NCBI GenBank assembly: GCA_963720265.1
Contig: CAVRET010000001.1
Coordinates: 325,916-389,915 of the forward strand
Length of the DNA: 64,000 nt
Direction of reading: 5' to 3'
Source of the DNA: an uncultured bacterium
GTDB lineage: Bacteria > Patescibacteriota > Saccharimonadia > UBA4664
In this document: positions 1-64,000 of the stretch, piece after piece
How positions within the stretch are numbered: the first letter of the stretch is position 1
Layout of the letters: each line of letters opens with the position of its first letter
The notes under the pieces: generated by a model
The model's input: the letters and a program-made list of their open reading frames with translations, nothing else
Told to the model about the DNA's origin: nothing
Database searches by the model: none
Made by a program: the position numbers and the translations under genes

Positions 1-219
1 CAAGCTGGATGACACCTTTGGTACTGGTTGTGGCATCACTGGATGACGGCGGTGTGGCCCAGCTGCCGTCACCGCGCAGAAAAACGCTGTTTGTGGCTGA
101 GCCACTACCAAGTTCTGAGGTTTTAACCGTGCCGTCGCTATTGTGAGCGACGGACAAAAAGTCGTTGAGGATATTACCCCAAGTACCGTCGTCTGAGCCC
201 GGAGTTGGCAGTCTCGACA
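1..219 (-). CDS. Tail-fibre-like protein, N-terminal part only. The start codon is at 219 and the gene runs off the left edge of the window. It is a paralogue of 17654..19642.
   Basis: Reverse-strand translation from ATG at 219-217 gives MSRLPTPGSDDGTWGNILNDFLSVAHNSDGTVKTSELGSGSATNSVFLRGDGSWATPPSSSDATTSTKGVIQL. This is near-identical in pattern to the N-terminus of 17654..19642 (MSRLPTPGGDDGSWGNVLNDFL...TSSKGIIEL). The FLRGDGSWATP motif is typical of phage (notably actinophage) minor tail/tail fibre proteins. Confidence 0.6.
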
Positions 220-353
220 TAAATTAGCTCACACTCACTATCATGCTTGTGTTCAGTTTAGCATGCCGCAAGCTGGGCGATAATTGCGTTGGTCGCGAAA
301 CGGTGAGCGCCCGGGGATCGCCCGGGCGGTCTCACCATTTCGCAGGTGGCGCC

Positions 354-2075
354 TTAGCTTAGGCAGCCGACGCGCCACCTGAGGCACCGGTAGAGGTTGA
401 GGAACCCGAGGGCGTCGAAGGTAGTCTCCGAGTTAGTCGCGATTATCCCGTTGTACTCAAGTGGTGTTAGACTCGAGTGCTTGAGCTTCAGGGCAATCGC
501 TATCACGAGTCCAGGGGTGGTGGGATTCGTGAACTTGAACCCGGGTATCCACGACTCGAGGAATCCGCCGGCCTGTCCGGGCCGGGTGTAGGTTACCCCC
601 GTGTCGGCGTGGATTTTTCCGTTCGCGCCAATCTGGGTAGCGACTATCGCTGCGGCTGCGGCGCCGGCAAACTGGCGGGCCAGCGCGGCGACTTGCGGCG
701 ACAGCTGCTTGTAGTAGACGTAGCCGAGTTGGGCCTCGAGTGCACCAAATACCGAGGTCCTAATACTGCTCAGCTCACCACAATTAAACGGCTCGCATTT
801 GGGCACGCCGTAACCGGTTCGGTTGAACTGGCCCTGCAGGTGCCAGGCGATTTGAGCCGGCGTACCACCCTGCAGGAAATCGCCGATGATCGGCCAGTCC
901 TGACCGCCGGGTATCGGGTAGTTGACGTCATGGTGCTTCATGAGTACCGTTAGCGCCATCCATCCCTGCAGGAACGGATCGAGCTCTCCGGTCTCGATGT
1001 ACAGACCCTCGAACAAGCATACCTTAGAGTGGTATGCATAGGCATACTGGTTCGAGGCTGCGATGTGTTGGCAGTCCGGGTAGGCCTTGGGGTTAATCGG
1101 CATGTCGTCCGGCAGGTTGCTGACGTTGGTAACGAACAGCGGCGCCCGCAGGTCGAATCCCGGCTCGTAGTTGTTGGCGCGCATGAAGTTGGCCAACCGT
1201 GCGGCCCAGGCCGGCATCTTACCGTACCCGTTCCAGTAGAGGTAGGCCTCCTGGGTGGCGTGTCTCACCGTAAACCGCAGCGACTTCAGTAGGTATTGAC
1301 TGCTGTCGTTGAAGGTGAACGGTCCCAGGCCGGCGTTGCTTCCTGAGGCGAGTGGCTCTAGGAATTGCTTGTCGAGATAGAGCTTGGCACTTTCCTTGAC
1401 GCTGAGCGGCTGGACTTGCAACTGCCACTGGGTCTTGGTGTAGGCCCAATTGACGGTTATACGTAGGGTGACCGCATTCTGCATGGCAGGCGACGAAAAG
1501 CTGACCGTGTAGTAGTCATGCGTCGCGTCGAAGCTGTCGTCCGTGAGGCTCGAGGCCGGGTAGTCCGTGTCTGGAATTTTCTCGTCCTGGCCGAGCAGCG
1601 TCCAGGTTCCCTCCGTTACGAACATGAGTCGCAGCGGCAGGGCCGAGAACTCGCTCTGAACGGCCTGCTGGTTCGGCAGCAGTTTGAGCAGAGCCTTGGC
1701 GAACTGGTTGCCTCCCGTGATTGCATCATCGACCGCCTTGAGCGGCGGAGGTTTGAGCATCGGTGCGGCAGCGCTGTTGTTGCCCCAGTCGCGCACTACG
1801 ACTGCGCCCAAGGGTATCCCGCCGAAGATAGTTGCCAGCGGCATGATGATGGTGACAGCGTAGCGCCAGCGGCGGAAGATCCCGCCTACGGTTCGCCGGA
1901 ACCTTCTTTGCTTGCGCAGTCCTTCAATCCTGGGCAGCGTACCGGTCGCGGTGTGACCAGGTAGTTCGCGTCGAAGTCGCCTTGGCGGCTCACCCGGGCG
2001 TCGTCTCCTCGGAAACCAGCCTGTGCGCTGCCTGGGGCCTTCTCGGCGGCCTCTTCGTAGCCGTCCTCTTACCAT
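354..2075 (-). CDS. Hypothetical secreted/membrane-anchored protein. Start is uncertain; the ORF is open to 2144, with candidate starts at 2075 or 1844.
   Basis: 596-codon minus-strand ORF. The Arg-rich first ~90 aa look like out-of-frame GC noise. It is followed by a basic stretch plus hydrophobic anchor (RKQRRFRRTVGGIFRRWRYAVTIIMPLATIFGGIPLGAVVV) and then a large non-repetitive domain. No family recognised. Confidence 0.55.
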   Translation of the reverse strand: MVRGRLRRGRREGPRQRTGWFPRRRRPGEPPRRLRRELPGHTATGTLPRIEGLRKQRRFRRTVGGIFRRWRYAVTIIMPLATIFGGIPLGAVVVRDWGNNSAAAPMLKPPPLKAVDDAITGGNQFAKALLKLLPNQQAVQSEFSALPLRLMFVTEGTWTLLGQDEKIPDTDYPASSLTDDSFDATHDYYTVSFSSPAMQNAVTLRITVNWAYTKTQWQLQVQPLSVKESAKLYLDKQFLEPLASGSNAGLGPFTFNDSSQYLLKSLRFTVRHATQEAYLYWNGYGKMPAWAARLANFMRANNYEPGFDLRAPLFVTNVSNLPDDMPINPKAYPDCQHIAASNQYAYAYHSKVCLFEGLYIETGELDPFLQGWMALTVLMKHHDVNYPIPGGQDWPIIGDFLQGGTPAQIAWHLQGQFNRTGYGVPKCEPFNCGELSSIRTSVFGALEAQLGYVYYKQLSPQVAALARQFAGAAAAAIVATQIGANGKIHADTGVTYTRPGQAGGFLESWIPGFKFTNPTTPGLVIAIALKLKHSSLTPLEYNGIIATNSETTFDALGFLNLYRCLRWRVGCLS

Positions 2076-2091
2076 CGTGGCTCCTGGACTG

Positions 2092-2460
2092 TTAAGTTGC
2101 GGGTTCCTGACCGGCAGTGTCGGACGATGCTGGCGGGTCGCCATTCGGACTTTGCCCGTTGGCGCGTTTCGTTGCCCTGTGACTCCAGAGGATGGCGAAT
2201 ATTACGCCGAGGACGGCTCCCGCCCATAGGGCCACGTTGCTGAGATAGAACGCGGTGTGGGGCCCGCTGTAGGTTTGGATGCCGCCGGTCTGCGTGACAC
2301 CGATTTCGCCGGCTGCGGCAATGGCGAAACAAGCCAACGTGAGGGTCCCAGAGTGGCGGTACAACCAGCTGAGCGTGCGCCTAACACTCCGGCGCGGTGG
2401 CCTGGGCGGCCGCGCCCGATCACCCGGGGCCATTGCGGACCTCGGTGGTGTGACTGGCAT
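2092..2460 (-). CDS. Small putative membrane protein with two hydrophobic helices.
   Basis: 122-aa ORF with two hydrophobic segments (LTLACFAIAAAG ; VALWAGAVLGVIFAILW). The GC-rich context makes a spurious ORF possible. Confidence 0.3.
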   Translation of the reverse strand: MPVTPPRSAMAPGDRARPPRPPRRSVRRTLSWLYRHSGTLTLACFAIAAAGEIGVTQTGGIQTYSGPHTAFYLSNVALWAGAVLGVIFAILWSHRATKRANGQSPNGDPPASSDTAGQEPAT

Positions 2461-2564
2461 GGATTTCTCCCTCCTAGTGCCAGATGGGAACGCGCTTGTA
2501 GTTTGAAATATAATGATTTATATGTCAATACGTAACGATGCGAGCGCCAGGACTTTTGTTCGGT

Positions 2565-4016
2565 TTACTGCGGGCGGCGGGTGCGCCGCCAACGGGCGCT
2601 GAGGCGGTCGTACCACGTTTGACGGGGTTGCTCTGGTGTGCCGTGATCTGCATCCTCGGGACCGACTTGTGCCTGCGATATGAATGGTTGCGGCGCGGCT
2701 GGCTCGGGCGAAGCCGGCTGAACAAGCTTAGCCGGCCCAGCGGATGTCAAAAGATCGGTGCGCTCAGTGTCCACTCCCCTGGTCCTGGCCCCTTGCTCGG
2801 CCATAGTACTAGGCTGACCTCGTAGCGGTAACCCGGCTCCTGTAAATCCGGGAGTGGCCGGCGCCTCCGCGGCCTCTGGTGGCAGTCTGGGGGCCGGTAC
2901 TGGCGGTACTGCTTCTGCTCCTCGCGTAGTATCAGTATGTGACGCTTCCGTTGAGGCTGGGCGTCGGCCATACGTGCCGTCACGGACGCCGTTTGCGACT
3001 TGTTTCCATTCAGCTTCGCTTCTCACGCTCACGTCGTGCCGGTAGGGAGGTGCGAAATCTGCCACGTTGTCGATATCATTGAAACGTTGTCGTTGGCTGC
3101 CGGTAGTTATCGTCTGGGGATATCTTTCGGAGGGGGGTACTGGCTTTGGAGCCGGCCTGTGCTGCTCGGGCGAGGTTTCTTGCAACTCCCCTTGCGTGCT
3201 GATACCAGGGTCGTCATGGTGCACTTCATGTACTTCGGCGTCGACGGGAGCAACGATGGCGTCATACTGCTGCTTGCCTCTGACTCTGGCTTCGGCGGTT
3301 CTGGCTTCAATTTCTGCTCGATGTTGCTCATCATCCGTTTGTGTAGCTTGGCCGTCGACGTTGGCGTCATGGCTTTCGGCGAGCGCGTGGCGGGCTTGAT
3401 GATAGGCTTTGTTGTACTTCTTTTGCCACTCCGTATTGGGATTACCGAACTGGGCGGGGTGGCGATAAAGTGCGTCGCGCTTGGAGAAGCCATACTTACC
3501 GTCCATATCTGTTGGTGGCACTTCGGGAATCGGGGCGGGGGCAACGGGTTCAACATTGGCCTCGGCCTCTACTTGTACCTGTATGGCTCGATAAACAGCT
3601 TCCCGGGCGGCATCAATCGTGGTCGCATCTCCGCCCAGCTTGGCTTCTGAAAAATCGGCTTGGGCGGCGCGCACGTCATCGTTGCCCGGCATATGCAACA
3701 AATAGTCGTCGCTCTTGAGCTGTTCAATTGCCTCTCTGGCGGCTGCTAATTGGTGCTCGCCAAGCAGCCCGATCAGTGCGTCACGCGCCTCAATTTTGGC
3801 CAGTGGGTCGTCTCCGGCCTTGGCTGCTCGTAGGAGCTCCTGAGCGGCGACAATGGTTTCATCTCCTGTGGCCTCCAGTAGTACCTTGTCAACTTGCTCA
3901 AACTCTCTTTCAACATTGGAAAAGTCAAAATCTTGCCCGTCGCGCCGGTGTTTGGCAGTGTGGTGGTGGTCTGCCTCGTCCGCACTTGGGCCTGGGCCGT
4001 GAATTGTTTCAGTCAT
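2565..4016 (-). CDS. Hypothetical acidic low-complexity protein, ~483 aa. An alternative start at 4040 exists.
   Basis: Long minus-strand ORF. An SD-like AAGAGGGGA lies 6-13 nt upstream of the ATG at 4016. The protein is rich in Ala/Glu/Asp/Pro/His. No recognised domain. Confidence 0.5.
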   Translation of the reverse strand: MTETIHGPGPSADEADHHHTAKHRRDGQDFDFSNVEREFEQVDKVLLEATGDETIVAAQELLRAAKAGDDPLAKIEARDALIGLLGEHQLAAAREAIEQLKSDDYLLHMPGNDDVRAAQADFSEAKLGGDATTIDAAREAVYRAIQVQVEAEANVEPVAPAPIPEVPPTDMDGKYGFSKRDALYRHPAQFGNPNTEWQKKYNKAYHQARHALAESHDANVDGQATQTDDEQHRAEIEARTAEARVRGKQQYDAIVAPVDAEVHEVHHDDPGISTQGELQETSPEQHRPAPKPVPPSERYPQTITTGSQRQRFNDIDNVADFAPPYRHDVSVRSEAEWKQVANGVRDGTYGRRPASTEASHTDTTRGAEAVPPVPAPRLPPEAAEAPATPGFTGAGLPLRGQPSTMAEQGARTRGVDTERTDLLTSAGPAKLVQPASPEPAAPQPFISQAQVGPEDADHGTPEQPRQTWYDRLSARWRRTRRPQ

Positions 4017-4065
4017 GCCTGATCCCCTCTTGTTAAGCATAAGTATAACACTAGCGGCGTGTCAT

Positions 4066-5202
4066 CTAGAAAAGCGGCGGCCGCTCTCCCTGCCCTTGCA
4101 ATTGGTTACCGCCAGTACTCGAGTTGTCAAAAAATAATGGCGGGTTCAAATAGAGCGCTGGGTTCATAATAATGACCTCACCCGACGCGGCCGGGGGTGG
4201 GGGTGTCGGCGACGGCGATGGTGACGGCGATGGTGACGGTGTGGGGACTGGTGTCGGTGACGGTGTTGGTGCCGGCGTCGGCGAGGGTGTCGGCGGCGGT
4301 GCGACTGCCGCAAAGCTGTCAGTATTCCCGCAGCGCCGGTTGATTACGATTTGACCGGACGGGACGTTAAAAACGATGGAATGCCTAGCTTGGGCGGCTT
4401 CCTCTCGCATTTCTTCGTCGTGGTCCCAGTCGACTGAAGAAGTATTGGTATGAGTTTGAAGGGAAACTGATGCCGGTGCAGCCACGTCCCACTGAACTTC
4501 GTGATTAGCGTCAGCTTGCAGTACTTCCTGTGACCAGGTACTAAATTCATTGCGCGCATCCTCGATCCCAGCCTGTACGTTATTATATGGTCCGGTGCTG
4601 GCGTTAACTTGGCTGGCGAACAGATTGCCGACATCGTAGGTCGTGTACGGCCCGCCGACCATGGTGAGCACGATCCACGATGCCCCGAGGATTCTGCCGT
4701 CGTAATACTGGCAGGCATCATAATTTGGAATAGATTCTGATGGTTGGACGAACTCTGCATCAAAGTTGCAACCCGCTTGGGTGTAGTTCAAGTAATCGCC
4801 AATGAAATTTACGAATGCCTGGGCAGAGCCGGCTTGCCCCTCTGTGGTATCAGGAAATGCCCACTTATCTAGTCCATCCGAGCCGAGTGGATCGACGTAA
4901 TCCCATAGCCCGCACTCAGATGGTCCCGTAATGTCGGCGTCAGTATTTTGGAAAGCGGCACATTCGTTTCCGGCATTGGGGGCTCCGGCGTTGGCAAAAA
5001 CCCCGGTCGATCCGTAGCCGCCATTCGTAATACTTGCGCCAAAGTCGATTCCGGAAAAATAAGCCTGATTCAAACATCGACCGTCGAGAGATGTCGGGTA
5101 GGTTGTGCAATCTTTCGCCGCGCTAGCGCTCGGCCAACCATATCCGAGGGGCGATAGGTCGAATAAAAGAGCTAACATCATACACGCAAATATTCGTTTC
5201 AC
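4066..5202 (-). CDS. Secreted protein with a Pro/Thr/Ser-rich linker.
   Basis: N-terminal signal peptide MKRIFACMMLALLFDLSPLGYGWPSASA. Cys-containing domain. C-proximal linker PTPSPTPAPTPSPTPVPTPSPSPSPSPSPTPPPP. The start ATGA overlaps the stop of the upstream gene at 5199. Confidence 0.7.
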   Translation of the reverse strand: MKRIFACMMLALLFDLSPLGYGWPSASAAKDCTTYPTSLDGRCLNQAYFSGIDFGASITNGGYGSTGVFANAGAPNAGNECAAFQNTDADITGPSECGLWDYVDPLGSDGLDKWAFPDTTEGQAGSAQAFVNFIGDYLNYTQAGCNFDAEFVQPSESIPNYDACQYYDGRILGASWIVLTMVGGPYTTYDVGNLFASQVNASTGPYNNVQAGIEDARNEFSTWSQEVLQADANHEVQWDVAAPASVSLQTHTNTSSVDWDHDEEMREEAAQARHSIVFNVPSGQIVINRRCGNTDSFAAVAPPPTPSPTPAPTPSPTPVPTPSPSPSPSPSPTPPPPAASGEVIIMNPALYLNPPLFFDNSSTGGNQLQGQGERPPLF

Positions 5203-5726
5203 GGTTGACCTTCCAGATTTTTAATGGTGGCGTTAAGGTCATCAATGTCGCCGGACTCGGCCGGGTTCGCTTGCGCTATTTTTAAAGCGTTTTTGAAATA
5301 TTGGAGCGCCAAAGTGTTATTGCCTTCGGCGGCCTCCGTTTGGCCGATAGTCTCCGCGTCAAATTCGGTCAGGTGGCCACCGTCGTCAGCGACGGCCTGC
5401 TGGTAGTATTGAACCGCTTTAGCATTATTATGATCATCGACTGCCAGATTGCCTAGCAGTACAAGCGGTTTGTAACGGTCCTGCTTGGGAGGATTTGTAG
5501 CTAGATAATTTTTTAGCGTGCTGGCTTCGTCTGTATAGTTTAGTTCTTGGTCCAGGTAGTCAGCCTGCGACATCACCGAATTATATTGATCTGGCGCGGA
5601 AGTACTCTGGTTTATATAGTTGAATGTCAGCCATCCGCCGGCACCAATCGCTAAAATGACGCACAAGACAACGACAAATGTCCAATTTGGAATAAATCTT
5701 CTTTTGTGATCGTCATCTAGCCGCAT
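5199..5726 (-). CDS. Membrane-anchored TPR-like/helical-repeat protein.
   Basis: Start taken at MRLDDDHKRRFIPNW. Single TM segment FVVVLCVILAIGAGGW. Ala/Leu/Asn/Gln-rich helical repeats (AVQYYQQA, LALQYFKNALKIAQ) resemble TPR-like repeats. Confidence 0.55.
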   Translation of the reverse strand: MRLDDDHKRRFIPNWTFVVVLCVILAIGAGGWLTFNYINQSTSAPDQYNSVMSQADYLDQELNYTDEASTLKNYLATNPPKQDRYKPLVLLGNLAVDDHNNAKAVQYYQQAVADDGGHLTEFDAETIGQTEAAEGNNTLALQYFKNALKIAQANPAESGDIDDLNATIKNLEGQP

Positions 5727-5842
5727 TGGATAGCCTTTGGCGTTACCACACGAAGTCCTGCACTGCACCCTAATAGTATAGTGTTAATGCTTGTCGGCCG
5801 CTGCGTCGCAACTGATTGTATCTTAATCCTAGCCACGGCTCG

Positions 5843-7801
5843 TTACGATCCTAACCTATGCAAAAGGATATTTGGCGCCATGAGGAAGCCGTAGACGGTC
5901 AGTGTGTTATCGCACTGCGGCGGCATAGGCGGGGAGGCAGTGTAACAGGTATCAATGGTGTTATCGCTAAACAGCATTGCATCCACCTGTGTTGCCGGAT
6001 CATTAATGTCGATTGATCCGCCGGCGAGTATGCCTAGCGACGGCAAAGTCGACAAATCAGCGCCGCTGGCGCTACCGGAGACGTTTATGTTCCCGGAAAT
6101 CGTTACGTCGCCGTTTACGACTATCGTTAACGGGAGGTTTTGCGAGTACGTTCCTTGAAGGTTCACCGGGCCTTGAATATACGCCACGGCTTTACCGTTG
6201 ACTAACGTGACGTTTGGCGCGCTGTTGAAATCGGTGCCAAGATCGTACGTCCCGCTGGCCATCCAGCTGGCCCCTGTCGGCATATTAGTCTGGGCATAGT
6301 TATACAAATCCGGCCGGCACACCGTGGAGTAACCGCCGTTTGGCCCTGCGTTCCCCAGGTCCAGGGAGCTGTCACCGGCAATGCCGTTTGAGCCAATATT
6401 ATTGATTAAGCCTGACGCCGATACGACGTACTGACCGTATGATTCGGCGTTGGAGTTGGTATTTATATACCCCGAGGCGTCTTGCGGTCCGCCGCAGACT
6501 CCGCCCCCGGCGTGGATATCGCTGCCCATGCCAACCACTGACGGATAGCGCACCGACGAGATGGTGAATGTCACGGTGGTATGCAGAATGGTGCCGTTTT
6601 GATCTGCAGGATAGTAGTAGACGTCGAACGTGATTGTCCCGGTGGACGCTGAAGCCGGTACTAAAAAGGAAAGTTCAGTGGTACTTAACGTGCCGTTTGG
6701 AAACGGAATGGTAGCCCAGCACCAATTGGGCTTGGTTGGCTTAGGAGGGATGGCCGATGTCTGAGAAAAGTTATACTGGCCGCCTCCATACGACAATGGC
6801 TGCATATTAGGATCTGAACAGGTGGTGGCACACGGTGCAGTGACCCCTGAGGCCGGCAAATCCACTTCCAGTTCACCGGCATCAGAGGGGTCGGGCCCAT
6901 TGTTTTGCAGAGCTAGATCAATGGTGCCGTTTTGTCCGGGTGCTAGCGTGGGATTAACCGCGGTGGCAGTTAAGTTCATGCTGTAGCCGGTCGGCGCCAA
7001 CGGTTCGAACGCGCCGGCTATATTGCCGCATTGGCGGGCGATTCGAAAATAACTGCCGTCGGGATTCGAAAACACAATAGAATCAAATGTGTATAAGTGA
7101 CCATCCGAGCGCCATGCGACATCTTTTGCATCACCCGGGTCAGCTTGTCCAGGGGGGTCGGTGATGCAGGTGGTTTGCCCCGAGTAGCACACATGTGCGG
7201 TATCAGGTGAGCCCGCTGGGTAGGGTTGGGCCGCTACGTCCCAGTTGACTTTGCCCGCAGCATCATAAGCATTAACGTCCTGTTCCCATTGGGTCAGATG
7301 CTGCTGCGCGTAGGCGACCCCGGCATGCCAGTCGCAAGTCGTCGTGGTGGCGCTACCTGTGTACCACTCGCACAGTCCAGGTCCTGTCTCGCCCAGCATG
7401 GCATCAATAATGAAGCCAGCACCGACGGCACCGTAGTAGTACTGGGTGTCATTATCCGATTGGGACAGGTAAGTCGATAGCTCGTTTTCAAATGAGGCAG
7501 CGGTCGTGTTAGTGGGAAAATCACTGGTGGTGCACGTCGGACACGGCGGGAGTACCCCGTTGCCCGGCACGGCATCGGCATAGGCGCCGTAACTATAAAA
7601 ATTTTGATTCGTAAAGTAGCCGTCGCAGCCTTGTCGGCCCAGTATGGTAAATCCGCAATAAAAGCCATAGTTTGCGCCGGTGGGGGCGGGGTCGGCTTTG
7701 GCGGTTTTTGGCATCAACGCAGCAGATAGGACCGTGAGCGTTACGGTAACGATAAGTAGCCCAAGTGCGTACCAGTGGCGATGTTTAAGCTTCGACGTCA
7801 T
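5843..7801 (-). CDS. Secreted 652-aa protein, possibly adhesin-like with a beta-helical C-terminus.
   Basis: Signal peptide MTSKLKHRHWYALGLLIVTVTLTVLSAALMPKTAKA. Cys-rich N-domain weakly similar to the 4066..5202 product (VNWDVAAQPY vs VQWDVAAPAS). C-terminal Gly/Asn/Ser-rich beta-strand-like repeats (VNGDVTISGNINVSGSASG). Confidence 0.65.
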   Translation of the reverse strand: MTSKLKHRHWYALGLLIVTVTLTVLSAALMPKTAKADPAPTGANYGFYCGFTILGRQGCDGYFTNQNFYSYGAYADAVPGNGVLPPCPTCTTSDFPTNTTAASFENELSTYLSQSDNDTQYYYGAVGAGFIIDAMLGETGPGLCEWYTGSATTTTCDWHAGVAYAQQHLTQWEQDVNAYDAAGKVNWDVAAQPYPAGSPDTAHVCYSGQTTCITDPPGQADPGDAKDVAWRSDGHLYTFDSIVFSNPDGSYFRIARQCGNIAGAFEPLAPTGYSMNLTATAVNPTLAPGQNGTIDLALQNNGPDPSDAGELEVDLPASGVTAPCATTCSDPNMQPLSYGGGQYNFSQTSAIPPKPTKPNWCWATIPFPNGTLSTTELSFLVPASASTGTITFDVYYYPADQNGTILHTTVTFTISSVRYPSVVGMGSDIHAGGGVCGGPQDASGYINTNSNAESYGQYVVSASGLINNIGSNGIAGDSSLDLGNAGPNGGYSTVCRPDLYNYAQTNMPTGASWMASGTYDLGTDFNSAPNVTLVNGKAVAYIQGPVNLQGTYSQNLPLTIVVNGDVTISGNINVSGSASGADLSTLPSLGILAGGSIDINDPATQVDAMLFSDNTIDTCYTASPPMPPQCDNTLTVYGFLMAPNILLHRLGS

Positions 7802-8346
7802 AGGTCTACCGGCTCATTAGTTTGGATTGCGTGGATATACTGCTCGTATTGTTGCGGCGTTCCGCCCAGCGGATCAGCTCCTTTGGCAGATGAAATGGTT
7901 ACAAGTTGCTGCAAGAGTGGAATCAGCTGCCGGCGTTGTCCGGCGCGATATCCCGCCGAAACTTCACCTTGGAGCGCAGCTTCCTTGACGTCACTATTAT
8001 CGAGTTTGATCGATGTTTGGTAGTCCTGCATGGCCGCCGAATATTGTTTAAGGTTGACGCGCGCACTGGCCCGGTCAAGGTAAACAACGGCAAGCGTCTC
8101 ATTGTTAATCTTGTAGGTCCCGGCTTTCTGCCCATTAATCAGCTGGGTAGCGACATTCTCGGTCGTTTGGAAGTCCACACCATTTGCGTCACTCGTTAGT
8201 TGAGCTTGCAGTTGCTGCTGCTTAGTTACCCTCTGATGAGCTCGCAAGGTAACAATAAATAAGCCGATGCTGGCAATACAGAGCACAAGCAAACCCGCCA
8301 TCAGCCAGCCGGCCACATGGTGACGCCGATAGTCTACTATCGGCAT
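7798..8346 (-). CDS. Membrane-anchored hypothetical protein (N-in, single TM). First gene of the 8346->4066 operon.
   Basis: 182-aa ORF. Basic N-terminus then TM segment WLMAGLLVLCIASIGLFIV. Stop overlaps the start of 5843..7801 by 4 nt. Confidence 0.55.
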   Translation of the reverse strand: MPIVDYRRHHVAGWLMAGLLVLCIASIGLFIVTLRAHQRVTKQQQLQAQLTSDANGVDFQTTENVATQLINGQKAGTYKINNETLAVVYLDRASARVNLKQYSAAMQDYQTSIKLDNSDVKEAALQGEVSAGYRAGQRRQLIPLLQQLVTISSAKGADPLGGTPQQYEQYIHAIQTNEPVDL

Positions 8347-8715
8347 GCACGCAACTGATTACTATTGATAATTTTGTACTGCACCCGAGCTCCAGTGCCT
8401 CTTAAGCCACATTTCAAGACTTTATAACACTTATGTTTGACTATAGGGGGAACGGCTTAACTATTCAATAAAAACTGCAGATTTTAGGAGTCGGCGGGCG
8501 AATATCGCCTGTGATTTCTAATGATGAAAGAAGTACAGGCTTAGGTGTGCCGACCCAGCCTAGTAAGCATCAAAGAGCAATTAGGAACGCAGGTTTGAAG
8601 ACTTTCCGCCTTTACGCAGTCTGACACGAGCAGATTGATTACCTGCCGATCTTCTGCCCCGTGGTTGTTTCGGGAACTAATTTGTGGATTTGCTGCTCGA
8701 GTGCTTTCGCTAGCG

Positions 8716-9327
8716 CTATGTGGCTTCGCTGAAATGAATTCCGTCAGTCCCAGCCTCGGAGACAGTGCTCGCATCAAAGAAGGCGCACTTAGTTGCTTGC
8801 GCGACCCGTTGGATTGGGTCGCCGAGTTTATGGGATTTGGCGGCTGATTCGGCGTTGTAGTAGACGCCGCCGTAGAACTCGTCGAAGTCGCGGGCCTTAT
8901 CGTTTATGTAGATTGGACTGATAAGCAGAATTTCGGGGTGCTGGCCGTCTTTTGTTGCCGAATATTCGTCGATGTCCGAGACAAGACCCTTGATCGCAAC
9001 TGCAATTTCATCAGGCGTGCGGTTGAACTCGATTTTGAGGTCGTTCGTTCCGAGCATTAGCAGCATAATATCAATGGGATTGTTGCTTTGGAGACAAGGC
9101 AATAGGTATGTTTTGCCGTTACGGCCCGGTTTCTTGGTGTACTCAAGATCAGTCGTTCGGCTACTTAGACCTTCTTCGATAACGTACAATTTGTCGCCCA
9201 GAGCTCGTTGGAGCCGTCCGGTCCAGCGGATATTGACCGGATAGCGGCCGGTCTTATCTGGCTTTTGGCCCCACGTATTGGAGTCGCCGTAGCAAAGGAC
9301 AGTTAGCGCATCCGGGTTCGTTGTCAT
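8716..9327 (-). CDS. SGNH/GDSL-family hydrolase (esterase/lipase-like).
   Basis: Block I motif LCYGDSNTWG (GDS). MLGTNDL block. C-terminal DGIHFS (catalytic D-x-x-H). Lower-GC region. Confidence 0.75.
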   Translation of the reverse strand: MTTNPDALTVLCYGDSNTWGQKPDKTGRYPVNIRWTGRLQRALGDKLYVIEEGLSSRTTDLEYTKKPGRNGKTYLLPCLQSNNPIDIMLLMLGTNDLKIEFNRTPDEIAVAIKGLVSDIDEYSATKDGQHPEILLISPIYINDKARDFDEFYGGVYYNAESAAKSHKLGDPIQRVAQATKCAFFDASTVSEAGTDGIHFSEAT

Positions 9328-9734
9328 TTAAGGTAACCAAGTTTCTTGAACAATCGAATTCCGGGCGGCACGTGCTCGTAGTCACCCAAGTCCTCAATTT
9401 TGACCCATTTCAGCTCTTCATTGGGGTTGGTGGGTCTTGGTTCGCCGGAAGCTAGCTCACACATACAATCAAGGTACAGGAAACGCTTTTCCTCACCGTC
9501 GTGGTCTTGCTTTTGGTCCTCGTCCCAGGTGAGCTGCTCGTCAATTTTAACCGTCATATTCCAACGCTCTTTGAGCTCTCGGTTCATCATTTCGACCACT
9601 GACCCCTCTCCCTCCAATCTTCCACCGAATAAGCCCCAAGGCTGTTTGTAAGGGTTTTTGGCTGGATCAAATTTTCTCAGAAGAATCTTGTCATCATCTC
9701 TGATGACCGCGATTGCCATGAGTACAGTTTTCAT
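9324..9734 (-). CDS. NUDIX hydrolase.
   Basis: Nudix box GLFGGRLEGEGSVVEMMNRELKEE fits Gx5Ex7REUxEExGU. 136 aa. 4-nt overlap with the downstream GDSL gene. Confidence 0.75.
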   Translation of the reverse strand: MKTVLMAIAVIRDDDKILLRKFDPAKNPYKQPWGLFGGRLEGEGSVVEMMNRELKERWNMTVKIDEQLTWDEDQKQDHDGEEKRFLYLDCMCELASGEPRPTNPNEELKWVKIEDLGDYEHVPPGIRLFKKLGYLK

Positions 9735-9820
9735 GGGCTGATTATAGCGATTTCGCTACCCTGTAAGCAAGAAATTACATAATACTCATGCTTTGCACAG
9801 ATTAGCGGACAATTATCAAA

Positions 9821-10417
9821 TTATTCATACCCTTTTGATGCGAGCATAAGGTAGATGACATAAGGAATAATACCGCCAGCGTTTATCGAGGCAGCCATAA
9901 TAAACAAAAAGGTATAGCTGAAGTGGGTAACTATGTAAGAGCCGGCTGCCATTGTAATTACGATTAGGGACATGTTGAGCGCATCAGTAGCACCCCACTC
10001 TTGGCTGGCCTGCTCAGGTTTGATGTATTTTGCCACCAGAGCCAACTTGGCTGGATAGGCCAAAGCCCAACCTAGGCCATTTAAGCCCCACATAACAGAC
10101 AAACCTAACGTGTTGCTAACTAGATTAAAACCGATATAGCTTGCACTTATGGCCGCCATGCCGACGATAATAATTTCAATTTTGCGTTGCTCGGACAGTC
10201 TCGAACTAGTGCGGCCAAATACTAGCTCTGTGATGATCCTGACTATAAAGCCAGCAATCAATGCCGTTGTGGCGGATTCGACTGTGCCGCCGGGTATTTT
10301 GGTAGTGACATACAGGGCGAACAGGATGTTCACCACATTTAGCGATGAATAAAGGAGCGCGTCGGATATTATAAATGCTTTAATGAATGGATTTACGCGC
10401 TTTGAGAAATACCCCAC
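9821..10417 (-). CDS. Polytopic membrane protein with ~5-6 TM segments, possibly a truncated transporter.
   Basis: 198 aa, strongly hydrophobic segments throughout. Lower GC. No definitive family. Confidence 0.5.
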   Translation of the reverse strand: MGYFSKRVNPFIKAFIISDALLYSSLNVVNILFALYVTTKIPGGTVESATTALIAGFIVRIITELVFGRTSSRLSEQRKIEIIIVGMAAISASYIGFNLVSNTLGLSVMWGLNGLGWALAYPAKLALVAKYIKPEQASQEWGATDALNMSLIVITMAAGSYIVTHFSYTFLFIMAASINAGGIIPYVIYLMLASKGYE

Positions 10418-10536
10418 ATGGCTATTTTATCGTATGACAGTCTCGGTACCAAAACGCTTTCGTAATTTCTGGGAGATTGTATATATAGTAAGGCTCTGCG
10501 CAGCCGTAAGTAATACCTGTCGTTTCCTGCCACGGT

Positions 10537-10572
10537 TCCAAACAACACCCCACCTGCTTCTAGGTGGGGTGT
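10537..10572 (-). terminator. Putative intrinsic terminator hairpin downstream of 10600..11307.
   Basis: Perfect inverted repeat aacaacaccccacct-gcttct-aggtggggtgttgtt. Followed on the minus strand by TTTGG. Confidence 0.4.
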
Positions 10573-10599
10573 TGTTAAACGCTTGTTAGGACTTTTGAA

Positions 10600-11307
10600 C
10601 TAACCGCCGATGTAAATGCCGCCTGGGACCGAGAACCAGTTGGTTGAATTGTTCCCCATGGCACCAATTTCCCAAACTTGATTGCTCTTCCCAAGATCCT
10701 GGAGGCCTACGGGATATGAATTGCCATCAGCATAATAGTTATCACTCCACAATCGGCTCGCCAGGTTGGCGTCGGGAATTTGTCCACCGGCGCCGCCATA
10801 AACAAACATTGTGCCTGGGCCGCCGCCTTGACCGGTGCTCAAGTAGTTACACTGCGTGAGGATGCCGTAATAGCTGCTGTTACTGGAGGTGCCAACACAG
10901 CCGAGTACATCACCAGTCGAAGTACTGTAGCCGACTGCCTCGAGAATCGTGTCACCTTCATTGCCGCTGTTCATACCACTGCCAACTGTGAAAGGGCAGG
11001 TTGAGGATACTGCTGCGGAGCCGCCGCAGGCGTCCATAGCCTCGAGCCAGAAATACTCGTTATTGTCACCATCATTGGTATAGGTAATGATGGTGCATCC
11101 TTGACCCGTGCATCCGGCTTTACGATTTAGGGCAAGACCGTTGCCGTCCAAAATCTGGTTGGGTGCGGACGCGCTAGCGATACCTGTCAAGCCGAATGTA
11201 GTAACCCCGGCGATTAACAAGGCTAAGGCGGAAAGCCCAGTCGCCGAGGTGAGCGAGTGCCGCAGGCGACTACCCCCACCCATGAGTGATTTCAATCTAC
11301 CGTACAT
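10600..11307 (-). CDS. Secreted hypothetical protein (Gly/Ser/Cys-rich).
   Basis: Start chosen at ATG 11307, 7 nt after a strong SD GAAGGAGG. Signal peptide MYGRLKSLMGGGSRLRHSLTSATGLSALALLIAGV. The ORF is open up to 11349. Confidence 0.6.
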   Translation of the reverse strand: MYGRLKSLMGGGSRLRHSLTSATGLSALALLIAGVTTFGLTGIASASAPNQILDGNGLALNRKAGCTGQGCTIITYTNDGDNNEYFWLEAMDACGGSAAVSSTCPFTVGSGMNSGNEGDTILEAVGYSTSTGDVLGCVGTSSNSSYYGILTQCNYLSTGQGGGPGTMFVYGGAGGQIPDANLASRLWSDNYYADGNSYPVGLQDLGKSNQVWEIGAMGNNSTNWFSVPGGIYIGG

Positions 11308-11411
11308 CGAGCAGCCTCCTTCGTTGGCTATTATTAAGCGTACGAACAAGATCCTTACTTATTTGCCTATCATGGTAATGATTACATTTTTCGCGGTCAA
11401 GAACCATTGCG

Positions 11412-12041
11412 TTAATAGTGTAGCGATTCGAATATCTTTTTGGCAGTTGTAAAGTCCGGCGAATCTTTAATTTGGTTGACTGTAAAAGTGGGTAATACGC
11501 CCGTTTTTACCGGCGCATGATGAGGAGCATAACAAAATGAATTAACGGGCACTAAGGTCGGGGCAACACTTTTATTCACAAAGATATTCTTACTAATAAA
11601 GTCAAACGTTGATTTCGGCTGGGGCGACTGGGCTAGACATGCAGCCGTGGGCTCGGTCGGGTCTGTTCCGGGGAGCCCTACGGGAGCTTCAAAGACTAGA
11701 TACATGTTCTTGCCGAAAGCTGTTATTGGTACTGAGCCGAAAACTCTGGACTGCAGGGTCTTTGGACAAGCCTGGCCGGCATCCAGAGTTACCTGAGACT
11801 GCGTTGGACTGTTGAGTGTGACCAAATCTTGGCCCGGGTAGGTACAGTAGTGCAGACTTTCTGGAATTGCAACAGACTGGCTGGATCGCAGCCAGCTGTT
11901 CGGGTACTGATATGACATTTTCTCATATTGGAGCGAAGCTGACTTCCAGTTGCTGTGATGTTGATTACGATAAATTAGGAGAATCAGTCCGGTCATCAAT
12001 ATCGCACATACGGCGACGATAACAGTCCATTTAACCTTCAT
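11412..12041 (-). CDS. Membrane-anchored hypothetical protein.
   Basis: Start at MKVKWTVIVAVCAILMTGLILLIY (single N-terminal TM), then a soluble domain. No recognised family. Confidence 0.5.
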   Translation of the reverse strand: MKVKWTVIVAVCAILMTGLILLIYRNQHHSNWKSASLQYEKMSYQYPNSWLRSSQSVAIPESLHYCTYPGQDLVTLNSPTQSQVTLDAGQACPKTLQSRVFGSVPITAFGKNMYLVFEAPVGLPGTDPTEPTAACLAQSPQPKSTFDFISKNIFVNKSVAPTLVPVNSFCYAPHHAPVKTGVLPTFTVNQIKDSPDFTTAKKIFESLHY

Positions 12042-12293
12042 GTGCCCCTTCTTCGCTGTTGCTCCTAGCCTCATATTTGATAGGGGCTAGTGTACGATTA
12101 TCGAACTAGAGGTTATCGCCGGCATAGCCTGGAAACGTATGGACGTGAGAGTGCCAAACGGGCAACTATAGTCTTTGGGTTGGTGACCGTACATGACAGG
12201 GATTATAGCGCGCGAAGGTACGATTGATAAATTATTATGATGTTGTCTTGGCAGGAGCTAGTGCACGGTTATTGAACTCTGCGAGGACGTTGT

Positions 12294-13802
12294 ATGGCAC
12301 GAGATAAGTTCTTTGCTATAGTGAAATTTATGGAAAAGATTGGACTTGGTTATTTAACGGCTAGTGAGTTTGTATCTAGGCGATCAAGGACACTCACAGA
12401 TGATCCAAATGCGAGGCTGAATGAAGAGCACGAAATTGGGCAATATCTTGCCAAACTTGACCCCTCCTATAGGGACGCGATCGATTCCCTCGCCAAGACA
12501 AGAGACGAACCATTATGCAAAGAGATTGATACAGTCGTTACAATCATTGCGACCCAAGAAGGTTCAAGAATTGGGCACACATTAAATTCATATCTAAACC
12601 AAGATCTAGATCCGAAATTCTTTGAGATAATTATCTATGATGACCACTCGAGTACTATTTCTCGCGATAATACCTCAGAAGAGGTAGACAAATTTAAAAA
12701 AGCCAATCCGAACATTTCCGTCATCTATGCCTATAGAGTCAGGCAAGACGATGAATTCGCCACAGTTGGTAACGCGCGAAAGTATGGTTTTGATGTGGCG
12801 CTTGCAAGAATAGACGCTCGGGGTAAAAGCAACCACGAGACTATACTGATTAGTAACGATGCCGATACTGTTGAGCTAGACAAACACTATCTTTCAGCAA
12901 TCAGGCACGAGTTTCAGGTAAATACTGCGGCAGACGCGCTCGTAACACCAAGCACAGTGCCATTATCTGCAATGCGCAAACCCAATGTCTACGCCGCACT
13001 TGCGTTGTGGGATGCCATTGATGACTTTGTTGCCAAGCAAGAACCGCGCAATCTGGAAGGCAGAAGCAGTGCTTATAGAGCGTCAATCTATGCGGCGGTG
13101 GGCGGCTATAACCCGAAAGGGAAACTGGCCGGTGACCTGGAGACGGGATTTCTGATCGCAGATGCCAGGGGCTGGGATCCTCGCAGTGTGATTCAATTCG
13201 CAAAAACAGGGCTGTTAACTGACCCACGGAGAGTGTTGGAATCTGTGGCTAGTCGTATACCAATTAATGAGATGTACTATAAATTTGTATCGAGCCCAGA
13301 GGTGAGACACGCTAATAATGCTCAATTGCTTGATATGATTCCAGATAGTTTGGATTGGGAGCTGTTCGAGGAAGACGCCGATAGCTTTTTGGCTGGTGGC
13401 GATACCGGGATGTATAAGTGGCGAGGTGAAAGATTCAAAACTGACTTTAAGCAAGCGATGGGCAAAATCGGCGCTCAGTTTGTGACCAAGGGCAACCGGC
13501 TGTATTTAACCAACATCGACCAACTTATAGACAACTACAAGCATGATTTTGGTGATACACCACAGATCATTCATTCAACCCGACGGCCCTACGATCGGGA
13601 TAGGATAAAAAAAATTAAATTATTCTTCTCAACAGTCTCCGATAGCGCCATAGCCTGTCGAAAAAAACTTGCCGACCAGATTGCACAGGACCTCGAGCTC
13701 GCAAATCAACGAAATGATCTTAAACAAATAAGACACCTTCAAGGACAGTATGAAAGGTTTGCCGGGCATTTATACAAGCAACATAGCCGGCTAAGCAGTT
13801 AA
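12294..13802 (+). CDS. Glycosyltransferase family 2-like protein, 502 aa, in an AT-rich islet.
   Basis: VVTIIATQEGSRIGHTLNSYLNQDLDPKFFEIIIYDDHSS resembles the GT2 N-terminal signature (xIIIPtyN...FEIIvvDDgS). ILISNDADT supplies a DxD-like motif. Local GC is clearly lower than the flanks. Confidence 0.55.
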   Translation: MARDKFFAIVKFMEKIGLGYLTASEFVSRRSRTLTDDPNARLNEEHEIGQYLAKLDPSYRDAIDSLAKTRDEPLCKEIDTVVTIIATQEGSRIGHTLNSYLNQDLDPKFFEIIIYDDHSSTISRDNTSEEVDKFKKANPNISVIYAYRVRQDDEFATVGNARKYGFDVALARIDARGKSNHETILISNDADTVELDKHYLSAIRHEFQVNTAADALVTPSTVPLSAMRKPNVYAALALWDAIDDFVAKQEPRNLEGRSSAYRASIYAAVGGYNPKGKLAGDLETGFLIADARGWDPRSVIQFAKTGLLTDPRRVLESVASRIPINEMYYKFVSSPEVRHANNAQLLDMIPDSLDWELFEEDADSFLAGGDTGMYKWRGERFKTDFKQAMGKIGAQFVTKGNRLYLTNIDQLIDNYKHDFGDTPQIIHSTRRPYDRDRIKKIKLFFSTVSDSAIACRKKLADQIAQDLELANQRNDLKQIRHLQGQYERFAGHLYKQHSRLSS

Positions 13803-15265
13803 AATTTTTTCTCTCCGCCGCCGCCACGTTCCGGCCCCTGAGGTCTTTCTGATTCCAGCATTCGTTTAAGAGCCATATCTATTTCTGGTACAAAATGACG
13901 TGCCTCATCGCTCTCACGAAGCTCAACCGGCGAGGCAAGACCTTCTATCTCGTGAATTATGGGCCGGTCTTTATCGTAAAACGCCTTGTCCAGAGCTAGC
14001 TCATTGATCTTAGTTACTTGCCTGAATTCAAGGTGCCCAATCTCGTTGCCGGCTGCGTTGCCAATGTACAACTTATCTGCCTCGAGCCCCTCGATAAATA
14101 GTCCTCCTATGCGCGCCTTATTGATAAGCGCTCTTTGCATAATTGATTCTCCAAAATGAAATTCCTGCATAACCCCTTCGTGCAAGTTTAGTAAACCTAG
14201 CCTGGCTTGCTCACAGTACATTTTCTCTACGCCCTCACCCCTTGAAAAATACATTTCGCCGATGTGCGACTCGCCCATGCGAAGTTCGTGTGCCCTGATT
14301 TCGCCTGCATTAAATTGACGACAGCTCAGACGGTCTAAGTACACTGCCTGCGCAGCCCCTCTTTCACCGAATATGTTCTCTATACTGGCACTGCCAAAGC
14401 GGATATCCCGAAAGTTTCCGTCAGCCAAAAAGCAGTCGCGAAATTGAGCTCCCTGAAACTCCATCTCATCGAATCTGCTTTCTGAGAAATCTACCAACTC
14501 AGCTTTGCTCTCCCCGAGATATACTCTCAATGCAGAAAAGTCGCCCCTACCAAAATTGAGCGTCTCAAGTTCAACCTCTATATGAAGTTCGCCCCGAGTA
14601 TCTTCACCGGTTTCTGGAACCACCCTGTAAGCTCCGAGTCTCGAAAGATCTGGATCTTCGGCTAAATAGTGGAGAAACTCGTTTGGCGTGATGACAAGTG
14701 CCTCTCTTTCGAGATCGCTATCTTTTTCTGCTCGCGAGTCACTTCCCTCCCCAGCGATTCCCGGCTCTTCTGAATCAATGAGCCGATGTGTATTTGCAGC
14801 TAAACTCTCCGGGTTGAATCCCGAGGAATTTAGCCGTTCGAGATATACAATACCGGCTCTTAAGCGGCCACCCTCGATGGTCCCTATTGCCGCATCGTCG
14901 AAGAATACTTCTGGCGCTGTAAACTCATCAAAGTGGCACTCCGCTAGTTTTGCTTGATCAAAGTAGAGCCGGCTTGCACGAGCGGCAGAAAATAACAACT
15001 GCTCAGCTTCCAAATCATCAAAATACAAATCGGTAAATCTAGAAGTTCCAAAGTCTACAGATTCGGCTTTTGTTTTCGACAAAGCTACAAAGCCATCAGT
15101 AAAATCACCATTACCAAAATGTACACTCCGGCCTTCAAAATCGATATCGATAGGGAAAATCGTTTGACCCTCCCTGGGCACAACCCTATATTCTCCCAGT
15201 CTCCTTAGATCAGGATCTTGAATCAATTCGGTCCATAATTCCTTAGTTGTAAGTTCTCGAATCAT
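13799..15265 (-). CDS. Pentapeptide-repeat protein with an internal tandem duplication.
   Basis: Start set at MIRELTTKELW; the ORF's upstream extension overlaps tRNA-Trp. Two homologous halves begin DPDLRRLGEYRVVP and DPDLSRLGAYRVVP. Runs of 5-residue repeats with F/L at position 5 (ESVDF GTSRF TDLYF DDLEA EQLLF ...). Confidence 0.65.
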   Translation of the reverse strand: MIRELTTKELWTELIQDPDLRRLGEYRVVPREGQTIFPIDIDFEGRSVHFGNGDFTDGFVALSKTKAESVDFGTSRFTDLYFDDLEAEQLLFSAARASRLYFDQAKLAECHFDEFTAPEVFFDDAAIGTIEGGRLRAGIVYLERLNSSGFNPESLAANTHRLIDSEEPGIAGEGSDSRAEKDSDLEREALVITPNEFLHYLAEDPDLSRLGAYRVVPETGEDTRGELHIEVELETLNFGRGDFSALRVYLGESKAELVDFSESRFDEMEFQGAQFRDCFLADGNFRDIRFGSASIENIFGERGAAQAVYLDRLSCRQFNAGEIRAHELRMGESHIGEMYFSRGEGVEKMYCEQARLGLLNLHEGVMQEFHFGESIMQRALINKARIGGLFIEGLEADKLYIGNAAGNEIGHLEFRQVTKINELALDKAFYDKDRPIIHEIEGLASPVELRESDEARHFVPEIDMALKRMLESERPQGPERGGGGEKKF

Positions 15266-15300
15266 TTTCCGCTGATATCTCCAAACATTATGAATATTTC

Positions 15301-15376
15301 TGGCAGGGGTGGCAGGGCTCGAACCCGCGACAACCGGTTTTGGAGACCGGTGCTCTACCAACTGAGCTACACCCCT
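15301..15376 (-). tRNA. tRNA-Trp (anticodon CCA), 3' CCA encoded.
   Basis: Reverse complement AGGGGTGTAGCTCAGTTGGTAGAGCACCGGTCTCCAAAACCGGTTGTCGCGGGTTCGAGCCCTGCCACCCCTGCCA. Cloverleaf with 7-bp acceptor, anticodon loop CTCCAAA, T-loop TTCGAGC. Confidence 0.85.
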
Positions 15377-15480
15377 ATGAAAGCTTGTATGTGGGACGGA
15401 ATTATTTTACTGCAATAGCTGGGTGTACGCCAGGCGCATTACGCTTTAGTATCTTAAGGGTAGGTTATGAGGAGGAGCAT

Positions 15481-16395
15481 ATGCTCGAACTTTCAGATGA
15501 ACGTATGCGGACAGCAGCGGCGCTTGTGCCCAAGATCGAGAACTCACGGGTGGCGATTGCGGCGCCCGGAGACGGCCCCGGGTTTTGGACTGGAGCGCCG
15601 AGCGCTGTCGAGGCTGACGGAATGATCTATCTGGCATATCGCCTGCGGCGGCCGGTGGCCCAGGGCCGCGGGCAGGGCGTGGTGATTGCGAAGTCGCGCG
15701 ATGGGGTGAAATTCGACAGTTTGGTGATGATCCGTAAGGATGATATGGATGCGGAGTCGTTAGAACGACCGGCACTTGTACGGACGGGCGATGGGAAATG
15801 GCGGCTATACGTGAGCTGCGCTACGACTGGCACTAAGCACTGGCGGGTGGAGGTGCTTGAGGCAGATGATCCGGCTAAGTTTGATGCGACTACGCGCCGC
15901 GTGGTGTTGCCGGGTGATGAGCGTTGGGCAGTGAAAGATCCCGTGATTCGGATTGCCGGCGGAGTGTGGCATTTGTGGGCATCGTGCCATCCGCTTGATA
16001 TACGAGGCCAGGAGGATCGGATGGTAACCAATTATGCCACGAGTACGGACGGTATCAATTGGAAGTGGCGGGGGACGGCACTTGATGTACGTCCGGGTCA
16101 GTGGGACGCGCGCGGCGTGCGCGTAACTGCGGTGATGATCGAGCCGTGGCAAATAACGGCATTTTACGACGGGCGGGCGACGGCCGAGGAAAACTTTGAT
16201 GAGCGGACAGGCGTGGCGGTTGGCGCCGCGCCGGGCAACCTCTCAGCAGCCGGTGACGCGCCGATTGCCGAGTCGGCCGAAGTTAAGGCGCTGCGGTATC
16301 TAGACATTGTGCCATTAATGAACGGTGGGCATAGGCTATACTACGAGCTGGCCCGGCCCAATGGTTCGCACGAGCTCAGAACTGAGCTGCGTTAG
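15481..16395 (+). CDS. Beta-propeller glycoside-hydrolase-like protein (GH43/GH32/GH130-type fold).
   Basis: Start at ATG 15481, preceded by AGGAGG. Recurring blade-like motifs: SRDGVKF, RPALVRTGDGKWRLYVS, DPVIRIAGGVWHLW, YATSTDGINWKW, FYDGRA. Confidence 0.55.
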   Translation: MLELSDERMRTAAALVPKIENSRVAIAAPGDGPGFWTGAPSAVEADGMIYLAYRLRRPVAQGRGQGVVIAKSRDGVKFDSLVMIRKDDMDAESLERPALVRTGDGKWRLYVSCATTGTKHWRVEVLEADDPAKFDATTRRVVLPGDERWAVKDPVIRIAGGVWHLWASCHPLDIRGQEDRMVTNYATSTDGINWKWRGTALDVRPGQWDARGVRVTAVMIEPWQITAFYDGRATAEENFDERTGVAVGAAPGNLSAAGDAPIAESAEVKALRYLDIVPLMNGGHRLYYELARPNGSHELRTELR

Positions 16396-16409
16396 CCGAA
16401 AGATAATCG

Positions 16410-16450
16410 CATTCTTTCTGGGGGCGCCGGTCAACGCAACCGACGCCCCC
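16410..16450. terminator. Bidirectional intrinsic terminator between convergent genes.
   Basis: ctgggggcg-ccggtcaacgcaaccga-cgcccccag hairpin followed by aattttta. Confidence 0.55.
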
Positions 16451-16457
16451 AGAATTT

Positions 16458-16973
16458 TTAGCCGTCTACTCCCTGCTCGTCCCAACTGATGTATCCAGCC
16501 ATCGTGGCAGCGGCAAGCAGCAGGATGTAGGGGTCCATGACCTCTTCGTCCGAGATGTTCAGCCGCGCCATGAGCTCGGTCCCGAGCGGTGGGCGCTTCG
16601 TATCGGATCGCCAGGATAGGTGTGTACGATCGGGGTAGCCGGTGATTTGCTCTTTGAGGAAGCCCGACTCCTCAGCTGTTAGCCTGATCGTTTTAGCAAT
16701 GCGATGCAGGCGGGCCAGGCCCGCGTCGTCGGGATACCTGTCTGCCAGTAGCTTCCAGCTGATGAACCTCCTGCTGAGGGCGATAACGAGCGCGGTGGCG
16801 ATGTTGTCGGTTTCGAACCTGACGACAATTCTCCTGCGATCTTCGCGTATGCGCTTCACTGAGCGATGCGTCATGTCAGCTATCTGGCCAATGGTGTACC
16901 CGCAGGACAGAAGTCCGAGGATGTCATTGGCGTTTATCGCCGGTATCGCGGCGACGTCGGCTTGCGGCGGCAT
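16458..16973 (-). CDS. Hypothetical protein with an N-terminal HTH-like segment (LuxR/sigma-region-4-like).
   Basis: NDILGLLSCGYTIGQIADMTHRSVKRIREDRRRI resembles a HTH DNA-binding motif. The remainder is unassigned. Confidence 0.4.
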   Translation of the reverse strand: MPPQADVAAIPAINANDILGLLSCGYTIGQIADMTHRSVKRIREDRRRIVVRFETDNIATALVIALSRRFISWKLLADRYPDDAGLARLHRIAKTIRLTAEESGFLKEQITGYPDRTHLSWRSDTKRPPLGTELMARLNISDEEVMDPYILLLAAATMAGYISWDEQGVDG

Positions 16974-17062
16974 GTCGCTACACCTCCCGGGGTGTGACGG
17001 ATTTGAGAGTCGCGTTCAGTAGGACGGGGAGCTATTTTACCCCTAGCGCGGCGAAATGTCGA

Positions 17063-17224
17063 CTATTTGGCTTCTTTGAATAAGACTTTTTTGCGCTTGA
17101 GTTTGGAATACTTGAGGGCGGTGATGCGCTCAGTGGTATTCTTGGGGTTTTTGGTAGTTGAGTAGACCATGGTGGGGTCTTCTTCCGCGCGCAGTGTGAT
17201 GACGGGGCGGTTGCGCTTAGGCAT
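17063..17224 (-). CDS. rpmG: 50S ribosomal protein L33 (Cys-less type).
   Basis: MPKRNRPVITLRAEEDPTMVYSTTKNPKNTTERITALKYSKLKRKKVLFKEAK. The core YSTTKNPKNTTERI..LKKY matches bL33 (YITTKNKRNTPDKLELKKY). SD GAAGGAG lies upstream. Confidence 0.75.
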   Translation of the reverse strand: MPKRNRPVITLRAEEDPTMVYSTTKNPKNTTERITALKYSKLKRKKVLFKEAK

Positions 17225-17420
17225 TGGGAATTTCTCCTTCTTTCGGGGTGATGCTTGAGGCAATAAAGTAAGCGAGTACGGTTGGGAACAGCCAAGTGGT
17301 GAGTGCAAGCACGATTACGATCAGGCGCACGACGGTGACGTCGATGTCGAAATAATCGGCGATACCGGCGCAGAGCCCGGTTATTTTCTTGTCCTTTTGC
17401 TTGAGCACGAGGCGCTTCAT
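17217..17420 (-). CDS. PspC-domain membrane protein.
   Basis: KKITGLCAGIADYFDIDVTVVRLIVIVLALTTW matches the PspC family signature (I.GVC.GLAeYfgiDptlVR), followed by a TM helix. Confidence 0.7.
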   Translation of the reverse strand: MKRLVLKQKDKKITGLCAGIADYFDIDVTVVRLIVIVLALTTWLFPTVLAYFIASSITPKEGEIPNA

Positions 17421-17451
17421 GGCGGCTTACGACTCCCTTAGACTAATTCTC

Positions 17452-17526
17452 TGGAGCCCAAGGTGGGGATTGAACCCACGACCCCTTCCTTACCATGGAA
17501 GTGCTCTGCCACTGAGCTACTTGGGC
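17452..17526 (-). tRNA. tRNA-Thr (anticodon GGT), CCA encoded.
   Basis: GCCCAAGTAGCTCAGTGGCAGAGCACTTCCATGGTAAGGAAGGGGTCGTGGGTTCAATCCCCACCTTGGGCTCCA. Anticodon loop ATGGTAA. Confidence 0.85.
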
Positions 17527-17597
17527 TTAGCGTACCCCGCAAACGATAGCATAAAAGGGTTACTACGGCAAGGTCTACGTTGGTGCAAAATGTTACA

Positions 17598-17625
17598 TTG
17601 CTCTTCATTGCGGTTATGCTAAAAT
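17598..17625 (+). promoter_or_regulatory. Putative sigma70-type promoter for the tail-fibre-like gene.
   Basis: TTGCTC - 16 nt - TAAAAT, about 30 nt upstream of the 17654 start. Confidence 0.35.
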
Positions 17626-17653
17626 TTAGCTGTACATGAGATGTGGAGTATAA

Positions 17654-19642
17654 ATGTCGCGACTGCCGACTCCGGGTGGAGATGACGGGTCCTGGGGCAA
17701 TGTACTTAATGACTTTCTGGGCGTTGAGCTCAATACCGACGGCACACTAAAACGGGCGTCTGAGATTGATAGTGCCTATCAGAAGCCGTCTGGTGGTATT
17801 CCAAAAAGTGATCTGGCGGCGGCGGTTCAGACGTCGCTCACAACCGCTGATGCTCAGAATGCGCTCGAACTGCAGAGTGTGCCGGTGGCCAATACGGCGC
17901 CGACGGACGGGCAGATTTTGACGTATAGCCAGGCCGGTACGACGTGGCTGCCAGCCAGTGTATCGGCATCGGCGCCTGATGCCACGACCTCAAGCAAGGG
18001 TATTATTGAGCTGGCCGGCGATTTGGGGGGCACCGCGGGAATGCCTACCGTGCCGAGCCTTACGAGTAAGGCCAATGATTCAGCTGTCGTGCACAATACC
18101 GGCAACGAAACGATCGCCGGTATTAAGACGTTCTCCAGCAGCCCGACCATACCGGCACCGAGCAATCCGACGGATGCTGCCACCAAGCAATACGTGGATT
18201 CGGCGACCGGTTCGGCGACTGCCCTCACGTGGGTGAATGTTAAGTCACTTGGTGCAGTGGGCGATTTCAACAACGACGACACGTCGGCGTTTTCGACGGC
18301 CCTTAGCACCTATGATGTTGTATATGTGCCGGCGGGCCACTACAAGCTGACCTCGGCTCTTACTCTGTCCGATAACACCATTATCGGCGACGGCGCGGAA
18401 GTTACGATAGTAGAGCAGACCAACACCTCGGCCGACGGCCTCGACGGCGTCAACCGGGCGTACGTGCGGATATCGGGCATTGAGTTTAAGGGACCGGCCA
18501 GCGGTACTGGCATTGGTATGAACCTGGACGGCTCGTCGGTCAGCTGGTATGTGTCGCTGGAAGATGTGCGTTTTGATTCCTGGGGTGCGCATGGCATTTA
18601 CGGGTTTAACGTGGTTTCGAGTTTTAAGAATGTGCTGTGCCTCAATAACGGTCTGCACGGGTTTACGTTTGACGGCTTAAGTGCAGGTGCGGCCGGTACG
18701 TCGGTGTCGCTGGTAACATGTTATGCGCGCAATAACGGTAAGGCCGGCTACTACATCTTCAACATGACTTATTGCTCGCTGACCGGTTGCGCGTCGGATC
18801 TGAACGGTATCGGTTACTCGCTTGATACGTGTGCGAGTATCACACTTACCGGCTGTGGTGCGGAGACGCCGCAGAACAACGGCCAGGCCAACTACCCCGG
18901 AATCGGTTATAAGGTGTCGGGCAGTAGCGCGGTGGTGTTGACCGGCTGTTACCTGGCGGCTAACCTAGGTGTCGGCTACTGGATTACGGGCGGCAGCGTG
19001 GACGTAACACTTATTGATCCCCACGAGGTGCTGCCAACAGGTACGGCCACATCATCGATCACGGTTGATTCGGGCTGCCGCGCGCAGATCATCGGTGAGT
19101 CGCTCAGTACAGCCAAGAGCTTGAGCGCCGGTACGACAACCCAGATTGGTGCAACTGATAAATCATCGACCTTTAGCGGCAATGTGACTGTGGACGGCAA
19201 CTTGTCGGTATTGGGGGTGGGCCAAGGCCAGTTTGCGAGTAAGGCGGCCGACCAATCAAACAGCACGACATCGATGACCGGCGACACCGATCTAACGGTG
19301 CCGCTGGCGGCTGGTTGCACGTACACCGTTGAATTGCGCGGGATTTTCACGGCTGCATCCGGCGGTGATATTAAGCTGTCGTGGGAGGCGTTGCCGGCGG
19401 GTTCGACGTTCACGTGGTCGGGAGCATCGAGCGTAAGTGGGACCGGATCGGTGTTTAGCGGTACTGCGACCGACATTTGGACCGGCTCAGGTTCGACGGA
19501 GAAAGCGTTTTGGTATAGCGGATTATTGGTGAACCCAACGAATGCCGGGACGCTGCAATTTGAATTTGCTCAAAACACTTCAAACGCGACGGCGACGGTC
19601 ATGAAAGCCGGCTCGTGGATGAGCGTCGTACGCGTGGCTTAG
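17654..19642 (+). CDS. Phage tail-fibre / tailspike-like protein with a pectate-lyase-superfamily beta-helix domain.
   Basis: N-terminus MSRLPTPGGDDGSWGNVLNDFL plus ATKQYVD collar-like motif. LGAVGDFNNDDTSAFSTAL....VYVPAGHYKL matches the Pectate_lyase_3 / GH55-type signature. Repeated GC-x-L/G beta-helix rungs (LTGCASDLNGIGYSLDTCASITLTGCGAE). Confidence 0.7.
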   Translation: MSRLPTPGGDDGSWGNVLNDFLGVELNTDGTLKRASEIDSAYQKPSGGIPKSDLAAAVQTSLTTADAQNALELQSVPVANTAPTDGQILTYSQAGTTWLPASVSASAPDATTSSKGIIELAGDLGGTAGMPTVPSLTSKANDSAVVHNTGNETIAGIKTFSSSPTIPAPSNPTDAATKQYVDSATGSATALTWVNVKSLGAVGDFNNDDTSAFSTALSTYDVVYVPAGHYKLTSALTLSDNTIIGDGAEVTIVEQTNTSADGLDGVNRAYVRISGIEFKGPASGTGIGMNLDGSSVSWYVSLEDVRFDSWGAHGIYGFNVVSSFKNVLCLNNGLHGFTFDGLSAGAAGTSVSLVTCYARNNGKAGYYIFNMTYCSLTGCASDLNGIGYSLDTCASITLTGCGAETPQNNGQANYPGIGYKVSGSSAVVLTGCYLAANLGVGYWITGGSVDVTLIDPHEVLPTGTATSSITVDSGCRAQIIGESLSTAKSLSAGTTTQIGATDKSSTFSGNVTVDGNLSVLGVGQGQFASKAADQSNSTTSMTGDTDLTVPLAAGCTYTVELRGIFTAASGGDIKLSWEALPAGSTFTWSGASSVSGTGSVFSGTATDIWTGSGSTEKAFWYSGLLVNPTNAGTLQFEFAQNTSNATATVMKAGSWMSVVRVA

Positions 19643-19723
19643 TGCGGCCAGATTAATAGCGGTTGTGCTCCAAGTATAAATACGATAGAATTTTAAGCGT
19701 TAGCTCTATAGTGTAGCGGGGTT

Positions 19724-22700
19724 GTGATTTATCGATCTGGGATCAGACGCATAAATAAATCAGTTTTACCTCGTATGCGCCTGACTCTGATTGGAGTGGG
19801 GCTGCTTTTGGGTAGTTTGGCAATGCTTGTGCCAAGTACGTCTAAGGCTTCGAGCAGCAGCGTCAATGGAACCATTAATTTCCAGGGGCGGCTGCTGACG
19901 GCGGCCGGGGCGGTAGTGCCAGATGGCAGCTACAACATTGAGTTCAAGCTCTACAAGAACGGTAATGGGCAGTCGGCCGGCGATAGTGGGGGGAGTCCAG
20001 CTGGCAGCCTCTTGTGGACTGAAGACTGGGTCTACGGTACTGGTTCGCCGGACAACCGGGTGGTGGTGAAGAACGGGTACTTCTCGGTCCAGCTTGGAAG
20101 TATTACTGCGCTGCCGAGCAACCTGTCGCTCGATGAAAGCAACTTGTGGCTCAGTATGAACATTGAGAACCCAACCGGCGCGACGTTGCAGTGTACTGGT
20201 TTTTCAAGCAACTCCCCAACCGGCTGTTCCGGCGGCGATGGTGAAATGACGCCGATGAAGCAACTGGGTGCGGCGCCGTATGCGATTAACGCGGCCAACG
20301 CCAACCAAGTTAACAGCTACGGTTTGAGCAACAACTTTTTGGATCTGGCGGCACCCTCAGGCATTAGCGCTGCTAACGGCAGCGCCGGTTCAGTGCCGGG
20401 TACAGTGTGTTACACGGTGACGGCGACCAACGCCAACGGCGAAACCGTTGCCACTAATAATTCCGGTACCGTGACTCCGGGCGGCACGCATGTAGTGAAC
20501 GTAACCTGGTCGCAAGTGACCGGTGCTACAGGATACAAGATTTACCGTAATACGAGCTGTTCGTTTACCAGTGGCTCGCTGTTTTTGACTACTATTACGA
20601 GTGGTTCCATTACGACCTACCAGGATACGGCAACTTCGACCAGCGCCGGCTTACCGCCAACCACGGTGACCGGCGGTACGGTTGATATCCAGGCCTGGAG
20701 CTCACAGACGTCCAACCTGTTGCAGCTGCAAAACTCGTCCGGTACTAATGTGTTGAGCGTGGACCCATCTGGAGACACAACTGTGGCAGGTGTTATTACG
20801 GTGGCCGGCGGCGCGGCGCAAGACATTACAACAGCCGGCGCTGCGACTGCTACAGCTATTACTATCCAACCCGGTACCTCGAGTACCGCCAGCACCGGTG
20901 CGACTCTCAACTTGCAAGGCGGTAATGATTCTGGAACTTCGGGCGTAACGGCCGGCACGGTGGCGATTCAGGGCGGCAATGCAACTGGAGCCAGCGGCAC
21001 TCGAAATGGCGGCAACGTCACTATTGACGCCGGTACGGGCGCTAACGCAAACGGTAGTATCACTATCGGTGGCACAGCATCCGGCACCAATACAACTGGA
21101 GTTACGGTGAATGTGGCCACTGATGCCACCGCTTCGGGCAAGACCGACACGATTAATATTGGAACGGGCAACGGAGCCGGTGGTTCGGGTACCGCCAAGG
21201 CAGTCAATATCGCGAGTGGTACACCCGGAGGGACCGAGATAAATACCGTATTAATCGGGTCGCTTGCAAATGCCAGTACTACTACCCTTCAAGGCGGCAC
21301 CTCTGGCACGGGCATCGCGCTCACCACCGGCAGTGGCGGCACAATAGCGCTAACTGCGGCTGGGGCCGGCAATGTGACGGTGACAGCAACCAACGCGTCG
21401 CTCAACTCAAGCGGCGTGCTGAATGTGGTGGGCGGTTCAGCCGGTTTTAATATCGGTGGATCGACTACGACCGGGAATTATCTGCGTAATAATGGTACGA
21501 ATTTTGTGTCGAGCGCCATCCAATACGGCGACATCCCGACCTGTGGCGGCACCTGCAACTACATTGGCAACCAGATTACGACGCAATCCAACGCTAACTT
21601 TAATATCAAAAGCGCGGCCTCAAGCTCCGTCGGCGGTGCCATTCAGGGCGCCACTAGCCAGACGGCAGATCTGTTTGATCTGCGAGATTCGACTGGCGCT
21701 AATCTTTTGAGCGTTAGTGCGGCCGGGAACCAAGAACTTGGTGGCTACGAAGACGTGTCCGGCATGGGTGGGTTTGGCTCGTTTGGGAATTTGCTGCTGC
21801 AATCTGAGGCCCTGGATCAGACGGGCGACTGGACGGCTTCCAACATTACGGTGACAGCGAATAACACGGTTGCACCGGACGGCACAACCACGGCCGAGAA
21901 ACTGGCCGCTACCGTCTCGGGTACACACAGCATGACGCAGATTTGTACTACGGGATGCACAACCAACTCGGTTACGTACACTTACAGCATCTGGGTCAGG
22001 GCCGACGCTGCCAATAATCCGACTAACGTTCAATTACGTATTGACTGGAACAATGGTTCAGGCCAAACGGGTACTGCGGCTACGTTCTCCGCTACCACCA
22101 CGTGGCAGCGCTTTAGCGTAACACAAGCGGTAAGCGCTTCGGGCATGGTTTCGGTAACGCCGACCTTGCTAGTAAGCACAAATAGCGTGACTGTTTATGC
22201 GTGGGGCGCACAGTTGAATTTGGGCTCGACTCCCGGCGTGTACGAGCAGACCGTTCTCAGCCAGATCATCGCCGGGGAAGGAGAGGCCCTTAACGGTTAT
22301 CTCACGATTGTGTCGCCGAGCAACGGCGGTATCACGAGGATTGATGGCTACGGCAACATGAGTTTAGCCGGGCAGCTTACTACCGGTGATATGGCTACGT
22401 TGAATACGTATACTACCAGTGACAGCGCACTTCAGGCAGTGCAAGTAGGTTCCGGCTTTACCGTGCCAACGGCCATTATCGACGGCGGCACGTCGCCGGG
22501 GGCAGGGGCGGACTTGCTCCAGCTACAAAGTAATGGAACGCCGGTGGCGCGGTTTAATAACGCGGGCAATTTATTTGTGGCTAGTGCTATTAACACGCAA
22601 ACAGGTGGTGGGACGTTATCGGTTCAGACAACTGGCAACGGTGCGATAACGACCGGCTCCGGACTTCTTACCGACGGGGGCAACCTGACGGTCCAGGGTA

Positions 22701-25700
22701 CGACTACCACATTGGGAGCGACGGGTTCCGCTAATACTTTGGGATTCGCCAACACCACGGCGGCCACGGGTGCAACCATTGATTTTGCCAGCACCTCGGT
22801 CGGCATTGGTAATAGTTTGACCGTCCAGGGACAAACGGGGGCAGCAACAGATGCCGGTGGCGCCGTCAATGTCTACGGCGGTACGGGTGGTACGACTGGT
22901 GGTGGCGGACTCGTGACCATCCAGGGAGGCGCCGCCTCGGCCACGTCGGGTTCGGCCGGCGGCGGCGTTGACATTTATGGCGCCAATGGCACGGGCACAA
23001 GTACTGGCGGCGCCGGTGGCTCGGTTGCGATTCAGGCTGGCAACGGTACGTCAAGCGGCAACAACAGCGGTGGTAATGTCACGCTGCAGGCCGGTAGCGC
23101 CAGCGGGAGCGGAGCGACAGGCAGCGTGGTGGTAAAGAATGCGGCTAACTCGAGCACGGCACTCCAGCTGCAGGACACCGCTGGGGTGGACGTATTGGAC
23201 GGTTCAACCAGCACGACTAATCTAGTATCACAACCGGATATAACCGGCAGCACAGCTTCGAGCTGGGCGGTCAAGAATGGATCCTCAGCACCTGTTGGCG
23301 ATACGTCAAACCCATATGAGACGACCTCATCGATTAAGACGGTTGCTAGTGGTTCTACCGCCTATTCCGGTATGCAGACCTCCACATTTACTTCCGCACT
23401 GGTTCCAAATGACTACTATCAGCTTACTTTTTGGGCCAAGTGTTCGGGTACTATTGGAACGTTTACCTTCGGACGTCAGGACGTGTCGGGCACTGACATT
23501 AACTACACGACGACCACCTGCAACACCACTTGGCAACAGTACTGGGCAACGTGGCAGGCCGGCGGCACGCTGACTTCGCCCAACATTTACATCGACGCCG
23601 GTACTCCGGCCAATGCTACCACGATTTGGGTCGACGGCGTCACGCTCAATCAGGTAGGGGGGCTGGCTACCGGCCCATCCAACTACCAGCCCGGAACGGT
23701 TTATATACCTGGCGTGATCGGCTCGCCGGTGACGTTTGAAAATTCTGCCAACTCAGCCGGCGCGTTCCAGGTACAAAATTCGGCCGGTGCAAACATTTTA
23801 AACGTTAATACCAGCACATCGACCGTCACTGTTGGATCTAGCGGCAACGACAATGTGAGTCTGGCAGTTGATAACACTGACGGGACGGCGGCGATTGAAG
23901 TACGCAGCGGCGGTAGCGCCAGCTACGATACGTTTGTTGGCGTAAATTCCGGTGCCAACAACGCGCTTAACGTCGGTTCGACGCAGGGCTACCAAAATAC
24001 AGGGTTTGGTAATGGAGCGCTTCAGTCTAATTCGACTGGTTCATATAATACTGGCCTGGGGGTTTACGCGCTTAACGCCAACCACAGCGGCTCGGACAAT
24101 ACGGCGGTTGGTAATGGTGCGTTGAACGTAATGAATGGCGGCTCCGATGACGATGCTTTGGGCTTCCAATCGCAATATGATAACTCGAGTGGTAGTTACA
24201 ACGTGTCCATCGGCAGCTACTCGCAGTACTACATCGGTGGCAGCGACAATACTTCATTGGGTTACCATAGCCTTACGAATTCATCTGATACGACCGGCGC
24301 TGATAATACGGCTCTTGGGTACAATGCGGCTAGTACTGACTCGGCTAGCGGATTTGTCAGCGATCTTAATTTGCAGAATGCGACTGCTATCGGATACGAC
24401 TCCGAGGTGCAAGCGAACAACAGTTTTATTCTGGGTGGCCAGGGTTCAAACGCTGTGAACGTGGGCATTGGCACCACGATTCCGCTCAACACTCTGAGTG
24501 TAAGCCCGGCTAATTACAGCACTGGAACGGCCGAAATTGCGAGCACGGGCACTACGGTTACAGGCAGCGGTACCACCTGGACAAACGCCATGGTGGGCAT
24601 GCAATTTATCTTTATGAATGGTGAGACGGGTACGATTACGGCCGTGGCGAGTACAACGAGTCTAACGATTAGCGCATCCCAGGCGGCCACCGGTGGGTTC
24701 ATAAATTACCGCATCCAAACCCCGGGATTTAATGTTACGAGCAATGGCGCTGCGTTCATACAGGCTACTAATTCTTCGGCCTTTGCAGTTCAGAACGCGC
24801 AAGGCGAGAGTGATCTTGTGGCAAATACCACAGACTCAACCAATTTCATTCTCGATTCCGATATGGTGCTAAATAGCGGCACCAGCCTAGTCGATTGGTC
24901 GGCGGTGAGCTCCGCTACAGTGACGCAAAATACAACGCCAACCGATAGTTACCTTGGCAATACCTCAATGAACCTTACTACGACTAACGCGTCTTCGGGC
25001 CAAGGCGCTACCACTACGGCGTTTACGCCCAGTCTGCCAACTGGCAGCGGTACGGTTTATACGGTGTCGTTTGAAGCCATGATGAGCACCGGTACGTATG
25101 CAGCTAGCAACCTAAAGATGATCGCGACCGGCGGCGGTACGCCTTCGTGCACTGGTTCCGCCAGCGAGACGATTAATGCCAACGGTTTCCAGCAAGTTTC
25201 CTGCACCTGGGCGGCTGATTCCGGCACTATTTCAGGCCTTTCCATTCTTGACCAAACCGCCAACGCTATGACCATGTACATCGACGACGTGCAGCTGCAG
25301 ACGGGAACGGCGGCTACAGCTTTTAACCTTGGCACCTTGCAGCTCAAGGGTGTTATAACGAGCCCGGTGGCGGTGCAGAATGTCGTTAACTCCACCACGG
25401 CGCTCCAGGTCCAAAATGCCTCCGGCTTCAATGTGCTCACGGTTGATACTCTCGACAACTCGGGCCAGGGTCAGGTTATTCTGGGGGCTGCCAGTCACAA
25501 TAACGGTGCGCTTGTGTTCGATAACAGTACGAACTCAAACACGGTGTCGCTTGTGAGCGGCGCAACAAGCGGCAGTGGCTACAGTCTGACGTTGCCGACC
25601 TCCGGGCCAACGTATAACCAGTGTCTACAAACCGGCAATTCAAGTACTACGCAGCTACAGTTCGGTCCCTGTGCGACTGCCAACGCCAATTTGACCAAGG

Positions 25701-28700
25701 TAGCTGAATCGGATGAGCACTCCGGAAATGCATTGACCTTTACTCCGTCCAAGATCGGGGACGAGATTGTGCTGTTCTATAGCTCGACAACGGCCAGCGT
25801 TACTGTGTCCGCCATGAATACCACGTCGGGGACGGGCGTTACTACGTGGACAAAAGTCACCAGTGCAACTGGCACCAAAGGTGACGTTGACATGTGGATG
25901 GGCCAGGTGACCGGAACCGGTTCAACGACGGTCACGGCGACTGTAACCGGATCACCATCCACGTTTGAACTGACGCAGATCGAGTATACGACCTCCGGTG
26001 TCAGCTCAGGTACGGTGTGGCAGATGACAAATTCCAACACCAACTACATTACGGTCGCGACCACGACGGTGACCTGGCCAAGCTTTGTGGCCCCAGCCAG
26101 CCAGGAGGCCTACGTTGGGTACGATTCAAACGTTGGTGGGACACCTAGCACATCTGGAACGGGTCCGTTTACGTACACCCTTACCGGCGCCAACAACATG
26201 TGGGTGTATGATTCGTCGACCGTATACGGGTCAACGTATGCGCCGACGACAACTGTGGCCTCATCGTTCCCGGAGACCATAGGCGGACTACTTATCGCGT
26301 ACAATCCTTCGTCCATCTCCAATTCCACTGCTACACAGGTAGCTAATTTCAATGTCCAGGCGGCGACGAGTGGATCGGTGGCGGGCTTGCTGCAGGCGAA
26401 TGCAGCCGGTAGTGGTGACATACTGGATCTGGAAAATGGCAGCGGCAACCTGGTCGATAACGTCACGAGCAATGGTGTGCTCCAGGTGCAAAGCGCCAGC
26501 GGCGTGAATGTGCTAACGGCTGATAATACGATTGACGCCGTGACGCTTGGGGGCGCTGCCGCGCCGAGCTATGTGAATGAGTGGGAGGCCAACTCCACCA
26601 GTGGCTACCCGACGATTTCGGCATTCTCCCCTACCACCATTGGTGACGTTATGGTTGTAGCAATTAAGACCGTGCCGGGGAACAAGGTTACGTCGGTGAC
26701 GGATACAGATGTGAGCGCCTGGCACTACGTGACGTATAACAACGGAAACGTGCATGAAGAGTTGTGGTACGGCACGATTACCTCAACGGCGTCAACTACC
26801 ATGACGTTTAACAGCATCTCCGGAACGCCTTGTACGGCCGGCGTGAGCTGCGAAATTGTGGCCGAGGAATTCACGGCCGGTTTGGGCGCTAATACTAACT
26901 GGTTTGCCACCACGAGCAATACGACAACAACCGGTTCGCCCTCCTCGACCATTTCTTTCCCGTCTCTTAAGGCCACCGTTACCAACGGCTTGTACTGGGG
27001 CTTCGCATATTCGGGCGGTACGGCTGGCAGCTGTATAACCGGCGGCTTTACTTGTCTCACTACCCCCAAGGGTAACGACGTGATTTATGACCCGACAATG
27101 GTGAATGGCACTACGTATTCTCCAACCGCCAACAATACTAGCAACGTTTACGACACGCTTGGCATGATTTTGGTGGCCTCTACCTCGAACCTTAACGTGG
27201 TTGGCACGACCCAGTTGAACGGTGCCGTGACATCACCGGTGGTATTCGCCAATTCTGTTAATTCCGCGACTGCATTCCAGATCCAAAATGCTTCTGGTGC
27301 GGATGCGTTCTTGGTCGACAATACCAACAGCGGCCTGGTCCAGAGCGATGACACCCTGCAGATTGGCCCGGGATCTCCTGGTACTACGACGCCGAAATTC
27401 CTCTACCTGTCGGATGTGACCTCAAATGGAGCCGGTAACCCACTCATTATTGGCCAGTGGAATAGTCCCGGTAACTGGGGCATTGGGCCAAATAGCAACG
27501 CTAATGACAATACTCTTAGGCTTGGTGTGACGACCGCCAATGGTGTGAACACTTGGAGTACAACGCAGAACGTCAGCCTGCTCGTGGCCGGTACGCTGGC
27601 GGTTCAGCCCACGTCTGGCAATGATTCGACTTCTGCCTTCCAGGTGGCGAGCTCAGCTGGTACTAACCTTGTTAACGTTGACACTGCAAATGGCAACGTT
27701 AATCTGGGCATTAGCAGCTCAACGCCGGCGCTTGGCGATACTGCCGGATCCGGGACTGCTGATACGGTATATGCGAACACGATACACGCGGGCAGGTTCC
27801 AGGCTAGCTATACCGGTCCAATCACTTCTATTTCGGCATACGTCGGTCAAGGCGGTCTTGATGGCACCAACAAGTTGTACCAGGTTGCACTTTATACGGA
27901 TACCACCTGTTTCGGTCATCAATGCCCGGGGACCTACATTGCCTCAAGTGCGCAGGGCACCTTATCGGGTTCAGCCACGTGGGATACGGCAGCTGTCTCG
28001 GCCACGGTTACGGCCGGCACATATTATTGGCTGGCATATACGTCAAATTCAACGATTACCAATGACAACACATTGTCATATAACACGGCTGCAGCCGGCT
28101 CTCTAGATGAAGAAACGGGTTTCACATTTGGGAGCGGCCCCTCGAATGGTTTTCCAACAACATTCGTATATCAGCCGCCTCAAGCGGGGTACTCGTACAG
28201 TATTTATGCAACGTACGGTTCCGGTTATGCGACTACGATAAATAGCAGCGGAACCTTGACTCAAAACGCCGCCGCGGTGTTTAAGGATGAGACGAGCTCG
28301 GCCACCGCACTCCAGGTGCAAAACACCGATGGTGAATCGGTATTCCAGACCGGGACCACTCAAGCGGTTGATGGTATTACAAATTACGTCGCCGATTCTG
28401 AATTCGCGCTTGGCAGTGGTGCTTGTCCGCTCACCGACTGGTCTGTCGTGGGCTCACCAACTACTTGTGCCCAAAATACGACTGCGGCGAATAGCTATGA
28501 GGCCGACACGTCCTTGCAGCTCGTAACCACGGCGTCGGCTGGGCAAGGCGCATCTACCAGCACCTTTACCGCCACCCCAACCACTACTTCTAGTGGCCAG
28601 GGTTCAATCTGGACAGTGTCATTTTATGCTGAGCAGACGAGTGGTACTACTCCGATTACAGGTGCCAACCTGACCGCGGCGACGACGGGTGTCGTGAGCT

Positions 28701-31700
28701 CAAATACGTGTACGATTAATGGTTCCACTTCTACCCCCTTGTCTGCCACGGGATTCGCGCAAGTCGTGTGTACTCTGACGTATAGCTCAGGTGGTAACAT
28801 TACGGGGCTGACAATCGAGACCTCCGGAACTGTCACAGCGGACACGATTTATTTGAGCAATGTGCAATATCAGGTTGGTACGGCAACTACCGGCTTCGTG
28901 ACGGCGCCTCAGATTGGCCAGCTGTCATTGCGAGGCGTGATCAACACACCAATCGAGATGCAAAACAATGCTAATTCGTCGACCGCCTTCCAAATTCAAA
29001 ATGCCGGCGGTAATGCACTTGTAGACGTCAACTCCAATAACGTCAACATTAATACGACGTCGGTAAACGGCACGGGTCTTAGCACGGTCAACTCGGCGAA
29101 GGAGTGGTCTGTGCTGGAATCAACCACTGTTGTCGCCAACCCGGCCACTAATTCCTACACCTGGACGAACGGGGTGTCGCCGCATACTGTCGGCAACGTC
29201 ATGGTTATGGGCATCGGTATAGCTTCAACAACCTTTAGCGTCAGCAGTATCACGGGCGGCGGGGTCACGAACTGGCATAAGATTACGGCTAACGCGCCAG
29301 GTACTACCGACCATACCGAGCTGTGGTATGGCACCGTTACGTCAGCTGGAACCACCAATGTTGTCATAAACTTCTCTGGTACCGTGAACGTTCCCACTGA
29401 ACTAATTAACCAAGAGTTTACTGCTGGCTTGGGTGCAGGTACCAATTGGTCGGTTACAACATCGGGTCAGCAAAGTAATGGGTCTTCGACCAGCATGACA
29501 TTTCCCAGTCTCACCTCGGGCGCCAATGGCGGAATATATGTTGGCTATGGGAATGAGGCAGCCAACAATGCGACTGTCGGCACTAGCCCTGGATTTACCT
29601 TTGAACCTACGCCCACTAATTTGGACATGTATTTGTACAATCCCAGTCTGGCGGCGAACACCGTTTACCAGCCGATCGCTGGTATTACGGGTGCCGCAGT
29701 ATCGAATGTTACGGGGGCTATCCTGACCGCTTCGGCCGATAACACTTTTAGTACTAACGGCTCTACAGTTGTGGGTGGTGCGGCTTCACAAACAGCCTTC
29801 CAGGTACAAAATGCTTCAGGTGGATCGGTGTTTAACGTCGATAGCTCGAACAACATCATTAGCCTGGAATCGGGCTACTCCGGCACGATCGGGAGTTGGC
29901 AGCCCGACACCAACTCGCTTCCGGCTATAATGGGCACCGGCGCGGCCGTGGCGGCCAATGGGTACGTGTACGAGGAAAGCGGCAGTAATAACGGTACTGT
30001 TAATGGTGATCTCTACTCCGCTAAGTTGAACCCTGACGGCACTGTTGGCACATGGTCTGCGGCTCTTACCGTCCCGAGTACGCCAGTAAAATTTGAGGCG
30101 ACGGTGGCGACCAACGGCTATATCTATGAATTGGGCGGCACGAATAACGGTGGCACTGATCAAAGCACTGTACAATACGCCCAAATTCTACCAAATGGCA
30201 CGTTGGGGGCCTGGAGTACCACCACAGTTCTACCGGCATTAACCTCGCGAGCGGCGGCCGTGGCGGCCAATGGTTACATTTATGTGATTGGCGGTGATAC
30301 CGCCGGCGGCACTACCGGCAGTACCATCGTCTACTACGGCAAGGTTAACGCTGATGGCACGATATCCAATTGGACCACTGGCGGGGCCCTTACTGCGGCT
30401 AGCCGTGATATTCAAGCCGTTTACGCGAATGGCTACATCATCGCGGCCGGCGGTGGCGACGGCACGAACGCGCAGACCACGGTGCAAACCTCTGCCGTAC
30501 CGGCGGCCGGCGGTGCCAACGGCGCCTTCTCAACCACCGGAGACACGGCGCTGACGGGCGGTCGGGCTCAGGCCACCATGGGCGTGGCAAATGGTTACGT
30601 GTACGTAGTGGGCGGCCGCAATACCGACAGTACCAACGCGCCGCAAACTAGTACCTATTACGGCCAGCTCAACTCGGCCGGCCAAATTGGCAGCTGGAGC
30701 AGCGTAAGCACGGCCGATGCCCTTCCTATACCCGTGTTCGGTCATTCAATGGTGACCGTGAACGGCTACATGATCATTATGGGTGGCTTCAACTCGAGCG
30801 GCACATTGGTAAGCGGCGTGTACACTGCTACTACTGCCAGGATAGCGGTCGACGCCTCGCTCGATCTCGTGGGTTCGAGTTCGGGGACTTTGGCTGACGG
30901 CGGCGATCAAAGCACCGGCAGTTCGGGGGGGTCGCTGACGGCGGGTAATACCAACATCGTTGGCAGCCTGCAGGTGGCTGACCAGGCTGACTTTAATTCG
31001 AACATTTCTGTTGACGGCAACCTTGTTCAAGACGGCGACAGTTACGAAAACAGTTCCCAAACGACCGGTACTGCCTTTACGCTAACAGATAGCAGCCTTA
31101 CGACCGGTACGCTTGCCACCTTCACGACCGGCACGAGTACGACTAACCTGACATCGGGCAACCTCGTTAACGTTGCTACGGTGTCGGCGGTGCAAAGTGC
31201 CGGCAGTCTGGTAAACGTGAGCAATACCGCTAACCTTGTGACGAGCGCAGGCAGTGACGCTGCCAACCTGGTGAATGTCAGCCGTTCCCTTACGGCCACA
31301 ATTTCCGGAGGCACTTCGAACGTGCCGACGGTTGACCCAGCCGGTACGGGTACCGGGCCGGAGAGCTTGAACAATACTACGGGAACGAACAGTTGGAGCA
31401 ACAACTTCACGGTTGCGTCACATAGCAATGAGATACTGTTGGTTCAGGTCGGCTATATTGCTACTAGCTGTGCGAACTATCACCTTACGTCGGTGACGTA
31501 CAACGGCACGGCTATGACTTTGTTGAGCTACAATCAAATGACTAACGACTGCGTTGGCTTCTACTACTTGCTGGCTCCAACAACTGGTAGTGCTAAAGCG
31601 CTCATCGTGAACTCTACGGCCAGCGATAACTTCACGGAAAACATCTCAGCTTGGTACAACGTTAACCAAACCACTCCGTTTACAACGGTAGGCGGAGGTG

Positions 31701-33103
31701 CATACAGCTCAAATAATGGGACCTCTAGTACCTCATCTTTATCGGCTTCTTCAGCACCTGGGCAGGTTGTGTTCGATTATCTGGTTGTTTCAGCAACAGC
31801 CTCCACTACGCCCGCGACGACTCAATCGGGCCAGACGATGCTAAGTAGTGTCACCGACGCTGCTACGAATCTTATCCAGTTTGCCGACAGTGATAGGGCT
31901 GCGTCTTTGTCGAGTGGTAACACCACAATGGGTTGGAATAGTATGGCCAATGCGGGTGCAAACGGTTGGGTTGAGTCGTCTATTGGTCTTAATTCAACCA
32001 ATACGAACGTATCTGAAAACGTGACCTCCGCGGTCGCAAGTATAACCAACAACTGTACGGCTACGGGTAGTGGAGACAGCATCTGTGCGGATGCCTCGAA
32101 TGTGCTTAAGTTGAACCAGCAGTACTCGAATGCAACGGGTGCGGAGTTGCTGCTGCAGAGTGCAGGCACCGGTGACATGCTCGATACAGAAAATGCTGGC
32201 GGTACGATTCTTGACAAGATTATGGCTAATGGGAGTATCGTGATTGGGCCTTCCGGTGGAGGGTATACGCCGGCCACATTAACACTCGGTACTGGAACCG
32301 GCGCTGATCCAGCAGGCGTGGCCGGGGCCATGTATTACAATACAGCGCTTGATGAGTACCGGTGCTACGGCGACAATGGCGAGTGGTCACCATGCGGAAC
32401 GCTGCCGATTGATGCTAGTTATGATTTAAATGAAGACTTTTTGGGCGGGTCGGCGGTCGCTACAACAGCCACTACCGGCATCGGCAGTAATAACTGGACT
32501 GTGACAACGATTGGTACCGCCTGCACTTCGCTCGGCTATGGTGGCAGTGGCGGGCAGTACTTGGTTAGTGCTGCCAGGCCCGGGATATTGACTACGGCAA
32601 CATCCGCCACGAGCGGTGCCGGATGTACGGTGGCACTGGGTGGTGCTGCCGACATGAAAGTGGGGGCCGGGGAAGACATAAAGGCGTCGGTGGGGGTCAG
32701 TAGTGCTTCCGCCCATATTTACCGTGTGGGACTTCTGACTGAAACTAATTCGGCCACTGCGCCCAATTTCGGTGTGTGGTGGGAAGCCGACTCCGGTTCC
32801 GGCCACGCTGGCGCCACCGACTGGCAGTATTGCTACGGGACCGGGTCAGCTGTTACCTGCGGGGATAGTGGTATTGCTATTGGTACGCTGATATGGTATA
32901 GACTTGAGATTCAGATCGTAAGTGCCACGGCTATTAACTACTACATTAATGGCACACTGAAGCCGGTAACAGGCATTACTCTCGGGACGAGTACTGCAGT
33001 TGGTCCTGATATCGTTTGTGCCAATGACACCGGTACGGCTACGGCATTTAGCTGTAATACCGACTACTACCAGTTACGTGCGGATGATGGGGCGCTCAGG
33101 TAA
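19724..33103 (+). CDS. Giant secreted modular surface protein, 4459 aa from the GTG start (alternative ATG at 19775).
   Basis: Uninterrupted 13.4-kb ORF. N-terminal signal peptide (MRLTLIGVGLLLGSLAMLVPSTSKA). N-domain is paralogous to that of 34911..49142 (NFQGRLLTAAGAVVPDGSYNIEFKLYKNG ... KNGYFSVQLGSITALPS ... PMKQLGAAPYAINAANAN). Ten or more TAFQVQNASG-type punctuation motifs. Jelly-roll/CBM-like modules (YTYSIWVRAD...WQRFSVT...YAWGAQL). A Kelch-like propeller at 29.9-30.8 kb. A lectin-like C-terminal domain. Confidence 0.85.
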   Translation: MIYRSGIRRINKSVLPRMRLTLIGVGLLLGSLAMLVPSTSKASSSSVNGTINFQGRLLTAAGAVVPDGSYNIEFKLYKNGNGQSAGDSGGSPAGSLLWTEDWVYGTGSPDNRVVVKNGYFSVQLGSITALPSNLSLDESNLWLSMNIENPTGATLQCTGFSSNSPTGCSGGDGEMTPMKQLGAAPYAINAANANQVNSYGLSNNFLDLAAPSGISAANGSAGSVPGTVCYTVTATNANGETVATNNSGTVTPGGTHVVNVTWSQVTGATGYKIYRNTSCSFTSGSLFLTTITSGSITTYQDTATSTSAGLPPTTVTGGTVDIQAWSSQTSNLLQLQNSSGTNVLSVDPSGDTTVAGVITVAGGAAQDITTAGAATATAITIQPGTSSTASTGATLNLQGGNDSGTSGVTAGTVAIQGGNATGASGTRNGGNVTIDAGTGANANGSITIGGTASGTNTTGVTVNVATDATASGKTDTINIGTGNGAGGSGTAKAVNIASGTPGGTEINTVLIGSLANASTTTLQGGTSGTGIALTTGSGGTIALTAAGAGNVTVTATNASLNSSGVLNVVGGSAGFNIGGSTTTGNYLRNNGTNFVSSAIQYGDIPTCGGTCNYIGNQITTQSNANFNIKSAASSSVGGAIQGATSQTADLFDLRDSTGANLLSVSAAGNQELGGYEDVSGMGGFGSFGNLLLQSEALDQTGDWTASNITVTANNTVAPDGTTTAEKLAATVSGTHSMTQICTTGCTTNSVTYTYSIWVRADAANNPTNVQLRIDWNNGSGQTGTAATFSATTTWQRFSVTQAVSASGMVSVTPTLLVSTNSVTVYAWGAQLNLGSTPGVYEQTVLSQIIAGEGEALNGYLTIVSPSNGGITRIDGYGNMSLAGQLTTGDMATLNTYTTSDSALQAVQVGSGFTVPTAIIDGGTSPGAGADLLQLQSNGTPVARFNNAGNLFVASAINTQTGGGTLSVQTTGNGAITTGSGLLTDGGNLTVQGTTTTLGATGSANTLGFANTTAATGATIDFASTSVGIGNSLTVQGQTGAATDAGGAVNVYGGTGGTTGGGGLVTIQGGAASATSGSAGGGVDIYGANGTGTSTGGAGGSVAIQAGNGTSSGNNSGGNVTLQAGSASGSGATGSVVVKNAANSSTALQLQDTAGVDVLDGSTSTTNLVSQPDITGSTASSWAVKNGSSAPVGDTSNPYETTSSIKTVASGSTAYSGMQTSTFTSALVPNDYYQLTFWAKCSGTIGTFTFGRQDVSGTDINYTTTTCNTTWQQYWATWQAGGTLTSPNIYIDAGTPANATTIWVDGVTLNQVGGLATGPSNYQPGTVYIPGVIGSPVTFENSANSAGAFQVQNSAGANILNVNTSTSTVTVGSSGNDNVSLAVDNTDGTAAIEVRSGGSASYDTFVGVNSGANNALNVGSTQGYQNTGFGNGALQSNSTGSYNTGLGVYALNANHSGSDNTAVGNGALNVMNGGSDDDALGFQSQYDNSSGSYNVSIGSYSQYYIGGSDNTSLGYHSLTNSSDTTGADNTALGYNAASTDSASGFVSDLNLQNATAIGYDSEVQANNSFILGGQGSNAVNVGIGTTIPLNTLSVSPANYSTGTAEIASTGTTVTGSGTTWTNAMVGMQFIFMNGETGTITAVASTTSLTISASQAATGGFINYRIQTPGFNVTSNGAAFIQATNSSAFAVQNAQGESDLVANTTDSTNFILDSDMVLNSGTSLVDWSAVSSATVTQNTTPTDSYLGNTSMNLTTTNASSGQGATTTAFTPSLPTGSGTVYTVSFEAMMSTGTYAASNLKMIATGGGTPSCTGSASETINANGFQQVSCTWAADSGTISGLSILDQTANAMTMYIDDVQLQTGTAATAFNLGTLQLKGVITSPVAVQNVVNSTTALQVQNASGFNVLTVDTLDNSGQGQVILGAASHNNGALVFDNSTNSNTVSLVSGATSGSGYSLTLPTSGPTYNQCLQTGNSSTTQLQFGPCATANANLTKVAESDEHSGNALTFTPSKIGDEIVLFYSSTTASVTVSAMNTTSGTGVTTWTKVTSATGTKGDVDMWMGQVTGTGSTTVTATVTGSPSTFELTQIEYTTSGVSSGTVWQMTNSNTNYITVATTTVTWPSFVAPASQEAYVGYDSNVGGTPSTSGTGPFTYTLTGANNMWVYDSSTVYGSTYAPTTTVASSFPETIGGLLIAYNPSSISNSTATQVANFNVQAATSGSVAGLLQANAAGSGDILDLENGSGNLVDNVTSNGVLQVQSASGVNVLTADNTIDAVTLGGAAAPSYVNEWEANSTSGYPTISAFSPTTIGDVMVVAIKTVPGNKVTSVTDTDVSAWHYVTYNNGNVHEELWYGTITSTASTTMTFNSISGTPCTAGVSCEIVAEEFTAGLGANTNWFATTSNTTTTGSPSSTISFPSLKATVTNGLYWGFAYSGGTAGSCITGGFTCLTTPKGNDVIYDPTMVNGTTYSPTANNTSNVYDTLGMILVASTSNLNVVGTTQLNGAVTSPVVFANSVNSATAFQIQNASGADAFLVDNTNSGLVQSDDTLQIGPGSPGTTTPKFLYLSDVTSNGAGNPLIIGQWNSPGNWGIGPNSNANDNTLRLGVTTANGVNTWSTTQNVSLLVAGTLAVQPTSGNDSTSAFQVASSAGTNLVNVDTANGNVNLGISSSTPALGDTAGSGTADTVYANTIHAGRFQASYTGPITSISAYVGQGGLDGTNKLYQVALYTDTTCFGHQCPGTYIASSAQGTLSGSATWDTAAVSATVTAGTYYWLAYTSNSTITNDNTLSYNTAAAGSLDEETGFTFGSGPSNGFPTTFVYQPPQAGYSYSIYATYGSGYATTINSSGTLTQNAAAVFKDETSSATALQVQNTDGESVFQTGTTQAVDGITNYVADSEFALGSGACPLTDWSVVGSPTTCAQNTTAANSYEADTSLQLVTTASAGQGASTSTFTATPTTTSSGQGSIWTVSFYAEQTSGTTPITGANLTAATTGVVSSNTCTINGSTSTPLSATGFAQVVCTLTYSSGGNITGLTIETSGTVTADTIYLSNVQYQVGTATTGFVTAPQIGQLSLRGVINTPIEMQNNANSSTAFQIQNAGGNALVDVNSNNVNINTTSVNGTGLSTVNSAKEWSVLESTTVVANPATNSYTWTNGVSPHTVGNVMVMGIGIASTTFSVSSITGGGVTNWHKITANAPGTTDHTELWYGTVTSAGTTNVVINFSGTVNVPTELINQEFTAGLGAGTNWSVTTSGQQSNGSSTSMTFPSLTSGANGGIYVGYGNEAANNATVGTSPGFTFEPTPTNLDMYLYNPSLAANTVYQPIAGITGAAVSNVTGAILTASADNTFSTNGSTVVGGAASQTAFQVQNASGGSVFNVDSSNNIISLESGYSGTIGSWQPDTNSLPAIMGTGAAVAANGYVYEESGSNNGTVNGDLYSAKLNPDGTVGTWSAALTVPSTPVKFEATVATNGYIYELGGTNNGGTDQSTVQYAQILPNGTLGAWSTTTVLPALTSRAAAVAANGYIYVIGGDTAGGTTGSTIVYYGKVNADGTISNWTTGGALTAASRDIQAVYANGYIIAAGGGDGTNAQTTVQTSAVPAAGGANGAFSTTGDTALTGGRAQATMGVANGYVYVVGGRNTDSTNAPQTSTYYGQLNSAGQIGSWSSVSTADALPIPVFGHSMVTVNGYMIIMGGFNSSGTLVSGVYTATTARIAVDASLDLVGSSSGTLADGGDQSTGSSGGSLTAGNTNIVGSLQVADQADFNSNISVDGNLVQDGDSYENSSQTTGTAFTLTDSSLTTGTLATFTTGTSTTNLTSGNLVNVATVSAVQSAGSLVNVSNTANLVTSAGSDAANLVNVSRSLTATISGGTSNVPTVDPAGTGTGPESLNNTTGTNSWSNNFTVASHSNEILLVQVGYIATSCANYHLTSVTYNGTAMTLLSYNQMTNDCVGFYYLLAPTTGSAKALIVNSTASDNFTENISAWYNVNQTTPFTTVGGGAYSSNNGTSSTSSLSASSAPGQVVFDYLVVSATASTTPATTQSGQTMLSSVTDAATNLIQFADSDRAASLSSGNTTMGWNSMANAGANGWVESSIGLNSTNTNVSENVTSAVASITNNCTATGSGDSICADASNVLKLNQQYSNATGAELLLQSAGTGDMLDTENAGGTILDKIMANGSIVIGPSGGGYTPATLTLGTGTGADPAGVAGAMYYNTALDEYRCYGDNGEWSPCGTLPIDASYDLNEDFLGGSAVATTATTGIGSNNWTVTTIGTACTSLGYGGSGGQYLVSAARPGILTTATSATSGAGCTVALGGAADMKVGAGEDIKASVGVSSASAHIYRVGLLTETNSATAPNFGVWWEADSGSGHAGATDWQYCYGTGSAVTCGDSGIAIGTLIWYRLEIQIVSATAINYYINGTLKPVTGITLGTSTAVGPDIVCANDTGTATAFSCNTDYYQLRADDGALR

Positions 33104-33113
33104 TTAGGGTATG

Positions 33114-33719
33114 CTAGTTTTTATCCGGGGCCAGGTTATCAACAATTGACCGCATCGCATCCGCACCGATTGGCTTTGGAGCATTGATGAGGATCCAGGT
33201 ACCATCATTGGTAAACAGCGCTCCGGTGGTACGGTCAACAAGATCCGAAATGTAGGCGTGGCCGTACTCGTTATTGTAGACGGCATCTGCCTTTAGTGTG
33301 CTGGTGTCGAAACCTGGCGGGATCGCTTCCTCGGTAAACGCTAGCGTGTTACCGGCTGAATCCTCCATGCCGAATTCGAGTACGTTGTCTTGATAGTCGA
33401 CGGTACCGGCTTCGAGATTGAAATTGGAGGTAAAGTTTGGTTTAAAGTAGTAGAGTGTGAAGCCGGAAGCTTGGTTGACGGCGGATTGCGGAAGGGCGTC
33501 GGGTGGTTGTTTGGGCGACTGGGCAGGGATGAGAGCAAAGGCTGAGCCGACAGCTGCCAGCGCTATCACGATGGATCCGGCAACTATGAGAGATTTTCTC
33601 GAGGGCACACTGATGTGCGGCAAGGTGAAACGGCGAGCTGCATTTCTCCCCCGTTTTAGCATTTTGAGCCTTTGCTCTAGTTCTTCTGGTGCTCGTTCGG
33701 GTATAAAACGCTTGATCAT
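33114..33719 (-). CDS. Small membrane-anchored partner protein convergent with giant gene 1 (N-in, single TM, extracytoplasmic domain).
   Basis: Start set at MIKRFIPERAPEELEQRLKMLKRGR; the longer ORF extension is GC noise. TM segment LIVAGSIVIALAAVGSAFALI. The N-terminal 25 aa are near-identical to those of 49156..49770. Confidence 0.65.
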   Translation of the reverse strand: MIKRFIPERAPEELEQRLKMLKRGRNAARRFTLPHISVPSRKSLIVAGSIVIALAAVGSAFALIPAQSPKQPPDALPQSAVNQASGFTLYYFKPNFTSNFNLEAGTVDYQDNVLEFGMEDSAGNTLAFTEEAIPPGFDTSTLKADAVYNNEYGHAYISDLVDRTTGALFTNDGTWILINAPKPIGADAMRSIVDNLAPDKN

Positions 33720-33818
33720 GCTTACTAGATTACACGAAATGGCGGGCGCGGCCAGTGGCGGAGTTTGGACGGCTTTAAGCGTAAGGAGTATATTCAGAAT
33801 ACTAATGTGAGGTGAGGC

Positions 33819-34547
33819 GTGGTTAATATGGGCAAGTTTGTGCCGCGTAAGAGCGGGTATGTGATCGGTTTGGTCGTGGCGTCGCTTGTGGGTGGGTTGG
33901 TGTCTGCTGCTGCTTTGGCAGCGATTCCGGATGCAAGTGGGTTGATCCATGGATGCTATAACACGAAAAGTGGTGCCATGAAGGTTATTGATGGCTCGAC
34001 GGGATCGTGCACCAATAAGCAGACTGCGCTCAATTGGTACCAGGGCGGCACACCGGTTGTGCAAGATGCTAACGGGCAGGCGCTTGGAACATTGATGATG
34101 TCTGGACTTAATGCCTCTGGCTTTGCTCCTAGCCCTACTGCGGTGTTCAATTCGCAGCTCAGCCGAGTAGTATATATAGGCATAAGCGCAGCAGATAATA
34201 CTAGCCTGCTCGTTGGCTATCCGGACGGTAGTTCTGTGGGCGGTTCTACCTATGACATATACTTTCAAAGTTCTGATTGCACGGGGCAAGCTTATGTCGT
34301 TAGCCAGGGCCCTGCTCTGAAAACCTTGCTTTTGAGCTGGCAAACAAGCTCCGGTACCCAAAGTTACGACGTTGTTGCTGATAATGCGCAACCACAAAGT
34401 TTCACTGCTAATAGTCAGGATTACGCTGGAACGTGTCAGAACGGTGCACAGCTTGGCTTGCCACATACTGTTTCGGGGGCATACCAGGCGACTGAGGTGA
34501 GCTTGCCATTCAGCGTGCCGGTGGCTACTCCCTTACAGTTTAACTAA
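33819..34547 (+). CDS. Secreted hypothetical protein (242 aa).
   Basis: SD-like gaggtgagg upstream. Signal peptide KSGYVIGLVVASLVGGLVSAAALAA. Cys pairs present. No family recognised. Confidence 0.55.
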   Translation: MVNMGKFVPRKSGYVIGLVVASLVGGLVSAAALAAIPDASGLIHGCYNTKSGAMKVIDGSTGSCTNKQTALNWYQGGTPVVQDANGQALGTLMMSGLNASGFAPSPTAVFNSQLSRVVYIGISAADNTSLLVGYPDGSSVGGSTYDIYFQSSDCTGQAYVVSQGPALKTLLLSWQTSSGTQSYDVVADNAQPQSFTANSQDYAGTCQNGAQLGLPHTVSGAYQATEVSLPFSVPVATPLQFN

Positions 34548-34682
34548 GCCTTGTGGCGTTGAGCGCTTGCAGCGACTTAAAGCTCTGTGGCAGTGCCTCG
34601 GCTTGTTTCTTGGTGAAGCTTGAAATGTTGGGTATGTGCATTGGTCACCTGACTCCATAGCGGCATAGGTAAAAACTGCGGC

Positions 34683-34712
34683 AACAGCCCGCCTGAACCG
34701 GCGGGTCTTTGC
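34683..34712 (+). terminator. Intrinsic terminator after 33819..34547.
   Basis: cccgcc-tgaa-ccggcggg hairpin followed by tctttgcttttg. Confidence 0.55.
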
Positions 34713-34833
34713 TTTTGAAAAGTGTGTTGTGTATTTTGCTAGTTGATTTGTGTGAATTTCTAAAAACCAGATATGGGCGTGATTGTGCAACATGACAATT
34801 ATTCACACAGTTTTCGATGTGATGAAAATGCCT

Positions 34834-34861
34834 TTGCGATGGTAAAATTTATTACTATAAT
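34834..34861 (+). promoter_or_regulatory. Strong sigma70-type promoter candidate for giant gene 2.
   Basis: TTGCGA - 16 nt - TATAAT inside an AT-rich 200-bp leader (34700-34910) in an otherwise GC-rich region. Confidence 0.45.
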
Positions 34862-34910
34862 GCTTGCGCTTTGTGAGGCTGGCATGTAAAATTAACAACG
34901 TATGTAGTTT

Positions 34911-37900
34911 GTGAGGAATTGGTCTCTGTACGGCGCTAGAACAAGTCGCCACGTTGTCCAAAACATGCTACGCATCTCCCTGGCTTTCGTTGCTGTAGGG
35001 CTTGTTTCGGTCTCGCTTTTGACAGCGGGCACAGCTCGCGCTACCTCAGGCACGATTAATGATACAATGAATTTCCAAGGGCGACTGCTGACGGCGGCCG
35101 GGGCAGTGGTGCCGGATGGAAATTACAACATTGAATTCAAGATTTACAAGAATGGTGACGGGCAGTCGACTGGGGACACAACCGGGAGCCCGTCCGGGAC
35201 GCTTTTGTGGACCGAGGATTGGCTTAATAACAACTCCGTAACGGCTAATACCATTCCTGTGGTGATCAAGAACGGCTACTTTTCGGTACAGCTGGGCTCG
35301 ATTACGACACTACCGAGTACCGTTACCTTGGACGAGAGCGTGCTGTGGCTGTCGATGACGGTGGCCGGTAGTGCGGGCGCGACCTCGACGAGCTGTACGA
35401 CGTTTTCGGCCTGTAACTCATCAGGTGAGCCGGAAATGCTGCCAATGAAATCGCTGTCGGCGGCGCCGTATGCGATTAACGCAGCTAACGCCAATACGCT
35501 GGGCGGGCTCACGAGCAGCCAGTTTATCCAAAACACCACCTCGCCGCAGTCGAGCGCGAACATCGACATTGCGTCCGGGAATGCGGCGGATCCGGCGGCC
35601 AAGCTTCAGCAGGCCTCGTCGGCCACGGCGCCGGTGCTCACACTGGAACTTGGCGGTTCACCGGGCGTTGGCGGCGATTTGCTCGATTTGCAGGACTCGA
35701 GCACTGCTGTGCTGGATAAGTTTGATTCGAGTGGGAATCTGACGCTTGGTAATAATTCCAATAAAACGATTTCGGTGGCGCCGGCAGCTTCTGGGGGCGG
35801 CAGCAGTCTGACACTCATGGCCGGTAATGGTGCGAGTGGTACAAATGCCGGCGGTAACCTGATACTTGAGGCGGGCGCCTCCACGGGCGGTGCGGCCGGC
35901 GGCAGCATTATTGTGAAGCCGCAGACTGATTCCACGACTGCTTTCCAGGTGGAGAATGCCTCAGGAGCTGCTCTCCTTACCGCTGACGCTGCTAACACTG
36001 CCATTGTTTTAGGCCAAGACACGACACCAACCAACCTAACGGTACGTGGTGGTATCGCATCCGGATCGAACGTCGGTGGCGGTAACATCACCTTCCAAGC
36101 TTCCAATGGTACGGGTGCTGCCGGTTCAGGGTCATTTGTCTTCCAGACCGCAGCTCCGGGCGGAGGTATTACGCTTGATAATACATCGTACACGGGTGGC
36201 AGCGGCAATATCACACTTAGCTTCACGACCGGCAGCGGTAGCAATCGATTGCTCATGGTACAAGCCGAGACCAATGCTAGCCGGTCCTTCAGTGGCATAA
36301 CCTACAACGGTGTGTCGATGACGCAAGTTGCCACTGAGAATTCTCTGACCAATGACGATGGCGTTGGGGCTCATGTGGAACTCTGGTATCTCGTGAATCC
36401 TGCCAGCGGTACCCATAACATCGTTGCTACCATGGTCGGTTCAGGTGCCGGTTCATTGGCTGCCGCCAGTTTTACTAACGTCAATCAGACGACACCGCTC
36501 GGCACAGCCGCGACCGGGAATGGTACGGCTTCGGGGACGCAGCAGAGCAGCCTGTCAGTGGCGACCTCGGCCGGACAATTGGTGATTGATGGGATTGGCA
36601 CTGACGTGCCGAGTTCAGGCGTGGGTGTTGATAGCCCGCCGGCCAGTGGCCAGACGCAATTATGGTATTCGGCCAATTCCCCCAGCCTTTATGGCGCCGC
36701 TGGATCGACGGCGCCGGGTACTGGTTCGACGGTATTCATGAAGTGGAACGTCACGAACGCTGACTGGGCCGATATCGCGGTTCCCATTAACCCGGCCTCG
36801 AATTCAACGGCCGATACTCTGAACAATGACCTGGTGATCGCAAACAGCGGGAACGTCGGGATCGACAACTCTAGCCCCCAGAATACGCTCGATGTGAGCG
36901 GCACGGCGAGGGTGCAGTCAACCACAAACTCGGCGACGGCTTTCCAAGTGCAGGATGCGAGTGGTTCAAGTTTGCTTGATGTCGATACGGCCAATACGGT
37001 GGTAAATGTTGGTACCGCCGGAAGTACCGCCGTCAATGTGGGCGGCACAGCGGGTTCGATTGGGCGAACTTCGATTGGGTCGGTACAGGATGTGGGTGCG
37101 AATAATCTGATCGTCGGTTATCAATATACTGCTCCTTCGACCGGAAGTATTGGCTCAATGTCGGCATATATTGGCGCAAACGTTCAGTCATCACCATACA
37201 ACCAATATCAATTTGCTTTGTATTCAGACAATGGCAGTAACGCGCCAAACGCGTATTTGGCTTCGTCGGCGGTCGGGACGGAGGCCGCGAATACCTGGAA
37301 CACCTTGCCAATCTCGTACAGTGTCACTTCAGGAACCAAATACTGGCTGGTTATGTGGACGAATACTACCAACTCAGCGGACAACGCGCCAAACGGAGAC
37401 ACTAATGTAGCGAGTTCATATGTTGCTTATACCACTGGCCAGACTTTTGGCAGTGGACCCGATAACGGTTTCCCCGCCACATTCCCTACGCCAACGTACG
37501 ACGCCAGCCAATACCCCGATAGCGTATATGCGAGCTACAATAGTACTTCCGGTCCGGCGGTGACCGTGAGCTCGACAGGTACTCTTGGTGTATATGGTTC
37601 GGCCATATTTGAGAGCGGCAGCGATTCAACCACCGCATTCCAGATCCAAAACGCCAGTGCCGCGAGCCTGTTTAATGTGGACACTTCAAACGATGTAGTC
37701 GACGTTGGCGCTACCGGAACCACAGGTCCGTCCACGACCGTCAATATTGGGACATCGTCGAATGCTGCTCAAACGGTAAACCTTGGGTCGACGGACGGCG
37801 CCAGCGCTACTACCATTCAGGGCGGTACTGGCAACGTGTCCATTAACACCGGAGCGGGTTCTGGCAGTACCGGCTCGATAACCGTCGAAAGCGGCAATTC

Positions 37901-40900
37901 ATCGGGCGGTGATTCGGGCAACATTACTGTCGATACCGGCACTAATTCGCCGGGCGGAACAGTGGTTGAGGACGACACGTTTGAGGGCAGCGGGACGGGT
38001 AGTGTTGACGGCTACACGAACAACGATTCGAGCGTAACGCCGACGGCCAGCAACACGACCGCTCACGGCGGCAGTTACAGCTTGAAGCTGACTGAGGCCG
38101 GGAGCTACTGGTACGCATTCAACGCTGGAACTCAGTCTGTCACCCCGGGCCATGTGTACGCGTTCTCGGCGTGGGTCAAGGCCGCTAGCACCAGCGAGAC
38201 AATGTCTGGCTATCTTTACTGGGCTTGTGGCGATGATACGTATCACGCTTGGGGATTCGCGACGGCCGTGTCGTCGGGTTGGACGCAAATGACCGGGACG
38301 CTCACGGCGCCGGCTGTGAATTCCGGCTGCAGCCCAGGCACTGAGACGGTGTCGATGGGTATTACGGACAATACCTTTGGTGGTTCGAGCGGCGAGATTC
38401 AGTACCTGGACGACGTGACCGTGACAGATGAAAGCTTGATTACTGAGCCATCGGTTGATATCGGTACTTCGAATGCGCAGGCTGTTAATATTGGCGGCAA
38501 CAACGCTGGCCAGTACGGCCCCACAACAGTTGAAGGCGGCGGGGGCATTAGTTTACTGGCAGGAACCGGCGCTTCGGTAAACATTGGCACTTCCAACTCG
38601 AATAATGTGACGGTTGGCGACGCCTCAGATATAGACTCGACGACGCTGCAGGGTGGAACGCTGGGAGTGTCCATTAACACGGGAGCGCAGTCTGGCACCA
38701 CCGGCGCGATTACCCTTGAATCGGGCAACTCGAGCGGCGGCGATTCCGGCAACGTCAATATTGACACCGGCACCAACTCGCCCGGCGGCACGCAGGTCCA
38801 GGACGACACGTTTGAGGGAAGTGGGTCAGGTAGTATGGACGGCTACGATAACAATGACGACGGCTTGAGTGCTATTTCGGCAAGTAATACCACTGCCCAC
38901 AGCGGCAGCTATAGCTTGAAGGTGACCGAGAGCTCGGCGTACTGGTTTGCAAATACCAGTGAGGACACAACCGTAACATCGGGGCACGTGTATGCCTTCT
39001 CAGCTTGGGTGAAAGCTGCCAGCACGGGGGAGTCAATAGATGCCAATGTGTACTGGGGCTGCAGTATAGGTGGCATTGTCCAATGGGGGTCAGCCACTTC
39101 CACTTCGTCCGGCTGGACGCAGATCACCGGTACCGCGACGGCGCCGGCTTTGTATCCCGGCTGCATCCCCGGTGACGAATTCGCGCAGCTTACTTTTGGT
39201 GGCATCGCCGGCACCAGCGGGCAGATCGAGTACATAGATGATGCGACGATAACAGATGAGAGCTCAATTACTGAGCCGTCGGTAAATATCGGGACATTGA
39301 ATGCGCAGGCCGTGAACATAGGCGGCAACAACGCTGGCCAGTACGGCCCCACAACAGTTGAAGGCGGCGGGGGCATTAGTTTACTAGCCGGGTCCGGCGC
39401 CCCGATAACCATTGGTACAGGCAACAGCAACAACGTGACAGTCGGCGACGCCTATGATGAAGACGCGACCACGCTGCAAGGCGGCAGCAACGGAGTGAGT
39501 ATCAATACCGGCGACAATTACGATGGTACCGGCTCGATCTCGATCACGACCGGAAATTCTACCAGCGACACGGCTGGCAACATTACCATTGATACCGGAA
39601 CGAGTACGTTCAGTGGGTCGCAGGTGGAGGACGACGACTTTGAGACTGGGACGGATACCTTTGGCTGTTGGTTTGGCTGCGTATCAGCCACCCAATCGGC
39701 GGCGGAGGCCCACGGCGGTTCCGACAGCTTGGCGGTGGCCGAAGATGGCAGCGGTTCGTGGGGTGTGATCGAGGGCTACCCTGGCGTGGCTGCCACCCCG
39801 GGACATGAATACGCCTTTACCGCCTGGGTGCGGGGCACGGCGGCGGAGACGGTTAGCGCCGACGCTTTTTTCCCAGGTTCCGTTGGCCCCGGTGACACCT
39901 ACGACACTGTGACCGATAGCACGAGCGGCTGGACTGAACTTACCGGCGATATGACTGCTCCGGTAGGAGCAACTAACGTATATCTTGGCTTCACCGGTGG
40001 CACCGCCGGCGGTGGGGCGACGGATTACATTGATGACATAACGATCACTGACCTTGGCACAGTTTCGGCGCCAAACATCGCAATTGGTGGGACTAATGCC
40101 CAGCAAGTCACCATCGGCAACGAGAACGAAGGCGGCTACACGAGTATATATGGCGGCGGCGACGGCATTTCGCTTCAAACGTCAAACGGCGGGACCGTTG
40201 CGCTCGGTACGGTAAACCAGTCCAATATTAGCATCGGCGCCGTTGGCAGCAGTACTGAAGATGACGTGGTGCAAATCGACGACACGTCGGGTGGCGGTAC
40301 GAGTATCGTGGACATTGGCGGCACCGCGACTAATGACGGCTCGGATACCGCCAGTACGGTTAACATTCAAGGTGGCCAAACCGGTCTCGTGGTAGCCAAT
40401 GCCGGTGCCACCCTTCAGACCTACACCGATTCCACTACCGCCTTACAGGTGCAAAACTCAAGCGGCGGCGATGTTCTAAACGTCGATACAACCGATGGCC
40501 AAGTCACAGCCGGTAACACCAATACTGCTCGAGCGGAACAGGAATGGGACTCGCACGGTACAAACCAAGCGACACTATCCGACGCGCCTCAGGCTGATGG
40601 CGATTTGCTGATGCTGGCCGTATCGATACCTTCGACCTCAGTTACTGTCTCGTCGGTGTCCGGTGGCGGCGTGAGCAGCTGGAGCAATGCGACTTCGTAC
40701 ACCGACAGCACGGTTGGTTACCGCACCGAGATTTGGGAAGGCACGGTGACCGGCGCCGGCGCCGGTACTATTACGGTCAACTATTCTTCAACGCCGGGGG
40801 GTGGTTGTGAGCTGGCCGCGCAAGAGTTTAGTGCCGGTGTGGGTGCTGGTTGGTCAGTTGTAGCCACTGGACATGCCGTTAATTCTTCGTCGACGACCGT

Positions 40901-43900
40901 CACATTCCCGTCGTTAACTGCTACTCAGACCGGCCAAATGTACTGGGGATACATGGGTGCCGAGCGTGTTGGGGCGGCCGGCAGTTACCCCGGTTTCTCG
41001 TACGTTCCTACCGGCTACCAGAATGTCATTGGCTACGATACAGATTTAGCTGAGGGTACGGTGTACACTCCGACAGCGTCCCAGTCGCCGGCCGGCACTT
41101 CGCTTGGCTCGGCGGTCATAATTTCGGTCACAGACGGTAACGCCCTGACGGTGAATGGGGCGGAGACCATTACCAACACAAACTCCATCAACGCCTTGCA
41201 GGTGCAAAACTCCGCCGGCACCAGCCTGCTGGGCATTGACACGGTTAACAGCCAGGAAACCATCGGCACCTCCGACACCACCACCTTCGGCAACACCTAC
41301 GATGCGGCTACCGCTCCCGAGGGCGGATTTGGCGCCGGCTACTACTGGGATGGCGTAAGCCAACAGGAACTCGTAGCGCAATCGTTTACGACTGCCGGAG
41401 GCGGGCCCTTATCTTCACTTTCGACTTATGTTGGCACCAACGGCATATCGAGTACCAACAAGCTTTACCAGATGGCAGTGTACTCTGACAACGCCGGCCA
41501 GCCGGGAACGTACATTGCGTCAACTGCCGTGGGCAATCTTGGTTCGTCAGCCGGTTGGAAAACCCTGCCCATTACGGCTACCTTGGCGTCGGACACGACC
41601 TATTGGCTCGTCTATTGGACGAACGTGAATGACAACAACAACAACGGTCAGGATATTATCAACACCTTGCGCGGTACATCCAATACCCAAATGTGGGGCA
41701 CTTATGAAAACTGGCAATGCTCGAGTGGTTGCGGGTCTAGTACCAATGGTATGCCAAATACCTATCCCACCAGCGGCAACAATACTACCAATGGCACCAT
41801 CGCCAGCATATATGCCACGTTCGCGAACAACTTGCCGGCATTGCAGATTGATTCCGCTGGCAATAGCATCCAGGATGGCACCGCTTTGTTCCAATCCCAA
41901 ACTGACTCTGACACCGCCTTGGTCGTCAATAACGCCGACGACCAGCCGGTACTGCAGGTGGCCACCACATTCAACGGCGTGGGCGTAGACTGCTCGCCGG
42001 ACGGGAACTACAACTTGACGGTGTGCGCCGGCGGCAATGGTAACGGCGGTGGTTTGTCTGACCTCGGCTATTCGTACCAGCTGCTGAACGTCCAGAACGA
42101 TGGCAACACATATTTGGGCGTCGACAGTATTAACGCCGATGTTCAATCGGGTGATTTGTCAGTAGGCAACTCGGTGAATAATCTCAACGGCCCCGGACTG
42201 TTGGTAAGCGACAACTTCGAGAGTGGGAACTTCAGCCTGTGGAGTGGCGGCTCATCCGGCGGTGAGTCCGTAACTACGTCTGAGGCTCACAGCGGCCGAT
42301 ACTCGGCCGAGACCAACGTGTCGAGCTCCACCGGCTATGCGCGTACCAGTTTCTCTTCTACCTCCACGACGTTTACTCTCAATGCCTGGGTCTGGGCACA
42401 CGTACTGCCAACGTCGGGTGAACTGCCATTGTTTACCTTGTACCAGGCGTCCACCCCAACCAACAAAGTCCAGCTGTACACGGATCAGAATGGATGCCTT
42501 GGCGTTATAAATGGTACGACCGACCTTGGCACAGACTCGTGCGGAACCTTTATTGGCGATGATGATTGGAACAACATCGCCATATCCATAAATCGCACTA
42601 CCGGTGAGATTGCACTCTACGCCGGCCTCGGTTATATGTACTACGGAGCTCAGGGATCAGACTATACCGGCCTCACTATCGGCTCGGGCTGGGACACGCT
42701 GGATATGGGTGTCACAAGCAGTAACACGGGGCAGTACTGGGTTGACGACCTGGCGTTTGGCACCGGCATTACGCCTTCTCTGGCCAACGGCCTCACCGTG
42801 CAAGATTCGCTTCACGCCAGTGGTAGCGCTACGTTCGGCGGCCAGGTTTTGGTGCAGCCGGCGTCGAACTCTGCCACCGCCTTCCAGGTCCAGAATGCCA
42901 GCGGCTACAGCGTATTGAGTGCCGACACTTCCAGCAACTCGGGGCAGGGCCAGGTGGTCTTGGGCAGTTCCAGCAATAATAATGGGACGCTGTTGTTTGA
43001 TAATTCGGCCGGTTCGAGCCAGGTGGGACTAGCTGTAACGTCGTCGAATACCAACACCTACACACTCGACCTGCCGATTGCCGTGCCTAGCACAAACCAG
43101 TGCCTGTTGTCCGGCTCAAGCACGCCGACACAGTTGACGTTCGGGTCGTGCGCTAGCGGGAGCGCGGGCATCAACAACCAAACCACGACCCAATCGAACG
43201 CCAACTTTAACATTCAATCGGCCGGGGCAGCGGACGTGGGCGGTGTTATTCAAGGTGCCAGCTCACAGACGGCCGACTTGCTTGACCTGCGCGATTCGGC
43301 TTCCGGCAACCTGGCAGTGGTGAGCGCGGCCGGCAACGAGGAGAGTTTGGGCTACATCGACAACGCCGGCATTGGCGGGATTGGCCAGTATGGAAACCTA
43401 CTGCTTGACAGCGAACAATTGGACCAAGGCGGCGTGTCGACGCCGCCTTGGTCGACCAACAGTGCGTCGTTGGTAGTAACTGCCAACAATACGACGGCAC
43501 CGGACGGCAATACCACAGCCGAGAAGCTCGCCGGTACTGGAAACGTGAACATTTCGCAATCTGAATCAACCTCCGCTGTCGCAACCACGTACACGTTTAG
43601 CGTGTGGTTGAAGCAGTCGAGTGGGGCGGGCACTAGCGGCTTGTGTATTTACAGCACCGCCGGCACTCCGTCGAGCTGTACGGCTACCGCGGTAACGCCC
43701 AATTCCACCGACTGGCAGCGGTTTAGCGTAACGCAAGCTGTAACCGGCAGCCCAACGGCGATTACGGCGGAGATTTTGCCGGGCAACGGCTCAACGGCCA
43801 CGATTTACGCCTGGGGCGCGCAGCTGGTGGTAGGCACGACTCCGGAAGTGTACACCCGCACTACGGCGGCGGCTGTTGCGGCTTCAAGCGGTGTGGTGAC

Positions 43901-46900
43901 GAACGGCGGTGTACTCATTAATAGCCTTAGCTCGAGCGACACCCCGGTTACCGTTAATAGCAGTACCGGCGTGAGTACGCTCAAGATTGCGGACAGCGGT
44001 GCGACAACGTTTAAATCGTCGACCAATTCCACCACCGCCTTCCAGATACAGAATGCATCAGGTGAGGCTTTGCTTACGGCCGACACTACCAATACGGCAC
44101 TAGTTCTGGGTCAGGACAATACGCCCACCGATCTCACCGTCCGCGGTGGCGCCGCCAGCGGGCCAAATGTGGATGGCGGCGACATTACCTTCCAAGCTTC
44201 TAACGGCACTGGTGCTGCCGGCTCTGGTTCGCTCATCTTCCAAACTGCTCCGCCGGCCGGCGGGGGTGTTACCGAAGACAATTCCGGGACCTCAACCGCC
44301 AGTGCGTGTTCAACAGCCACCCTTAGCTTCACTACCGGATCCGGCTCAAACCGCTTGCTGCTCGTCGGAGCCGAAACCGGCGCCGGCGAGACCTACACTG
44401 CCGTGACCTACAATGGTACCAGCATGACGCAGCTGTCAACGCAGGACAGCGGGACCACGCACATTGAGCTGTGGTATCTGCTAAACCCTGCGTCAGGGGC
44501 GCATAACATTGTTGGCACCCTATCATCGACCCTGCATGGCTGCACGCTCGACGCAGTCTCATATGCCAACGTCAACCAAGTAACGCCGTTTGGTACGGCT
44601 GCCACTAATAGCGGCACAACTACGGGTTTGCAATCCACGAGCAATACCGTCAGCACCACCAGCGCTGCTCAAGTGGTGTTTGATGTTTTGGGGGCAGACG
44701 TCAGTGAGTCGATTGCACCCGGATCGGGCCAGACACAATTAGTAAACTTCCCGGGCACCGGGGGCTTCTACCCGCTGGGGGAGTCCAGCGCTCCGGGCAC
44801 GGGCGCCGCCGTTAACATGAATTGGGCCGTTAACTCGGCCGATTGGGCCGACATTGGCGTACCCATCAACCCGGTTGCCAATTCCACCGCCGACACCCTG
44901 CAAACCGTTCTGGATCTGGCCAACACGGGTAATGTCGGCATCGACAATTCCAACCCTCAGGAAACGCTCGATGTCGCCGGTACCGCCAATTTCCAGAACA
45001 CCACCAACTCCACCACCGCTTTCCAAGTGCAGAATGCGAGTGGCGCCAACCTCTTGACCGCCGATACGACTAACAACCAGATCCTGCTCGGCTCCGATAC
45101 CAACCTGATCCTCTCGGGGACCACCGCCTACATATCCAACCCTCAGGGCTATGGCGACAGTGAGGCTTTCGGAGCTGGTGCGTCGGTCACCTCGAGTAAT
45201 GCCACCGCCGTCGGCTACAATGCTAGCTCCTATTATGATGGGGCAGCAGTCGGGGATAATGCGGCCGCGGGCGGCTATGGCGTTGCACTTGGATACGATG
45301 CTGCCGCCACCTATGTAGGCACAGCCGTCGGCTCGGAATCGGATGCATCTGGGAACTACAGTACGGCGGTCGGTGGTGGAGCAGTCGCAGGGTCAAATTA
45401 CGCGACTGCGTTAGGCTACCTGGCAGCCGCTAACTCGGCTGACAGTATTGCGCTGGGCGCCGGATCTGTTACTAGCAGCGCGAACCAACTGGTTATTGGC
45501 AGTTCCACTGCCAATGGCGCCTATATTCAAGATGCCTACATCGGTTCGGGTATATCGGACATTGCGCCGCAGAGCATTACCGTGCACGCCACCGGCGGCA
45601 GTGGCAGCAACGTGGCCGGTGCCAACCTTAGCCTGGCCGGGGGTATCGGCACCGGTAATGCCAACGGCGGCAATATTAATCTCCAAGTTGCCAAGCCGGG
45701 GGTCAGCGGCTCGAGCGCTAATACGCTTGCAACCGTTGCATCCATCAGCGGCCTCAATGGCTCAGCGTTATTCCAAAATTCCACCGACTCCACCGCGGCT
45801 TTCCAAGTGCAGAACGCGAGTGGCACAAACCTGTTGGGCGTCGATACGTTCGACAGCACCGTGAGTCTAGGAGAAGCCGGTTCGGTCGGCGGTTCCGTGT
45901 ACGGTAAGACGGACATCGGCGGAACGGCGGGCTTCGGCTACTACGATGGCACCAGCGATGTACTTGCCGCCCAGCAGTTTAAGGCCACTGGAGGCGGTAC
46001 CATCTCGTCGCTGTCAACCTACATTGGTATGGTCAAATCTTCGCCGAACAACCAGGGCCAGATGGCAATCTACGCGGATAACGGCAGTAACGCGCCGGGC
46101 AGCTACATTGCATCCACAGGCGTCCACACGCTCACGGCCAACAGCTGGAACACCTGGTCAATAACCGACGGCACCGCCTCGTTGACAACAGGTAGTGAGT
46201 ACTGGCTGGTATATTGGACAAATGACGATGCCATTGATGGGGACAATGCACAGTACCTTGATACAGGCCAAGCCGGCCAGTTAGGGTACCTTTCCGACTA
46301 TGGGTCAGGCGTTAGCTTCGGCACCGGGCCCAATAACGGCATGCCGGCGACGATCCCTGGCGGAACTGTGCTCTCGGGTGCCTACTTCAGCATCTATGCG
46401 ACCTATGGCGGCTCGACTGCCGTACCAGTTACTATTGGTGCTGACGGCAGTGTGACGGCGCTTGGGGCGGCCACGTTCGGAGATTACCTAGATTCCACCA
46501 CCGCCTTCCAGGTGCAGAATGCGGCTGGGGCCAATCTGCTCGGTATCGACACCTCAGGCGACAATGTTAACGTCGGCTCTACGGGATCCACGGCGCTGGC
46601 CGGTACTATCAACGTCGGCACCTCCACCGGTGCGGCCCAGACCGTCAACGTCGGCTCAAACGACGGGGCATCGGCGACCACAATTCAGGGCGGCACCGGC
46701 AACGTCAACGTACTTTCAACTGCGAACATTACTCTGGGGCAGACCAGTACCAATGCCGGCGGAACGCTGGGCTATACCGGTATTGGTTCCAACGGGAACG
46801 GTTGTAGCGGAGGTTGTAATATTACAGCGTCGATGTTTACAACCACTAGTGGCGGTACCGTTGGGACAATGTCGGTGTACGTTAGCTCCCCGGCCTCGGG

Positions 46901-49142
46901 CGATCATTACCAATTTGCCATCTATAGTGACAATGCCGGGTCGCCGAATACCTACATTGCGTCATCCGCTGTGGGTACCCTCACTTCGGTCGCGGGTTGG
47001 TACACGCTGCCCATTACAGCGACACTCGCACCCAGCACCACCTACTGGATAACGTACGCTGATAATAGTGGAAATGACGGCATTAATTACAATAGCGGCC
47101 CGGCCGGTTATTATGTTTGCAATACCACGTTCACTTTCCAGAGCGGCCCGGATAACGGTTTTCCGGCCTCCTACCCAGGGGGTGGCAGCTGTTATCCAAC
47201 CACCCAGGCCAGCATTTATGCAACTTTCAGTGGTGGTACGCAGTCGGCAGTAACGATTAACAGTCTCGGCAACCTCACCGATACCGGTACGGCCAACTTT
47301 GAGGATACAAACGATTCCACCACCGCTTTCCAGGTGCAAAACTCTTCGAACGCGGCGGTGCTGAATGTGGATACGACGAATCAGGCGCTTAGTGTGGAGG
47401 CGTCGAACTCCTCAAGCACCACGCCGACGCTTAATGTAATTCAATCGGGTACCGGCGACGCCACGCTTTCGATACAGGATGCGGGGGCGAATTTCTACCA
47501 AGGCGTAAATGCCAACAATGGCAATGCCTTCACGATTAACTCCCAGTACGCTGCCACGCACAACTCGGATCTGGGTGAAGATTTCGAGTCCAGCGTGCCA
47601 AACGGCGATGACCAAAACTCCAGCTGGGCTGAGGCAACCGAGTTTACCGCCAGTTCTACCGGGACAATGTCGTCAATCAATGTGGCCTTTGATAGTCGAA
47701 TTAACTCCAGCAGTGTATTTTCGGTCGCTGTTTACTCAAATAACGCCGGCGCACCGGGTACGCTGTTGGGTTCATACAGCGGCACCCAGGTGATTCAGGT
47801 TCCGAACCCGGGGACGCTAAACATCAACTGGAATAACATTACACTGAATTCACCGGTGAGCGTCACGAGCGGTACGATCTATTGGCTCGCCTTCCAGGTG
47901 AACGACTCTTCAACGTTTGATGGCATTACTACTGGCGGTTTAAGCGCGTATCGGAGCGGCATCACCCCCGGGACCTGGGCTAACTGGAGCAGTATGGGCA
48001 CGAGCCAAGGCAATAGTACGGTTATAAACGGCGTGTATGCGGTGATTGATTCCAGTACATTGAGCGATACGTACGCAAACGGGCTGTTTTCGCTATCAAC
48101 GGCGGGTGCCGCGACGTTCCAGGGTGTTGCCGACTCGACCTCGGCTCTGACAGTGAAGAATGCGTCGGGCATACAGGTACTTAATGTCGATACGGCCAAC
48201 AGCAGCATTACGGTTAATAGCGCGGTAAACTCACCGGTGGCGTTCCAGGTCCAGAATCAATCAAATAACGACATTTTGACGGTTGACACAACCGATTCAC
48301 GAGTGGAAGTGGGTCCGAGCGGCGGAGGCACAACCGCTACATTATTGGTGCTGGGCATAAAGACCAGTTCCGGCGACCCAGCCGGTGTGACAGGGGCGAT
48401 GTATTATAACTCGAATACGGGTACATTCCGGTGCTACCAGAACAGTGCGTGGGTGAACTGTATTGCCACCGGACTTGGATCGTACCAGGTGCTCACCAGT
48501 ACCTCTGCCAACAGCACCTATACCACACCGGCCAATACCAAAGCGATTATGGTTGAGATGTGGGGTAGCGGTTCGGCGGGTGGTGGTGGCGGAGGCACTA
48601 CGGGTGATGGAGCTGCCGGTGCAGGGGGTGGGGCCGGTGGATACGCCCGCAAGGTTATCGTGGGTCCGGCCTCAACCTATAAGTACACGATCGCGGCCGG
48701 CGGTACTGCAGGTACAGCGGGTAACAACGCCGGTAACGCTCCGGGTTCCGCGAACTGTTTCGGTACCAACTCGACCGCTTGCAGCTCGCCGATTATTAGC
48801 TGCGCCGCCTCCACAGGCGGCGCCGGCATGGCCGCCGGTACAACCAATGCGGGGAGTACCGGCGGAGCCGGAGGCGCATGCACTGGAGGCGATCTCAACA
48901 CTACCGGGGCAGCGGGGCGAAACGGCTCGAGATGGTCTCAGACCGTGGCCCTATCGGGAGGTGGCGGAGGTACCCTCTTTGGTGACGGCGGATCTGGTAT
49001 TGGGCTGCAAGGGACCGGTATTACCGCTGGTAGTACCGTCTACGGCGCGGGCGGCGGCGGGGGCGTAGTGATCAACAGCGCTACTGCTACGGCCGGAGGT
49101 GCTGGGGCACAGGGCGTGATTATCGTTTGGGAATTTAAGTAA
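34911..49142 (+). CDS. Giant secreted modular surface protein, 4743 aa (alternative ATG start at 34965).
   Basis: Uninterrupted 14.2-kb ORF. Signal peptide MLRISLAFVAVGLVSVSLLTAGTARA. N-domain paralogous to giant 1. Three tandem ~276-aa CBM4_9-like modules (DDTFEGSG...AHGGSYSL...GHVYAFSAWVKA...SGWTQMTG...YLDDVTVTDE) carry a 66-bp perfect DNA repeat. Ancient internal duplication of an ~330-aa segment. 14 or more punctuation motifs. Gly-rich C-terminal tail. Confidence 0.85.
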   Translation: MRNWSLYGARTSRHVVQNMLRISLAFVAVGLVSVSLLTAGTARATSGTINDTMNFQGRLLTAAGAVVPDGNYNIEFKIYKNGDGQSTGDTTGSPSGTLLWTEDWLNNNSVTANTIPVVIKNGYFSVQLGSITTLPSTVTLDESVLWLSMTVAGSAGATSTSCTTFSACNSSGEPEMLPMKSLSAAPYAINAANANTLGGLTSSQFIQNTTSPQSSANIDIASGNAADPAAKLQQASSATAPVLTLELGGSPGVGGDLLDLQDSSTAVLDKFDSSGNLTLGNNSNKTISVAPAASGGGSSLTLMAGNGASGTNAGGNLILEAGASTGGAAGGSIIVKPQTDSTTAFQVENASGAALLTADAANTAIVLGQDTTPTNLTVRGGIASGSNVGGGNITFQASNGTGAAGSGSFVFQTAAPGGGITLDNTSYTGGSGNITLSFTTGSGSNRLLMVQAETNASRSFSGITYNGVSMTQVATENSLTNDDGVGAHVELWYLVNPASGTHNIVATMVGSGAGSLAAASFTNVNQTTPLGTAATGNGTASGTQQSSLSVATSAGQLVIDGIGTDVPSSGVGVDSPPASGQTQLWYSANSPSLYGAAGSTAPGTGSTVFMKWNVTNADWADIAVPINPASNSTADTLNNDLVIANSGNVGIDNSSPQNTLDVSGTARVQSTTNSATAFQVQDASGSSLLDVDTANTVVNVGTAGSTAVNVGGTAGSIGRTSIGSVQDVGANNLIVGYQYTAPSTGSIGSMSAYIGANVQSSPYNQYQFALYSDNGSNAPNAYLASSAVGTEAANTWNTLPISYSVTSGTKYWLVMWTNTTNSADNAPNGDTNVASSYVAYTTGQTFGSGPDNGFPATFPTPTYDASQYPDSVYASYNSTSGPAVTVSSTGTLGVYGSAIFESGSDSTTAFQIQNASAASLFNVDTSNDVVDVGATGTTGPSTTVNIGTSSNAAQTVNLGSTDGASATTIQGGTGNVSINTGAGSGSTGSITVESGNSSGGDSGNITVDTGTNSPGGTVVEDDTFEGSGTGSVDGYTNNDSSVTPTASNTTAHGGSYSLKLTEAGSYWYAFNAGTQSVTPGHVYAFSAWVKAASTSETMSGYLYWACGDDTYHAWGFATAVSSGWTQMTGTLTAPAVNSGCSPGTETVSMGITDNTFGGSSGEIQYLDDVTVTDESLITEPSVDIGTSNAQAVNIGGNNAGQYGPTTVEGGGGISLLAGTGASVNIGTSNSNNVTVGDASDIDSTTLQGGTLGVSINTGAQSGTTGAITLESGNSSGGDSGNVNIDTGTNSPGGTQVQDDTFEGSGSGSMDGYDNNDDGLSAISASNTTAHSGSYSLKVTESSAYWFANTSEDTTVTSGHVYAFSAWVKAASTGESIDANVYWGCSIGGIVQWGSATSTSSGWTQITGTATAPALYPGCIPGDEFAQLTFGGIAGTSGQIEYIDDATITDESSITEPSVNIGTLNAQAVNIGGNNAGQYGPTTVEGGGGISLLAGSGAPITIGTGNSNNVTVGDAYDEDATTLQGGSNGVSINTGDNYDGTGSISITTGNSTSDTAGNITIDTGTSTFSGSQVEDDDFETGTDTFGCWFGCVSATQSAAEAHGGSDSLAVAEDGSGSWGVIEGYPGVAATPGHEYAFTAWVRGTAAETVSADAFFPGSVGPGDTYDTVTDSTSGWTELTGDMTAPVGATNVYLGFTGGTAGGGATDYIDDITITDLGTVSAPNIAIGGTNAQQVTIGNENEGGYTSIYGGGDGISLQTSNGGTVALGTVNQSNISIGAVGSSTEDDVVQIDDTSGGGTSIVDIGGTATNDGSDTASTVNIQGGQTGLVVANAGATLQTYTDSTTALQVQNSSGGDVLNVDTTDGQVTAGNTNTARAEQEWDSHGTNQATLSDAPQADGDLLMLAVSIPSTSVTVSSVSGGGVSSWSNATSYTDSTVGYRTEIWEGTVTGAGAGTITVNYSSTPGGGCELAAQEFSAGVGAGWSVVATGHAVNSSSTTVTFPSLTATQTGQMYWGYMGAERVGAAGSYPGFSYVPTGYQNVIGYDTDLAEGTVYTPTASQSPAGTSLGSAVIISVTDGNALTVNGAETITNTNSINALQVQNSAGTSLLGIDTVNSQETIGTSDTTTFGNTYDAATAPEGGFGAGYYWDGVSQQELVAQSFTTAGGGPLSSLSTYVGTNGISSTNKLYQMAVYSDNAGQPGTYIASTAVGNLGSSAGWKTLPITATLASDTTYWLVYWTNVNDNNNNGQDIINTLRGTSNTQMWGTYENWQCSSGCGSSTNGMPNTYPTSGNNTTNGTIASIYATFANNLPALQIDSAGNSIQDGTALFQSQTDSDTALVVNNADDQPVLQVATTFNGVGVDCSPDGNYNLTVCAGGNGNGGGLSDLGYSYQLLNVQNDGNTYLGVDSINADVQSGDLSVGNSVNNLNGPGLLVSDNFESGNFSLWSGGSSGGESVTTSEAHSGRYSAETNVSSSTGYARTSFSSTSTTFTLNAWVWAHVLPTSGELPLFTLYQASTPTNKVQLYTDQNGCLGVINGTTDLGTDSCGTFIGDDDWNNIAISINRTTGEIALYAGLGYMYYGAQGSDYTGLTIGSGWDTLDMGVTSSNTGQYWVDDLAFGTGITPSLANGLTVQDSLHASGSATFGGQVLVQPASNSATAFQVQNASGYSVLSADTSSNSGQGQVVLGSSSNNNGTLLFDNSAGSSQVGLAVTSSNTNTYTLDLPIAVPSTNQCLLSGSSTPTQLTFGSCASGSAGINNQTTTQSNANFNIQSAGAADVGGVIQGASSQTADLLDLRDSASGNLAVVSAAGNEESLGYIDNAGIGGIGQYGNLLLDSEQLDQGGVSTPPWSTNSASLVVTANNTTAPDGNTTAEKLAGTGNVNISQSESTSAVATTYTFSVWLKQSSGAGTSGLCIYSTAGTPSSCTATAVTPNSTDWQRFSVTQAVTGSPTAITAEILPGNGSTATIYAWGAQLVVGTTPEVYTRTTAAAVAASSGVVTNGGVLINSLSSSDTPVTVNSSTGVSTLKIADSGATTFKSSTNSTTAFQIQNASGEALLTADTTNTALVLGQDNTPTDLTVRGGAASGPNVDGGDITFQASNGTGAAGSGSLIFQTAPPAGGGVTEDNSGTSTASACSTATLSFTTGSGSNRLLLVGAETGAGETYTAVTYNGTSMTQLSTQDSGTTHIELWYLLNPASGAHNIVGTLSSTLHGCTLDAVSYANVNQVTPFGTAATNSGTTTGLQSTSNTVSTTSAAQVVFDVLGADVSESIAPGSGQTQLVNFPGTGGFYPLGESSAPGTGAAVNMNWAVNSADWADIGVPINPVANSTADTLQTVLDLANTGNVGIDNSNPQETLDVAGTANFQNTTNSTTAFQVQNASGANLLTADTTNNQILLGSDTNLILSGTTAYISNPQGYGDSEAFGAGASVTSSNATAVGYNASSYYDGAAVGDNAAAGGYGVALGYDAAATYVGTAVGSESDASGNYSTAVGGGAVAGSNYATALGYLAAANSADSIALGAGSVTSSANQLVIGSSTANGAYIQDAYIGSGISDIAPQSITVHATGGSGSNVAGANLSLAGGIGTGNANGGNINLQVAKPGVSGSSANTLATVASISGLNGSALFQNSTDSTAAFQVQNASGTNLLGVDTFDSTVSLGEAGSVGGSVYGKTDIGGTAGFGYYDGTSDVLAAQQFKATGGGTISSLSTYIGMVKSSPNNQGQMAIYADNGSNAPGSYIASTGVHTLTANSWNTWSITDGTASLTTGSEYWLVYWTNDDAIDGDNAQYLDTGQAGQLGYLSDYGSGVSFGTGPNNGMPATIPGGTVLSGAYFSIYATYGGSTAVPVTIGADGSVTALGAATFGDYLDSTTAFQVQNAAGANLLGIDTSGDNVNVGSTGSTALAGTINVGTSTGAAQTVNVGSNDGASATTIQGGTGNVNVLSTANITLGQTSTNAGGTLGYTGIGSNGNGCSGGCNITASMFTTTSGGTVGTMSVYVSSPASGDHYQFAIYSDNAGSPNTYIASSAVGTLTSVAGWYTLPITATLAPSTTYWITYADNSGNDGINYNSGPAGYYVCNTTFTFQSGPDNGFPASYPGGGSCYPTTQASIYATFSGGTQSAVTINSLGNLTDTGTANFEDTNDSTTAFQVQNSSNAAVLNVDTTNQALSVEASNSSSTTPTLNVIQSGTGDATLSIQDAGANFYQGVNANNGNAFTINSQYAATHNSDLGEDFESSVPNGDDQNSSWAEATEFTASSTGTMSSINVAFDSRINSSSVFSVAVYSNNAGAPGTLLGSYSGTQVIQVPNPGTLNINWNNITLNSPVSVTSGTIYWLAFQVNDSSTFDGITTGGLSAYRSGITPGTWANWSSMGTSQGNSTVINGVYAVIDSSTLSDTYANGLFSLSTAGAATFQGVADSTSALTVKNASGIQVLNVDTANSSITVNSAVNSPVAFQVQNQSNNDILTVDTTDSRVEVGPSGGGTTATLLVLGIKTSSGDPAGVTGAMYYNSNTGTFRCYQNSAWVNCIATGLGSYQVLTSTSANSTYTTPANTKAIMVEMWGSGSAGGGGGGTTGDGAAGAGGGAGGYARKVIVGPASTYKYTIAAGGTAGTAGNNAGNAPGSANCFGTNSTACSSPIISCAASTGGAGMAAGTTNAGSTGGAGGACTGGDLNTTGAAGRNGSRWSQTVALSGGGGGTLFGDGGSGIGLQGTGITAGSTVYGAGGGGGVVINSATATAGGAGAQGVIIVWEFK

Positions 49143-49155
49143 GGCAGGCCGCCGT

Positions 49156-49770
49156 CTATTTGCTGAGCGACTGGATGATCGCACTTAAGCTGGGGCTTGA
49201 CGAGCTGGTTGTTGCGCTGAGATTTATCAGCGTGGTGCTCGTTAATACCATTGCCAGGGGAAGATTTGATGGGCCGGTTCCCTGTACGGCTTGACCAACT
49301 GGTGTGGTGACGGTGTGAAAATTGGCGGGTAGCGTCAGCGAACCGCCAGCTGAAATTCCCGCTGGTACTTGGACCTGTTGGGGTTGGGTGAGGGCCGAAA
49401 GATTCGGCGGGTTGGCCGGCTTTGTTTGCTCAGATATCTCGATCGTGGCGTTGGCCGAGCGGAGTGAGAAGAACACCACGCCATTTTGCAATGTCGGCGA
49501 AGCGGTGTCGAAGTGCCAGCCGGCCGGCAGCGGGCGCGGGTAGTAGATCGGGCAGTCGGCGAGCTTTACGATGGCCGACGGCGGGCCAGGCAGGTTGCTT
49601 ATGGCATACCAGCCGATTAGTGCTATGGCGCCGCTGGCAGCTGTAATGCCGGCTGCAAATAATATATGGCGTATTGAGGGCAAGAATCGTTTGCTAGGCC
49701 GGCGTCGAAGGACGCGCAGGCGCTGTTCAAGCTCGTCGGGGCCGCGCTCGGGAATAAAACGTTCAATCAT
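49156..49770 (-). CDS. Small membrane-anchored partner protein convergent with giant gene 2.
   Basis: Start set at MIERFIPERGPDELEQRLRVLRRRP; the longer ORF extension overlaps two tRNAs. TM segment ILFAAGITAASGAIALIGWYAI. Ser/Thr-rich extracytoplasmic domain. Confidence 0.65.
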   Translation of the reverse strand: MIERFIPERGPDELEQRLRVLRRRPSKRFLPSIRHILFAAGITAASGAIALIGWYAISNLPGPPSAIVKLADCPIYYPRPLPAGWHFDTASPTLQNGVVFFSLRSANATIEISEQTKPANPPNLSALTQPQQVQVPAGISAGGSLTLPANFHTVTTPVGQAVQGTGPSNLPLAMVLTSTTLINLSATTSSSSPSLSAIIQSLSK

Positions 49771-49948
49771 CGGTGGTTTTATTTTAGCATTGTGATCGAT
49801 GTCTGGTTGTTGTTTGGTATCATGAGATCGATATGATGCCGTACATTGGCGAATGAAGGATTTGCTCGATGAGCAGTGTGGGGACGCTTGAGTACCACAA
49901 GCGCCGAATCCGGCGGCTGGAGAAAATCCGAACGTGGTAAATAATTCC

Positions 49949-50034
49949 TGGTGCCGGGTGAGAGATTCGAACTCCCGAAGACTAATGTCAGCTGATTTAC
50001 AGTCAGCCCTCGTTGGCCACTTGAGTAACCCGGC
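49949..50034 (-). tRNA. tRNA-Tyr (anticodon GTA), type II with long variable arm, CCA encoded.
   Basis: GCCGGGTTACTCAAGTGGCCAACGAGGGCTGACTGTAAATCAGCTGACATTAGTCTTCGGGAGTTCGAATCTCTCACCCGGCACCA. Confidence 0.8.
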
Positions 50035-50110
50035 ATAATATTTGACTAGAAAATTGTACCCCGATTCTGTGCCTGCAACAAGGACACGACGCGGAGCTGC
50101 ATATAAAACA

Positions 50111-50186
50111 ATGGAGCCACCTGTCGGATTCGAACCGACGACCTTCACTTTACAAAAGTGCTGCTCTAGCCGCTGAGCTAAGGTGG
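50111..50186 (-). tRNA. tRNA-Thr (anticodon TGT), CCA encoded.
   Basis: GCCACCTTAGCTCAGCGGCTAGAGCAGCACTTTTGTAAAGTGAAGGTCGTCGGTTCGAATCCGACAGGTGGCTCCA. One G.A mismatch at 27:43. Confidence 0.75.
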
Positions 50187-50192
50187 CGTGTA

Positions 50193-50611
50193 TTATGTGT
50201 TCTTGACGTGCTTAAGCCGTCTCCAGGCGCGACCTATCCCCTTGTTTAGGTTTCTGTAGCTAGAAGTCAGAGCGTGGCAATTTGGGCAGATTAGACGGAG
50301 ATTATTTTCAGAATTGTTGTCTGCATTACCGTCTATGTGGTCTACTTCGAGCGGAACGACCCCCGTAGCAGGATTCGTTTGGCTCCAGTTGCAAGTGAGC
50401 ACGCATTTTGGTACTTCTCTAGCAGGTATCGACGGACGTGTCTCGAAATATCTTTGGCGTTAATACCTCGTGACCCTGATTCGAGGCCCACCTCCCAGCG
50501 CTGGATATAGGATAGGTATTAGTATTCGATTTGACAGCGATTGGAGCAGTAAACTCGGTTACGGCTAGCTGGCTTTTTCCCACAAAGTCTGCGAGCTGTC
50601 ATACATGGCAT
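50193..50611 (-). pseudogene. HNH endonuclease, disrupted by one in-frame stop and one frameshift.
   Basis: Three pieces lie in different frames. First, MPCMTARRLCGKKPASRNRVYCSNRCQIEY, ending in TAA. Second, YLSYIQRWEVGLESGSRGINAKDISRHVRRYLLEKYQNAC. Third, after a frameshift, LTCNWSQTNPATGVVPLEVDHIDGNADNNSENNLRLICPNCHALTSSY. Together they form a canonical HNH nuclease with an EVDHIDGN...NL.LLCPNCH core. Confidence 0.65.
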
Positions 50612-50657
50612 TTTAACCTATCTAAGGCACTTTTTTCCAGTTCCTGCGGTTCGAACG

Positions 50658-51380
50658 TCATTTTGAGGGCTTGGAGCGACCTGTGTCGCCGGCGGCTCTA
50701 GCCTCTTTATGTTGGTCGTGCGGCTTATCAAGGCCAAGGCGGCGCAGCGCGGCTGCATTGGTGGGGTCAACTTCGCGTAACTTGCGCCAAGCCTTGGCTG
50801 CCGCCACTGGGCGTTCGGCTTCATCGCAGGTTTCGGCCAGCATTTGCAGGGTGCGCTTGTTCGGCTCAAGCTCAACGGCAGCCTCCAGCGACGTGATGGC
50901 GTCTTGCAGGTTGCCGAGTTTGGCCTGGGCCCGACTTAAGCCTACGTAGCGGGCAGCGGTGGGCTCAAACATGATAGCTTTTTGAAAGGCAGCGATGGCT
51001 TTCATGAGATTACGGTTATCGAGATACGCGAGGGCGAGATTCTGTAGCGTGGTACCGGACGGGTGCAAACGGGCTGCAATGCCGAAGCATTCGATGGCGT
51101 CAGGCAGATTTTTTTGAGTGGAATAAATAATACCAAGGTGACTATAGGCTGTGACATTTTTGTGGTCGAGCTTGAGTACACTGAGATAGGCTTTTTCGGC
51201 CGCCAGCCATTTTTTTTCAGCAAACAGCCGATCCGCGTATGACACGAGCTGGGTTAATTTAGTGGTCTGGGGCGGGGCGGGTGTAAGCGGAGCCGCTGAA
51301 GCTGCAGGCGCGACTTCGAGACGACTTAGATTGTGCCATAAAATAATAATCGCCGCTAGGATAACAAGCGCCGGACTCAT
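50658..51380 (-). CDS. Membrane-anchored TPR-repeat protein.
   Basis: N-terminal TM ALVILAAIIILW. At least four TPR-like repeats (WLAAEKAYLSVLKLDHKNVTAYSHLGIIY..., AIAAFQKAIMFEP...). Start overlaps the holB stop. Confidence 0.7.
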   Translation of the reverse strand: MSPALVILAAIIILWHNLSRLEVAPAASAAPLTPAPPQTTKLTQLVSYADRLFAEKKWLAAEKAYLSVLKLDHKNVTAYSHLGIIYSTQKNLPDAIECFGIAARLHPSGTTLQNLALAYLDNRNLMKAIAAFQKAIMFEPTAARYVGLSRAQAKLGNLQDAITSLEAAVELEPNKRTLQMLAETCDEAERPVAAAKAWRKLREVDPTNAAALRRLGLDKPHDQHKEARAAGDTGRSKPSK

Positions 51381-52282
51381 CCCGTGAGCTCCAGCATGAG
51401 TGTTTCGATGGCAACCCTAGATGTAACGCCGGCGGCGAGGCGTTTTCGAAATCGAACAAGTGCGGCAAAGCCGGGTGCTGCCGCGGCCGGAGCAGCACCA
51501 GTGGTAATGCGCGTGCTCAGCAGGGCCTGGAGGTAGCGGGCGAATTGTAGCAGATCGGCTTGATTACCGGCGGCGAGCCGGGCGCCAAGCAGTAAACGCT
51601 CAAACAGAGATTGGCCCAAGACGGCTACAGCCGCGGCGTGAAGCTCGCGGTCCGCGGCCATGAGTTCAGGGCTGGCTGCTAGCGCCAGTGCCCGGCCGGG
51701 AAGGTTCTCTGCCCTGGCGACAAGTTGTTCAATCGCCGCGGACGTTAGCTCGGGATAACGCTCGGCTACGAGCTTTATTACTGCGGTTTGTGATGGTGCC
51801 GGGAAGTAAACCGCAATGCAGCGTGAGCGGATAGTGGCCAGCAATCCCTGTGGTTCGCTGGTAACAAGCACTATGAGGGCTCCGGCAGGCGGCTCCTCGA
51901 TGAGTTTTAACAAAGCGTTTTGGGCGTCGACCGTTAAGGCCTGGGCGTCATCAATGAGCACCGACCTGACTGATCTGGGCCGATACGCCCGGTCGGCTAG
52001 TGCGGTTGTCAGCCGGCGTACTTGTTCAATCGCGATCGTAGGGCGATCGGTTGGCGCAAGGTAGTGAAAATCCGGGTAGGCATCAGCCGTAAAAGCCCGG
52101 CAGACCGGGCAAGCTGCCACGCTGTCGGCGTGATGATCCGGGCAGGCTAACTGTCTGGCCAGATCACGGGCGGCCGCGGCTTTGCCGACCTGCGGCGGGC
52201 CGAAAAATATATAGCTACCGAGGCGACCAGCGGTGAGGCGGGCGAGCATTGCCTTGGGCCGGTCATGCAAAAGCACACTCAT
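51377..52282 (-). CDS. holB: DNA polymerase III subunit delta-prime.
   Basis: Walker-A-like FFGPPQVGK. Zn-module CPDHHADSVAACPVC. NALLKLIEEPP box. Sensor SRC. Confidence 0.8.
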   Translation of the reverse strand: MSVLLHDRPKAMLARLTAGRLGSYIFFGPPQVGKAAAARDLARQLACPDHHADSVAACPVCRAFTADAYPDFHYLAPTDRPTIAIEQVRRLTTALADRAYRPRSVRSVLIDDAQALTVDAQNALLKLIEEPPAGALIVLVTSEPQGLLATIRSRCIAVYFPAPSQTAVIKLVAERYPELTSAAIEQLVARAENLPGRALALAASPELMAADRELHAAAVAVLGQSLFERLLLGARLAAGNQADLLQFARYLQALLSTRITTGAAPAAAAPGFAALVRFRKRLAAGVTSRVAIETLMLELTG

Positions 52283-52293
52283 GATAATGAGTA

Positions 52294-53190
52294 TTATACC
52301 TGGTTTTGGAGTCTGGCGAGGACTGTGGCAAGGTCGGACGGTAACTGGCTCACCAGGTGCAGTTGCTTGCCATTTGGGGCTGTAAATTCGAGCTCGGCGG
52401 CGTGGAGAAACTGGCGTTTCAGCCCAAGCGGCCGAGTTTTGGGTCCATACACGATATCTCCGGCAACGGGGTGACCGAGTGCGGCCAAATGCACTCGAAT
52501 TTGGTGTGTCCGGCCAGTTTGCGGTTTAACCTCGATCTGACTATACCCGGGATACGTCTCGAGTGTGCGGTAGGTTGTTATAGCCGGCTTGCCGGTGGAA
52601 GTAACCAGACGCCGCAGGGGACGGGCCGGGTCGCGGCTGAGCGGCAGGTCAATGGCGGCGGCGGGGGGCTTGAGGGTGCCGATTGCAAGTGCCCGGTAGG
52701 TTTTATGAACGGTGCGCTTGCGGAATTGTTGTTGCAGTACCGCTTTGGCCGCAGTGGTTTTGGCAATGACGAGGAGGCCGGAAGTGTCGCGGTCGAGCCG
52801 GTGTACAATGCCGGGACGCTCCGGGTCCGGGTCGGTAGTGCGCTGCCTGGCGAAGTCGGCCACGGTCGAACTACCGCCGAGCCTGGCTGGGTGTACCGTA
52901 AGGCCGGCCGGTTTATCAACGACCAGCAAATCGGCATCTTCGTAGATGACTGTAAGCACAGGTGCGGCGCTGGGTAGCGGCGCTTTGGGAAGTTCTAGGT
53001 CAATCTCATCTCCCGGTTGGACTGCATAGCTCGCCCGTTCCGGCTGGTTGTTTACGCTTACCGAACCGTTTTTCAATAGTCGTCCGACAAAGCTGCGGGT
53101 TTGGCCGGTGGCAGATGCCAAGAAAACATCAAGCCGCCCAGGCCCAGCGTCTGCAGGAACGGTCAAGTGGGTTGGTGAATTTTCGGTCAC
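52294..53190 (-). CDS. rluD: RluA-family 23S rRNA pseudouridine synthase (RluD-like), with an N-terminal S4 domain.
   Basis: HRLDRDTSGLLVIAKT catalytic motif. N-terminal S4-like segment. 298 aa. Confidence 0.8.
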   Translation of the reverse strand: MTENSPTHLTVPADAGPGRLDVFLASATGQTRSFVGRLLKNGSVSVNNQPERASYAVQPGDEIDLELPKAPLPSAAPVLTVIYEDADLLVVDKPAGLTVHPARLGGSSTVADFARQRTTDPDPERPGIVHRLDRDTSGLLVIAKTTAAKAVLQQQFRKRTVHKTYRALAIGTLKPPAAAIDLPLSRDPARPLRRLVTSTGKPAITTYRTLETYPGYSQIEVKPQTGRTHQIRVHLAALGHPVAGDIVYGPKTRPLGLKRQFLHAAELEFTAPNGKQLHLVSQLPSDLATVLARLQNQV

Positions 53191-54182
53191 CGGATGAGTG
53201 CGGAGGCAGATGTGAGTTCGCGTTTGGGTCCGAGAATAATCAGCCGGTCGCCTGGATAAATGATTTCTTGACCGGTTGGGCGGACGCGACTCACGCCGTC
53301 GGCGCCGTTAATGGCAATTACGGTGGCACCGATTTGACCTTCGGCCAGTGATTTGCCAAGCCGATGCCCGGCCAGTTTGGAGTGCTCTCCTACTACCATC
53401 TCTTCGACTTCGAGATCAGCGTGGTCGGCTTTACTGGAGATAATATCCATATAATCGACCACGTTGGGTCTGAGCGCCATGGATGCCATATGGTAGCCGC
53501 CGATCTGATACGGCATGGCGACGCGGTTGGCGCCGGCCCGTTTGAGTTTGATTTCGTTTTCCGGCCGGTTGGCGCGGGCCACAATGTAAAGGTTTGGATT
53601 AAGCGAGCGAGCGGCGAGCGTGACGAACAGGTTAAGCGAATCCTCGCCTAAACAGGCCACGAGTCCGGCGGCCCGGCTGACGCCAACTTGCTGGAGCGTC
53701 TCCTCGGCCGTTGAGTCGAGCGGCAACGCATTGTAGCCCTTCGTTAGCGCGTCGGTGACCTTGGCTTGATCACGGTCAAGTCCAACAAACGGCACACCCT
53801 CGTGCTCCATTTCGGCTGCCACTTGGGCGCCGACTCGTCCGAGGCCGCAAATTATGTAATGATCCTTTAGCTTGTCGACTTTGGCCTTCACCCGAAACTT
53901 CCGCACGTTATCGCTTAAGCCCATCATATATTCGGCCAGCCATTTGAGCAAATAGGCGATAAGGGCGAGGCTTGATAGGGTAAGGAAGATAACTAGGGCC
54001 CGCGATACCGGGTCCGTTAGTTGGAGACTGTCGGAGCGATCGAGCAGGATAATGAGGGTTTCATAAAAAGCATTGCCCGGCGATACGTGGCCGGACCAAA
54101 CAAACCCCACCGTGCCAATTACAACTACGACACCCGTAATTATGGACAGCCGCCAGACTGTGCGAGCGTTGTGTTCTTGCAT
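53187..54182 (-). CDS. RCK/TrkA-N domain ion-channel-like membrane protein.
   Basis: Two N-terminal TM helices, then Rossmann IICGLGRVGAQVA (TrkA-N) and a TrkA-C-like C-terminus. A canonical TVGYG filter is not obvious. Confidence 0.7.
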   Translation of the reverse strand: MQEHNARTVWRLSIITGVVVVIGTVGFVWSGHVSPGNAFYETLIILLDRSDSLQLTDPVSRALVIFLTLSSLALIAYLLKWLAEYMMGLSDNVRKFRVKAKVDKLKDHYIICGLGRVGAQVAAEMEHEGVPFVGLDRDQAKVTDALTKGYNALPLDSTAEETLQQVGVSRAAGLVACLGEDSLNLFVTLAARSLNPNLYIVARANRPENEIKLKRAGANRVAMPYQIGGYHMASMALRPNVVDYMDIISSKADHADLEVEEMVVGEHSKLAGHRLGKSLAEGQIGATVIAINGADGVSRVRPTGQEIIYPGDRLIILGPKRELTSASALIR

Positions 54183-54287
54183 GTACTTGTATTATACCGC
54201 TTGAGGTTTGGTTGGTGCCAGAATGCGCACGACGTAGGGTGATGTAGACCGACCATTTCCGGTAGTAGCACCCGAGAAATGGTCGGT

Positions 54288-54806
54288 CTAGGCAACAGGT
54301 TGGATGAGCTGGTAAGCGTTGGGGCGTGTGCCGATTCCACGCTCAACTTGCAGCAACCCTTGCTCAACCATGGCCATTCTCACGGCATACATGAGATCGC
54401 GGCGAAACGGCAATTCGTGCTCATCCGCCAGTACGTTCAGCTCGATGTCACTGCCTTCCCAGCATCCCTGTTCGTTGCAGATGATGCGCAGAAGCTTGAG
54501 CGCGGCGTCGGCAAGGCGTGCGATAACGAGAGGCCCACCTGTGGGGTACTTTCGCCAAACCCGCAAGATCGCTTCTCGCCCATCGGAGGTTGGCAGAAGG
54601 TTGGCAAACTGAACTCGTTCGGCGGGTTGCATGCCGCCCCACATGTCATCTGGAATGTTGTGTTCAAGGGCGTGGTCGAGACATTTGGATAGTACCGGGC
54701 AAGACCAGCAAATGCTTCTTGCGTATGTCTGTTGACCTAGAGCGTGAAAATGTATTTTGCCAGTGACCGCACAGGCGGCGCGGCTATACCATTCGGGTTC
54801 AGACAT
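54288..54806 (-). CDS. WhiB-like (Wbl) Fe-S transcription factor with a ~90-aa C-terminal extension.
   Basis: Four Cys in the WhiB arrangement (AAC at 12; ICWSCPVLSKC) plus DMWGGM turn motif. 172 aa. Confidence 0.7.
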   Translation of the reverse strand: MSEPEWYSRAACAVTGKIHFHALGQQTYARSICWSCPVLSKCLDHALEHNIPDDMWGGMQPAERVQFANLLPTSDGREAILRVWRKYPTGGPLVIARLADAALKLLRIICNEQGCWEGSDIELNVLADEHELPFRRDLMYAVRMAMVEQGLLQVERGIGTRPNAYQLIQPVA

Positions 54807-54847
54807 TCGTCCAGCCTCTCCTGATTGAGTGGTCGTAATAGTGATAT

Positions 54848-54907
54848 CGCTTGAGGCCCGGCTTTCGTCGCTCTTTTGCGCGTGGGTCGCGAGTTGACAA
54901 GCCGGCC
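54848..54907 (-). repeat. Direct repeat copy C: a ~60-bp duplicate of the 3' end of the rpsI coding sequence.
   Basis: On the minus strand it reads AGLSTRDPRAKERRKPGLKR, matching uS9 residues AGLLTRDPREKERQKPGLKR, then diverges into the WhiB-like start region. Aligns to 57425..57483. Confidence 0.8.
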
Positions 54908-54936
54908 GTCCCCGTCTGATCAGGGAACGGCCGGCC
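54893..54936 (-). terminator. GC-rich hairpin downstream of the 215-aa ORF (putative terminator / cassette boundary).
   Basis: Perfect inverted repeat ggccggccgttccc-tgatcagac-gggaacggccggc on the minus strand. The U-tract is weak (TTGTCAA). Confidence 0.4.
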
Positions 54937-54971
54937 TTAGTGGAGAGCAGCTCGAGTCGGATGAGTGCCCG

Positions 54972-55619
54972 CTAGGCGGCGATCTCGGAATCATCGAGAT
55001 CGAGCACCAGCTGTAGGGCGTACCACGTCTCGAGCGTGCCGGTGATGTTGAGCCAGCCGCACTGCAGTCCGTAGTCGAGTACGGCAACAGCGGCGTCGTA
55101 ATCATCGGCGAACCGGGTTTCCTTGAATGCGTCGCACACGAGACCGACCGCTATCGAACTCCTGCTGGATCCGGTCATTGTGTGGCCCGGCCGTCCCAGG
55201 AGGTAGGCCGTGACCAGTGCCCGCTGGTCAGACAGGAGGTTGCGGGGGCGACGGCGGATTTGAGCCGGCGGCCACGGCGGTTTGGGCAGCATCTCCCGAA
55301 GCACTGAGGCGAGCTCGGCCGGCGGGGCCGAAACGAGCTGGAGGTCGTAAAGGCCGGTGAGCCTGGCGATACGCCAGTGCACGAGCGTGTTGTCGAGTGT
55401 TGCTAGGAGCCTAACGTAGCCGCCTTGGAACTCGACGGCGCGGCAGAGCTCGGCGAATGCGGTCCGTCCCTGTATTCGCATCTTCGCACAGTTGAGCAAA
55501 TACCCAACTACGCGGCAGCACAGGACCGGGCCGGAGTCCAGGAACAATCGCCACTGTTCGTCGGTAACGACGTCCTTTCGCGGATCGCGAGGAGGCGCCT
55601 CCATGGTGTCTGCTGCCAT
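54972..55619 (-). CDS. Hypothetical 215-aa protein (cassette ORF).
   Basis: Intact ORF ending ...DSEIAA. Its last two codons plus stop plus 9 nt (gtgcccgctaggcggc on plus) are identical to the 3' end of the 197-aa ORF. No known domain. Confidence 0.5.
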   Translation of the reverse strand: MAADTMEAPPRDPRKDVVTDEQWRLFLDSGPVLCCRVVGYLLNCAKMRIQGRTAFAELCRAVEFQGGYVRLLATLDNTLVHWRIARLTGLYDLQLVSAPPAELASVLREMLPKPPWPPAQIRRRPRNLLSDQRALVTAYLLGRPGHTMTGSSRSSIAVGLVCDAFKETRFADDYDAAVAVLDYGLQCGWLNITGTLETWYALQLVLDLDDSEIAA

Positions 55620-55876
55620 TTTTCCCCCTTCGCGGAAATTGGCAGGGATAGGGTCGATTGGCTTGGCTTATATTTCGAGTTACAACTGCAACCGTGGCCA
55701 TTATTTCAGATACATGAAGTTCGGTCAAAAACAAGCCCTCGGCGTGCGAAGCCGCCCGTTTCTGCTCATTTAACATAGCAGAGACGGGCGGCGACGAGGA
55801 TCCGGCGGTGCCGGCCCTTGAGTGGCCGCTAGGGCCAGATTGCGGAGCGGCGATATTGTGAACGACGTTCGTCCGC

Positions 55877-56251
55877 TTAGCGCAGATGTCCGGCTCGAAG
55901 CATGGCCGTTACCGGCGCACTTTGGACGGCTTCAATGAGATCGAAGGGTACGTTCGTGACAAAATCGTCGGCGGACTGTCGTTCGTACTCCTCGCGAGCG
56001 AGTTGGAGAAGCTCGCGCCACGAGGTGACCGCAGACCTGCGTCGCAAAAGGGCTCTGCGCTCGCGCTCGGTCATGCCGCCCCAGACACCGAATTCGATGC
56101 CGTTGTCGAGCGCATCGGCCAGGCACTCGGTGCGAACCGGGCACCCGCGACAGATGAGTTTCGCGCGGTTCTGAGCCGCACCTTGGACGAACAGTTCGTT
56201 CGTATCGGTGCCTTTGCAGGCGGCGCGAGTGGTCCAGTCGGTGATCCACAT
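55877..56251 (-). CDS. whiB: WhiB-family transcription factor (classical).
   Basis: AACKG, ICRGCPVRTEC and FGVWGGMTERERRAL. Full WhiB signature, 124 aa. Confidence 0.85.
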   Translation of the reverse strand: MWITDWTTRAACKGTDTNELFVQGAAQNRAKLICRGCPVRTECLADALDNGIEFGVWGGMTERERRALLRRRSAVTSWRELLQLAREEYERQSADDFVTNVPFDLIEAVQSAPVTAMLRAGHLR

Positions 56252-56445
56252 CTTTTGCTCCTTTGTTCCTCGGGGAACGGTGCTACACGTACCCCCAAGG
56301 GACGTGCTTGTGGTGTTATTCTACAATAATTGTGCGGTTGTTTTGACATTTTTTTAGATGTTTTGGCAGGAAGAGTGTGTGGCCGTAGTTTCGCGTAGCA
56401 AAAAACGACCCCGGTAGGCCGTTTCTTTCATTTTTTGGGTTGTTC

Positions 56446-56538
56446 AGCGCTTGGAGAACCGTGACGCTTTGCGGGCGCGCTTGTGGCCCGGCTTCCGTCA
56501 CTTTTTTTGCGCGTTGGTTGCGAGTTAATAGGCCGGCC
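56446..56538 (-). repeat. Direct repeat copy B: a ~93-bp duplicate of the 3' end of rpsI.
   Basis: ~85% identical to 57393..57483. On the minus strand it encodes *RKPGHKRARKASRFSKR*, versus real uS9 ...QKPGLKRARKASQFSKR*. Confidence 0.85.
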
Positions 56539-56550
56539 ATGCAGTGCGTG

Positions 56551-56596
56551 AAAAAAGCCAGCCGGCCGCCCCCAGGTGGTACGGGGACGGCCGGGC
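56551..56596 (-). terminator. Intrinsic terminator downstream of the 197-aa ORF.
   Basis: On the minus strand: gcccggccgtcccc-gtaccacctg-ggggcggccggc hairpin followed by TTTTTT. Confidence 0.6.
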
Positions 56597-56633
56597 GTGT
56601 TGCGGTGCCACTCGACATTGACCTGCGTGCCCG

Positions 56634-57227
56634 CTAGGCGGCCGTCGCGCTGGTGGTAAGCGCTTGTGAAGCGTAGTAAAGCTCCGCTCCAGGACTGCGC
56701 AGCCAGGTGATGCGAACGCCGGCGAAATCCGTGTCACCGATCAGTTCGTGCGCTGCCATTGCACGGATCTGAGTGCGCGCGCGAGCGGTGGGTATCCCGG
56801 CCCGGCGGGCGAAGTCTACGTCGGACAGTCCAGCGAGGCTGTAGTCGGTACGCGGTCCCAGCTCGATCAGGAATGTGAGCATCACCGCGACCAGCGCAGG
56901 ATCTGGACTAATCGTCGGCTTAGGGGGCCGATAGTTGGGCGGGTCTGCCATGAGCTTGAGCACCGGCATCTGTGCGGGATCGGTATTTACAGTGATGGTA
57001 GTTTCGACCGATGCCGGCAGGGAGACCGTAAAGACGCCGACGCCGTGCGATGTGGTGACGAGGTTCTCTTTGCGTGTCTCGGCCAACGTATCGATGACCT
57101 GGCCGATGCCAGACCACCCCAGTGCGTCCCGGATCCGGCGATAGGCGGTGACCACGGTGGCGCCGGTTATTGGCCCTTGGCTGAGTAGATCGAGAAGTTG
57201 GTTTACTTGGGCGTCCACTCGTGACAC
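56634..57227 (-). CDS. Hypothetical 197-aa protein (cassette ORF).
   Basis: Intact ORF ending ...TTSATAA, sharing the 3' boundary sequence with the 215-aa ORF. No known domain. Confidence 0.5.
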   Translation of the reverse strand: MSRVDAQVNQLLDLLSQGPITGATVVTAYRRIRDALGWSGIGQVIDTLAETRKENLVTTSHGVGVFTVSLPASVETTITVNTDPAQMPVLKLMADPPNYRPPKPTISPDPALVAVMLTFLIELGPRTDYSLAGLSDVDFARRAGIPTARARTQIRAMAAHELIGDTDFAGVRITWLRSPGAELYYASQALTTSATAA

Positions 57228-57390
57228 CTCCGGTTGTCATTGGCCGAGAGCTAGTGTGCACTCGGGAACGGGTTGCGTTCTGTCGCAAGCCGAGTCAAGG
57301 CTCAACGTAATTATTACTGAATTTCGGGAATTATCCTAGTGCTTGAGATGAGCATGAAACGGATCGTGAAGGGGTGGAATTCGGACCGGA

Positions 57391-57789
57391 TTAGCGCTTG
57401 GAGAACTGTGACGCTTTGCGGGCGCGCTTGAGGCCCGGCTTTTGCCGCTCTTTTTCGCGCGGGTCACGAGTTAACAAGCCGGCCTTTCTGAGGGTTGGAT
57501 GAAGGTCGGTGCTCATGACTTGAAGGGCGCGGGCGATGGCTAGTTTGGCGGCATCGGCCTGGCCACGCTTGCCGCCGCCTTTGAGGTTTAGCGTAATGCG
57601 TAACTTTTGTTCTTGGCCGGCCAACTTAACCGGACTCTCGACCGCTGTAAGCAGGGCTGCATTGTTGAAATAATCGGCAGCAGGGCGCTCGCCTACTAGG
57701 ATTTCGCCTTTGCCGGGGTAGATTCTAACCGTGGCAATGGCGGCCTTGCGCCGGCCGCGGGCGTAGTGATAATGCTGGGCATCAGCCAT
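57391..57789 (-). CDS. rpsI: 30S ribosomal protein S9.
   Basis: YARGRRKAAIATVRIYPGKG ... C-terminal PGLKRARKASQFSKR. The last ~95 nt (57393..57483) are the master copy of repeats B and C. Confidence 0.9.
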   Translation of the reverse strand: MADAQHYHYARGRRKAAIATVRIYPGKGEILVGERPAADYFNNAALLTAVESPVKLAGQEQKLRITLNLKGGGKRGQADAAKLAIARALQVMSTDLHPTLRKAGLLTRDPREKERQKPGLKRARKASQFSKR

Positions 57790-58237
57790 TTACGGCCTCC
57801 TTGATTGGCTTAGGGTTTTGACCGGCGTGTGGATGTTCGGCTCCGGGATAGACCTTGAGGCGGCGCAGGCGGTCGTCGGTCAGCCTGTTTTTGGGTAACA
57901 TTCCACCTACGGCATGCTCAATGACACGGGCCGGATGGCGCTCGAGCACCTCGGCCAGCGTCGCGTCCTTGATGCCGCCGGGATAGCCGGAATGGCGGTA
58001 ATACTTTTTGTCGGTTAGTTTGGTACCGGTGACGCGTACTTTAGCCGCGTTGATAATTACCACATTGTCACCACAGTCGAGATGCGGTGCGTATTGAACT
58101 TTGTTTTTACCGAGCAGATGCGTGGCAGCTAAGGTACTTAAGCGCCCCAGGGTATAATCGGTTGCGTCAATGACGTACCAATCGTGTGATAGTTCTGCCG
58201 GTTTGGGTGAATAGGTTTTGGTCATAGTGCTGCTCAT
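57782..58237 (-). CDS. rplM: 50S ribosomal protein L13.
   Basis: WYVIDATDYTLGRLSTLAATHLLGKNK...HSGYPGG uL13 signature. 8-nt overlap with rpsI. Confidence 0.9.
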   Translation of the reverse strand: MSSTMTKTYSPKPAELSHDWYVIDATDYTLGRLSTLAATHLLGKNKVQYAPHLDCGDNVVIINAAKVRVTGTKLTDKKYYRHSGYPGGIKDATLAEVLERHPARVIEHAVGGMLPKNRLTDDRLRRLKVYPGAEHPHAGQNPKPIKEAVNG

Positions 58238-58716
58238 GCGGTGGCCTCCTCGGTAGCGGTCTCGGCGACTGTGGTTGATTTGGCTTCAGATACGGCCTTC
58301 TCGCTGGTCTCAGCGGACTTAGCAGTTTTAGCATCTTTGGCGGCCGGCTTGTCAGTGGCGTTTAGTACCAGTCCGAGCCGAGCCATGGGTGCGTTGTCGC
58401 CGCGGCGATTTTCGAGCTTGATGATGCGGGTGTAGCCGCCGTTGCGCTCTTTGAATGCCGGCACCAGCTCCTGGAGCATCTTCTGAGTAGCATTTTCGGT
58501 TAGGAGCTCGCGGCGCAGCGTCCTGGCGCTTGCAAGCGTACCCTTTTTGGCTGTGGTTACGAGCTGTTCGAACTGCGGCGCCACTTCCTTGGCCTTGGCT
58601 TCAGTGGTGGTAATAGCTTCGTGTAGCACGAGCGAGGTCAGTTGGCCACGCACCAGCGCCCGGCGCGGGCCGGCGGCACGTTGCAGTTTACGGCCTGTGT
58701 ACCCGTGGCGATGCAT
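58234..58716 (-). CDS. rplQ: 50S ribosomal protein L17 with an Ala/Lys/Thr/Glu-rich C-terminal extension.
   Basis: GRKLQRAAGPRRALVRGQLTSLVLHEAITTTEAKAKE...GGYTRIIKL...GDNAPMA matches bL17. 160 aa. Confidence 0.9.
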   Translation of the reverse strand: MHRHGYTGRKLQRAAGPRRALVRGQLTSLVLHEAITTTEAKAKEVAPQFEQLVTTAKKGTLASARTLRRELLTENATQKMLQELVPAFKERNGGYTRIIKLENRRGDNAPMARLGLVLNATDKPAAKDAKTAKSAETSEKAVSEAKSTTVAETATEEATA

Positions 58717-58717
58717 A

Positions 58718-59656
58718 CTAGCCTACCTTCTCCTGAGTGGCAAATCCGAGTTCGGCTATCTTGTCTTTGACTTCCTCATAGGCCTTAGTGCCAAAGCCTT
58801 TGAGCTCGCGCAGTTCGGTGTCTGATAGTTTCAGCAGATCCTTGACCGTCTTTACATCATTATTAATGAGCGCATTGGTGGTACGGGGTGAGAGGCTAAT
58901 TTCTTCAATGTTGATCTTGGCTGCGCCGGATTCAGCAGCTGACTCGCGGCTGGCGGCAGACGCGCCTGCAACAGCGTTGCCGGCCACGACCTGGAAGTGC
59001 TCAACCAGAATTTCAGCGGCTTGCTGAACGGCCTCTTGCGGTGAGATGGTTCCGTCGGTCTCCACCTCAAGTACCAGCCGGTCGAGATCGGTCATCTGGC
59101 CGACACGGGTATTTTCCACGTTGTACCGGACACGTTGGACCGGTGAATACAACGCGTCAACCGCGATCATGCCAACCTCGAGTTTTTCAGCCTCGCGGTT
59201 TTCGACCGGAACGTAACCACGGCCTTTCTCAACCTTAATTTCAAGACCAAGCTTGGCCTTGGGGCCGGACAGTGTGGCAATCAGCTGCTCGGGGTTTACG
59301 ATCTCGACATCCGAGGTGGTCTTAACTTGCGCGGCCGTCACCTCGCCTTTGCCGCCGGCGGTGAGGACGAGAAACTGCGGGTCATCTGAGAATACTCGAA
59401 AGCGCAATTTTTTGAGGTTAAGAATAATGTCGACGACATCTTCCTTAACGCCGTCAATAGTAGAGAACTCATGTGCCACCGAGTCGATTTTAACGGCTGT
59501 AACAGCCGCGCCGCCTAGGCTTGATAGCATGACACGCCGTAGGCTGTTGCCAAGTGTCATACCATAGCCGGAATACAGCGGCTCGATCGCGAAGGTGGCT
59601 TTGTGGCCGTCTTCGCTCAAGGCTTTGAGCTCCGGAAGTTGAATCGGGTGTAACAC
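58718..59656 (-). CDS. rpoA: DNA-directed RNA polymerase subunit alpha.
   Basis: 312 aa. NTD (GMTLGNSLRRVMLSSL), linker and CTD (SPRTTNALINNDVKTVKDLLKLSDTELRELKGFG). Confidence 0.9.
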   Translation of the reverse strand: MLHPIQLPELKALSEDGHKATFAIEPLYSGYGMTLGNSLRRVMLSSLGGAAVTAVKIDSVAHEFSTIDGVKEDVVDIILNLKKLRFRVFSDDPQFLVLTAGGKGEVTAAQVKTTSDVEIVNPEQLIATLSGPKAKLGLEIKVEKGRGYVPVENREAEKLEVGMIAVDALYSPVQRVRYNVENTRVGQMTDLDRLVLEVETDGTISPQEAVQQAAEILVEHFQVVAGNAVAGASAASRESAAESGAAKINIEEISLSPRTTNALINNDVKTVKDLLKLSDTELRELKGFGTKAYEEVKDKIAELGFATQEKVG

Positions 59657-59670
59657 AGATGGGTCCTTTC

Positions 59671-60291
59671 TTATCGTGAGTAAAACTCAATAACTAATTG
59701 CTCGTGCATCTCTTCAGCAACGTCTTCGCGGGCCGGCGCACCAGTCACCTTGCCGGTTGACTTCTTGGTATCAAAACTAATCCAGCGCAGACTTTCGGTA
59801 TTGGAATTTGCCAGATCGGAGCTCAGTTGCTGGAAGTAGGTGTTCTTTGCGCTCTTGGGCCGGACAACGAATTCGTCGCCGGGCCGTAATTGGATTGACG
59901 GAATGTCGACACGGCGGCCGTTGAGCATGAAATGCCCGTGCGTAACGAGTTGGCGGGCGGAGGCGCGAGTTGGTGCAAGGCCGAGGCGGTAGACTGCGTT
60001 ATCAAAGCGCCCTTCCAGGAGCTGAATCATGATGTCTCCCGAATTGCCGGTGCGGCGTTCGGCTTCATGTACCACGCGGACAAACTGCTTTTCAAGCAGA
60101 CCATACATCCGCTTGATCTTTTGCTTCTCGCGTAATTGCAATGCATACTGACTGGGCTTGTGGCGGCTTCCAGTGGGTCCGTGTTGCCCCGGTTTGTAGG
60201 GGTGCTTGGTGAGGCCCTTAATAGCCTTGGGCGCCAGCGCTACGCCTTCGCGTCGGCTGAGTTTAACAATTGGGGTAAGGTTACGGGCCAT
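59671..60291 (-). CDS. rpsD: 30S ribosomal protein S4.
   Basis: [16 protein letters not shown]...YRLGLAPTRASARQLVTHGHFMLNGRRVDIPS (S4 domain). Confidence 0.9.
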   Translation of the reverse strand: MARNLTPIVKLSRREGVALAPKAIKGLTKHPYKPGQHGPTGSRHKPSQYALQLREKQKIKRMYGLLEKQFVRVVHEAERRTGNSGDIMIQLLEGRFDNAVYRLGLAPTRASARQLVTHGHFMLNGRRVDIPSIQLRPGDEFVVRPKSAKNTYFQQLSSDLANSNTESLRWISFDTKKSTGKVTGAPAREDVAEEMHEQLVIEFYSR

Positions 60292-60692
60292 TATGCTCTC
60301 CTCGCTTTGCGCGGGCGGACGCCGCCGTGTGGGATCGGCGTCACATCCTTAATGCTTGAGACTGTAATGCCTAAGGTCGTGAGAGCGCGAATAGCTGACT
60401 CGCGACCGGCCCCGACGCCACTTACCAGTACGTCGACGCGGCCAAGCCCATATTCCTTGGCAGCTTCAGCCGCACGCTCGGCTGCGGACTGGGCGGCGTA
60501 CGGGGTGGATTTGCGCGAACCCTTAAAGCCAGCGGAACCGGCCGAGGTCCATGATAGGGCGTTACCGCGTTCGTCGGTAAACGTAATGATAGTGTTGTTG
60601 AAGCTAGCCTGGATGTGCATTTGGCCAACCGGCACCGTCCGCTTGAGTTTGCGGCGGCGAGCAGCGCTAGTTTTGGTTGCAGGAGTTGCCAT
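60291..60692 (-). CDS. rpsK: 30S ribosomal protein S11.
   Basis: [46 protein letters not shown] matches the uS11 signature. Confidence 0.9.
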
Positions 60693-60708
60693 GGGTACCT
60701 TTCGTTGC

Positions 60709-61098
60709 TTACGTCTTTGAAGCGGCCTTCTTGCGGCCGGAACCCATGGTTACCTTTTTGCCGCGCTTGGTGCGGGCATTGGTTTTGGTGCGCTGGCCGT
60801 GTACCGGGAGTCCTGCCTTGTGGCGCAAACCACGGTATGAATTAATTTCTTTCAAGCGTCGGATATTGGCAGCAACTTCACGCTGGAGGTCACCTTCGAC
60901 GCGGTAGGTTTTGTCAATCAGGTCACGGAGCTTGGTAACTTCGGCCTCAGTCAGGTCTTTTACCCTGGTGTCAGGATTTACCCCGGTGGTAGCGAGAATG
61001 TTGCGACTTGTCGTGGCGCCGACGCCATAAATATAGGTCAGCCCAACTTCGACACGCTTAGCATCCGGCAATGTTACTCCAGCGATACGTGCTGCCAT
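60709..61098 (-). CDS. rpsM: 30S ribosomal protein S13.
   Basis: [27 protein letters not shown]...[25 protein letters not shown]. Confidence 0.9.
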
Positions 61099-61100
61099 AC

Positions 61101-61217
61101 CTAGCCCTGCCTCTGCTTGTGACGAGGCTGAGCCGAGCAGATTACCCGAACTACGCCTTCGCGGCGGATGATCTTGCAGTGCTTACAAATTTTCTTGACA
61201 CTGGCTTTTACCTTCAT
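61101..61217 (-). CDS. rpmJ: 50S ribosomal protein L36.
   Basis: Reverse-strand translation [38 protein letters not shown] (38 aa, C-x2-C...C-x-H zinc ribbon). Not in the supplied ORF track because it is short. Confidence 0.85.
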
Positions 61218-61243
61218 GGCCGGGCCTCATTACAAGTGTTAAT

Positions 61244-61549
61244 TTAGCGGTGACGGTACACGATACGAGCCTTGGACAGGTCGTACGGAGTCATTTCAAG
61301 CGCGACGCGATCGCCGGGAATGATGCGGATGTAGTGCATTCGCATTTTACCAGAGATGTGAGCAAGCACAACATGCCCGTTCTCAAGCTCTACCTTGAAC
61401 AAGGCATTTGGTAGAGTCTCAAGGACGGTGCCTTCGAGCTCGATTACTTCCTTTGTCGGCTTGCCTGCCTGGGTGCCCCTTTTGTTGGCACCTTTCCCTG
61501 ACCTGCTGCCGGAAGCCCCCGGTTTGGTTACATTCTTCGCGTCTGGCAT
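61244..61549 (-). CDS. infA: Translation initiation factor IF-1 with a ~30-aa basic N-terminal extension.
   Basis: The C-terminal 70 aa [60 protein letters not shown] match the IF-1 S1-like fold. Confidence 0.85.
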
Positions 61550-61603
61550 ATATATGACTACAGCTTGTGATTATAGATAAGTTAGTTCATGTTGTAAAGG
61601 GTT

Positions 61604-62554
61604 TTAGTGCGTTTCGCGACCTAATTCAAGATCTCGCTTGATGATTTCCTTGCGCAGCCACAGACGGCCGGCCTTGGCGACGTCTCGATGAAACTCCAGC
61701 CCAAGTAGGTTGGACAGCCAAACCTGGATTTGTTGGTCGTCGGTTATCACGTAACTGCAGCGATCCTTGAGGCTGATTACGTTCATAAACCAGTTGGGCT
61801 TTTTACTTTGCAAGGTGCGCTTTATTGCCTGTTGCTGATTTAGAATAGGACCTGCATCCCATATCACGAGCTGACCGACGCTGATCGCATGCTCGAACAT
61901 TTCGAACTTTAGTACCTTTGAATCATTGAGAACGGCCGCTTCGAAATCACCCAAAATTGTCCGTTCGCACTCAGTGAAGTATTGGGCCGGCCAGTCGTCG
62001 GTAAGGGCGGTGCGTTGCCGTAGATCCTTGTAAGCAGTCCGATCGCGATCGGTAGTGACTGACGCGCCGAAGTTGAGCGTGTTATCAAGGATGCCGGCCA
62101 TAAGGAGCTTGGTGCTGGTTTCGCTCATTTGATTAAGCAGCCCGGCCCGCTGCCAGCGTTCGTAGATTTGGGTGCAAGCAGCACCAATGAATTCAACGTC
62201 AAGCTTAACGCAGGGTCGTTCTGACCAATATTTCTCAAAACCTACGTGGTGATCTATGACTTCGACAACATGGTCCAAATTGACGAACCGATCGAAATGA
62301 TCCGGGTCAGAGACATCAATGAGTGCAAACACGTCATTCGGCACGGATTGATAATCTGTCTCGAATTCAGCCTTCAAACTCCGTAGGGTTGATGGGACAC
62401 TCTCGTTGAGCGGCGACGTGCTGGCGGCAATTGCTGTGTGTCCCTGGGTGCGTAGGAGTTCTGCATAGGCTACGCAGCCGGCGTAGCCGTCGATATCGAG
62501 GTACGGTTTGCCCGATGTGACAACGATCCTAGGTTTTGGCCTAGTATTGCTCAT
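61604..62554 (-). CDS. DHH-family phosphoesterase (NrnA / nanoRNase-pAp phosphatase-like). The ORF is open to 62599.
   Basis: DIDGYAG (motif I), VIDHHV (DHH motif III), GILDNT. Occupies the secY-infA interval where adk and map usually lie. Confidence 0.65.
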   Translation of the reverse strand: MSNTRPKPRIVVTSGKPYLDIDGYAGCVAYAELLRTQGHTAIAASTSPLNESVPSTLRSLKAEFETDYQSVPNDVFALIDVSDPDHFDRFVNLDHVVEVIDHHVGFEKYWSERPCVKLDVEFIGAACTQIYERWQRAGLLNQMSETSTKLLMAGILDNTLNFGASVTTDRDRTAYKDLRQRTALTDDWPAQYFTECERTILGDFEAAVLNDSKVLKFEMFEHAISVGQLVIWDAGPILNQQQAIKRTLQSKKPNWFMNVISLKDRCSYVITDDQQIQVWLSNLLGLEFHRDVAKAGRLWLRKEIIKRDLELGRETH

Positions 62555-63855
62555 AGCTGGTGGTAATCGCCTGGGCTTCGAGCTGTTTGAGCGTCTCAAT
62601 GGCTACTGAGACCACGATCAGCAGGCCGGTGCCACCAAAGGTGAGGACCTGCGAGTTGGTGAACGATTGAGCGATAAACGGCAAGACCGCGATGATGCCG
62701 AGGCCGAGGGCGCCGGCCAGGGTGATACGGTCGCAATACGCGACCCAGGTAAGTGGCGGTTTGGTTGCCGGGCCGGATGCCGGGGATAAAGCCGCCCTGT
62801 TTTTGTAAGTTTTCGGCAATGTCTTTGGGGTTGAATACAACTGAAGTATAGAAATACGTAAAACCGACTACGAGAAGGAAGTAGCAGGCAGCGTAGATTC
62901 CACCCGAGGGATTGAACCAGGTGGTAAGGTTCTGCGCCAGGCTGGCTACCCAATGGGTCTTGGCATTGGTGAGTACTTGGCCAAGGAGTCCGGGCACACT
63001 CAGGAAGGCCAGGGCAAAGATAATCGGGATGACGCCGGCTGTAATAACGCGCAGTGGCAAATGGGTGTCGACGCCGGCATAGACGCGGTTGCCGCGGGTG
63101 CGTTTAGCGTAACTGACCGGAATATTGCGGGTGCCCTCGTTGAGCACAACCACAAAGGCAATGATCAGCAGAACTCCGATTAGAAACGCGATAAGGGTGA
63201 CGATTTTGCCGGTGTCGCCTGAAGCTAGGGTAGCAATTTGGCCGGCCGAGCCCGGGATACGCGCAATAATGCCACAGAAAATGATGAGCGAAATGCCGTT
63301 GCCAATCCCCTTTTCCGTGATGATTTCGCCCATCCACATGAGCAGCATGGTGCCGGCGGTAATGGTTGTTACCATTAGGGCCCACTGGAATAGGTCAGGA
63401 TGACCGATGAGATCGACGTTATCGATGCGCTCAGAGGTCTGCTGGATGAGGAATACCATGCCGAAGGATTGGATAAGTGCGAGCGGCAGCGTTAGCATGC
63501 GCGTGTATTGGTTGAGCTTGCGCCGGCCCTGCTCCCCTTCTTTGTTAAGTGCCTCGAGCTGTGGGATTACCTGCGTAAGGAGCTGAATAATGATGGAGGC
63601 GTTAATGTATGGCCCCACGCCCATCATAATGATGGAGAAGTTGGCCAAGGCGCCGCCTGTAAAGACGTCGGCAAACCCAAGTACACTGTTGGAAGCAAAG
63701 ACGGTTTTGAGGAAGGTGGCGAGTTGGGCGTTGTTGGGCACCGGTACAGGGATGTGGGCCAGTAGCCGGAAAATTACAAGCAAACCAAGAACAACGAGCA
63801 CCCTTCGGCGCAGATCTGGGGATCGATAGACCTGCTTAAGGGTACTGAGGTTCAT
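62541..63855 (-). CDS. secY: Preprotein translocase SecY, with an apparent +1 frameshift near 62733.
   Basis: The N-terminal 370 aa lie in frame 1: ...ENLQKQGGFIPGIRPGNQTATYLGRVL. The C-terminus lies in another frame: RITLAGALGLGIIAVLPFIAQSFTNSQVLTFGGTGLLIVVSVAIETLKQLEAQAITTSYEQY. The junction is at ttg-c-gaccgtatc. Confidence 0.8.
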
Positions 63856-63858
63856 AGT

Positions 63859-64000
63859 TTAGGCGAGCGCCTCCTTGGCGGGCCGGGTGGGCTTTTTGCT
63901 CGGAGCTTTGACGAATTCGATCAGCTCGACTGATCCGCCGGCTTTTTCAACCGCGACAGTCGCTGCGGCCGAGGCCTGGTGGACCTTGATGGTGAGCTTG
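63859..64000 (-). CDS. rplO: 50S ribosomal protein L15, C-terminal part. The 5' end lies beyond the window.
   Basis: Reverse translation KLTIKVHQASAAATVAVEKAGGSVELIEFVKAPSKKPTRPAKEALA*. Confidence 0.7.
   Translation of the reverse strand, partial: KLTIKVHQASAAATVAVEKAGGSVELIEFVKAPSKKPTRPAKEALA

Follow-up and report, generated by a model that had tools for sequence, protein, structure and literature searches.

Two neighbouring giant genes in a 64,000-nucleotide stretch of DNA from an uncultured bacterium of the Saccharimonadia (hereafter, the window) probably encode paralogous host-binding fibers, anchored by their amino-termini and carrying carboxyl-terminal tips that are exchangeable over evolution; we would give this reading odds of about 0.6. 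What we observe directly is a junction module common to both proteins, its distribution among relatives, the identities of the tips that follow it, and the breakpoints of mosaic proteins in which one tip gives way to another. Both giants belong to the chromosome of a Saccharibacteria cell and are not phage genes (the RpoA encoded in the window has 82-83% identity to Candidatus Saccharimonadia proteins). The positions of all features are collected in Table 1.

Table 1. Positions in the window of the two giant genes, their parts and one neighbouring gene
Feature	Position (nt)	Strand	Length or residues	Description
Tailspike-like neighbour	17654..19642	+	662 aa	BppL_N, DUF5907 and pectate-lyase beta-helix (Pfam); no signal peptide
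Giant gene 1	19724..33103	+	4459 aa	Open reading frame list and translation
Conserved N-terminal domain, giant 1	19844..20323	+		INFQGRL...YNIEFKLY...LWTEDW...AAPYAINA
Junction module, giant 1	32207..32395	+	aa 4162-4224	Conserved C4214 and C4224; ends at the second Cys
Tip 1	32396..33100	+	235 aa	Predicted divergent SO2946-like C-terminal domain; ends in a family-invariant Arg
Giant gene 2	34911..49142	+	4743 aa	Open reading frame list and translation
Conserved N-terminal domain, giant 2	35031..35510	+		BLAST similarity to the giant 1 counterpart
Junction module, giant 2	48273..48461	+	aa 4455-4517	Cys 4508 and Cys 4517
Tip 2	48462..49139	+	226 aa	Gly_rich_2 domain; TNF-like sandwich with stacked Gly-rich loops

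Layout of the giants and their common junction

Giant 1 consists, in order, of a signal/anchor sequence, a conserved N-terminal domain, a long stalk (rich in Gly, Ser, Thr, Ala and Asn by composition, with a Kelch region recognized by a Kelch_1 match), the junction and tip 1; giant 2 has a signal peptide, the N-terminal domain, a stalk, the junction and tip 2, and its stalk contains three CBM_4_9 modules as well as 12 of the 14 DNA copies of a 78-nt FQVQN-type unit. Judged from the translations, the probable true start of giant 1 is the ATG near 19775 (MRLTLIGVGLLLGSLAMLV...), and that of giant 2 lies near 34965 (MLRISLAFVAVGLVSVSLLTAGTARA). The N-terminal domains of the two proteins are 64% identical (77-81% at the DNA level in the best-conserved stretches), and the same domain is found within 150 aa of the amino-terminus in 71 of 150 junction-bearing relatives; we take it to be the cell-proximal end of the giants.

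The original prediction placed one motif in both proteins, at 32.3 kb and 48.4 kb, with unrelated sequence behind it. Both motifs are present, as GVAGAMYYNT...YRCY...W..C from residue 4198 of giant 1 (nt 32315) and as GVTGAMYYNS...FRCY...W..C from residue 4492 of giant 2 (nt 48384), and alignment of the carboxyl-terminal ends bears out their relatedness: the junctions are 47% identical over 64 columns (BLASTP, E = 4e-10), this is the sole similarity between the C-terminal halves of the two giants, and nothing after it can be aligned (the two tips have no mutual similarity by BLAST or tblastn). When the whole window was searched in six frames by tblastn, each junction matched only itself and the other (E = 5e-13 and 7e-13), and none of the orphan tip cassettes that had been suggested as a check appeared, since searches with both junctions and both tips returned nothing further in the 64 kb. 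Alignment of junctions gives the consensus LLVLG..DP.G..GAMYYN..(F/Y)RCY..W..C, of about 60 residues with two invariant cysteines; for giant 2, the AF2 model shows the junction as three short beta-strands (MYYN, TFRCYQ and AWVNC; pLDDT about 67-72).

Junction copies and tip replacement among relatives

The junction profile matched 2991 cluster representatives (protein clusters at 50% identity) at E ≤ 1e-3, of which 1563 reached E ≤ 1e-10; this is a common protein module, present in about 3000 clusters and matching no entry of Pfam, NCBIfam or PDB. Of the 80 best genome loci, the majority have titles naming Saccharibacteria or other Patescibacteria; about a dozen have another phylum label or none. 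The counts of relatives come from a top-150 list that is biased to multi-copy proteins, and the genome sample rests on one strict peptide pattern; the frequencies among relatives are therefore rough.

In the relatives, the junction is the second half of a repeat unit of about 110-140 aa that opens with an FQVQN motif; each protein carries 1-13 copies (local recount), and 244 of the 381 segments that follow internal copies belong to one stalk family. Because the module recurs inside relatives and is then followed by more stalk, it is a general part of the stalk and is not dedicated to tips, so that the motif fails as a tip-specific mark; it is the last copy that carries the tip. That copy lies no more than 250 aa from the C-terminal end in 91 of 150 relatives, as it does in both giants (226-235 aa), and several tip classes are found solely after it. 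BLAST groups the 159 non-redundant tips into 34 clusters, 10 of which have at least three members (40 in the class of tip 1 and three in that of tip 2); classes are called unrelated here when they have no BLAST similarity, and some may be remote homologues. Several of these C-terminal domain classes have no Pfam match. Between different tip classes the junction is about 49% identical, and co-variation with the tip is seen in its last eight columns, which are 34% identical among members of one class and 17% identical from class to class.

Pairs of relatives that are 57-81% identical over the 250 aa upstream of the junction mostly keep high identity through it and then drop abruptly to background after the second Cys. 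For P0189 and P0238, for example, identity is 81% before the junction, 76% within it and about 25% in the tip, where the two share faint motifs; P0193 and P0208, and other pairs, behave alike. Some tips, moreover, are 65-80% identical though their stalks have no detectable similarity. With identity persisting to the junction and at background right after its second Cys, the tips of relatives have clearly been exchanged here. The predicted swapping of tips at a conserved junction thus stands for the relatives and not as a recent event between the giants themselves: their junction DNA is 57% identical and the two genes share no exact match longer than 23 nt (the one of that length lies outside the junction), and with the 47% identity at the protein level we therefore see no recent exchange between giants 1 and 2.

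We weighed these observations against the explanation that the shared motif is an ordinary stalk repeat inherited by paralogues, whose C-termini arose through divergence or domain accretion, with no role in exchange. This would accommodate the internal copies and the FQVQN-opening repeat unit, as well as the limited identity of the giants' two copies and the empty search for orphan cassettes in the window. The abrupt breakpoints in otherwise similar pairs argue against it, as do the similar tips on dissimilar stalks, the confinement of many tip classes to the last copy and the finding that the closest match of the Gly_rich_2 tip is a phage protein without the junction; we consider this explanation possible but rather unlikely.

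Phage-type domains at the carboxyl-termini

Tip 1 is predicted to be a divergent SO2946-like domain of the ConA-like lectin type, in agreement with the proposal of a lectin-like end of about 250 aa on protein 1. An HMM made from distant family members, with giant 1 and its close subgroup excluded, matches aa 4232-4459 of giant 1 at 75 bits (E = 3e-25). Of the 20 aligned members of the tip-1 family, 11 match PF22237 (best E = 5e-38) and four match the ConA-like Laminin_G_3 model, and the family profile matches PDB entry 2a5z (E = 8e-4), conserved C-terminal Arg included. Tip 1 is thus placed in the same C-terminal family of about 220 aa as SO2946-like_C (PF22237; 2a5z; LambdaSo SO_2946; Pan5 gp18), from which it differs in that the tip of giant 1 itself falls below all Pfam thresholds (no family even at E ≤ 1, and no direct match to PF22237) and that its ConA-like fold is a prediction from sequence (the AF2 model, from a two-sequence alignment, has a pLDDT of 34). 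The phage examples of this domain sit in tail-fiber regions: it is also C-terminal in gp18 of Pseudanabaena phage Pan5, which adjoins a short-tail-fiber gene, and SO_2946, the founding member, which is annotated as containing a carbohydrate-binding module, adjoins the tail fiber gene of prophage LambdaSo [PMC4112983].

Tip 2 belongs to PF21722 by both score and fold, with 37.6 bits (gathering threshold 24.3; E = 3e-9) over profile positions 3-223 of 226 and a confident AF2 model (pLDDT 87). Foldseek places this model with the tail tip of mycobacteriophage Bxb1 (E = 1.4e-7, the best PDB hit) and the fiber of cyanophage Pam3 (E = 3e-6), both with probability 1.00, and with 225 viral models at E ≤ 1e-3 (top E = 2.6e-19, TM 0.70). 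The original description of this end as an actinophage-like Gly-rich tail is therefore right in its resemblance to the Bxb1 protein and wrong in calling it low-complexity, because the tip is a folded domain. It also matches a phage tail protein family (PHROG 863, tail; E = 4e-21). One protein from a phage contig (P0004) aligns to giant 2 starting directly after the junction Cys. With Pam3 gp24 (7ypx/7yfw) and the Bxb1 tail tip (9d93, chains Qa/Qb), tip 2 shares the full PF21722 profile and the fold, at just 20-23% identity to these solved proteins, and its place as the very C-terminal end of an elongated protein, which is where fibers carry it. It differs from them in ending a 4743-aa chromosomal protein with a signal peptide and no phage module, and in having tRNA genes and no chaperone-like gene 3' of giant 2. 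The Gly-rich domain of Pam3 has been proposed to recognize the receptor [PMC9608196].

The gene directly upstream of the giants is tailspike-like, and its last ~135 aa (nt 19229-19633) belong to a tip class of about 146 aa (the class-1 tip HMM matches aa 526-660 at E = 1e-12, and the alignment agrees); in relatives, no class follows the junction more often than this one and the SO2946-like class, each with 40 members. This neighbour, together with two tips of phage tail-fiber domain types and the tRNA genes on both sides of the 17.6-49.1 kb block, might point to a remnant of a prophage or tailocin, with the giants as its tail-fiber genes. The scanned flanking open reading frames (several without a Pfam match) contain no capsid, portal, terminase, tail-tube, baseplate or integrase family, however, and the identifiable ones include holB, rluD, trkA, rpoA and secY; we found no att-like repeats at the flanks of the block; and the giants open with signal peptides, followed by an N-terminal domain that occurs throughout Patescibacteria, and not with a virion or baseplate attachment region. 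The strict junction pattern, moreover, was confirmed at three loci in 2.9 million viral contigs versus 137 in genomes. Measured as phage tail fibers, the giants have the receptor-binding type of C-terminal domain and have neither a phage structural module nor N-terminal virion attachment, and we judge a phage origin of the region improbable.

A proposed fiber model and its relation to known systems

Our preferred reading is that the giants are cell-borne fibers of the host-binding kind. Their signal/anchor sequence and N-terminal domain would hold the fiber at the cell, and the stalk would comprise thousands of Gly/Ser/Thr-rich residues, interrupted by FQVQN-type units and by insertions of carbohydrate-binding or propeller type. 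The junction would serve as a lineage-wide structural module whose last copy acts as an adaptor for alternative C-terminal binding domains, with a single globular domain at the far end, ConA-like and SO2946-type in giant 1 and TNF-like/polyglycine (Gly_rich_2) in giant 2. Phages put both kinds of tip at the distal, receptor-binding end of tail fibers, and the giants may be the cellular counterpart: the tip would touch a surface ligand on the host bacterium, probably a glycan or lipid, and two tips would provide two specificities. Over evolutionary time, recombination with a breakpoint just after the second junction Cys would replace tips; no sign of an on-site switching mechanism was found in the window. 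We infer the giants' surface display, orientation, oligomeric state and role as adhesins in host recognition. By sequence, both belong to an uncurated family of putative Patescibacteria fibers made up of this N-terminal domain (placed after the signal sequence in both giants), FQVQN units, a GAMYYN junction and a tip.

Surface adhesins are among the essential genes for epibiotic growth of Saccharibacteria, and these genetic studies show that adhesins are essential and leave open what determines specificity in the host choice and attachment of ultrasmall epibionts [PMC10633639, PMC11665869]. The present analysis offers concrete candidates, namely a large family of giant fibers in which the adaptor is fixed and the end domains form an interchangeable set; at least two kinds of these domains are those that phages use for cell-surface recognition. 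Across genomes, tip class could therefore be set against host range. A more far-reaching proposal, which we advance tentatively and regard as doubtful, is that Saccharibacteria and other Patescibacteria carry 'cellular tail fibers' whose tips come from the phage receptor-binding pool, were possibly exchanged with phages of the epibiont's hosts, and set host choice, with the GAMYYN/RCY module as universal adaptor and recombination point for host specificity.

Among known systems, the CDI/Rhs-type polymorphic toxins (CdiA and Rhs, with VENN or PxxxxDPxGL pre-toxin junctions, variable C-terminal toxins and downstream immunity genes) resemble the giants formally, as very large secreted proteins with a short conserved motif at the border of constant body and variable C-terminus, but this identity is highly improbable because the giants have another motif, their tips are domains of binding type (Gly_rich_2, SO2946/ConA-like) and not toxins, the giants match no VENN, Rhs or filamentous-haemagglutinin family, the window holds neither orphan tip copies nor immunity genes by the giants, and a convergent small membrane-protein gene follows giant 1 and tRNA genes follow giant 2, so there is no co-oriented gene of immunity size.

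Giant bacterial adhesins (for example the RTX adhesins MpIBP, LapA and SiiE) are anchored at their cell-proximal end, continue in a long extender and carry their ligand-binding domains distally. The giants described here follow the same overall plan, in which one end holds the anchor, a very long repetitive extender comes next and carbohydrate-binding modules lie toward the far end; unlike these adhesins, they lack RTX and type-1-secretion signals as well as Ig-like extender repeats, and their tips are of phage type. Their organism, moreover, belongs to a lineage that is not known to have an outer membrane.

In mosaic phage tail fibers and R-type pyocin fibers (for example, T-even gp37/gp38 and P2/Mu-type fibers), the proximal part is conserved and the distal receptor-binding parts are exchanged. 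The giants differ from these in being cellular and about ten times longer, with no invertible or duplicated tip cassettes nearby, and in using a different, uncurated module that is repeated inside the stalk. In both, a conserved segment switches abruptly to unrelated C-terminal domains of binding type, and the relatives of the giants are themselves mosaic, with their breakpoints at that conserved segment.

Two chromosomal giant genes and their shared junction

The two giant genes, which are paralogous and surface-fibre-like, lie among cellular genes (holB, rluD, trkA, rpoA, secY and four tRNA genes), and the RpoA of the window shares 82-83% identity with proteins named Candidatus Saccharimonadia, indicating that this is Saccharibacteria (Patescibacteria/CPR) chromosome and not phage DNA. 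Both encoded proteins begin with a hydrophobic signal/anchor sequence, are rich in Gly, Ser, Thr, Ala and Asn and poor in Lys, Arg and Glu, and contain CBM_4_9 and Kelch inserts. A prophage or tailocin was rejected on gene context, the signal peptides and the rarity of the module in viral contigs.

Features of the giant-gene region (window coordinates)
Feature	Position	Strand	Length	Remarks
tRNA-Thr	17452-17526			before the tailspike-like gene, which separates it from giant 1
Phage-tailspike-like protein	17654-19642	+		BppL_N, DUF5907, pectate-lyase beta-helix; directly upstream of giant 1
Giant 1	19724-33103	+	4459 aa	ORF list, translation
ORF	33114-34466	-	450 aa	probably over-called; last ~190 aa alone protein-like (from MIKRFIPE..., one transmembrane stretch)
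Interval upstream of giant 2	33.7-34.9 kb		~1.2 kb	without obvious gene, if the 450-aa ORF is over-called
Giant 2	34911-49142	+	4743 aa	ORF list, translation
Internal tandem duplication in giant 2	37836-39511		~830 nt	76-78% identity, spans CBM_4_9 modules
ORF	49156-50148	-	330 aa	no family match; overlaps both tRNA genes below; most likely spurious
tRNA-Tyr	49949-50034
tRNA-Thr	50112-50187

The motif that the original prediction reported in both proteins is present, as GVAGAMYYNT..YRCY..W..C from residue 4198 of giant 1 (nt 32315) and as GVTGAMYYNS..FRCY..W..C from residue 4492 of giant 2 (nt 48384). The junction, a module of about 60 residues ending at the second Cys of this motif, aligns between the two proteins (4162-4224 with 4455-4517) at 47% identity with a BLASTP E of 4e-10, far beyond chance, and when the six frames of the window are searched by tblastn, each copy matches only itself and its partner; the observation is thereby confirmed. 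Other clear similarity between the giants is limited to two stretches, 190 aa at the N-terminus (58% identity) and an internal block of 230 aa; the conserved domain that both carry near the N-terminus is common to 71 of 150 junction-bearing relatives (the best 150 of 2991 representatives). No similarity was found by BLASTP or tblastn between the 235 aa (giant 1) and 226 aa (giant 2) that remain past the second Cys, which we call tip 1 and tip 2.

Two kinds of tip

A word-based search with tip 1 found one relative only; clustering the post-junction sequences of other proteins placed it in a C-terminal domain family of about 220 aa. Pfam SO2946-like_C is matched by 11 of 20 family members (best E 5e-38) and the ConA-like Laminin_G_3 model by four of the 20, the family profile matches PDB 2a5z at E 8e-4, and giant 1 residues 4232-4459 reach 75 bits against an HMM from which giant 1 and its close subgroup had been left out. 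SO_2946 itself carries the annotation of a lambda-phage protein with a carbohydrate-binding module, and in prophage LambdaSo its gene adjoins the one for the tail fibre (PMC4112983); in Pseudanabaena phage Pan5, an SO2946-like domain ends a 973-aa protein adjoining a short-tail-fibre gene. Given these matches and settings, the earlier guess of a lectin/jelly-roll-like domain appears reasonable at the level of profile homology. The tip of relative P0193, a stronger family member, matches phage Pan5 in tblastn, whereas neither window tip matched any of 50,697 genomes of cultured phages; the Gly-rich tip 2 is probably masked by the low-complexity filter. Tip 1 had no match in PHROGs, neither tip had one in NCBIfam, and the AF2 model of tip 1, from a two-sequence alignment, reached a pLDDT of 34. 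A C-terminal Arg ends 35 of 40 SO2946-like tips in the family alignment, including giant 1 (33098-33100) and PDB 2a5z (...SATR); in relative P0249, the chain runs about 500 aa beyond it.

Tip 2 had been described as a low-complexity tail, a description that does not hold: its match to the Pfam Gly_rich_2 profile is full-length and above threshold, and its AF2 model (30-sequence alignment) has a pLDDT of 87. It also matches the tail family PHROG 863 (E 4e-21). In the PDB, its fold is matched best by the tail tip of mycobacteriophage Bxb1 (E 1.4e-7) and the fibre of cyanophage Pam3 (E 3e-6), with the ALK glycine-rich domain a weak further match. Among predicted viral structures, 225 match at E<=1e-3, and many of these bear names such as tail fibre or glycine-rich domain protein. 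The corresponding Pam3 domain is the distal part of the fibre and is proposed to bind the receptor (PMC9608196). The closest junction-less relative of tip 2 (P0004) is encoded between the capsid-type and Collar-domain genes of a phage contig, and its alignment to giant 2 begins immediately past the junction Cys, which fixes the domain border.

A protein on a JGI contig (P0003, locus L086), 57% identical to the end of giant 2, was considered as a possible free tip cassette. A stalk-like ORF precedes it in another frame and runs into a stop, an arrangement that points to a frameshift or assembly error within a larger giant gene, and the candidate was rejected as the end of such a broken gene.

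The junction in other proteins and exchange of tips

A junction profile (68 positions, six copies) searched against 1.84 billion cluster representatives found 2991 proteins at E<=1e-3, of which 1563 reach E<=1e-10. Several copies are common within one protein (up to 13 in a local recount). The module has no match in Pfam, NCBIfam or PDB: against PDB sequences the profile gave chance matches to the Ig-domain 'G.YRCY' motif only, and Pfam searches of ten small relatives returned nothing over it but weak NHL-repeat look-alikes. In small relatives the junction makes up the latter half of a repeat unit of about 110-140 aa that opens with an FQVQN motif. In the window, the FQVQN half recurs as a 78-nt unit encoding ..NSTTAFQVQNASG..L..DT (14 DNA copies, two in giant 1 and 12 in giant 2), and the GAMYYN half is present as a single copy in each gene, immediately ahead of the tip.

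The best 80 loci in GTDB species genomes have record titles mostly of Saccharibacteria or other Patescibacteria; about a dozen are titled otherwise (Gammaproteobacteria, Pseudomonadales, Bacillota, Binatia or only 'bacterium'), which could reflect either wrongly labelled bins or true presence beyond the Patescibacteria. The strict peptide pattern was confirmed in only three loci of the viral collection. Viral contigs (IMG/VR) carry a related motif, DP.GVEGxMYYNT..N.(F/I)R.Y.G..W, at the very C-terminal end of one protein of 564 aa (L001, 1411-3105) and at the very N-terminal end of a tail-fibre-like protein of 571 aa (L002, 2935-4650); because of these terminal positions, short hairpin versions may be connectors in phage fibres too.

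The sequence following internal junction copies belongs mostly to one stalk family (244 of 381 segments; the stalk is the long Gly/Ser/Thr-rich body before the junction), and several sequence classes were found after the last copy only. Tips were sampled from the best 150 representatives and, independently of these, from genome loci, which supplied 61 ORFs with a stop inside the locus (14 with SO2946-like tips and one with a Gly-rich tip). The 159 non-redundant tips fall into 34 BLAST clusters, ten with three or more members; the class of giant 1, with 40 members, is among the two largest, and that of giant 2, with three, is rare. Terminal junction copies are about 49% identical across tip classes, and their last eight columns track the class (34% identity within, 17% between).

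The strongest evidence for swapping comes from mosaic pairs of relatives. P0189 and P0238 are about 80% identical over 450 aa up to ...FRCY and about 23% identical past the second Cys; P0193/P0208, P0152/P0197, P0234/P0251 and others drop likewise. Conversely, tips of 65-80% identity sit on stalks without detectable similarity. Together these comparisons give the pattern expected if C-terminal domains had been replaced at the junction. For the giant 1/giant 2 pair itself, the junction may be an ordinary inherited repeat, a reading that fits the mosaic pairs poorly. The predicted swapping at a conserved junction is borne out among relatives and not as a recent exchange between the giants: their junctions share 57% DNA identity, their longest exact match is 23 nt, in the N-terminal domain, and tblastn finds no orphan junction or tip copies in the window. 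Tip exchange is therefore evolutionary, and not an active local switch. Searches of the window for orphan cassettes, DGR-type repeats and att-like flank repeats found none, and DGR or on-site cassette switching was rejected for want of repeats; a CDI/Rhs-type toxin was rejected because toxin tips, immunity genes and orphan cassettes are lacking.

The tailspike-like neighbour of giant 1, which starts MSRLPTPGGDDGSWGNVLNDFL and has no signal peptide, adds a third tip. Its last 135 aa match (E 1e-12) a tip class of about 146 aa that has no Pfam or PDB match; in relatives, this class and the SO2946-like class are equally frequent past the junction and commoner than any other; one pool of end domains therefore serves at least two kinds of scaffold.

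Proposed role and comparison with phage fibres

The giants would be fibres anchored to the cell at their N-terminal ends, whose distal tips bind host-surface ligands; a pair of different tips would then confer two specificities. Surface adhesins are essential for the epibiotic growth of Saccharibacteria (PMC10633639; PMC11665869). In the literature searched, we found no paper linking Saccharibacteria to tail-fibre-like proteins.

The junction-tip feature is real and informative. Phage fibres are known to follow the principle of exchangeable binding tips behind a conserved junction, and the giants resemble those fibres in this respect; what is new is the setting, giant chromosomal fibres of Patescibacteria, and the previously undescribed adaptor module by which they differ from them.

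What the first reader, a model, noticed from the sequence alone, without database searches (positions are those of the whole stretch)
33114..49770. Conserved small membrane-anchored partner gene convergent to each giant gene
Each giant gene is followed 10-13 bp after its stop by a convergent minus-strand gene (33114..33719 and 49156..49770). The two products share a near-identical cytoplasmic N-terminus, MI(K/E)RFIPER(A/G)P(E/D)ELEQRL(K/R)(M/V)L(K/R)R, and then a single TM helix. Their extracytoplasmic domains are unrelated. A conserved cytoplasmic head with a variable outside domain resembles an anti-sigma or signal-transducing anchor, or a dedicated assembly or tethering factor for its giant protein. 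I do not recognise this motif from described families.
Basis: seen in the sequence. Interest (0 to 1): 0.7.

Follow-up and report, generated by a model that had tools for sequence, protein, structure and literature searches.

The report
Membrane partner gene of giant fibre proteins
Each of the two giant secreted fibre-like proteins is followed tail-to-tail by a small single-pass membrane protein from a large uncharacterised family whose outer domain varies in step with the far end of its neighbouring giant, so it is most likely a dedicated helper or anchor for that end.

Summary
Two minus-strand genes (33114-33719, 49156-49770) lie 10 and 13 bp from the stops of two giant genes. They share an N-terminal head, MIxRFIPERxPEELEQRLRxLR, followed by one TM helix. 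Codon comparison shows protein-level selection on the head. The claim that the outer domains are unrelated is wrong: they are homologous over their whole length, and B carries an extra beta-hairpin. The family is large (1,496 clusters at 50% identity). Members are N-in single-pass proteins with a ~125-aa LolA/RseB-like ectodomain that matches DUF4245 and DUF4367 only below threshold. Only about 7% of the best representatives carry the head; others have different heads. In 12 of 12 testable loci a family member, whatever its head, sits tail-to-tail with a large secreted protein (830-4743 aa; one gene away in one locus). These partners have a conserved 'GAMYYN..FRC' junction followed by a variable C-terminal domain. 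Ectodomain divergence tracks that domain's divergence (Mantel r=0.65-0.77). Anti-sigma is not supported: no anti-sigma domain and no sigma gene nearby. Best reading: a cognate membrane-tethered binding partner (chaperone or tether) for the giant's C-terminal tip. This is inferred, not shown. I found no description of the pair.

The parts
33114..33719 (-). Small partner gene A (201 aa): head 1-22, TM 44-62, ectodomain 78-198
   Evidence: family profile hit
49156..49770 (-). Small partner gene B (204 aa): head 1-22, TM about 31-58, ectodomain 65-203 with an extra beta-hairpin at 131-147
33651..33719 (-). Codons 1-23 of A, encoding the conserved cytoplasmic head MIKRFIPERAPEELEQRLKMLKR
49702..49770 (-). 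Codons 1-23 of B, encoding the head MIERFIPERGPDELEQRLRVLRR
33126..33488 (-). Ectodomain of A (residues 78-198): helix, eight strands, C-terminal helix; LolA/RseB-like
49162..49578 (-). Ectodomain of B (residues 65-203)
19724..33103 (+). Giant gene G1 (4459 aa from the GTG; likely start at Met18, nt 19775): N-terminal signal or anchor, T/G/S/A/N-rich, Kelch repeats
32324..33100 (+). G1 junction motif (GAMYYNTALDEYRC, from aa 4201) and variable C-terminal domain. This domain is homologous to the SO2946-like_C domains of partners in other loci and ends in an invariant Arg
34911..49142 (+). Giant gene G2 (4743 aa from the GTG; likely start at Met19, nt 34965): signal or anchor, CBM_4_9
48393..49139 (+). 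G2 junction motif (GAMYYNSNTGTFRC, from aa 4495) and glycine-rich C-terminal domain resembling a phage tail-fibre tip
   Evidence: Pfam Gly_rich_2 E 3.6e-9; phrog_863 E 5e-22
33723..33738 (-). Conserved 16-nt element TTCGTGTAATCTAGTA, ending 4 nt upstream of the ATG of A; a probable promoter -10 region or operator (inferred)
33828..34547 (+). Gene for a secreted 239-aa protein, divergent from A; homologues lie next to the small gene in L002, L003 and L013

Best explanation
Each small gene encodes an N-in, single-pass membrane protein. Its ~125-residue LolA/RseB-like ectodomain is the cognate binding partner of the variable C-terminal domain of the large secreted fibre-like protein encoded tail-to-tail beside it. 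My preferred mechanism is inferred, not shown. The C-terminal domain is the last part of the giant to leave the Sec channel. A chaperone tethered to the outer face of the membrane captures it there, helps it fold or register (as phage tail-fibre tips need cognate chaperones), or holds it at the cell surface. The short cytoplasmic head is a lineage-specific peptide that contacts a shared cytoplasmic factor or oligomerises the partner. It is identical in kind for all cassettes of one genome, while the ectodomain is matched to each giant. Shown: topology, fold class, family size, gene linkage and co-variation. Inferred: physical binding, the chaperone or tether role, and the role of the head.
For: 1. 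Linkage. In 12 of 12 loci where the downstream DNA or gene table can be read, a family member is tail-to-tail with a large secreted protein. These are window A and B, L001, L002 (one gene away), L003, L004, L005, L006, the P0051 contig, L012, L013/14 and L015/16. The partner is 830 to 4743 aa where complete. Where the contig covers them, it has the same N-terminal module, the 'DPxGxxGAMYYN..FRC' junction, or a homologous C-terminal domain. Small-protein identity to A across these loci falls to about 20-35%. The heads also differ (MIKRFIPER, ELEKRL, MDEFRR or none).
2. Co-variation.
- A-type ectodomains (winA, P0002, P0003, P0014) pair with G1-type C-termini (...DYYQLR..LR).
- B-type ectodomains (winB, P0004, P0051) pair with Gly_rich_2 C-termini.
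- C-type ectodomains (P0005, P0056, P0147) pair with '...NIDEISTWY..R' C-termini.
- Mantel r=0.77, p=1e-4; r=0.65, p=1.5e-3 without the near-duplicate pair.
4. The giants. Each has a single N-terminal hydrophobic segment and neither has a C-terminal sortase motif: G1 has no LPxT[GAS] match, and G2 has only two internal LPITA matches at aa 2219 and 4033. The G2 tip resembles phage tail-fibre tips.
5. The head is under strong peptide-level constraint.
Against: No binding was tested. The structure tool models a single chain and reports no inter-chain confidence, so an interface could not be assessed. Linkage and distance correlation would also arise from simple co-inheritance of neighbouring genes. 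One pair breaks the type rule: P0020 has an A-type ectodomain, but its partner's C-terminus clusters with the C-type partners. Known cognate chaperones and immunity genes are usually co-directional, not convergent. The fold has no significant match among viral proteins, including tail-fibre chaperones. The fold matches to RseB are modest (Foldseek E 5e-3, TM about 0.33). Most contexts come from short metagenome contigs of probably related organisms.
Confidence: 0.45

Rival explanations
1. Immunity-like or inhibitor protein. The giants would be polymorphic effector proteins with a conserved junction and a swappable C-terminal domain. The small membrane protein would neutralise that domain on the producer's own envelope.
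Confidence: 0.12
2. Signal transducer or anti-sigma-like sensor. The ectodomain senses the state of the giant protein or of the host surface. The conserved head relays this to a cytoplasmic regulator.
For: The head is much better conserved than the rest (62% against 22% identity between types), which fits a common cytoplasmic partner. The best fold matches, RseB and MucB, belong to the sigma-E pathway. DUF4367 gives weak hits; from general knowledge, that domain occurs at the C-terminus of many anti-sigma factors.
Against: The cytoplasmic part is only 35-43 residues with one helix, too short for a class I anti-sigma domain. No anti-sigma Pfam family appears among the family hits listed for 144 members (top 25 of 111). 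No sigma-factor gene is seen in the scanned window ORFs or in the listed gene tables. Most family members lack the head altogether but keep the linkage.
Confidence: 0.1
3. Regulation by convergent transcription. The important feature would be the 10-13 bp tail-to-tail spacing without a terminator. Transcription of one gene would then interfere with, or make antisense RNA to, the other. The protein itself could have an unrelated envelope function.
For: No intrinsic terminator-like site or stable hairpin lies between or around the paired stops. The spacing is very short in several loci: 10, 13, 13, 11, 20 and 36 bp, and no more than 0 bp in L013/14.
Against: The spacing is not conserved (99-264 bp in L005, L003, the P0051 contig and L012). 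In L002 another gene lies in between. This model does not explain the co-variation of the ectodomain with the partner's C-terminal domain.
Confidence: 0.08
4. Neighbours without functional coupling. The small protein would be a general envelope protein of this lineage, like other DUF4245/DUF4367-type proteins. The adjacency would be inherited gene order.
For: The sampled loci may all come from one bacterial lineage, and the taxonomy could not be established. Co-inheritance alone can give a positive Mantel correlation.
Against: The adjacency holds in 12 of 12 loci, although the small proteins have diverged to about 20-35% identity and other neighbours differ completely. Two paralogous cassettes in one genome each keep the pairing.
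Confidence: 0.15

Closest known systems
Pfam DUF4245 (PF14030) and DUF4367 (PF14285): uncharacterised membrane-anchored or secreted LolA-like domains
   Same: Same architecture: a short N-terminus, one TM helix and a ~120-aa beta-rich domain. 25 of 144 relatives match DUF4245 and 19 of 144 match DUF4367. One match covers the whole DUF4367 profile, positions 2-109 of 110.
   Different: A and B give no hit even at E up to 10. The relatives I scanned individually score below the gathering cut-offs: 24.5 against 30.1 bits and 17.7 against 22.1 bits. Neither Pfam family is described as linked to giant surface proteins. No paper in the library mentions DUF4245.
RseB/MucB N-terminal domain and LolA-like proteins such as GerS
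   Different: Sequence identity is 11-12%. RseB is soluble, has two domains and works with the anti-sigma factor RseA. Here there is a TM anchor, a single domain and no sigma or anti-sigma context.
Phage tail-fibre tip and its cognate assembly chaperone or adhesin (T4 gp37 with gp38/gp57A, lambda and Mu Tfa); comparison from general knowledge
   Same: A long fibre has a variable C-terminal tip, and an adjacent small gene co-varies with that tip. The G2 tip matches tail-fibre PHROGs and Gly_rich_2.
   Different: The small proteins show no sequence or fold similarity to viral proteins. They are membrane-anchored and extracytoplasmic, and the genes are convergent rather than co-directional. This is an analogy, not membership.
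PilN-type bitopic proteins (a conserved N-terminal cytoplasmic peptide that docks a cytoplasmic partner, one TM helix, then an outer domain); comparison from general knowledge
   Same: Same logic of a very short, highly conserved peptide at the extreme N-terminus followed by one TM helix.
   Different: No PilN Pfam hit. The motif is different, and no pilus genes are seen next to it in the window or in the gene tables of related loci.

Membership tests
Anti-sigma factor (class I, zf-HC2/RsrA-like) | N-terminal cytoplasmic anti-sigma domain of about 50-90 residues with several helices | tested here: not met
   The cytoplasmic part is 35-43 aa with one predicted helix. No anti-sigma Pfam family was found for A or B or among the family hits listed for 144 relatives (top 25 of 111).
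Anti-sigma factor (class I, zf-HC2/RsrA-like) | Adjacent, usually co-transcribed ECF sigma-factor gene | tested here: not met
   No Sigma70 domains in the window ORFs scanned or in the gene tables of related loci.
Pfam DUF4245 (PF14030) | Score at or above the gathering cut-off of 30.1 bits | tested here: not met
   A and B give no hit at E up to 10. 25 of 144 relatives hit, best E 1.1e-7. Those scanned individually score 24.5, 14.3 and 13.2 bits.
Pfam DUF4367 (PF14285) | Score at or above the gathering cut-off of 22.1 bits | tested here: not met
   A and B give no hit. 19 of 144 relatives hit, best E 2.2e-4. P0108 scores 17.7 bits over the full profile.
LolA/RseB-like fold superfamily | Open antiparallel beta-sheet half-barrel with a packing helix | tested here: inconclusive
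Phage tail-fibre assembly chaperones (Tfa, gp38, gp57A) | Sequence or fold homology to a known chaperone family | tested here: not met
   PHROGs gives no hit for A or B. BFVD Foldseek gives no match at E of 1e-3 or below and none to a chaperone.
Phage tail-fibre assembly chaperones (Tfa, gp38, gp57A) | Binds and is needed for folding of the cognate fibre tip | not testable with these tools
   Needs biochemistry or multimer modelling with an interface score.
Polymorphic toxin / immunity pair | The C-terminal domain of the large protein is a toxin | tested here: not met
   The C-terminal domains match SO2946-like_C (E 1.6e-20 in L005) and Gly_rich_2 or tail-fibre families, not toxin families.

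The most novel reading that the evidence does not exclude
The pair would be a widespread, undescribed two-gene module of ultra-small, probably episymbiotic bacteria. It would comprise a giant host-binding fibre whose exchangeable C-terminal tip is specified together with a membrane-tethered, tip-specific extracytoplasmic chaperone or dock encoded tail-to-tail. The variable DNA (tip plus ectodomain) is bracketed by two conserved coding segments, the GAMYYN..FRC junction and the cytoplasmic head. Tip and partner could therefore be swapped as one cassette, as in phage tail-fibre/chaperone modules, and so set host range.
Probability: 0.2. Interest if true: 0.75.

Novelty: new variant of a known kind. 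Interest (0 to 1): 0.55.

Why it matters
Giant surface proteins are a striking and poorly understood feature of small-genome bacteria. It is not known how proteins of 4,000-5,000 residues are folded and kept on a cell that shows no obvious anchor for them. A conserved partner gene matched to the giant's tip gives a concrete, testable handle. A binding test, a deletion or a swap of ectodomain and tip could show how these fibres are assembled or retained, and whether tip and partner together set specificity. The result also gives a first genomic context for a family of at least 1,496 sequence clusters that currently has no annotation. In addition, it corrects a start-codon call that hides the conserved head.

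Tried and rejected
- **Direct Pfam, NCBIfam and PHROGs scans of A and B:** no hits.
- **PDB sequence search with the family profile:** only TM-like noise.
- **Word-index homologue searches:** only five relatives. The exhaustive profile search was needed to reveal the family.
- **Genome scans:**
  - Pattern MI[KNE]RFIPE gave 38 pattern matches, about what chance would give by my own estimate, and none was confirmed.
  - A second scan found one locus from an unnamed MAG.
  - The metagenome scan only re-found L004.
  - Two alignments were too diverse for the scan.
- **Taxonomy:** cluster look-ups gave no organism names. The source lineage is therefore unproven. Patescibacteria/CPR is only my guess, from the 567,794-bp longest contig and the many ORFs with no Pfam hit.
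- **Anti-sigma idea:** rejected (see membership tests).
- **DNA-level explanation of the head (gene conversion or a regulatory element):** rejected because most differences are synonymous.
- **Terminator or hairpin between the convergent genes:** none found, z-scores not significant.
- **afdb50 fold library:** not available.
- **Complex modelling:** not attempted, because the tool models a single chain and reports no inter-chain confidence.
- **Literature:** no paper mentions DUF4245, one mentions DUF4367, and none found describes this gene pair.
Full report
**1. What is in the sequence**

The window holds two giant plus-strand ORFs: G1 (19724-33103, 4459 aa) and G2 (34911-49142, 4743 aa). Each is followed by a minus-strand ORF whose stop lies 10 bp (G1/A) or 13 bp (G2/B) from the giant's stop.

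The mechanical ORFs run far upstream (450 and 330 aa). For B, that upstream extension runs through two tRNA genes. These starts are supported because ten family sequences begin exactly there with Met-Ile.

Both proteins begin MI(K/E)RFIPER(A/G)P(E/D)ELEQRL(K/R)(M/V)L(K/R)R. A basic stretch and one hydrophobic helix follow. Across 155 family sequences, K/R residues average 4.1 in the 15 residues before the helix and 1.9 after it, which fits an N-in, C-out topology.

**2. The head is real and is selected as a peptide**

- Over the first 23 codons, A and B differ at 13 synonymous and 6 non-synonymous codons, with 62% nucleotide identity. Other pairs of loci behave alike. This rules out recent gene conversion and a purely DNA-level element.
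- Among the ten motif-bearing proteins, identity between ectodomain types is 62% in the head, 15% in the linker and TM, and 22% in the ectodomain.
- The deposited annotation of A (P0001) starts at Met20 and loses the motif. B's exact sequence is not in the protein collection.

**3. The outer domains are homologous, contrary to the finding**

- BLASTP of the full proteins gives 34% identity over 134 aa (E 2e-15).
- The ectodomains alone give only 24% over 58 aa, which is why they looked unrelated.
- A profile built from 141 family members with all B-type sequences removed matches B residues 58-204 end to end at 96 bits (E 9e-32). The alignment has one ~21-residue insertion.
- AlphaFold models of A (pLDDT 88.7) and B (pLDDT 88.9) show the same order of elements: head helix, TM helix, short helix, beta-strands, C-terminal helix. 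B has two extra strands at 131-147.

**4. The family**

- The word-index search found only five relatives.
- The exhaustive profile search found 1,496 representatives at E up to 1e-3 and 543 at E up to 1e-10. Most are 150-215 aa and align from the TM helix onward.
- 147 of 155 sequences examined have a clear TM helix.
- Cytoplasmic tails vary widely. The MIxRFIPER head occurs in 10-11 of 155. A related 'ELExRLxxLE' helix occurs in several others, for example P0043, P0086, P0108, P0126 and P0153. An 'MDEFRR' start occurs in five.
- A and B themselves match no Pfam, NCBIfam or PHROG family.
- 25 of 144 relatives hit DUF4245 and 19 hit DUF4367. Those I scanned individually were below the gathering cut-offs.
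- The ectodomain is therefore a distant member of the LolA/RseB-like group of binding domains.

**5. Linkage to large secreted proteins**

I read every context I could obtain.

| Small protein (locus) | Tail-to-tail partner | Distance between stops |
|---|---|---|
| P0004 (L001), 90% identical to B | CBM_4_9 giant, at least 2917 aa | 13 bp |
| P0002 (L002) | G1-like C-terminus | one gene away; a 160-aa secreted protein lies between |
| P0003 (L003) | G1-like C-terminus, 49% identity | 126 bp |
| P0005 (L004) | Fragment with the junction motif | 11 bp |
| P0020 (L005), no head motif | Complete 830-aa protein: same N-terminal module, same junction, SO2946-like_C end (E 1.6e-20) | 99 bp |
| P0056 (L006) | G-like C-terminus; a second G-like N-terminus lies divergently upstream | 20 bp |
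| P0051 (gene table only, no DNA) | 1954-aa protein with Gly_rich_2 | 132 bp |
| P0147 (L012) | Homologous C-terminal fragment | 264 bp |
| P0086 (L013/L014), ELEKRL head | Junction-motif protein | 0 bp or less |
| P0014 (L015/L016), MDEFRR head | Junction-motif protein with a G1-type end | 36 bp |

With the two window pairs, that makes 12 of 12 testable loci. L009 ends 166 bp after the small gene's stop and could not be tested.

The partner need not be giant, and the head motif is not needed for the linkage.

**6. Co-variation**

By mutual bit scores the small proteins form three types:

- Type A: winA, P0002, P0003 and P0020. P0014 joins this group on the distances.
- Type B: winB, P0004, P0051.
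- Type C: P0005, P0056, P0059, P0147.

The partners' C-terminal domains after the junction form matching groups:

- The G1-type ('...DYYQLR..LR') pairs with A-type ectodomains in four of five cases.
- The glycine-rich type pairs with B-type ectodomains in three of three cases.
- The '...NIDEISTWY..R' type pairs with C-type ectodomains in three of three cases.
- The exception is P0020 (A-type), whose partner's end clusters with the C-type partners.

A Mantel test of ectodomain distance against partner C-terminal distance gives r=0.77 (p=1e-4, 11 pairs). Without the near-duplicate pair it gives r=0.65 (p=1.5e-3). This shows that the two genes diversify together. It does not separate physical co-evolution from co-inheritance.

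**7. The giants**

- Each giant has one N-terminal hydrophobic segment (a signal peptide or anchor).
- G1 has no LPxT[GAS] match. G2 has only two internal LPITA matches far from the C-terminus, so neither has a C-terminal sortase signal.
- Both have a T/G/S/A/N-rich composition. G1 has Kelch repeats and G2 has CBM_4_9.
- The junction GAMYYN..FRC lies at aa 4201 in G1 and aa 4495 in G2.
- The last 300 residues of G2 match Gly_rich_2 (E 3.6e-9) and phage tail-fibre PHROGs (phrog_863, E 5e-22).
- All seven non-glycine-rich C-termini that reach an intact stop end in Arg. The eighth, the partner of P0086 in L013/L014, has no intact stop in the contigs held.
- A 662-aa tailspike-like protein lies just upstream of G1.

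**8. How it most likely works**

Shown here: a type-II membrane protein with a LolA/RseB-like outer domain, obligate-looking tail-to-tail linkage with a family of secreted fibre-like proteins, and diversification in step with their C-terminal domain.

Inferred: the ectodomain binds that C-terminal domain. The C-terminus is the last part to leave the Sec channel. From general knowledge, long fibres often fold from a C-terminal nucleus with help from tip-specific chaperones. I therefore favour a membrane-tethered tip chaperone or dock.

The head is shared by both cassettes of this genome and by all three ectodomain types. It would contact a common cytoplasmic factor, or oligomerise through its amphipathic helix (residues 12-22 in A; pLDDT only about 66-68). 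I put 0.45 on 'cognate binder of the C-terminal domain'.

**9. Rivals**

- **Anti-sigma or sensor (0.10).** The tail is too short, there is no anti-sigma domain, and no sigma gene is seen in the window or in related loci.
- **Immunity-like inhibitor (0.12).** The architecture fits, but the tips are not toxin-like and the genes are convergent.
- **Convergent-transcription control (0.08).** There is no terminator between the genes, but the spacing varies from 0 or less to 264 bp.
- **Mere inherited neighbourhood (0.15).** This is unlikely given 12 of 12 loci at about 20-35% identity with otherwise different neighbours.

**10. Novelty**

The domain belongs to a known but uncharacterised fold group. 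I did not find the gene pair, its co-variation or the head motif in the literature searched. I rate it a new variant of a known kind: a cognate partner for a fibre tip, here membrane-tethered and tail-to-tail.

The source organism could not be named. A small-genome, possibly CPR, bacterium is only my inference.

Noticed in passing
window 33723-33738 (-); also L003, L004, L006 and, in degenerate form, L002 and L009, just upstream of the small gene's ATG: A 16-nt element, TTCGTGTAATCTAGTA, ends 4 nt before the ATG of gene A. It is conserved in front of A-type and C-type genes from other samples, while the sequence further upstream diverges. B and L001 have TGCTAAAAT instead. No Shine-Dalgarno sequence is evident. 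This suggests a -10 box very close to the start (a leaderless or near-leaderless mRNA) or an operator.
   Followed up: partly
window 33663-33719 (-): The deposited protein for gene A (P0001, 182 aa) starts at Met20, so the public annotation lacks the conserved head. The 204-aa form of B is not in the protein collection at all.
   Followed up: yes
window 33828-34547 (+); L002 1959-2441, L003 1-546, L013 1805-2500: A secreted protein of about 160-240 aa recurs next to the small gene in several loci. Its conserved N-terminal part reads ...AAIPxxxGxIxGCYxxxxGAxKVID....C...Q.ALNW. It may be a third member of the cassette and matches no Pfam, NCBIfam or PHROG family.
   Followed up: partly
window 17654-19642 (+): A 662-aa protein 82 bp upstream of G1 on the same strand has phage-like receptor-binding features: BppL_N, DUF5907, a pectate-lyase-like beta-helix and a weak pre-neck-appendage PHROG match. 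It has no obvious signal peptide.
   Followed up: no
window 48393-49139 (+): The C-terminal domain of G2 is glycine-rich and matches Pfam Gly_rich_2 and phage tail-fibre families (phrog_863 E 5e-22). The giant therefore carries a phage-fibre-like tip.
   Followed up: partly
window 33098-33100 (last codon of G1); ends of partner genes in L002-L006, L012, L015: All seven SO2946-like C-terminal domains that reach an intact stop end in an Arg residue (...LR, ...NR, ...TR, ...FR). G2-type proteins end in Lys. This may be a recognition feature for the partner.
   Followed up: no
L006 3-1772 (-) and 2732-4012 (-): In another sample the small gene again sits between the 3' end of one giant-like gene and the 5' end of a second. 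Tandem arrays of giant genes interleaved with reversed small genes therefore recur.
   Followed up: partly
window 34687-34706 (+) and 34834-34861 (+): A strong terminator-like hairpin (GCCCGCC...GGCGGGT followed by a T-rich tail) follows the secreted-protein gene. A good sigma-70-like promoter (TTGCGA-16-TATAAT) precedes G2, so G2 probably has its own transcript.
   Followed up: no
window 33078-33086 and 33158-33166: A 9-bp inverted repeat (GTGCGGATG / CATCCGCAC) brackets the G1/A stop-to-stop junction. The fold energy of the region is not unusual (z = -1.0).
   Followed up: partly
window 354-8346 (-): A run of minus-strand ORFs (596, 491, 378, 652 and 182 aa) has no Pfam match at all. This contributes to the impression of a poorly characterised lineage.
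   Followed up: no

Follow-up and report, generated by a model that had tools for sequence, protein, structure and literature searches.

Three tandem CBM-type cassettes and a short identical tract in a predicted fiber protein of a Saccharimonadales bacterium

Giant ORF 2 and its tandem units

The window, i.e., the whole stretch of DNA analyzed (64,000 nucleotides), belonged to a Saccharimonadales (Saccharibacteria/TM7) bacterium, and contained a giant ORF 2 (g2) in addition to another giant ORF (g1). The neighborhood of g2 was chromosomal, with housekeeping genes (SecY, RpoA, and holB), and was not part of a prophage; a TrkA protein was also encoded nearby. The following features were assigned to g2.

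34834..34861, + strand: promoter-like TTGCGA-16-TATAAT, 5' of g2 (consensus scan, 10 of 12 matches; weak evidence)
34911..49142, + strand: g2, 4,743 aa, a single intact frame of 14.2 kb (from the ORF list)
34911..35540, + strand: putative signal peptide (hydrophobic ISLAFVAVGLVSVSLLTAG, then ARA/T) and conserved domain of ~160 aa (sequence reading, g1/g2 alignment)
37869..38699, + strand: unit M1, 277 aa, consisting of a short pre-CBM shaft segment, CBM core, and linker (unit HMM, 487 bits)
38700..39527, + strand: unit M2, 276 aa (unit HMM, 464 bits)
39528..40350, + strand: unit M3, 274 aa, diverged (unit HMM, 368 bits)
48369..49139, + strand: C-terminal Gly-rich, phage tail fiber-like domain (phrog_863, E = 3.6e-22; phrog_454 and phrog_6202, tail fiber)

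The count of promoter-like sites was no higher than expected from shuffles, and antisense ORFs (63-174 aa) beneath the unit region were unsupported, looking like GC-rich shadow ORFs. The g2 protein was enriched in Gly, Ser, Thr, Asn, and Ala, and contained 12 shaft motifs of the type STTAFQVQN..LL.VDT.N. CBM_4_9 was the sole Pfam family detected, and the Pfam scan of g2 found no glycoside hydrolase domain beside the CBMs. Judging from its sequence, g2 may be a secreted, fiber-like surface protein.

The N-terminal domain of g2 was common to g1 and many large proteins of Saccharimonadales: the family occurred at 29 genome loci (mostly Saccharimonadales), and a protein search gave 107 matches. 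Against NF053851 (Bdello_MAT_N), the curated NCBIfam cut-off of which is 60 bits, the g2 N-terminus scored 36.8 bits (E = 3e-9), and 58 of 73 members of the N-domain family gave a match (E ≤ 0.01), each below the cut-off. These scores indicated a remote homology to Bdello_MAT_N, and not family membership. The N-domain relatives differed in their internal and C-terminal modules (other CBM_4_9 subtypes, Kelch, LVIVD, or no such module), and the internal modules of g2 were shared mosaically with different relatives. As in the MAT fibers, the conserved N-terminal domain of this family thus serves as a scaffold on which the binding domains vary and can be exchanged.

Three consecutive modules of ~276 aa had been described in an earlier note on this DNA, and were borne out as three units of 274-277 aa inside one ORF on the + strand; an HMM built from them detected exactly three copies in g2 and none in g1. 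The motifs that had been ascribed to every module (DDTFE and AHGGSYSL, among others) occurred as quoted in M1, were slightly altered in M2 (AHSGSYSL), and had clearly diverged in M3 (DDDFE, AHGGSDSL, GHEYAFTAWVR, SGWTELTG, and YIDDITITDL). Amino acid identity was 60-68% between M1 and M2, varying with the span, and ~38-40% between M3 and M1 or M2. Each cassette consisted of a jelly-roll (~160-175 aa), followed by a Gly/Asn/Thr-rich segment (~100-115 aa) resembling the remaining fiber shaft. Since the differences among M1-M3 clustered in loops, while the core strands were conserved, these results suggested that the three lectin tiers may differ in fine specificity.

Fold of the CBM-type modules

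The assignment to CBM4_9, which had been proposed without database searches, held when the Pfam check was run: every unit scanned singly exceeded the gathering threshold of PF02018 (CBM_4_9; 25.9 bits), with 42.4, 32.0, and 45.1 bits for M1, M2, and M3, respectively, and the predicted fold agreed. The whole g2 protein gave 76.6 bits in three stretches. The cores were located as follows.

37959..38435, + strand: M1 CBM core, predicted β-jelly-roll (AlphaFold model, Foldseek)
38790..39263, + strand: M2 CBM core (Pfam, 32.0 bits; alignment columns)
39618..40058, + strand: M3 CBM core (Pfam, 45.1 bits; alignment columns)

The AlphaFold model of unit M1 (residues 78-237) was all-β with 10 strands (pLDDT ~80-90), corresponding to the β-jelly-roll of ~150-170 residues that characterizes CBM_4_9; the linker in the monomer model had a pLDDT of <50. 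When the M1 model was used in Foldseek, CBM22 appeared first (4xuo and 4xup; E ~1e-9, TM of 0.73-0.76, the value of up to 0.76 being target-normalized), followed by CBM16 and CBM4. The PDB profile search matched CBM22 (1dyo and 2w5f; E = 2e-4 to 6e-4), CBM4 (1gui and 1k42) and CBM16 (2zex) (E = 3e-3 to 4e-2 for both), and a phage central fiber protein (8zdo). Structure favored CBM22 over CBM4 and CBM16, by small margins. A Trp residue at the position corresponding to W53 in CBM22-2 of C. thermocellum, which we take from the CBM22 literature to be an important cleft residue, was invariant in M1, M2, and M3, and was the sole cleft residue mapped. According to the predicted structure, the cores of the units are β-jelly-rolls of the CBM4/9/16/22 superfamily, with a fold nearest to CBM22. 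On the other hand, because sequence identity to characterized CBMs was only 15-21% and one Trp was mapped, we only infer carbohydrate binding by the CBMs of g2.

The CBM22 tandems of xylanases (CBM22-1/CBM22-2 of Paenibacillus barcinonensis Xyn10C, 4xup; Clostridium thermocellum Xyn10B, 1dyo and 2w5f), which gave the best structural matches, have in common with g2 the jelly-roll, the Pfam family, the tandem layout, the DxFE and YxDD edge-strand motifs, and the W53-aligned Trp. In contrast to these xylanase CBM22 modules, those of g2 were unattached to a glycoside hydrolase, and were embedded in a 4,743-aa fiber, spaced by Gly/Asn/Thr-rich shaft segments of ~100 aa. The lack of an adjacent glycoside hydrolase domain would also suit jelly-rolls that act as structural spacers or protein-binding knobs, and the CBM4/9-type fold is also found outside sugar-binding proteins (MAM-like and cyclase matches in Foldseek). 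We consider this role rather doubtful: CBM_4_9 itself was matched above the threshold in all units, the top structural matches were all ligand-binding CBMs, the Trp equivalent to the CBM22 cleft residue was invariant, and phage tail proteins use the same fold for glycan receptor binding.

The 65-bp repeat and the age of the units

M1 and M2 shared an exact repeat at the following positions.

38493..38557, + strand: 65-bp repeat, copy A, in the M1 linker, encoding GGNNAGQYGPTTVEGGGGISL (exact match)
39321..39385, + strand: 65-bp repeat, copy B, in the M2 linker (exact match)

The repeat had been given as 66 bp with a period of 828 bp; the period was correct, while the length was 65 bp, with the next base being G at 38558 and A at 39386 (a synonymous Leu change). 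In both units, the tract was located outside the sugar-binding portion, in the Gly/Asn/Thr-rich linker ~60 nt 3' of the CBM core, a location not mentioned in the earlier note. No other exact direct repeat in the window came close to this length: the tract was almost three times as long as the next (23 nt). It occurred in only two copies even when three mismatches were allowed, and was absent from 100 shuffles. The tract corresponded to 21 consecutive identical codons, with the same codon being used elsewhere at 80 of 168 conserved residues; the probability by chance was 0.476^21 (~2e-7), or ~3e-5 when corrected for start positions. The repeat was, therefore, far beyond chance.

DNA identity between M1 and M2 was ~0.70, and pS was 0.58-0.68 outside the tract versus 0 over the 21 tract codons; dS was 1.1-1.7, near saturation. 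M2 and M3 had one-to-one orthologues in another genome (the homologue at locus L031): U4 for M2 (pS of 0.37 overall, 87% amino acid identity) and U5 for M3 (78% amino acid identity). No clean orthologue of M1 was found in L031, the single close homologue compared, in which U3 was only 60% identical. The earlier proposal of a recent intragenic duplication was not sustained, because the synonymous divergence between M1 and M2 was near-saturated and exceeded that between M2 and its orthologue; sequence comparison identifies M1, M2, and M3 as old duplicates. Gene conversion, proposed at the same time, fared better: the identical tract was sharp-edged, with no synonymous changes inside and a pS of ~0.6 on either side, and mismatches restarted at third codon positions at both edges (38483/86/89/92 and 38558/61/64). 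Since the boundaries were sharp and the flanks were ~60% different at synonymous sites, the most plausible origin of the tract is recent gene conversion over a short patch between M1 and M2. Within the tract, M2 and U4 showed ~0.8 identity, whereas M1 and M2 were the same; the conversion appears, on the best reading, to postdate the split from the L031 lineage. No reported relative had an identical tract of 65 bp. A direction from M2 to M1, derived from a comparison with the homologue P0115, was dropped because sliding-window and dS analyses showed M1 to be without a clean orthologue.

The identity of the two copies may also be ascribed to an artefact of assembly or polishing (reads cross-correcting the units, or a chimeric repeat path). 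The g2 gene is long and repetitive, its relatives in short-read MAGs were nearly all fragments (≤434 aa), a homologous gene was split into two ORFs in a nanopore contig, and six perfect 234-aa repeats in another relative (P0116) are possibly themselves of this kind. However, the flanks differed at nearly each third base up to the tract, so that reads derived from M2 should align to M2 in preference to M1, and both units had unique flanks within an intact 14.2-kb ORF. Furthermore, an identical tract may provoke misassembly, but an assembler does not make one, and we regard an artefact as improbable.

Identity at 21 of 21 synonymous sites is also compatible with strong selection at the nucleotide level (an RNA structure, internal regulatory site, or recombination signal), and a 29-nt exact repeat, the longest in the L031 homologue, joins the starts of its U3 and U4. 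However, the RNA fold of the 65-mer was unremarkable (z = 0.39; 126 of 200 shuffles folded at least as well), and the Rfam scan of the 64-kb window gave tRNAs only, with no match in the region of the units. Since the tract in U4 was ~20% different from M2, and those in M3, U3, and U5 differed more, the sequence was not conserved across units or lineages, and this selection is very unlikely.

Diversity-generating retroelements (DGRs) are common in CPR bacteria, with large surface proteins as their targets, and the location of the repeat pair in a surface protein may recall their template and variable repeats. Such an origin is scarcely credible in g2: the copies were identical and both in frame within one gene, the flank mismatches had no adenine pattern (M1: 9 A, 24 T, 16 C, and 15 G), and no reverse transcriptase was found among the ORFs scanned.

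Distribution of the cassette and putative role of g2

Word-indexed protein searches (one match with a single unit and seven with the CBM profile) had made the module appear nearly unique, and this was overturned by the exhaustive HMMER search that replaced them: there were 2,855 matches, 56 of which reached E ≤ 1e-30, and many matches comprised 2-11 stretches (range of 1-11 per family member). Arrays of the CBM and linker cassette in relatives consisted of 2-5 units at a spacing of 240-300 aa. The closest homologue, P0115, was colinear with g2 (70.6% identity; 88% amino acid identity between the C-termini). P0117 (HSW80461.1, "carbohydrate binding domain-containing protein", 2,082 aa) and P0123 are named proteins of Saccharimonadales. 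The multi-CBM proteins P0115, P0116, P0117, and P0118 had the same CBM subtype and linker in tandem as g2, while the number of units differed: five in P0115 and P0117, two to four in others, and three in g2. Several of these proteins had N- and C-terminal domains unlike those of g2. A three-unit HMM and a CBM-only HMM detected no copies in 29 related genome loci; Pfam CBM_4_9 was present in three of them (L001, L003, and L010), but belonged to another subtype (NPSFE..GW), and these were ruled out as orthologues of M1-M3. It is well supported that the cassette represents an already-known family, common in these host-dependent bacteria, of which g2 is a fairly ordinary member.

Since the closest homologue has five units versus three in g2, the copy number of the array changes over evolution. 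The earlier statement that the array expands and contracts was thus supported in part, as variation between lineages, and not for the tract as the driver. Tandem arrays of CBMs that bear a limited conversion tract are, in themselves, ordinary biology; together, the conversion patch and the difference between three and five units point to an evolutionarily plastic array. The cassette number would shift over evolutionary time by the gain and loss of units, and the 65-bp tract would be long enough as a substrate for an in-frame deletion or duplication of 828 bp (276 codons). Homologous recombination is performed by Saccharibacteria (PMC10633639).

The g2 protein would be exported via its N-terminal signal peptide, with the MAT_N-like domain near the cell, and may form a long fiber, possibly a trimer like the MAT proteins and the tail fibers of phages. 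The CBMs would protrude as lateral lectin knobs, so that glycans in the envelope of the host cell could be bound multivalently. Actinobacteria are the hosts of cultivated Saccharibacteria and, to our knowledge, little is known about host recognition in Saccharibacteria/Patescibacteria beyond type IV pili. As a putatively secreted, tail fiber-like giant with three lectin-type modules, g2 is a concrete candidate for this recognition, with a cassette that recurs across Saccharimonadales in variable numbers; its likely role is the multivalent binding of host cell-wall glycans. Several adhesins are required for the epibiotic growth of Saccharibacteria, as found by Tn-seq (PMC10633639). The reading as a whole, in which old cassettes with a conversion patch form part of a secreted fiber that binds host glycans, appears probable to us.

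MAT fibers of Bdellovibrio bacteriovorus bind prey glycans (PMC10769870). Both they and (putatively) g2 are long surface fibers of bacteria living at the expense of other bacteria, with a conserved N-terminal domain (a remote match), mosaic swappable binding domains, and phage tail fiber-like features. However, g2 is ~4-5 times longer, its lectin modules are arranged in tandem within the shaft, and not only at the C-terminal tip as in MAT, and glycan binding, which was demonstrated for MAT fibers, is likely for g2. Saccharibacteria were not mentioned in the main text or supplementary files examined of the MAT paper (PMC10769870). The giants with this N-domain may, furthermore, be true MAT homologues, i.e., hunting fibers common to two unrelated, host-dependent lineages, in which the cassettes set the host range and short conversion tracts like the 65-mer seed the in-frame gain and loss of entire lectin tiers. 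If so, an epibiont could retune host recognition within populations; we regard this extended proposal as unlikely.

The glycan-binding fiber that we favor also resembles phage proteins. CenC-like CBMs are common in minor tail and tail fiber proteins of actinophages, and those of Arthrobacter, Gordonia, and Mycobacterium phages have the same fold in a fibrous receptor-binding protein. A CBM fold like that of g2 was also found in the phage structures of the central fiber gp20 (8zdo) and the K2-2 tailspike (8iq9), and the matches of the g2 C-terminus to tail-fiber PHROGs represent a further likeness. Unlike the phage proteins, g2 is encoded on the chromosome among housekeeping genes, and its CBM is repeated three times.

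Tandem CBM4_9 modules of g2

Three tandem units, each a CBM with its linker (M1, M2, and M3, in order), stand within a single giant ORF, g2, the second of two such ORFs in the window (the other being g1).

Features of the giant genes (coordinates counted from the window start)
34911-49142, + strand: giant ORF 2 (g2), 4,743 aa
19724-33103: giant ORF 1 (g1), 4,459 aa
34911-35540 (g2) and 19724-20300 (g1): shared N-terminal domain
37869-38699: unit M1, 277 aa (from translation; unit HMM, 487 bits)
38700-39527: unit M2, 276 aa (from translation; unit HMM, 464 bits)
39528-40350: unit M3, 274 aa (from translation; unit HMM, 368 bits)
g2 aa 1016-1192, 1293-1468, and 1569-1734: the three CBM cores
38493-38557 (copy 1) and 39321-39385 (copy 2): 65-bp exact repeat, period 828

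The consecutive ~276-aa modules described in an earlier note were borne out by unit lengths of 277, 276, and 274 aa inside one plus-strand ORF. The motifs quoted there were all found in M1 and nearly all in M2, but M3 had clearly diverged: its amino acid identity to M1 or M2 was ~38-40%, and that between M1 and M2 was 60-68%, varying with the span. Direct-repeat analysis detected DNA repeats at 37.8-39.5 kb, spaced 828-834 bp apart with 73-78% identity. With an HMM of these units, exactly three copies were detected in g2, namely M1, M2, and M3, and none in g1 or the 29 related loci.

The proposed assignment to CBM4_9 (PF02018) was confirmed. Scanned singly, all three units gave significant matches (42.4, 32.0, and 45.1 bits, respectively; gathering score, 25.9), and CBM_4_9 was the sole Pfam family detected in g2. 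The core profile matched the sequences of solved modules of CBM22 (1dyo and 2w5f), CBM4 (1gui and 1k42), and CBM16 (2zex), together with a phage central fibre protein (8zdo); E-values against solved structures were 2e-4 to 4e-2. AlphaFold modelled g2 aa 940-1300 with a ten-stranded, all-beta core (pLDDT ~80-90), bordered on either side by linkers with pLDDT <50. A Foldseek comparison with the PDB placed CBM22 on top (2w5f, 4xup, and 4xuo; E ~1e-9, TM 0.73-0.76 normalised by target), followed by CBM16 and CBM4. Among viral models, the best matches were CenC-like CBM domains in minor tail proteins and tail fibres of phages, many of them phages of Actinobacteria. A Trp aligned with W53 of C. thermocellum CBM22-2, a residue described as lining the ligand cleft, was invariant in all three units. 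Judging from sequence and model, the units may bind carbohydrate.

Divergence of the units and the 65-bp repeat

The earlier note had reported a perfect repeat of 66 bp with a period of 828 bp. The repeat and its period stood, but its length was 65 bp: at the base just past the tract, the copies differ synonymously (G versus A). It was the longest exact direct repeat of the whole window (next longest: 23, 23, and 20 nt), and the 65-mer occurred only twice, even allowing three mismatches. The tract, which translates to GGNNAGQYGPTTVEGGGGISL, lay in the linker, ~60 nt past the 3' end of the CBM core. RNA folding of the 65-mer was unremarkable (z = 0.39), and the only Rfam matches in the window were tRNAs.

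The note had also offered recent intragenic duplication or gene conversion as the origin of the repeat. The codon alignment of M1 and M2 covered 272 codons, in which 189 residues were identical, only 101 of them with the same codon. Outside the tract, the Nei-Gojobori proportions were 0.58-0.68 for pS (dS ~1.1-1.7) and 0.07-0.25 for pN, and overall DNA identity was 0.70, values at odds with a recent duplication. Inside the tract (21 codons), in contrast, pS and pN were both 0, and third-position mismatches directly flanked it on both sides (38483, 38486, 38489, and 38492; 38558, 38561, and 38564). Since the same codon was used at 80 of 168 conserved residues beyond the tract, the chance of a run of 21 identical codons is ~2e-7, or ~3e-5 over all start positions. 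This combination is characteristic of a brief gene-conversion tract on top of an old duplication, not of a recent one. The identity of the copies might instead have been created during assembly; such an artefact is unlikely because each copy has its own unique, strongly diverged flanks and the surrounding 14.2-kb ORF is intact. A DGR (diversity-generating retroelement) repeat pair was excluded, because the flanking mismatches lacked adenine bias. Antisense ORFs under the region were short and without support.

The closest homologue, P0115, is encoded at L031 9390-18143 on a 129-kb nanopore contig. There, the preceding 645-aa ORF bears the shared N-terminal domain, indicating that the gene is split at this point. 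P0115 aa 833-2007 was colinear with g2 aa 930-2111 (70.6% identity), and the final 313 residues of the two proteins were 88% identical. P0115 contains five units (U1-U5).

Pairwise comparisons of units (aa identity; DNA identity; pS)
M2-U4: 87%; 0.86; 0.37
M3-U5: 78%; 0.77; 0.52
M1-M2: 68%; 0.69; 0.60
M1-U3: 60%; 0.61; 0.72

By these values, U4 and U5 are one-to-one orthologues of M2 and M3, respectively, and the lower pS of M2-U4 than of M1-M2 indicates that the M1/M2 split is older than that of the g2 and L031 lineages. Counterparts of U1 and U2 were missing from g2, and M1 was mixed: its CBM is M2-type, with two small insertions and a Cys pair common to M1, M2, and U4 only, and its ends are U3-like. 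The array was therefore remodelled between the two lineages. The claim that it expands and contracts is supported only in that unit number differs among lineages (three versus five). In the tract region, M2 and U4 were ~0.8 identical, whereas M1 and M2 were the same, indicating that the conversion is younger than the lineage split. L031 had only a 29-nt exact repeat, shared by U3 and U4. An M2-to-M1 direction of conversion was not upheld, since M1 has no clean orthologue, U3 being only 60% identical to it. The duplication of the array is old and the 65-bp conversion patch recent; through homologous recombination, the tract could support in-frame deletion or duplication of 276 codons.

Window 48323-49796 and L031 17324-18797 showed 93.4% DNA identity with exact matches of up to 107 nt, and the remainder of the gene ~66-76%. 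In g2 this stretch comprises the tip of the protein, the C-terminal part that resembles a tail fibre, and ~650 nt beyond the stop codon. The block, made up of the tip and the neighbouring gene, is either strongly constrained or was exchanged recently.

Giant proteins and their relatives

The window is bacterial chromosome, carrying SecY, RpoA, DNA polymerase III delta', pseudouridine synthase, TrkA, and four tRNAs. Over their N-terminal 200 aa, g1 was 58% identical to g2. This domain was found at 29 genome loci (L001-L029), almost all from Candidatus Saccharimonadales or Saccharibacteria, where it opens ORFs of roughly 500 to >3,600 aa, and in 107 database proteins, all 'hypothetical' fragments with no Pfam domain; it defines a family of large proteins in Saccharimonadales that is un-annotated. 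The g2 domain matched the NCBIfam model NF053851 (Bdello_MAT_N, 'mosaic adhesive trimer family chimeric fiber protein') with a score of 36.8 bits, below the cut-off of 60, and 58 of 73 family members likewise matched below it. This points to a consistent remote similarity to the N-domain of the Bdellovibrio MAT prey-recognition fibres, not to membership. MAT fibres are described as trimeric, surface-located, mosaic, and glycan-binding (PMC10769870); no Saccharibacteria term was found in the available text and supplementary files of that paper. Epibiotic growth of Saccharibacteria depends on several adhesins, and these bacteria carry out homologous recombination (PMC10633639).

The start of g2 reads as a signal-peptide-like segment, its body is rich in Gly/Ser/Thr/Asn/Ala with 12 'STTAFQVQN' shaft motifs, and its last ~260 aa match tail-fibre PHROGs (phrog_863, E 3.6e-22). 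Relatives have in common the N-domain and, in mosaic fashion, internal modules scattered along the protein; some bear CBM_4_9 domains of other subtypes, Kelch domains, or LVIVD domains. We propose that g2 is secreted and that the N-domain anchors a long, probably trimeric fibre, from which the CBMs would project as lateral lectin knobs for multivalent binding of host cell-envelope glycans; differences between units are concentrated in loops and may give the units different specificities.

The module had seemed almost unique, but the 1 and 7 matches from word-indexed searches were an index artefact: when 1.84 billion representatives were searched exhaustively with HMMER, 2,855 proteins matched at E<=1e-3 (519 at E<=1e-10; 56 at E<=1e-30), many of them very large with 2-11 matched stretches. 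The best relatives carry the same CBM-linker cassette in tandem arrays spaced 240-300 aa.

Tandem cassettes in the best relatives
P0115: 2,917 aa, 5 units
P0117: 2,082 aa, 5 units
P0116: 5,201 aa, 4 units
P0118: 4,923 aa, 3 units
P0119: 1,346 aa, 3 units
P0120: 1,578 aa, 3 units

P0117 is HSW80461.1, 'carbohydrate binding domain-containing protein [Candidatus Saccharimonadales bacterium]', and P0123 also comes from Saccharimonadales. The array belongs to a known, already generically annotated kind and is of modest significance; the most notable side result is that the Saccharibacteria giants are remotely MAT-like and tail-fibre-like.

P0116, on a 1.9-Mb contig, has six tandem 234-aa repeats (aa 680-2083), adjacent copies compared being 100% identical, which reflects either very recent tandem amplification or an assembly artefact. 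Among the closer word-index matches to the CBM core was P0001 (L030 1-621; 34% identity), a C-terminal fragment located at one end of a 4-kb contig from an Acidimicrobiaceae bin. The known hosts of Saccharibacteria belong to the phylum Actinobacteria; the likeness is too weak to say whether it signals transfer.

Other features of the window

A 31-nt motif (consensus ATTCCACCACCGCCTTCCAGGTGCAGAATGC) coding for STTAFQVQNA occurs at 16 sites in both giant genes (23751-47344; 68-94% identity), at the start of each shaft segment. At g2 aa ~3960-4110 (nt ~46788-47240) lies a different beta-rich insert, '...GTMSVYVSSPASGDHYQFAIYSDNAGSPNTYIASS...TTYWITY', with no Pfam match; similar inserts occur in P0116, P0117, P0118, and P0120, and the preceding shaft segment is a paralogue of that before M1. 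Within g2, aa 328-800 and 3027-3500 (about nt 35892-37310 and 43989-45410) are duplicated with 55-65% amino acid identity, including a domain 'YNGV.MTQ...WYLVNP..GTHN' also present in P0115, P0116, and P0118. A 156-nt-period repeat in g1 (29942-30282; 3 copies, 72-90% identity) lies upstream of the region matching a Kelch motif (aa ~3673-3699), in a part common to the relatives L010 and L013.

Directly upstream of g1, the gene at 17654-19642 (+) resembles a phage tailspike, with a pectate-lyase-type beta-helix (PF12708 and PF13229), a BppL_N baseplate motif, DUF5907, and weak PHROG matches to pre-neck appendage and virion structural proteins; its product may work alongside the fibres in degrading surface glycans. 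The 330-aa ORF at 49156-50148 (-), without a Pfam match, overlaps tRNA-Tyr (49949-50034) and tRNA-Thr (50112-50187) and is therefore either too long as listed or spurious; in L031 it is shorter, at 204 aa, and falls within the strongly conserved block beside the g2 stop. At 4202-4301, a period-12/18 tandem repeat (GGTGACGGCGAT...; 5-8 copies) sits in a minus-strand ORF (4066-5202) without a Pfam match. Downstream of the TrkA gene region, a 60-nt repeat occurs in three copies ~0.9-1.6 kb apart (54848-54907, 56479-56538, and 57425-57484; 60-90% identity), listed along with the repeat pair 56446-56508 / 57393-57455.
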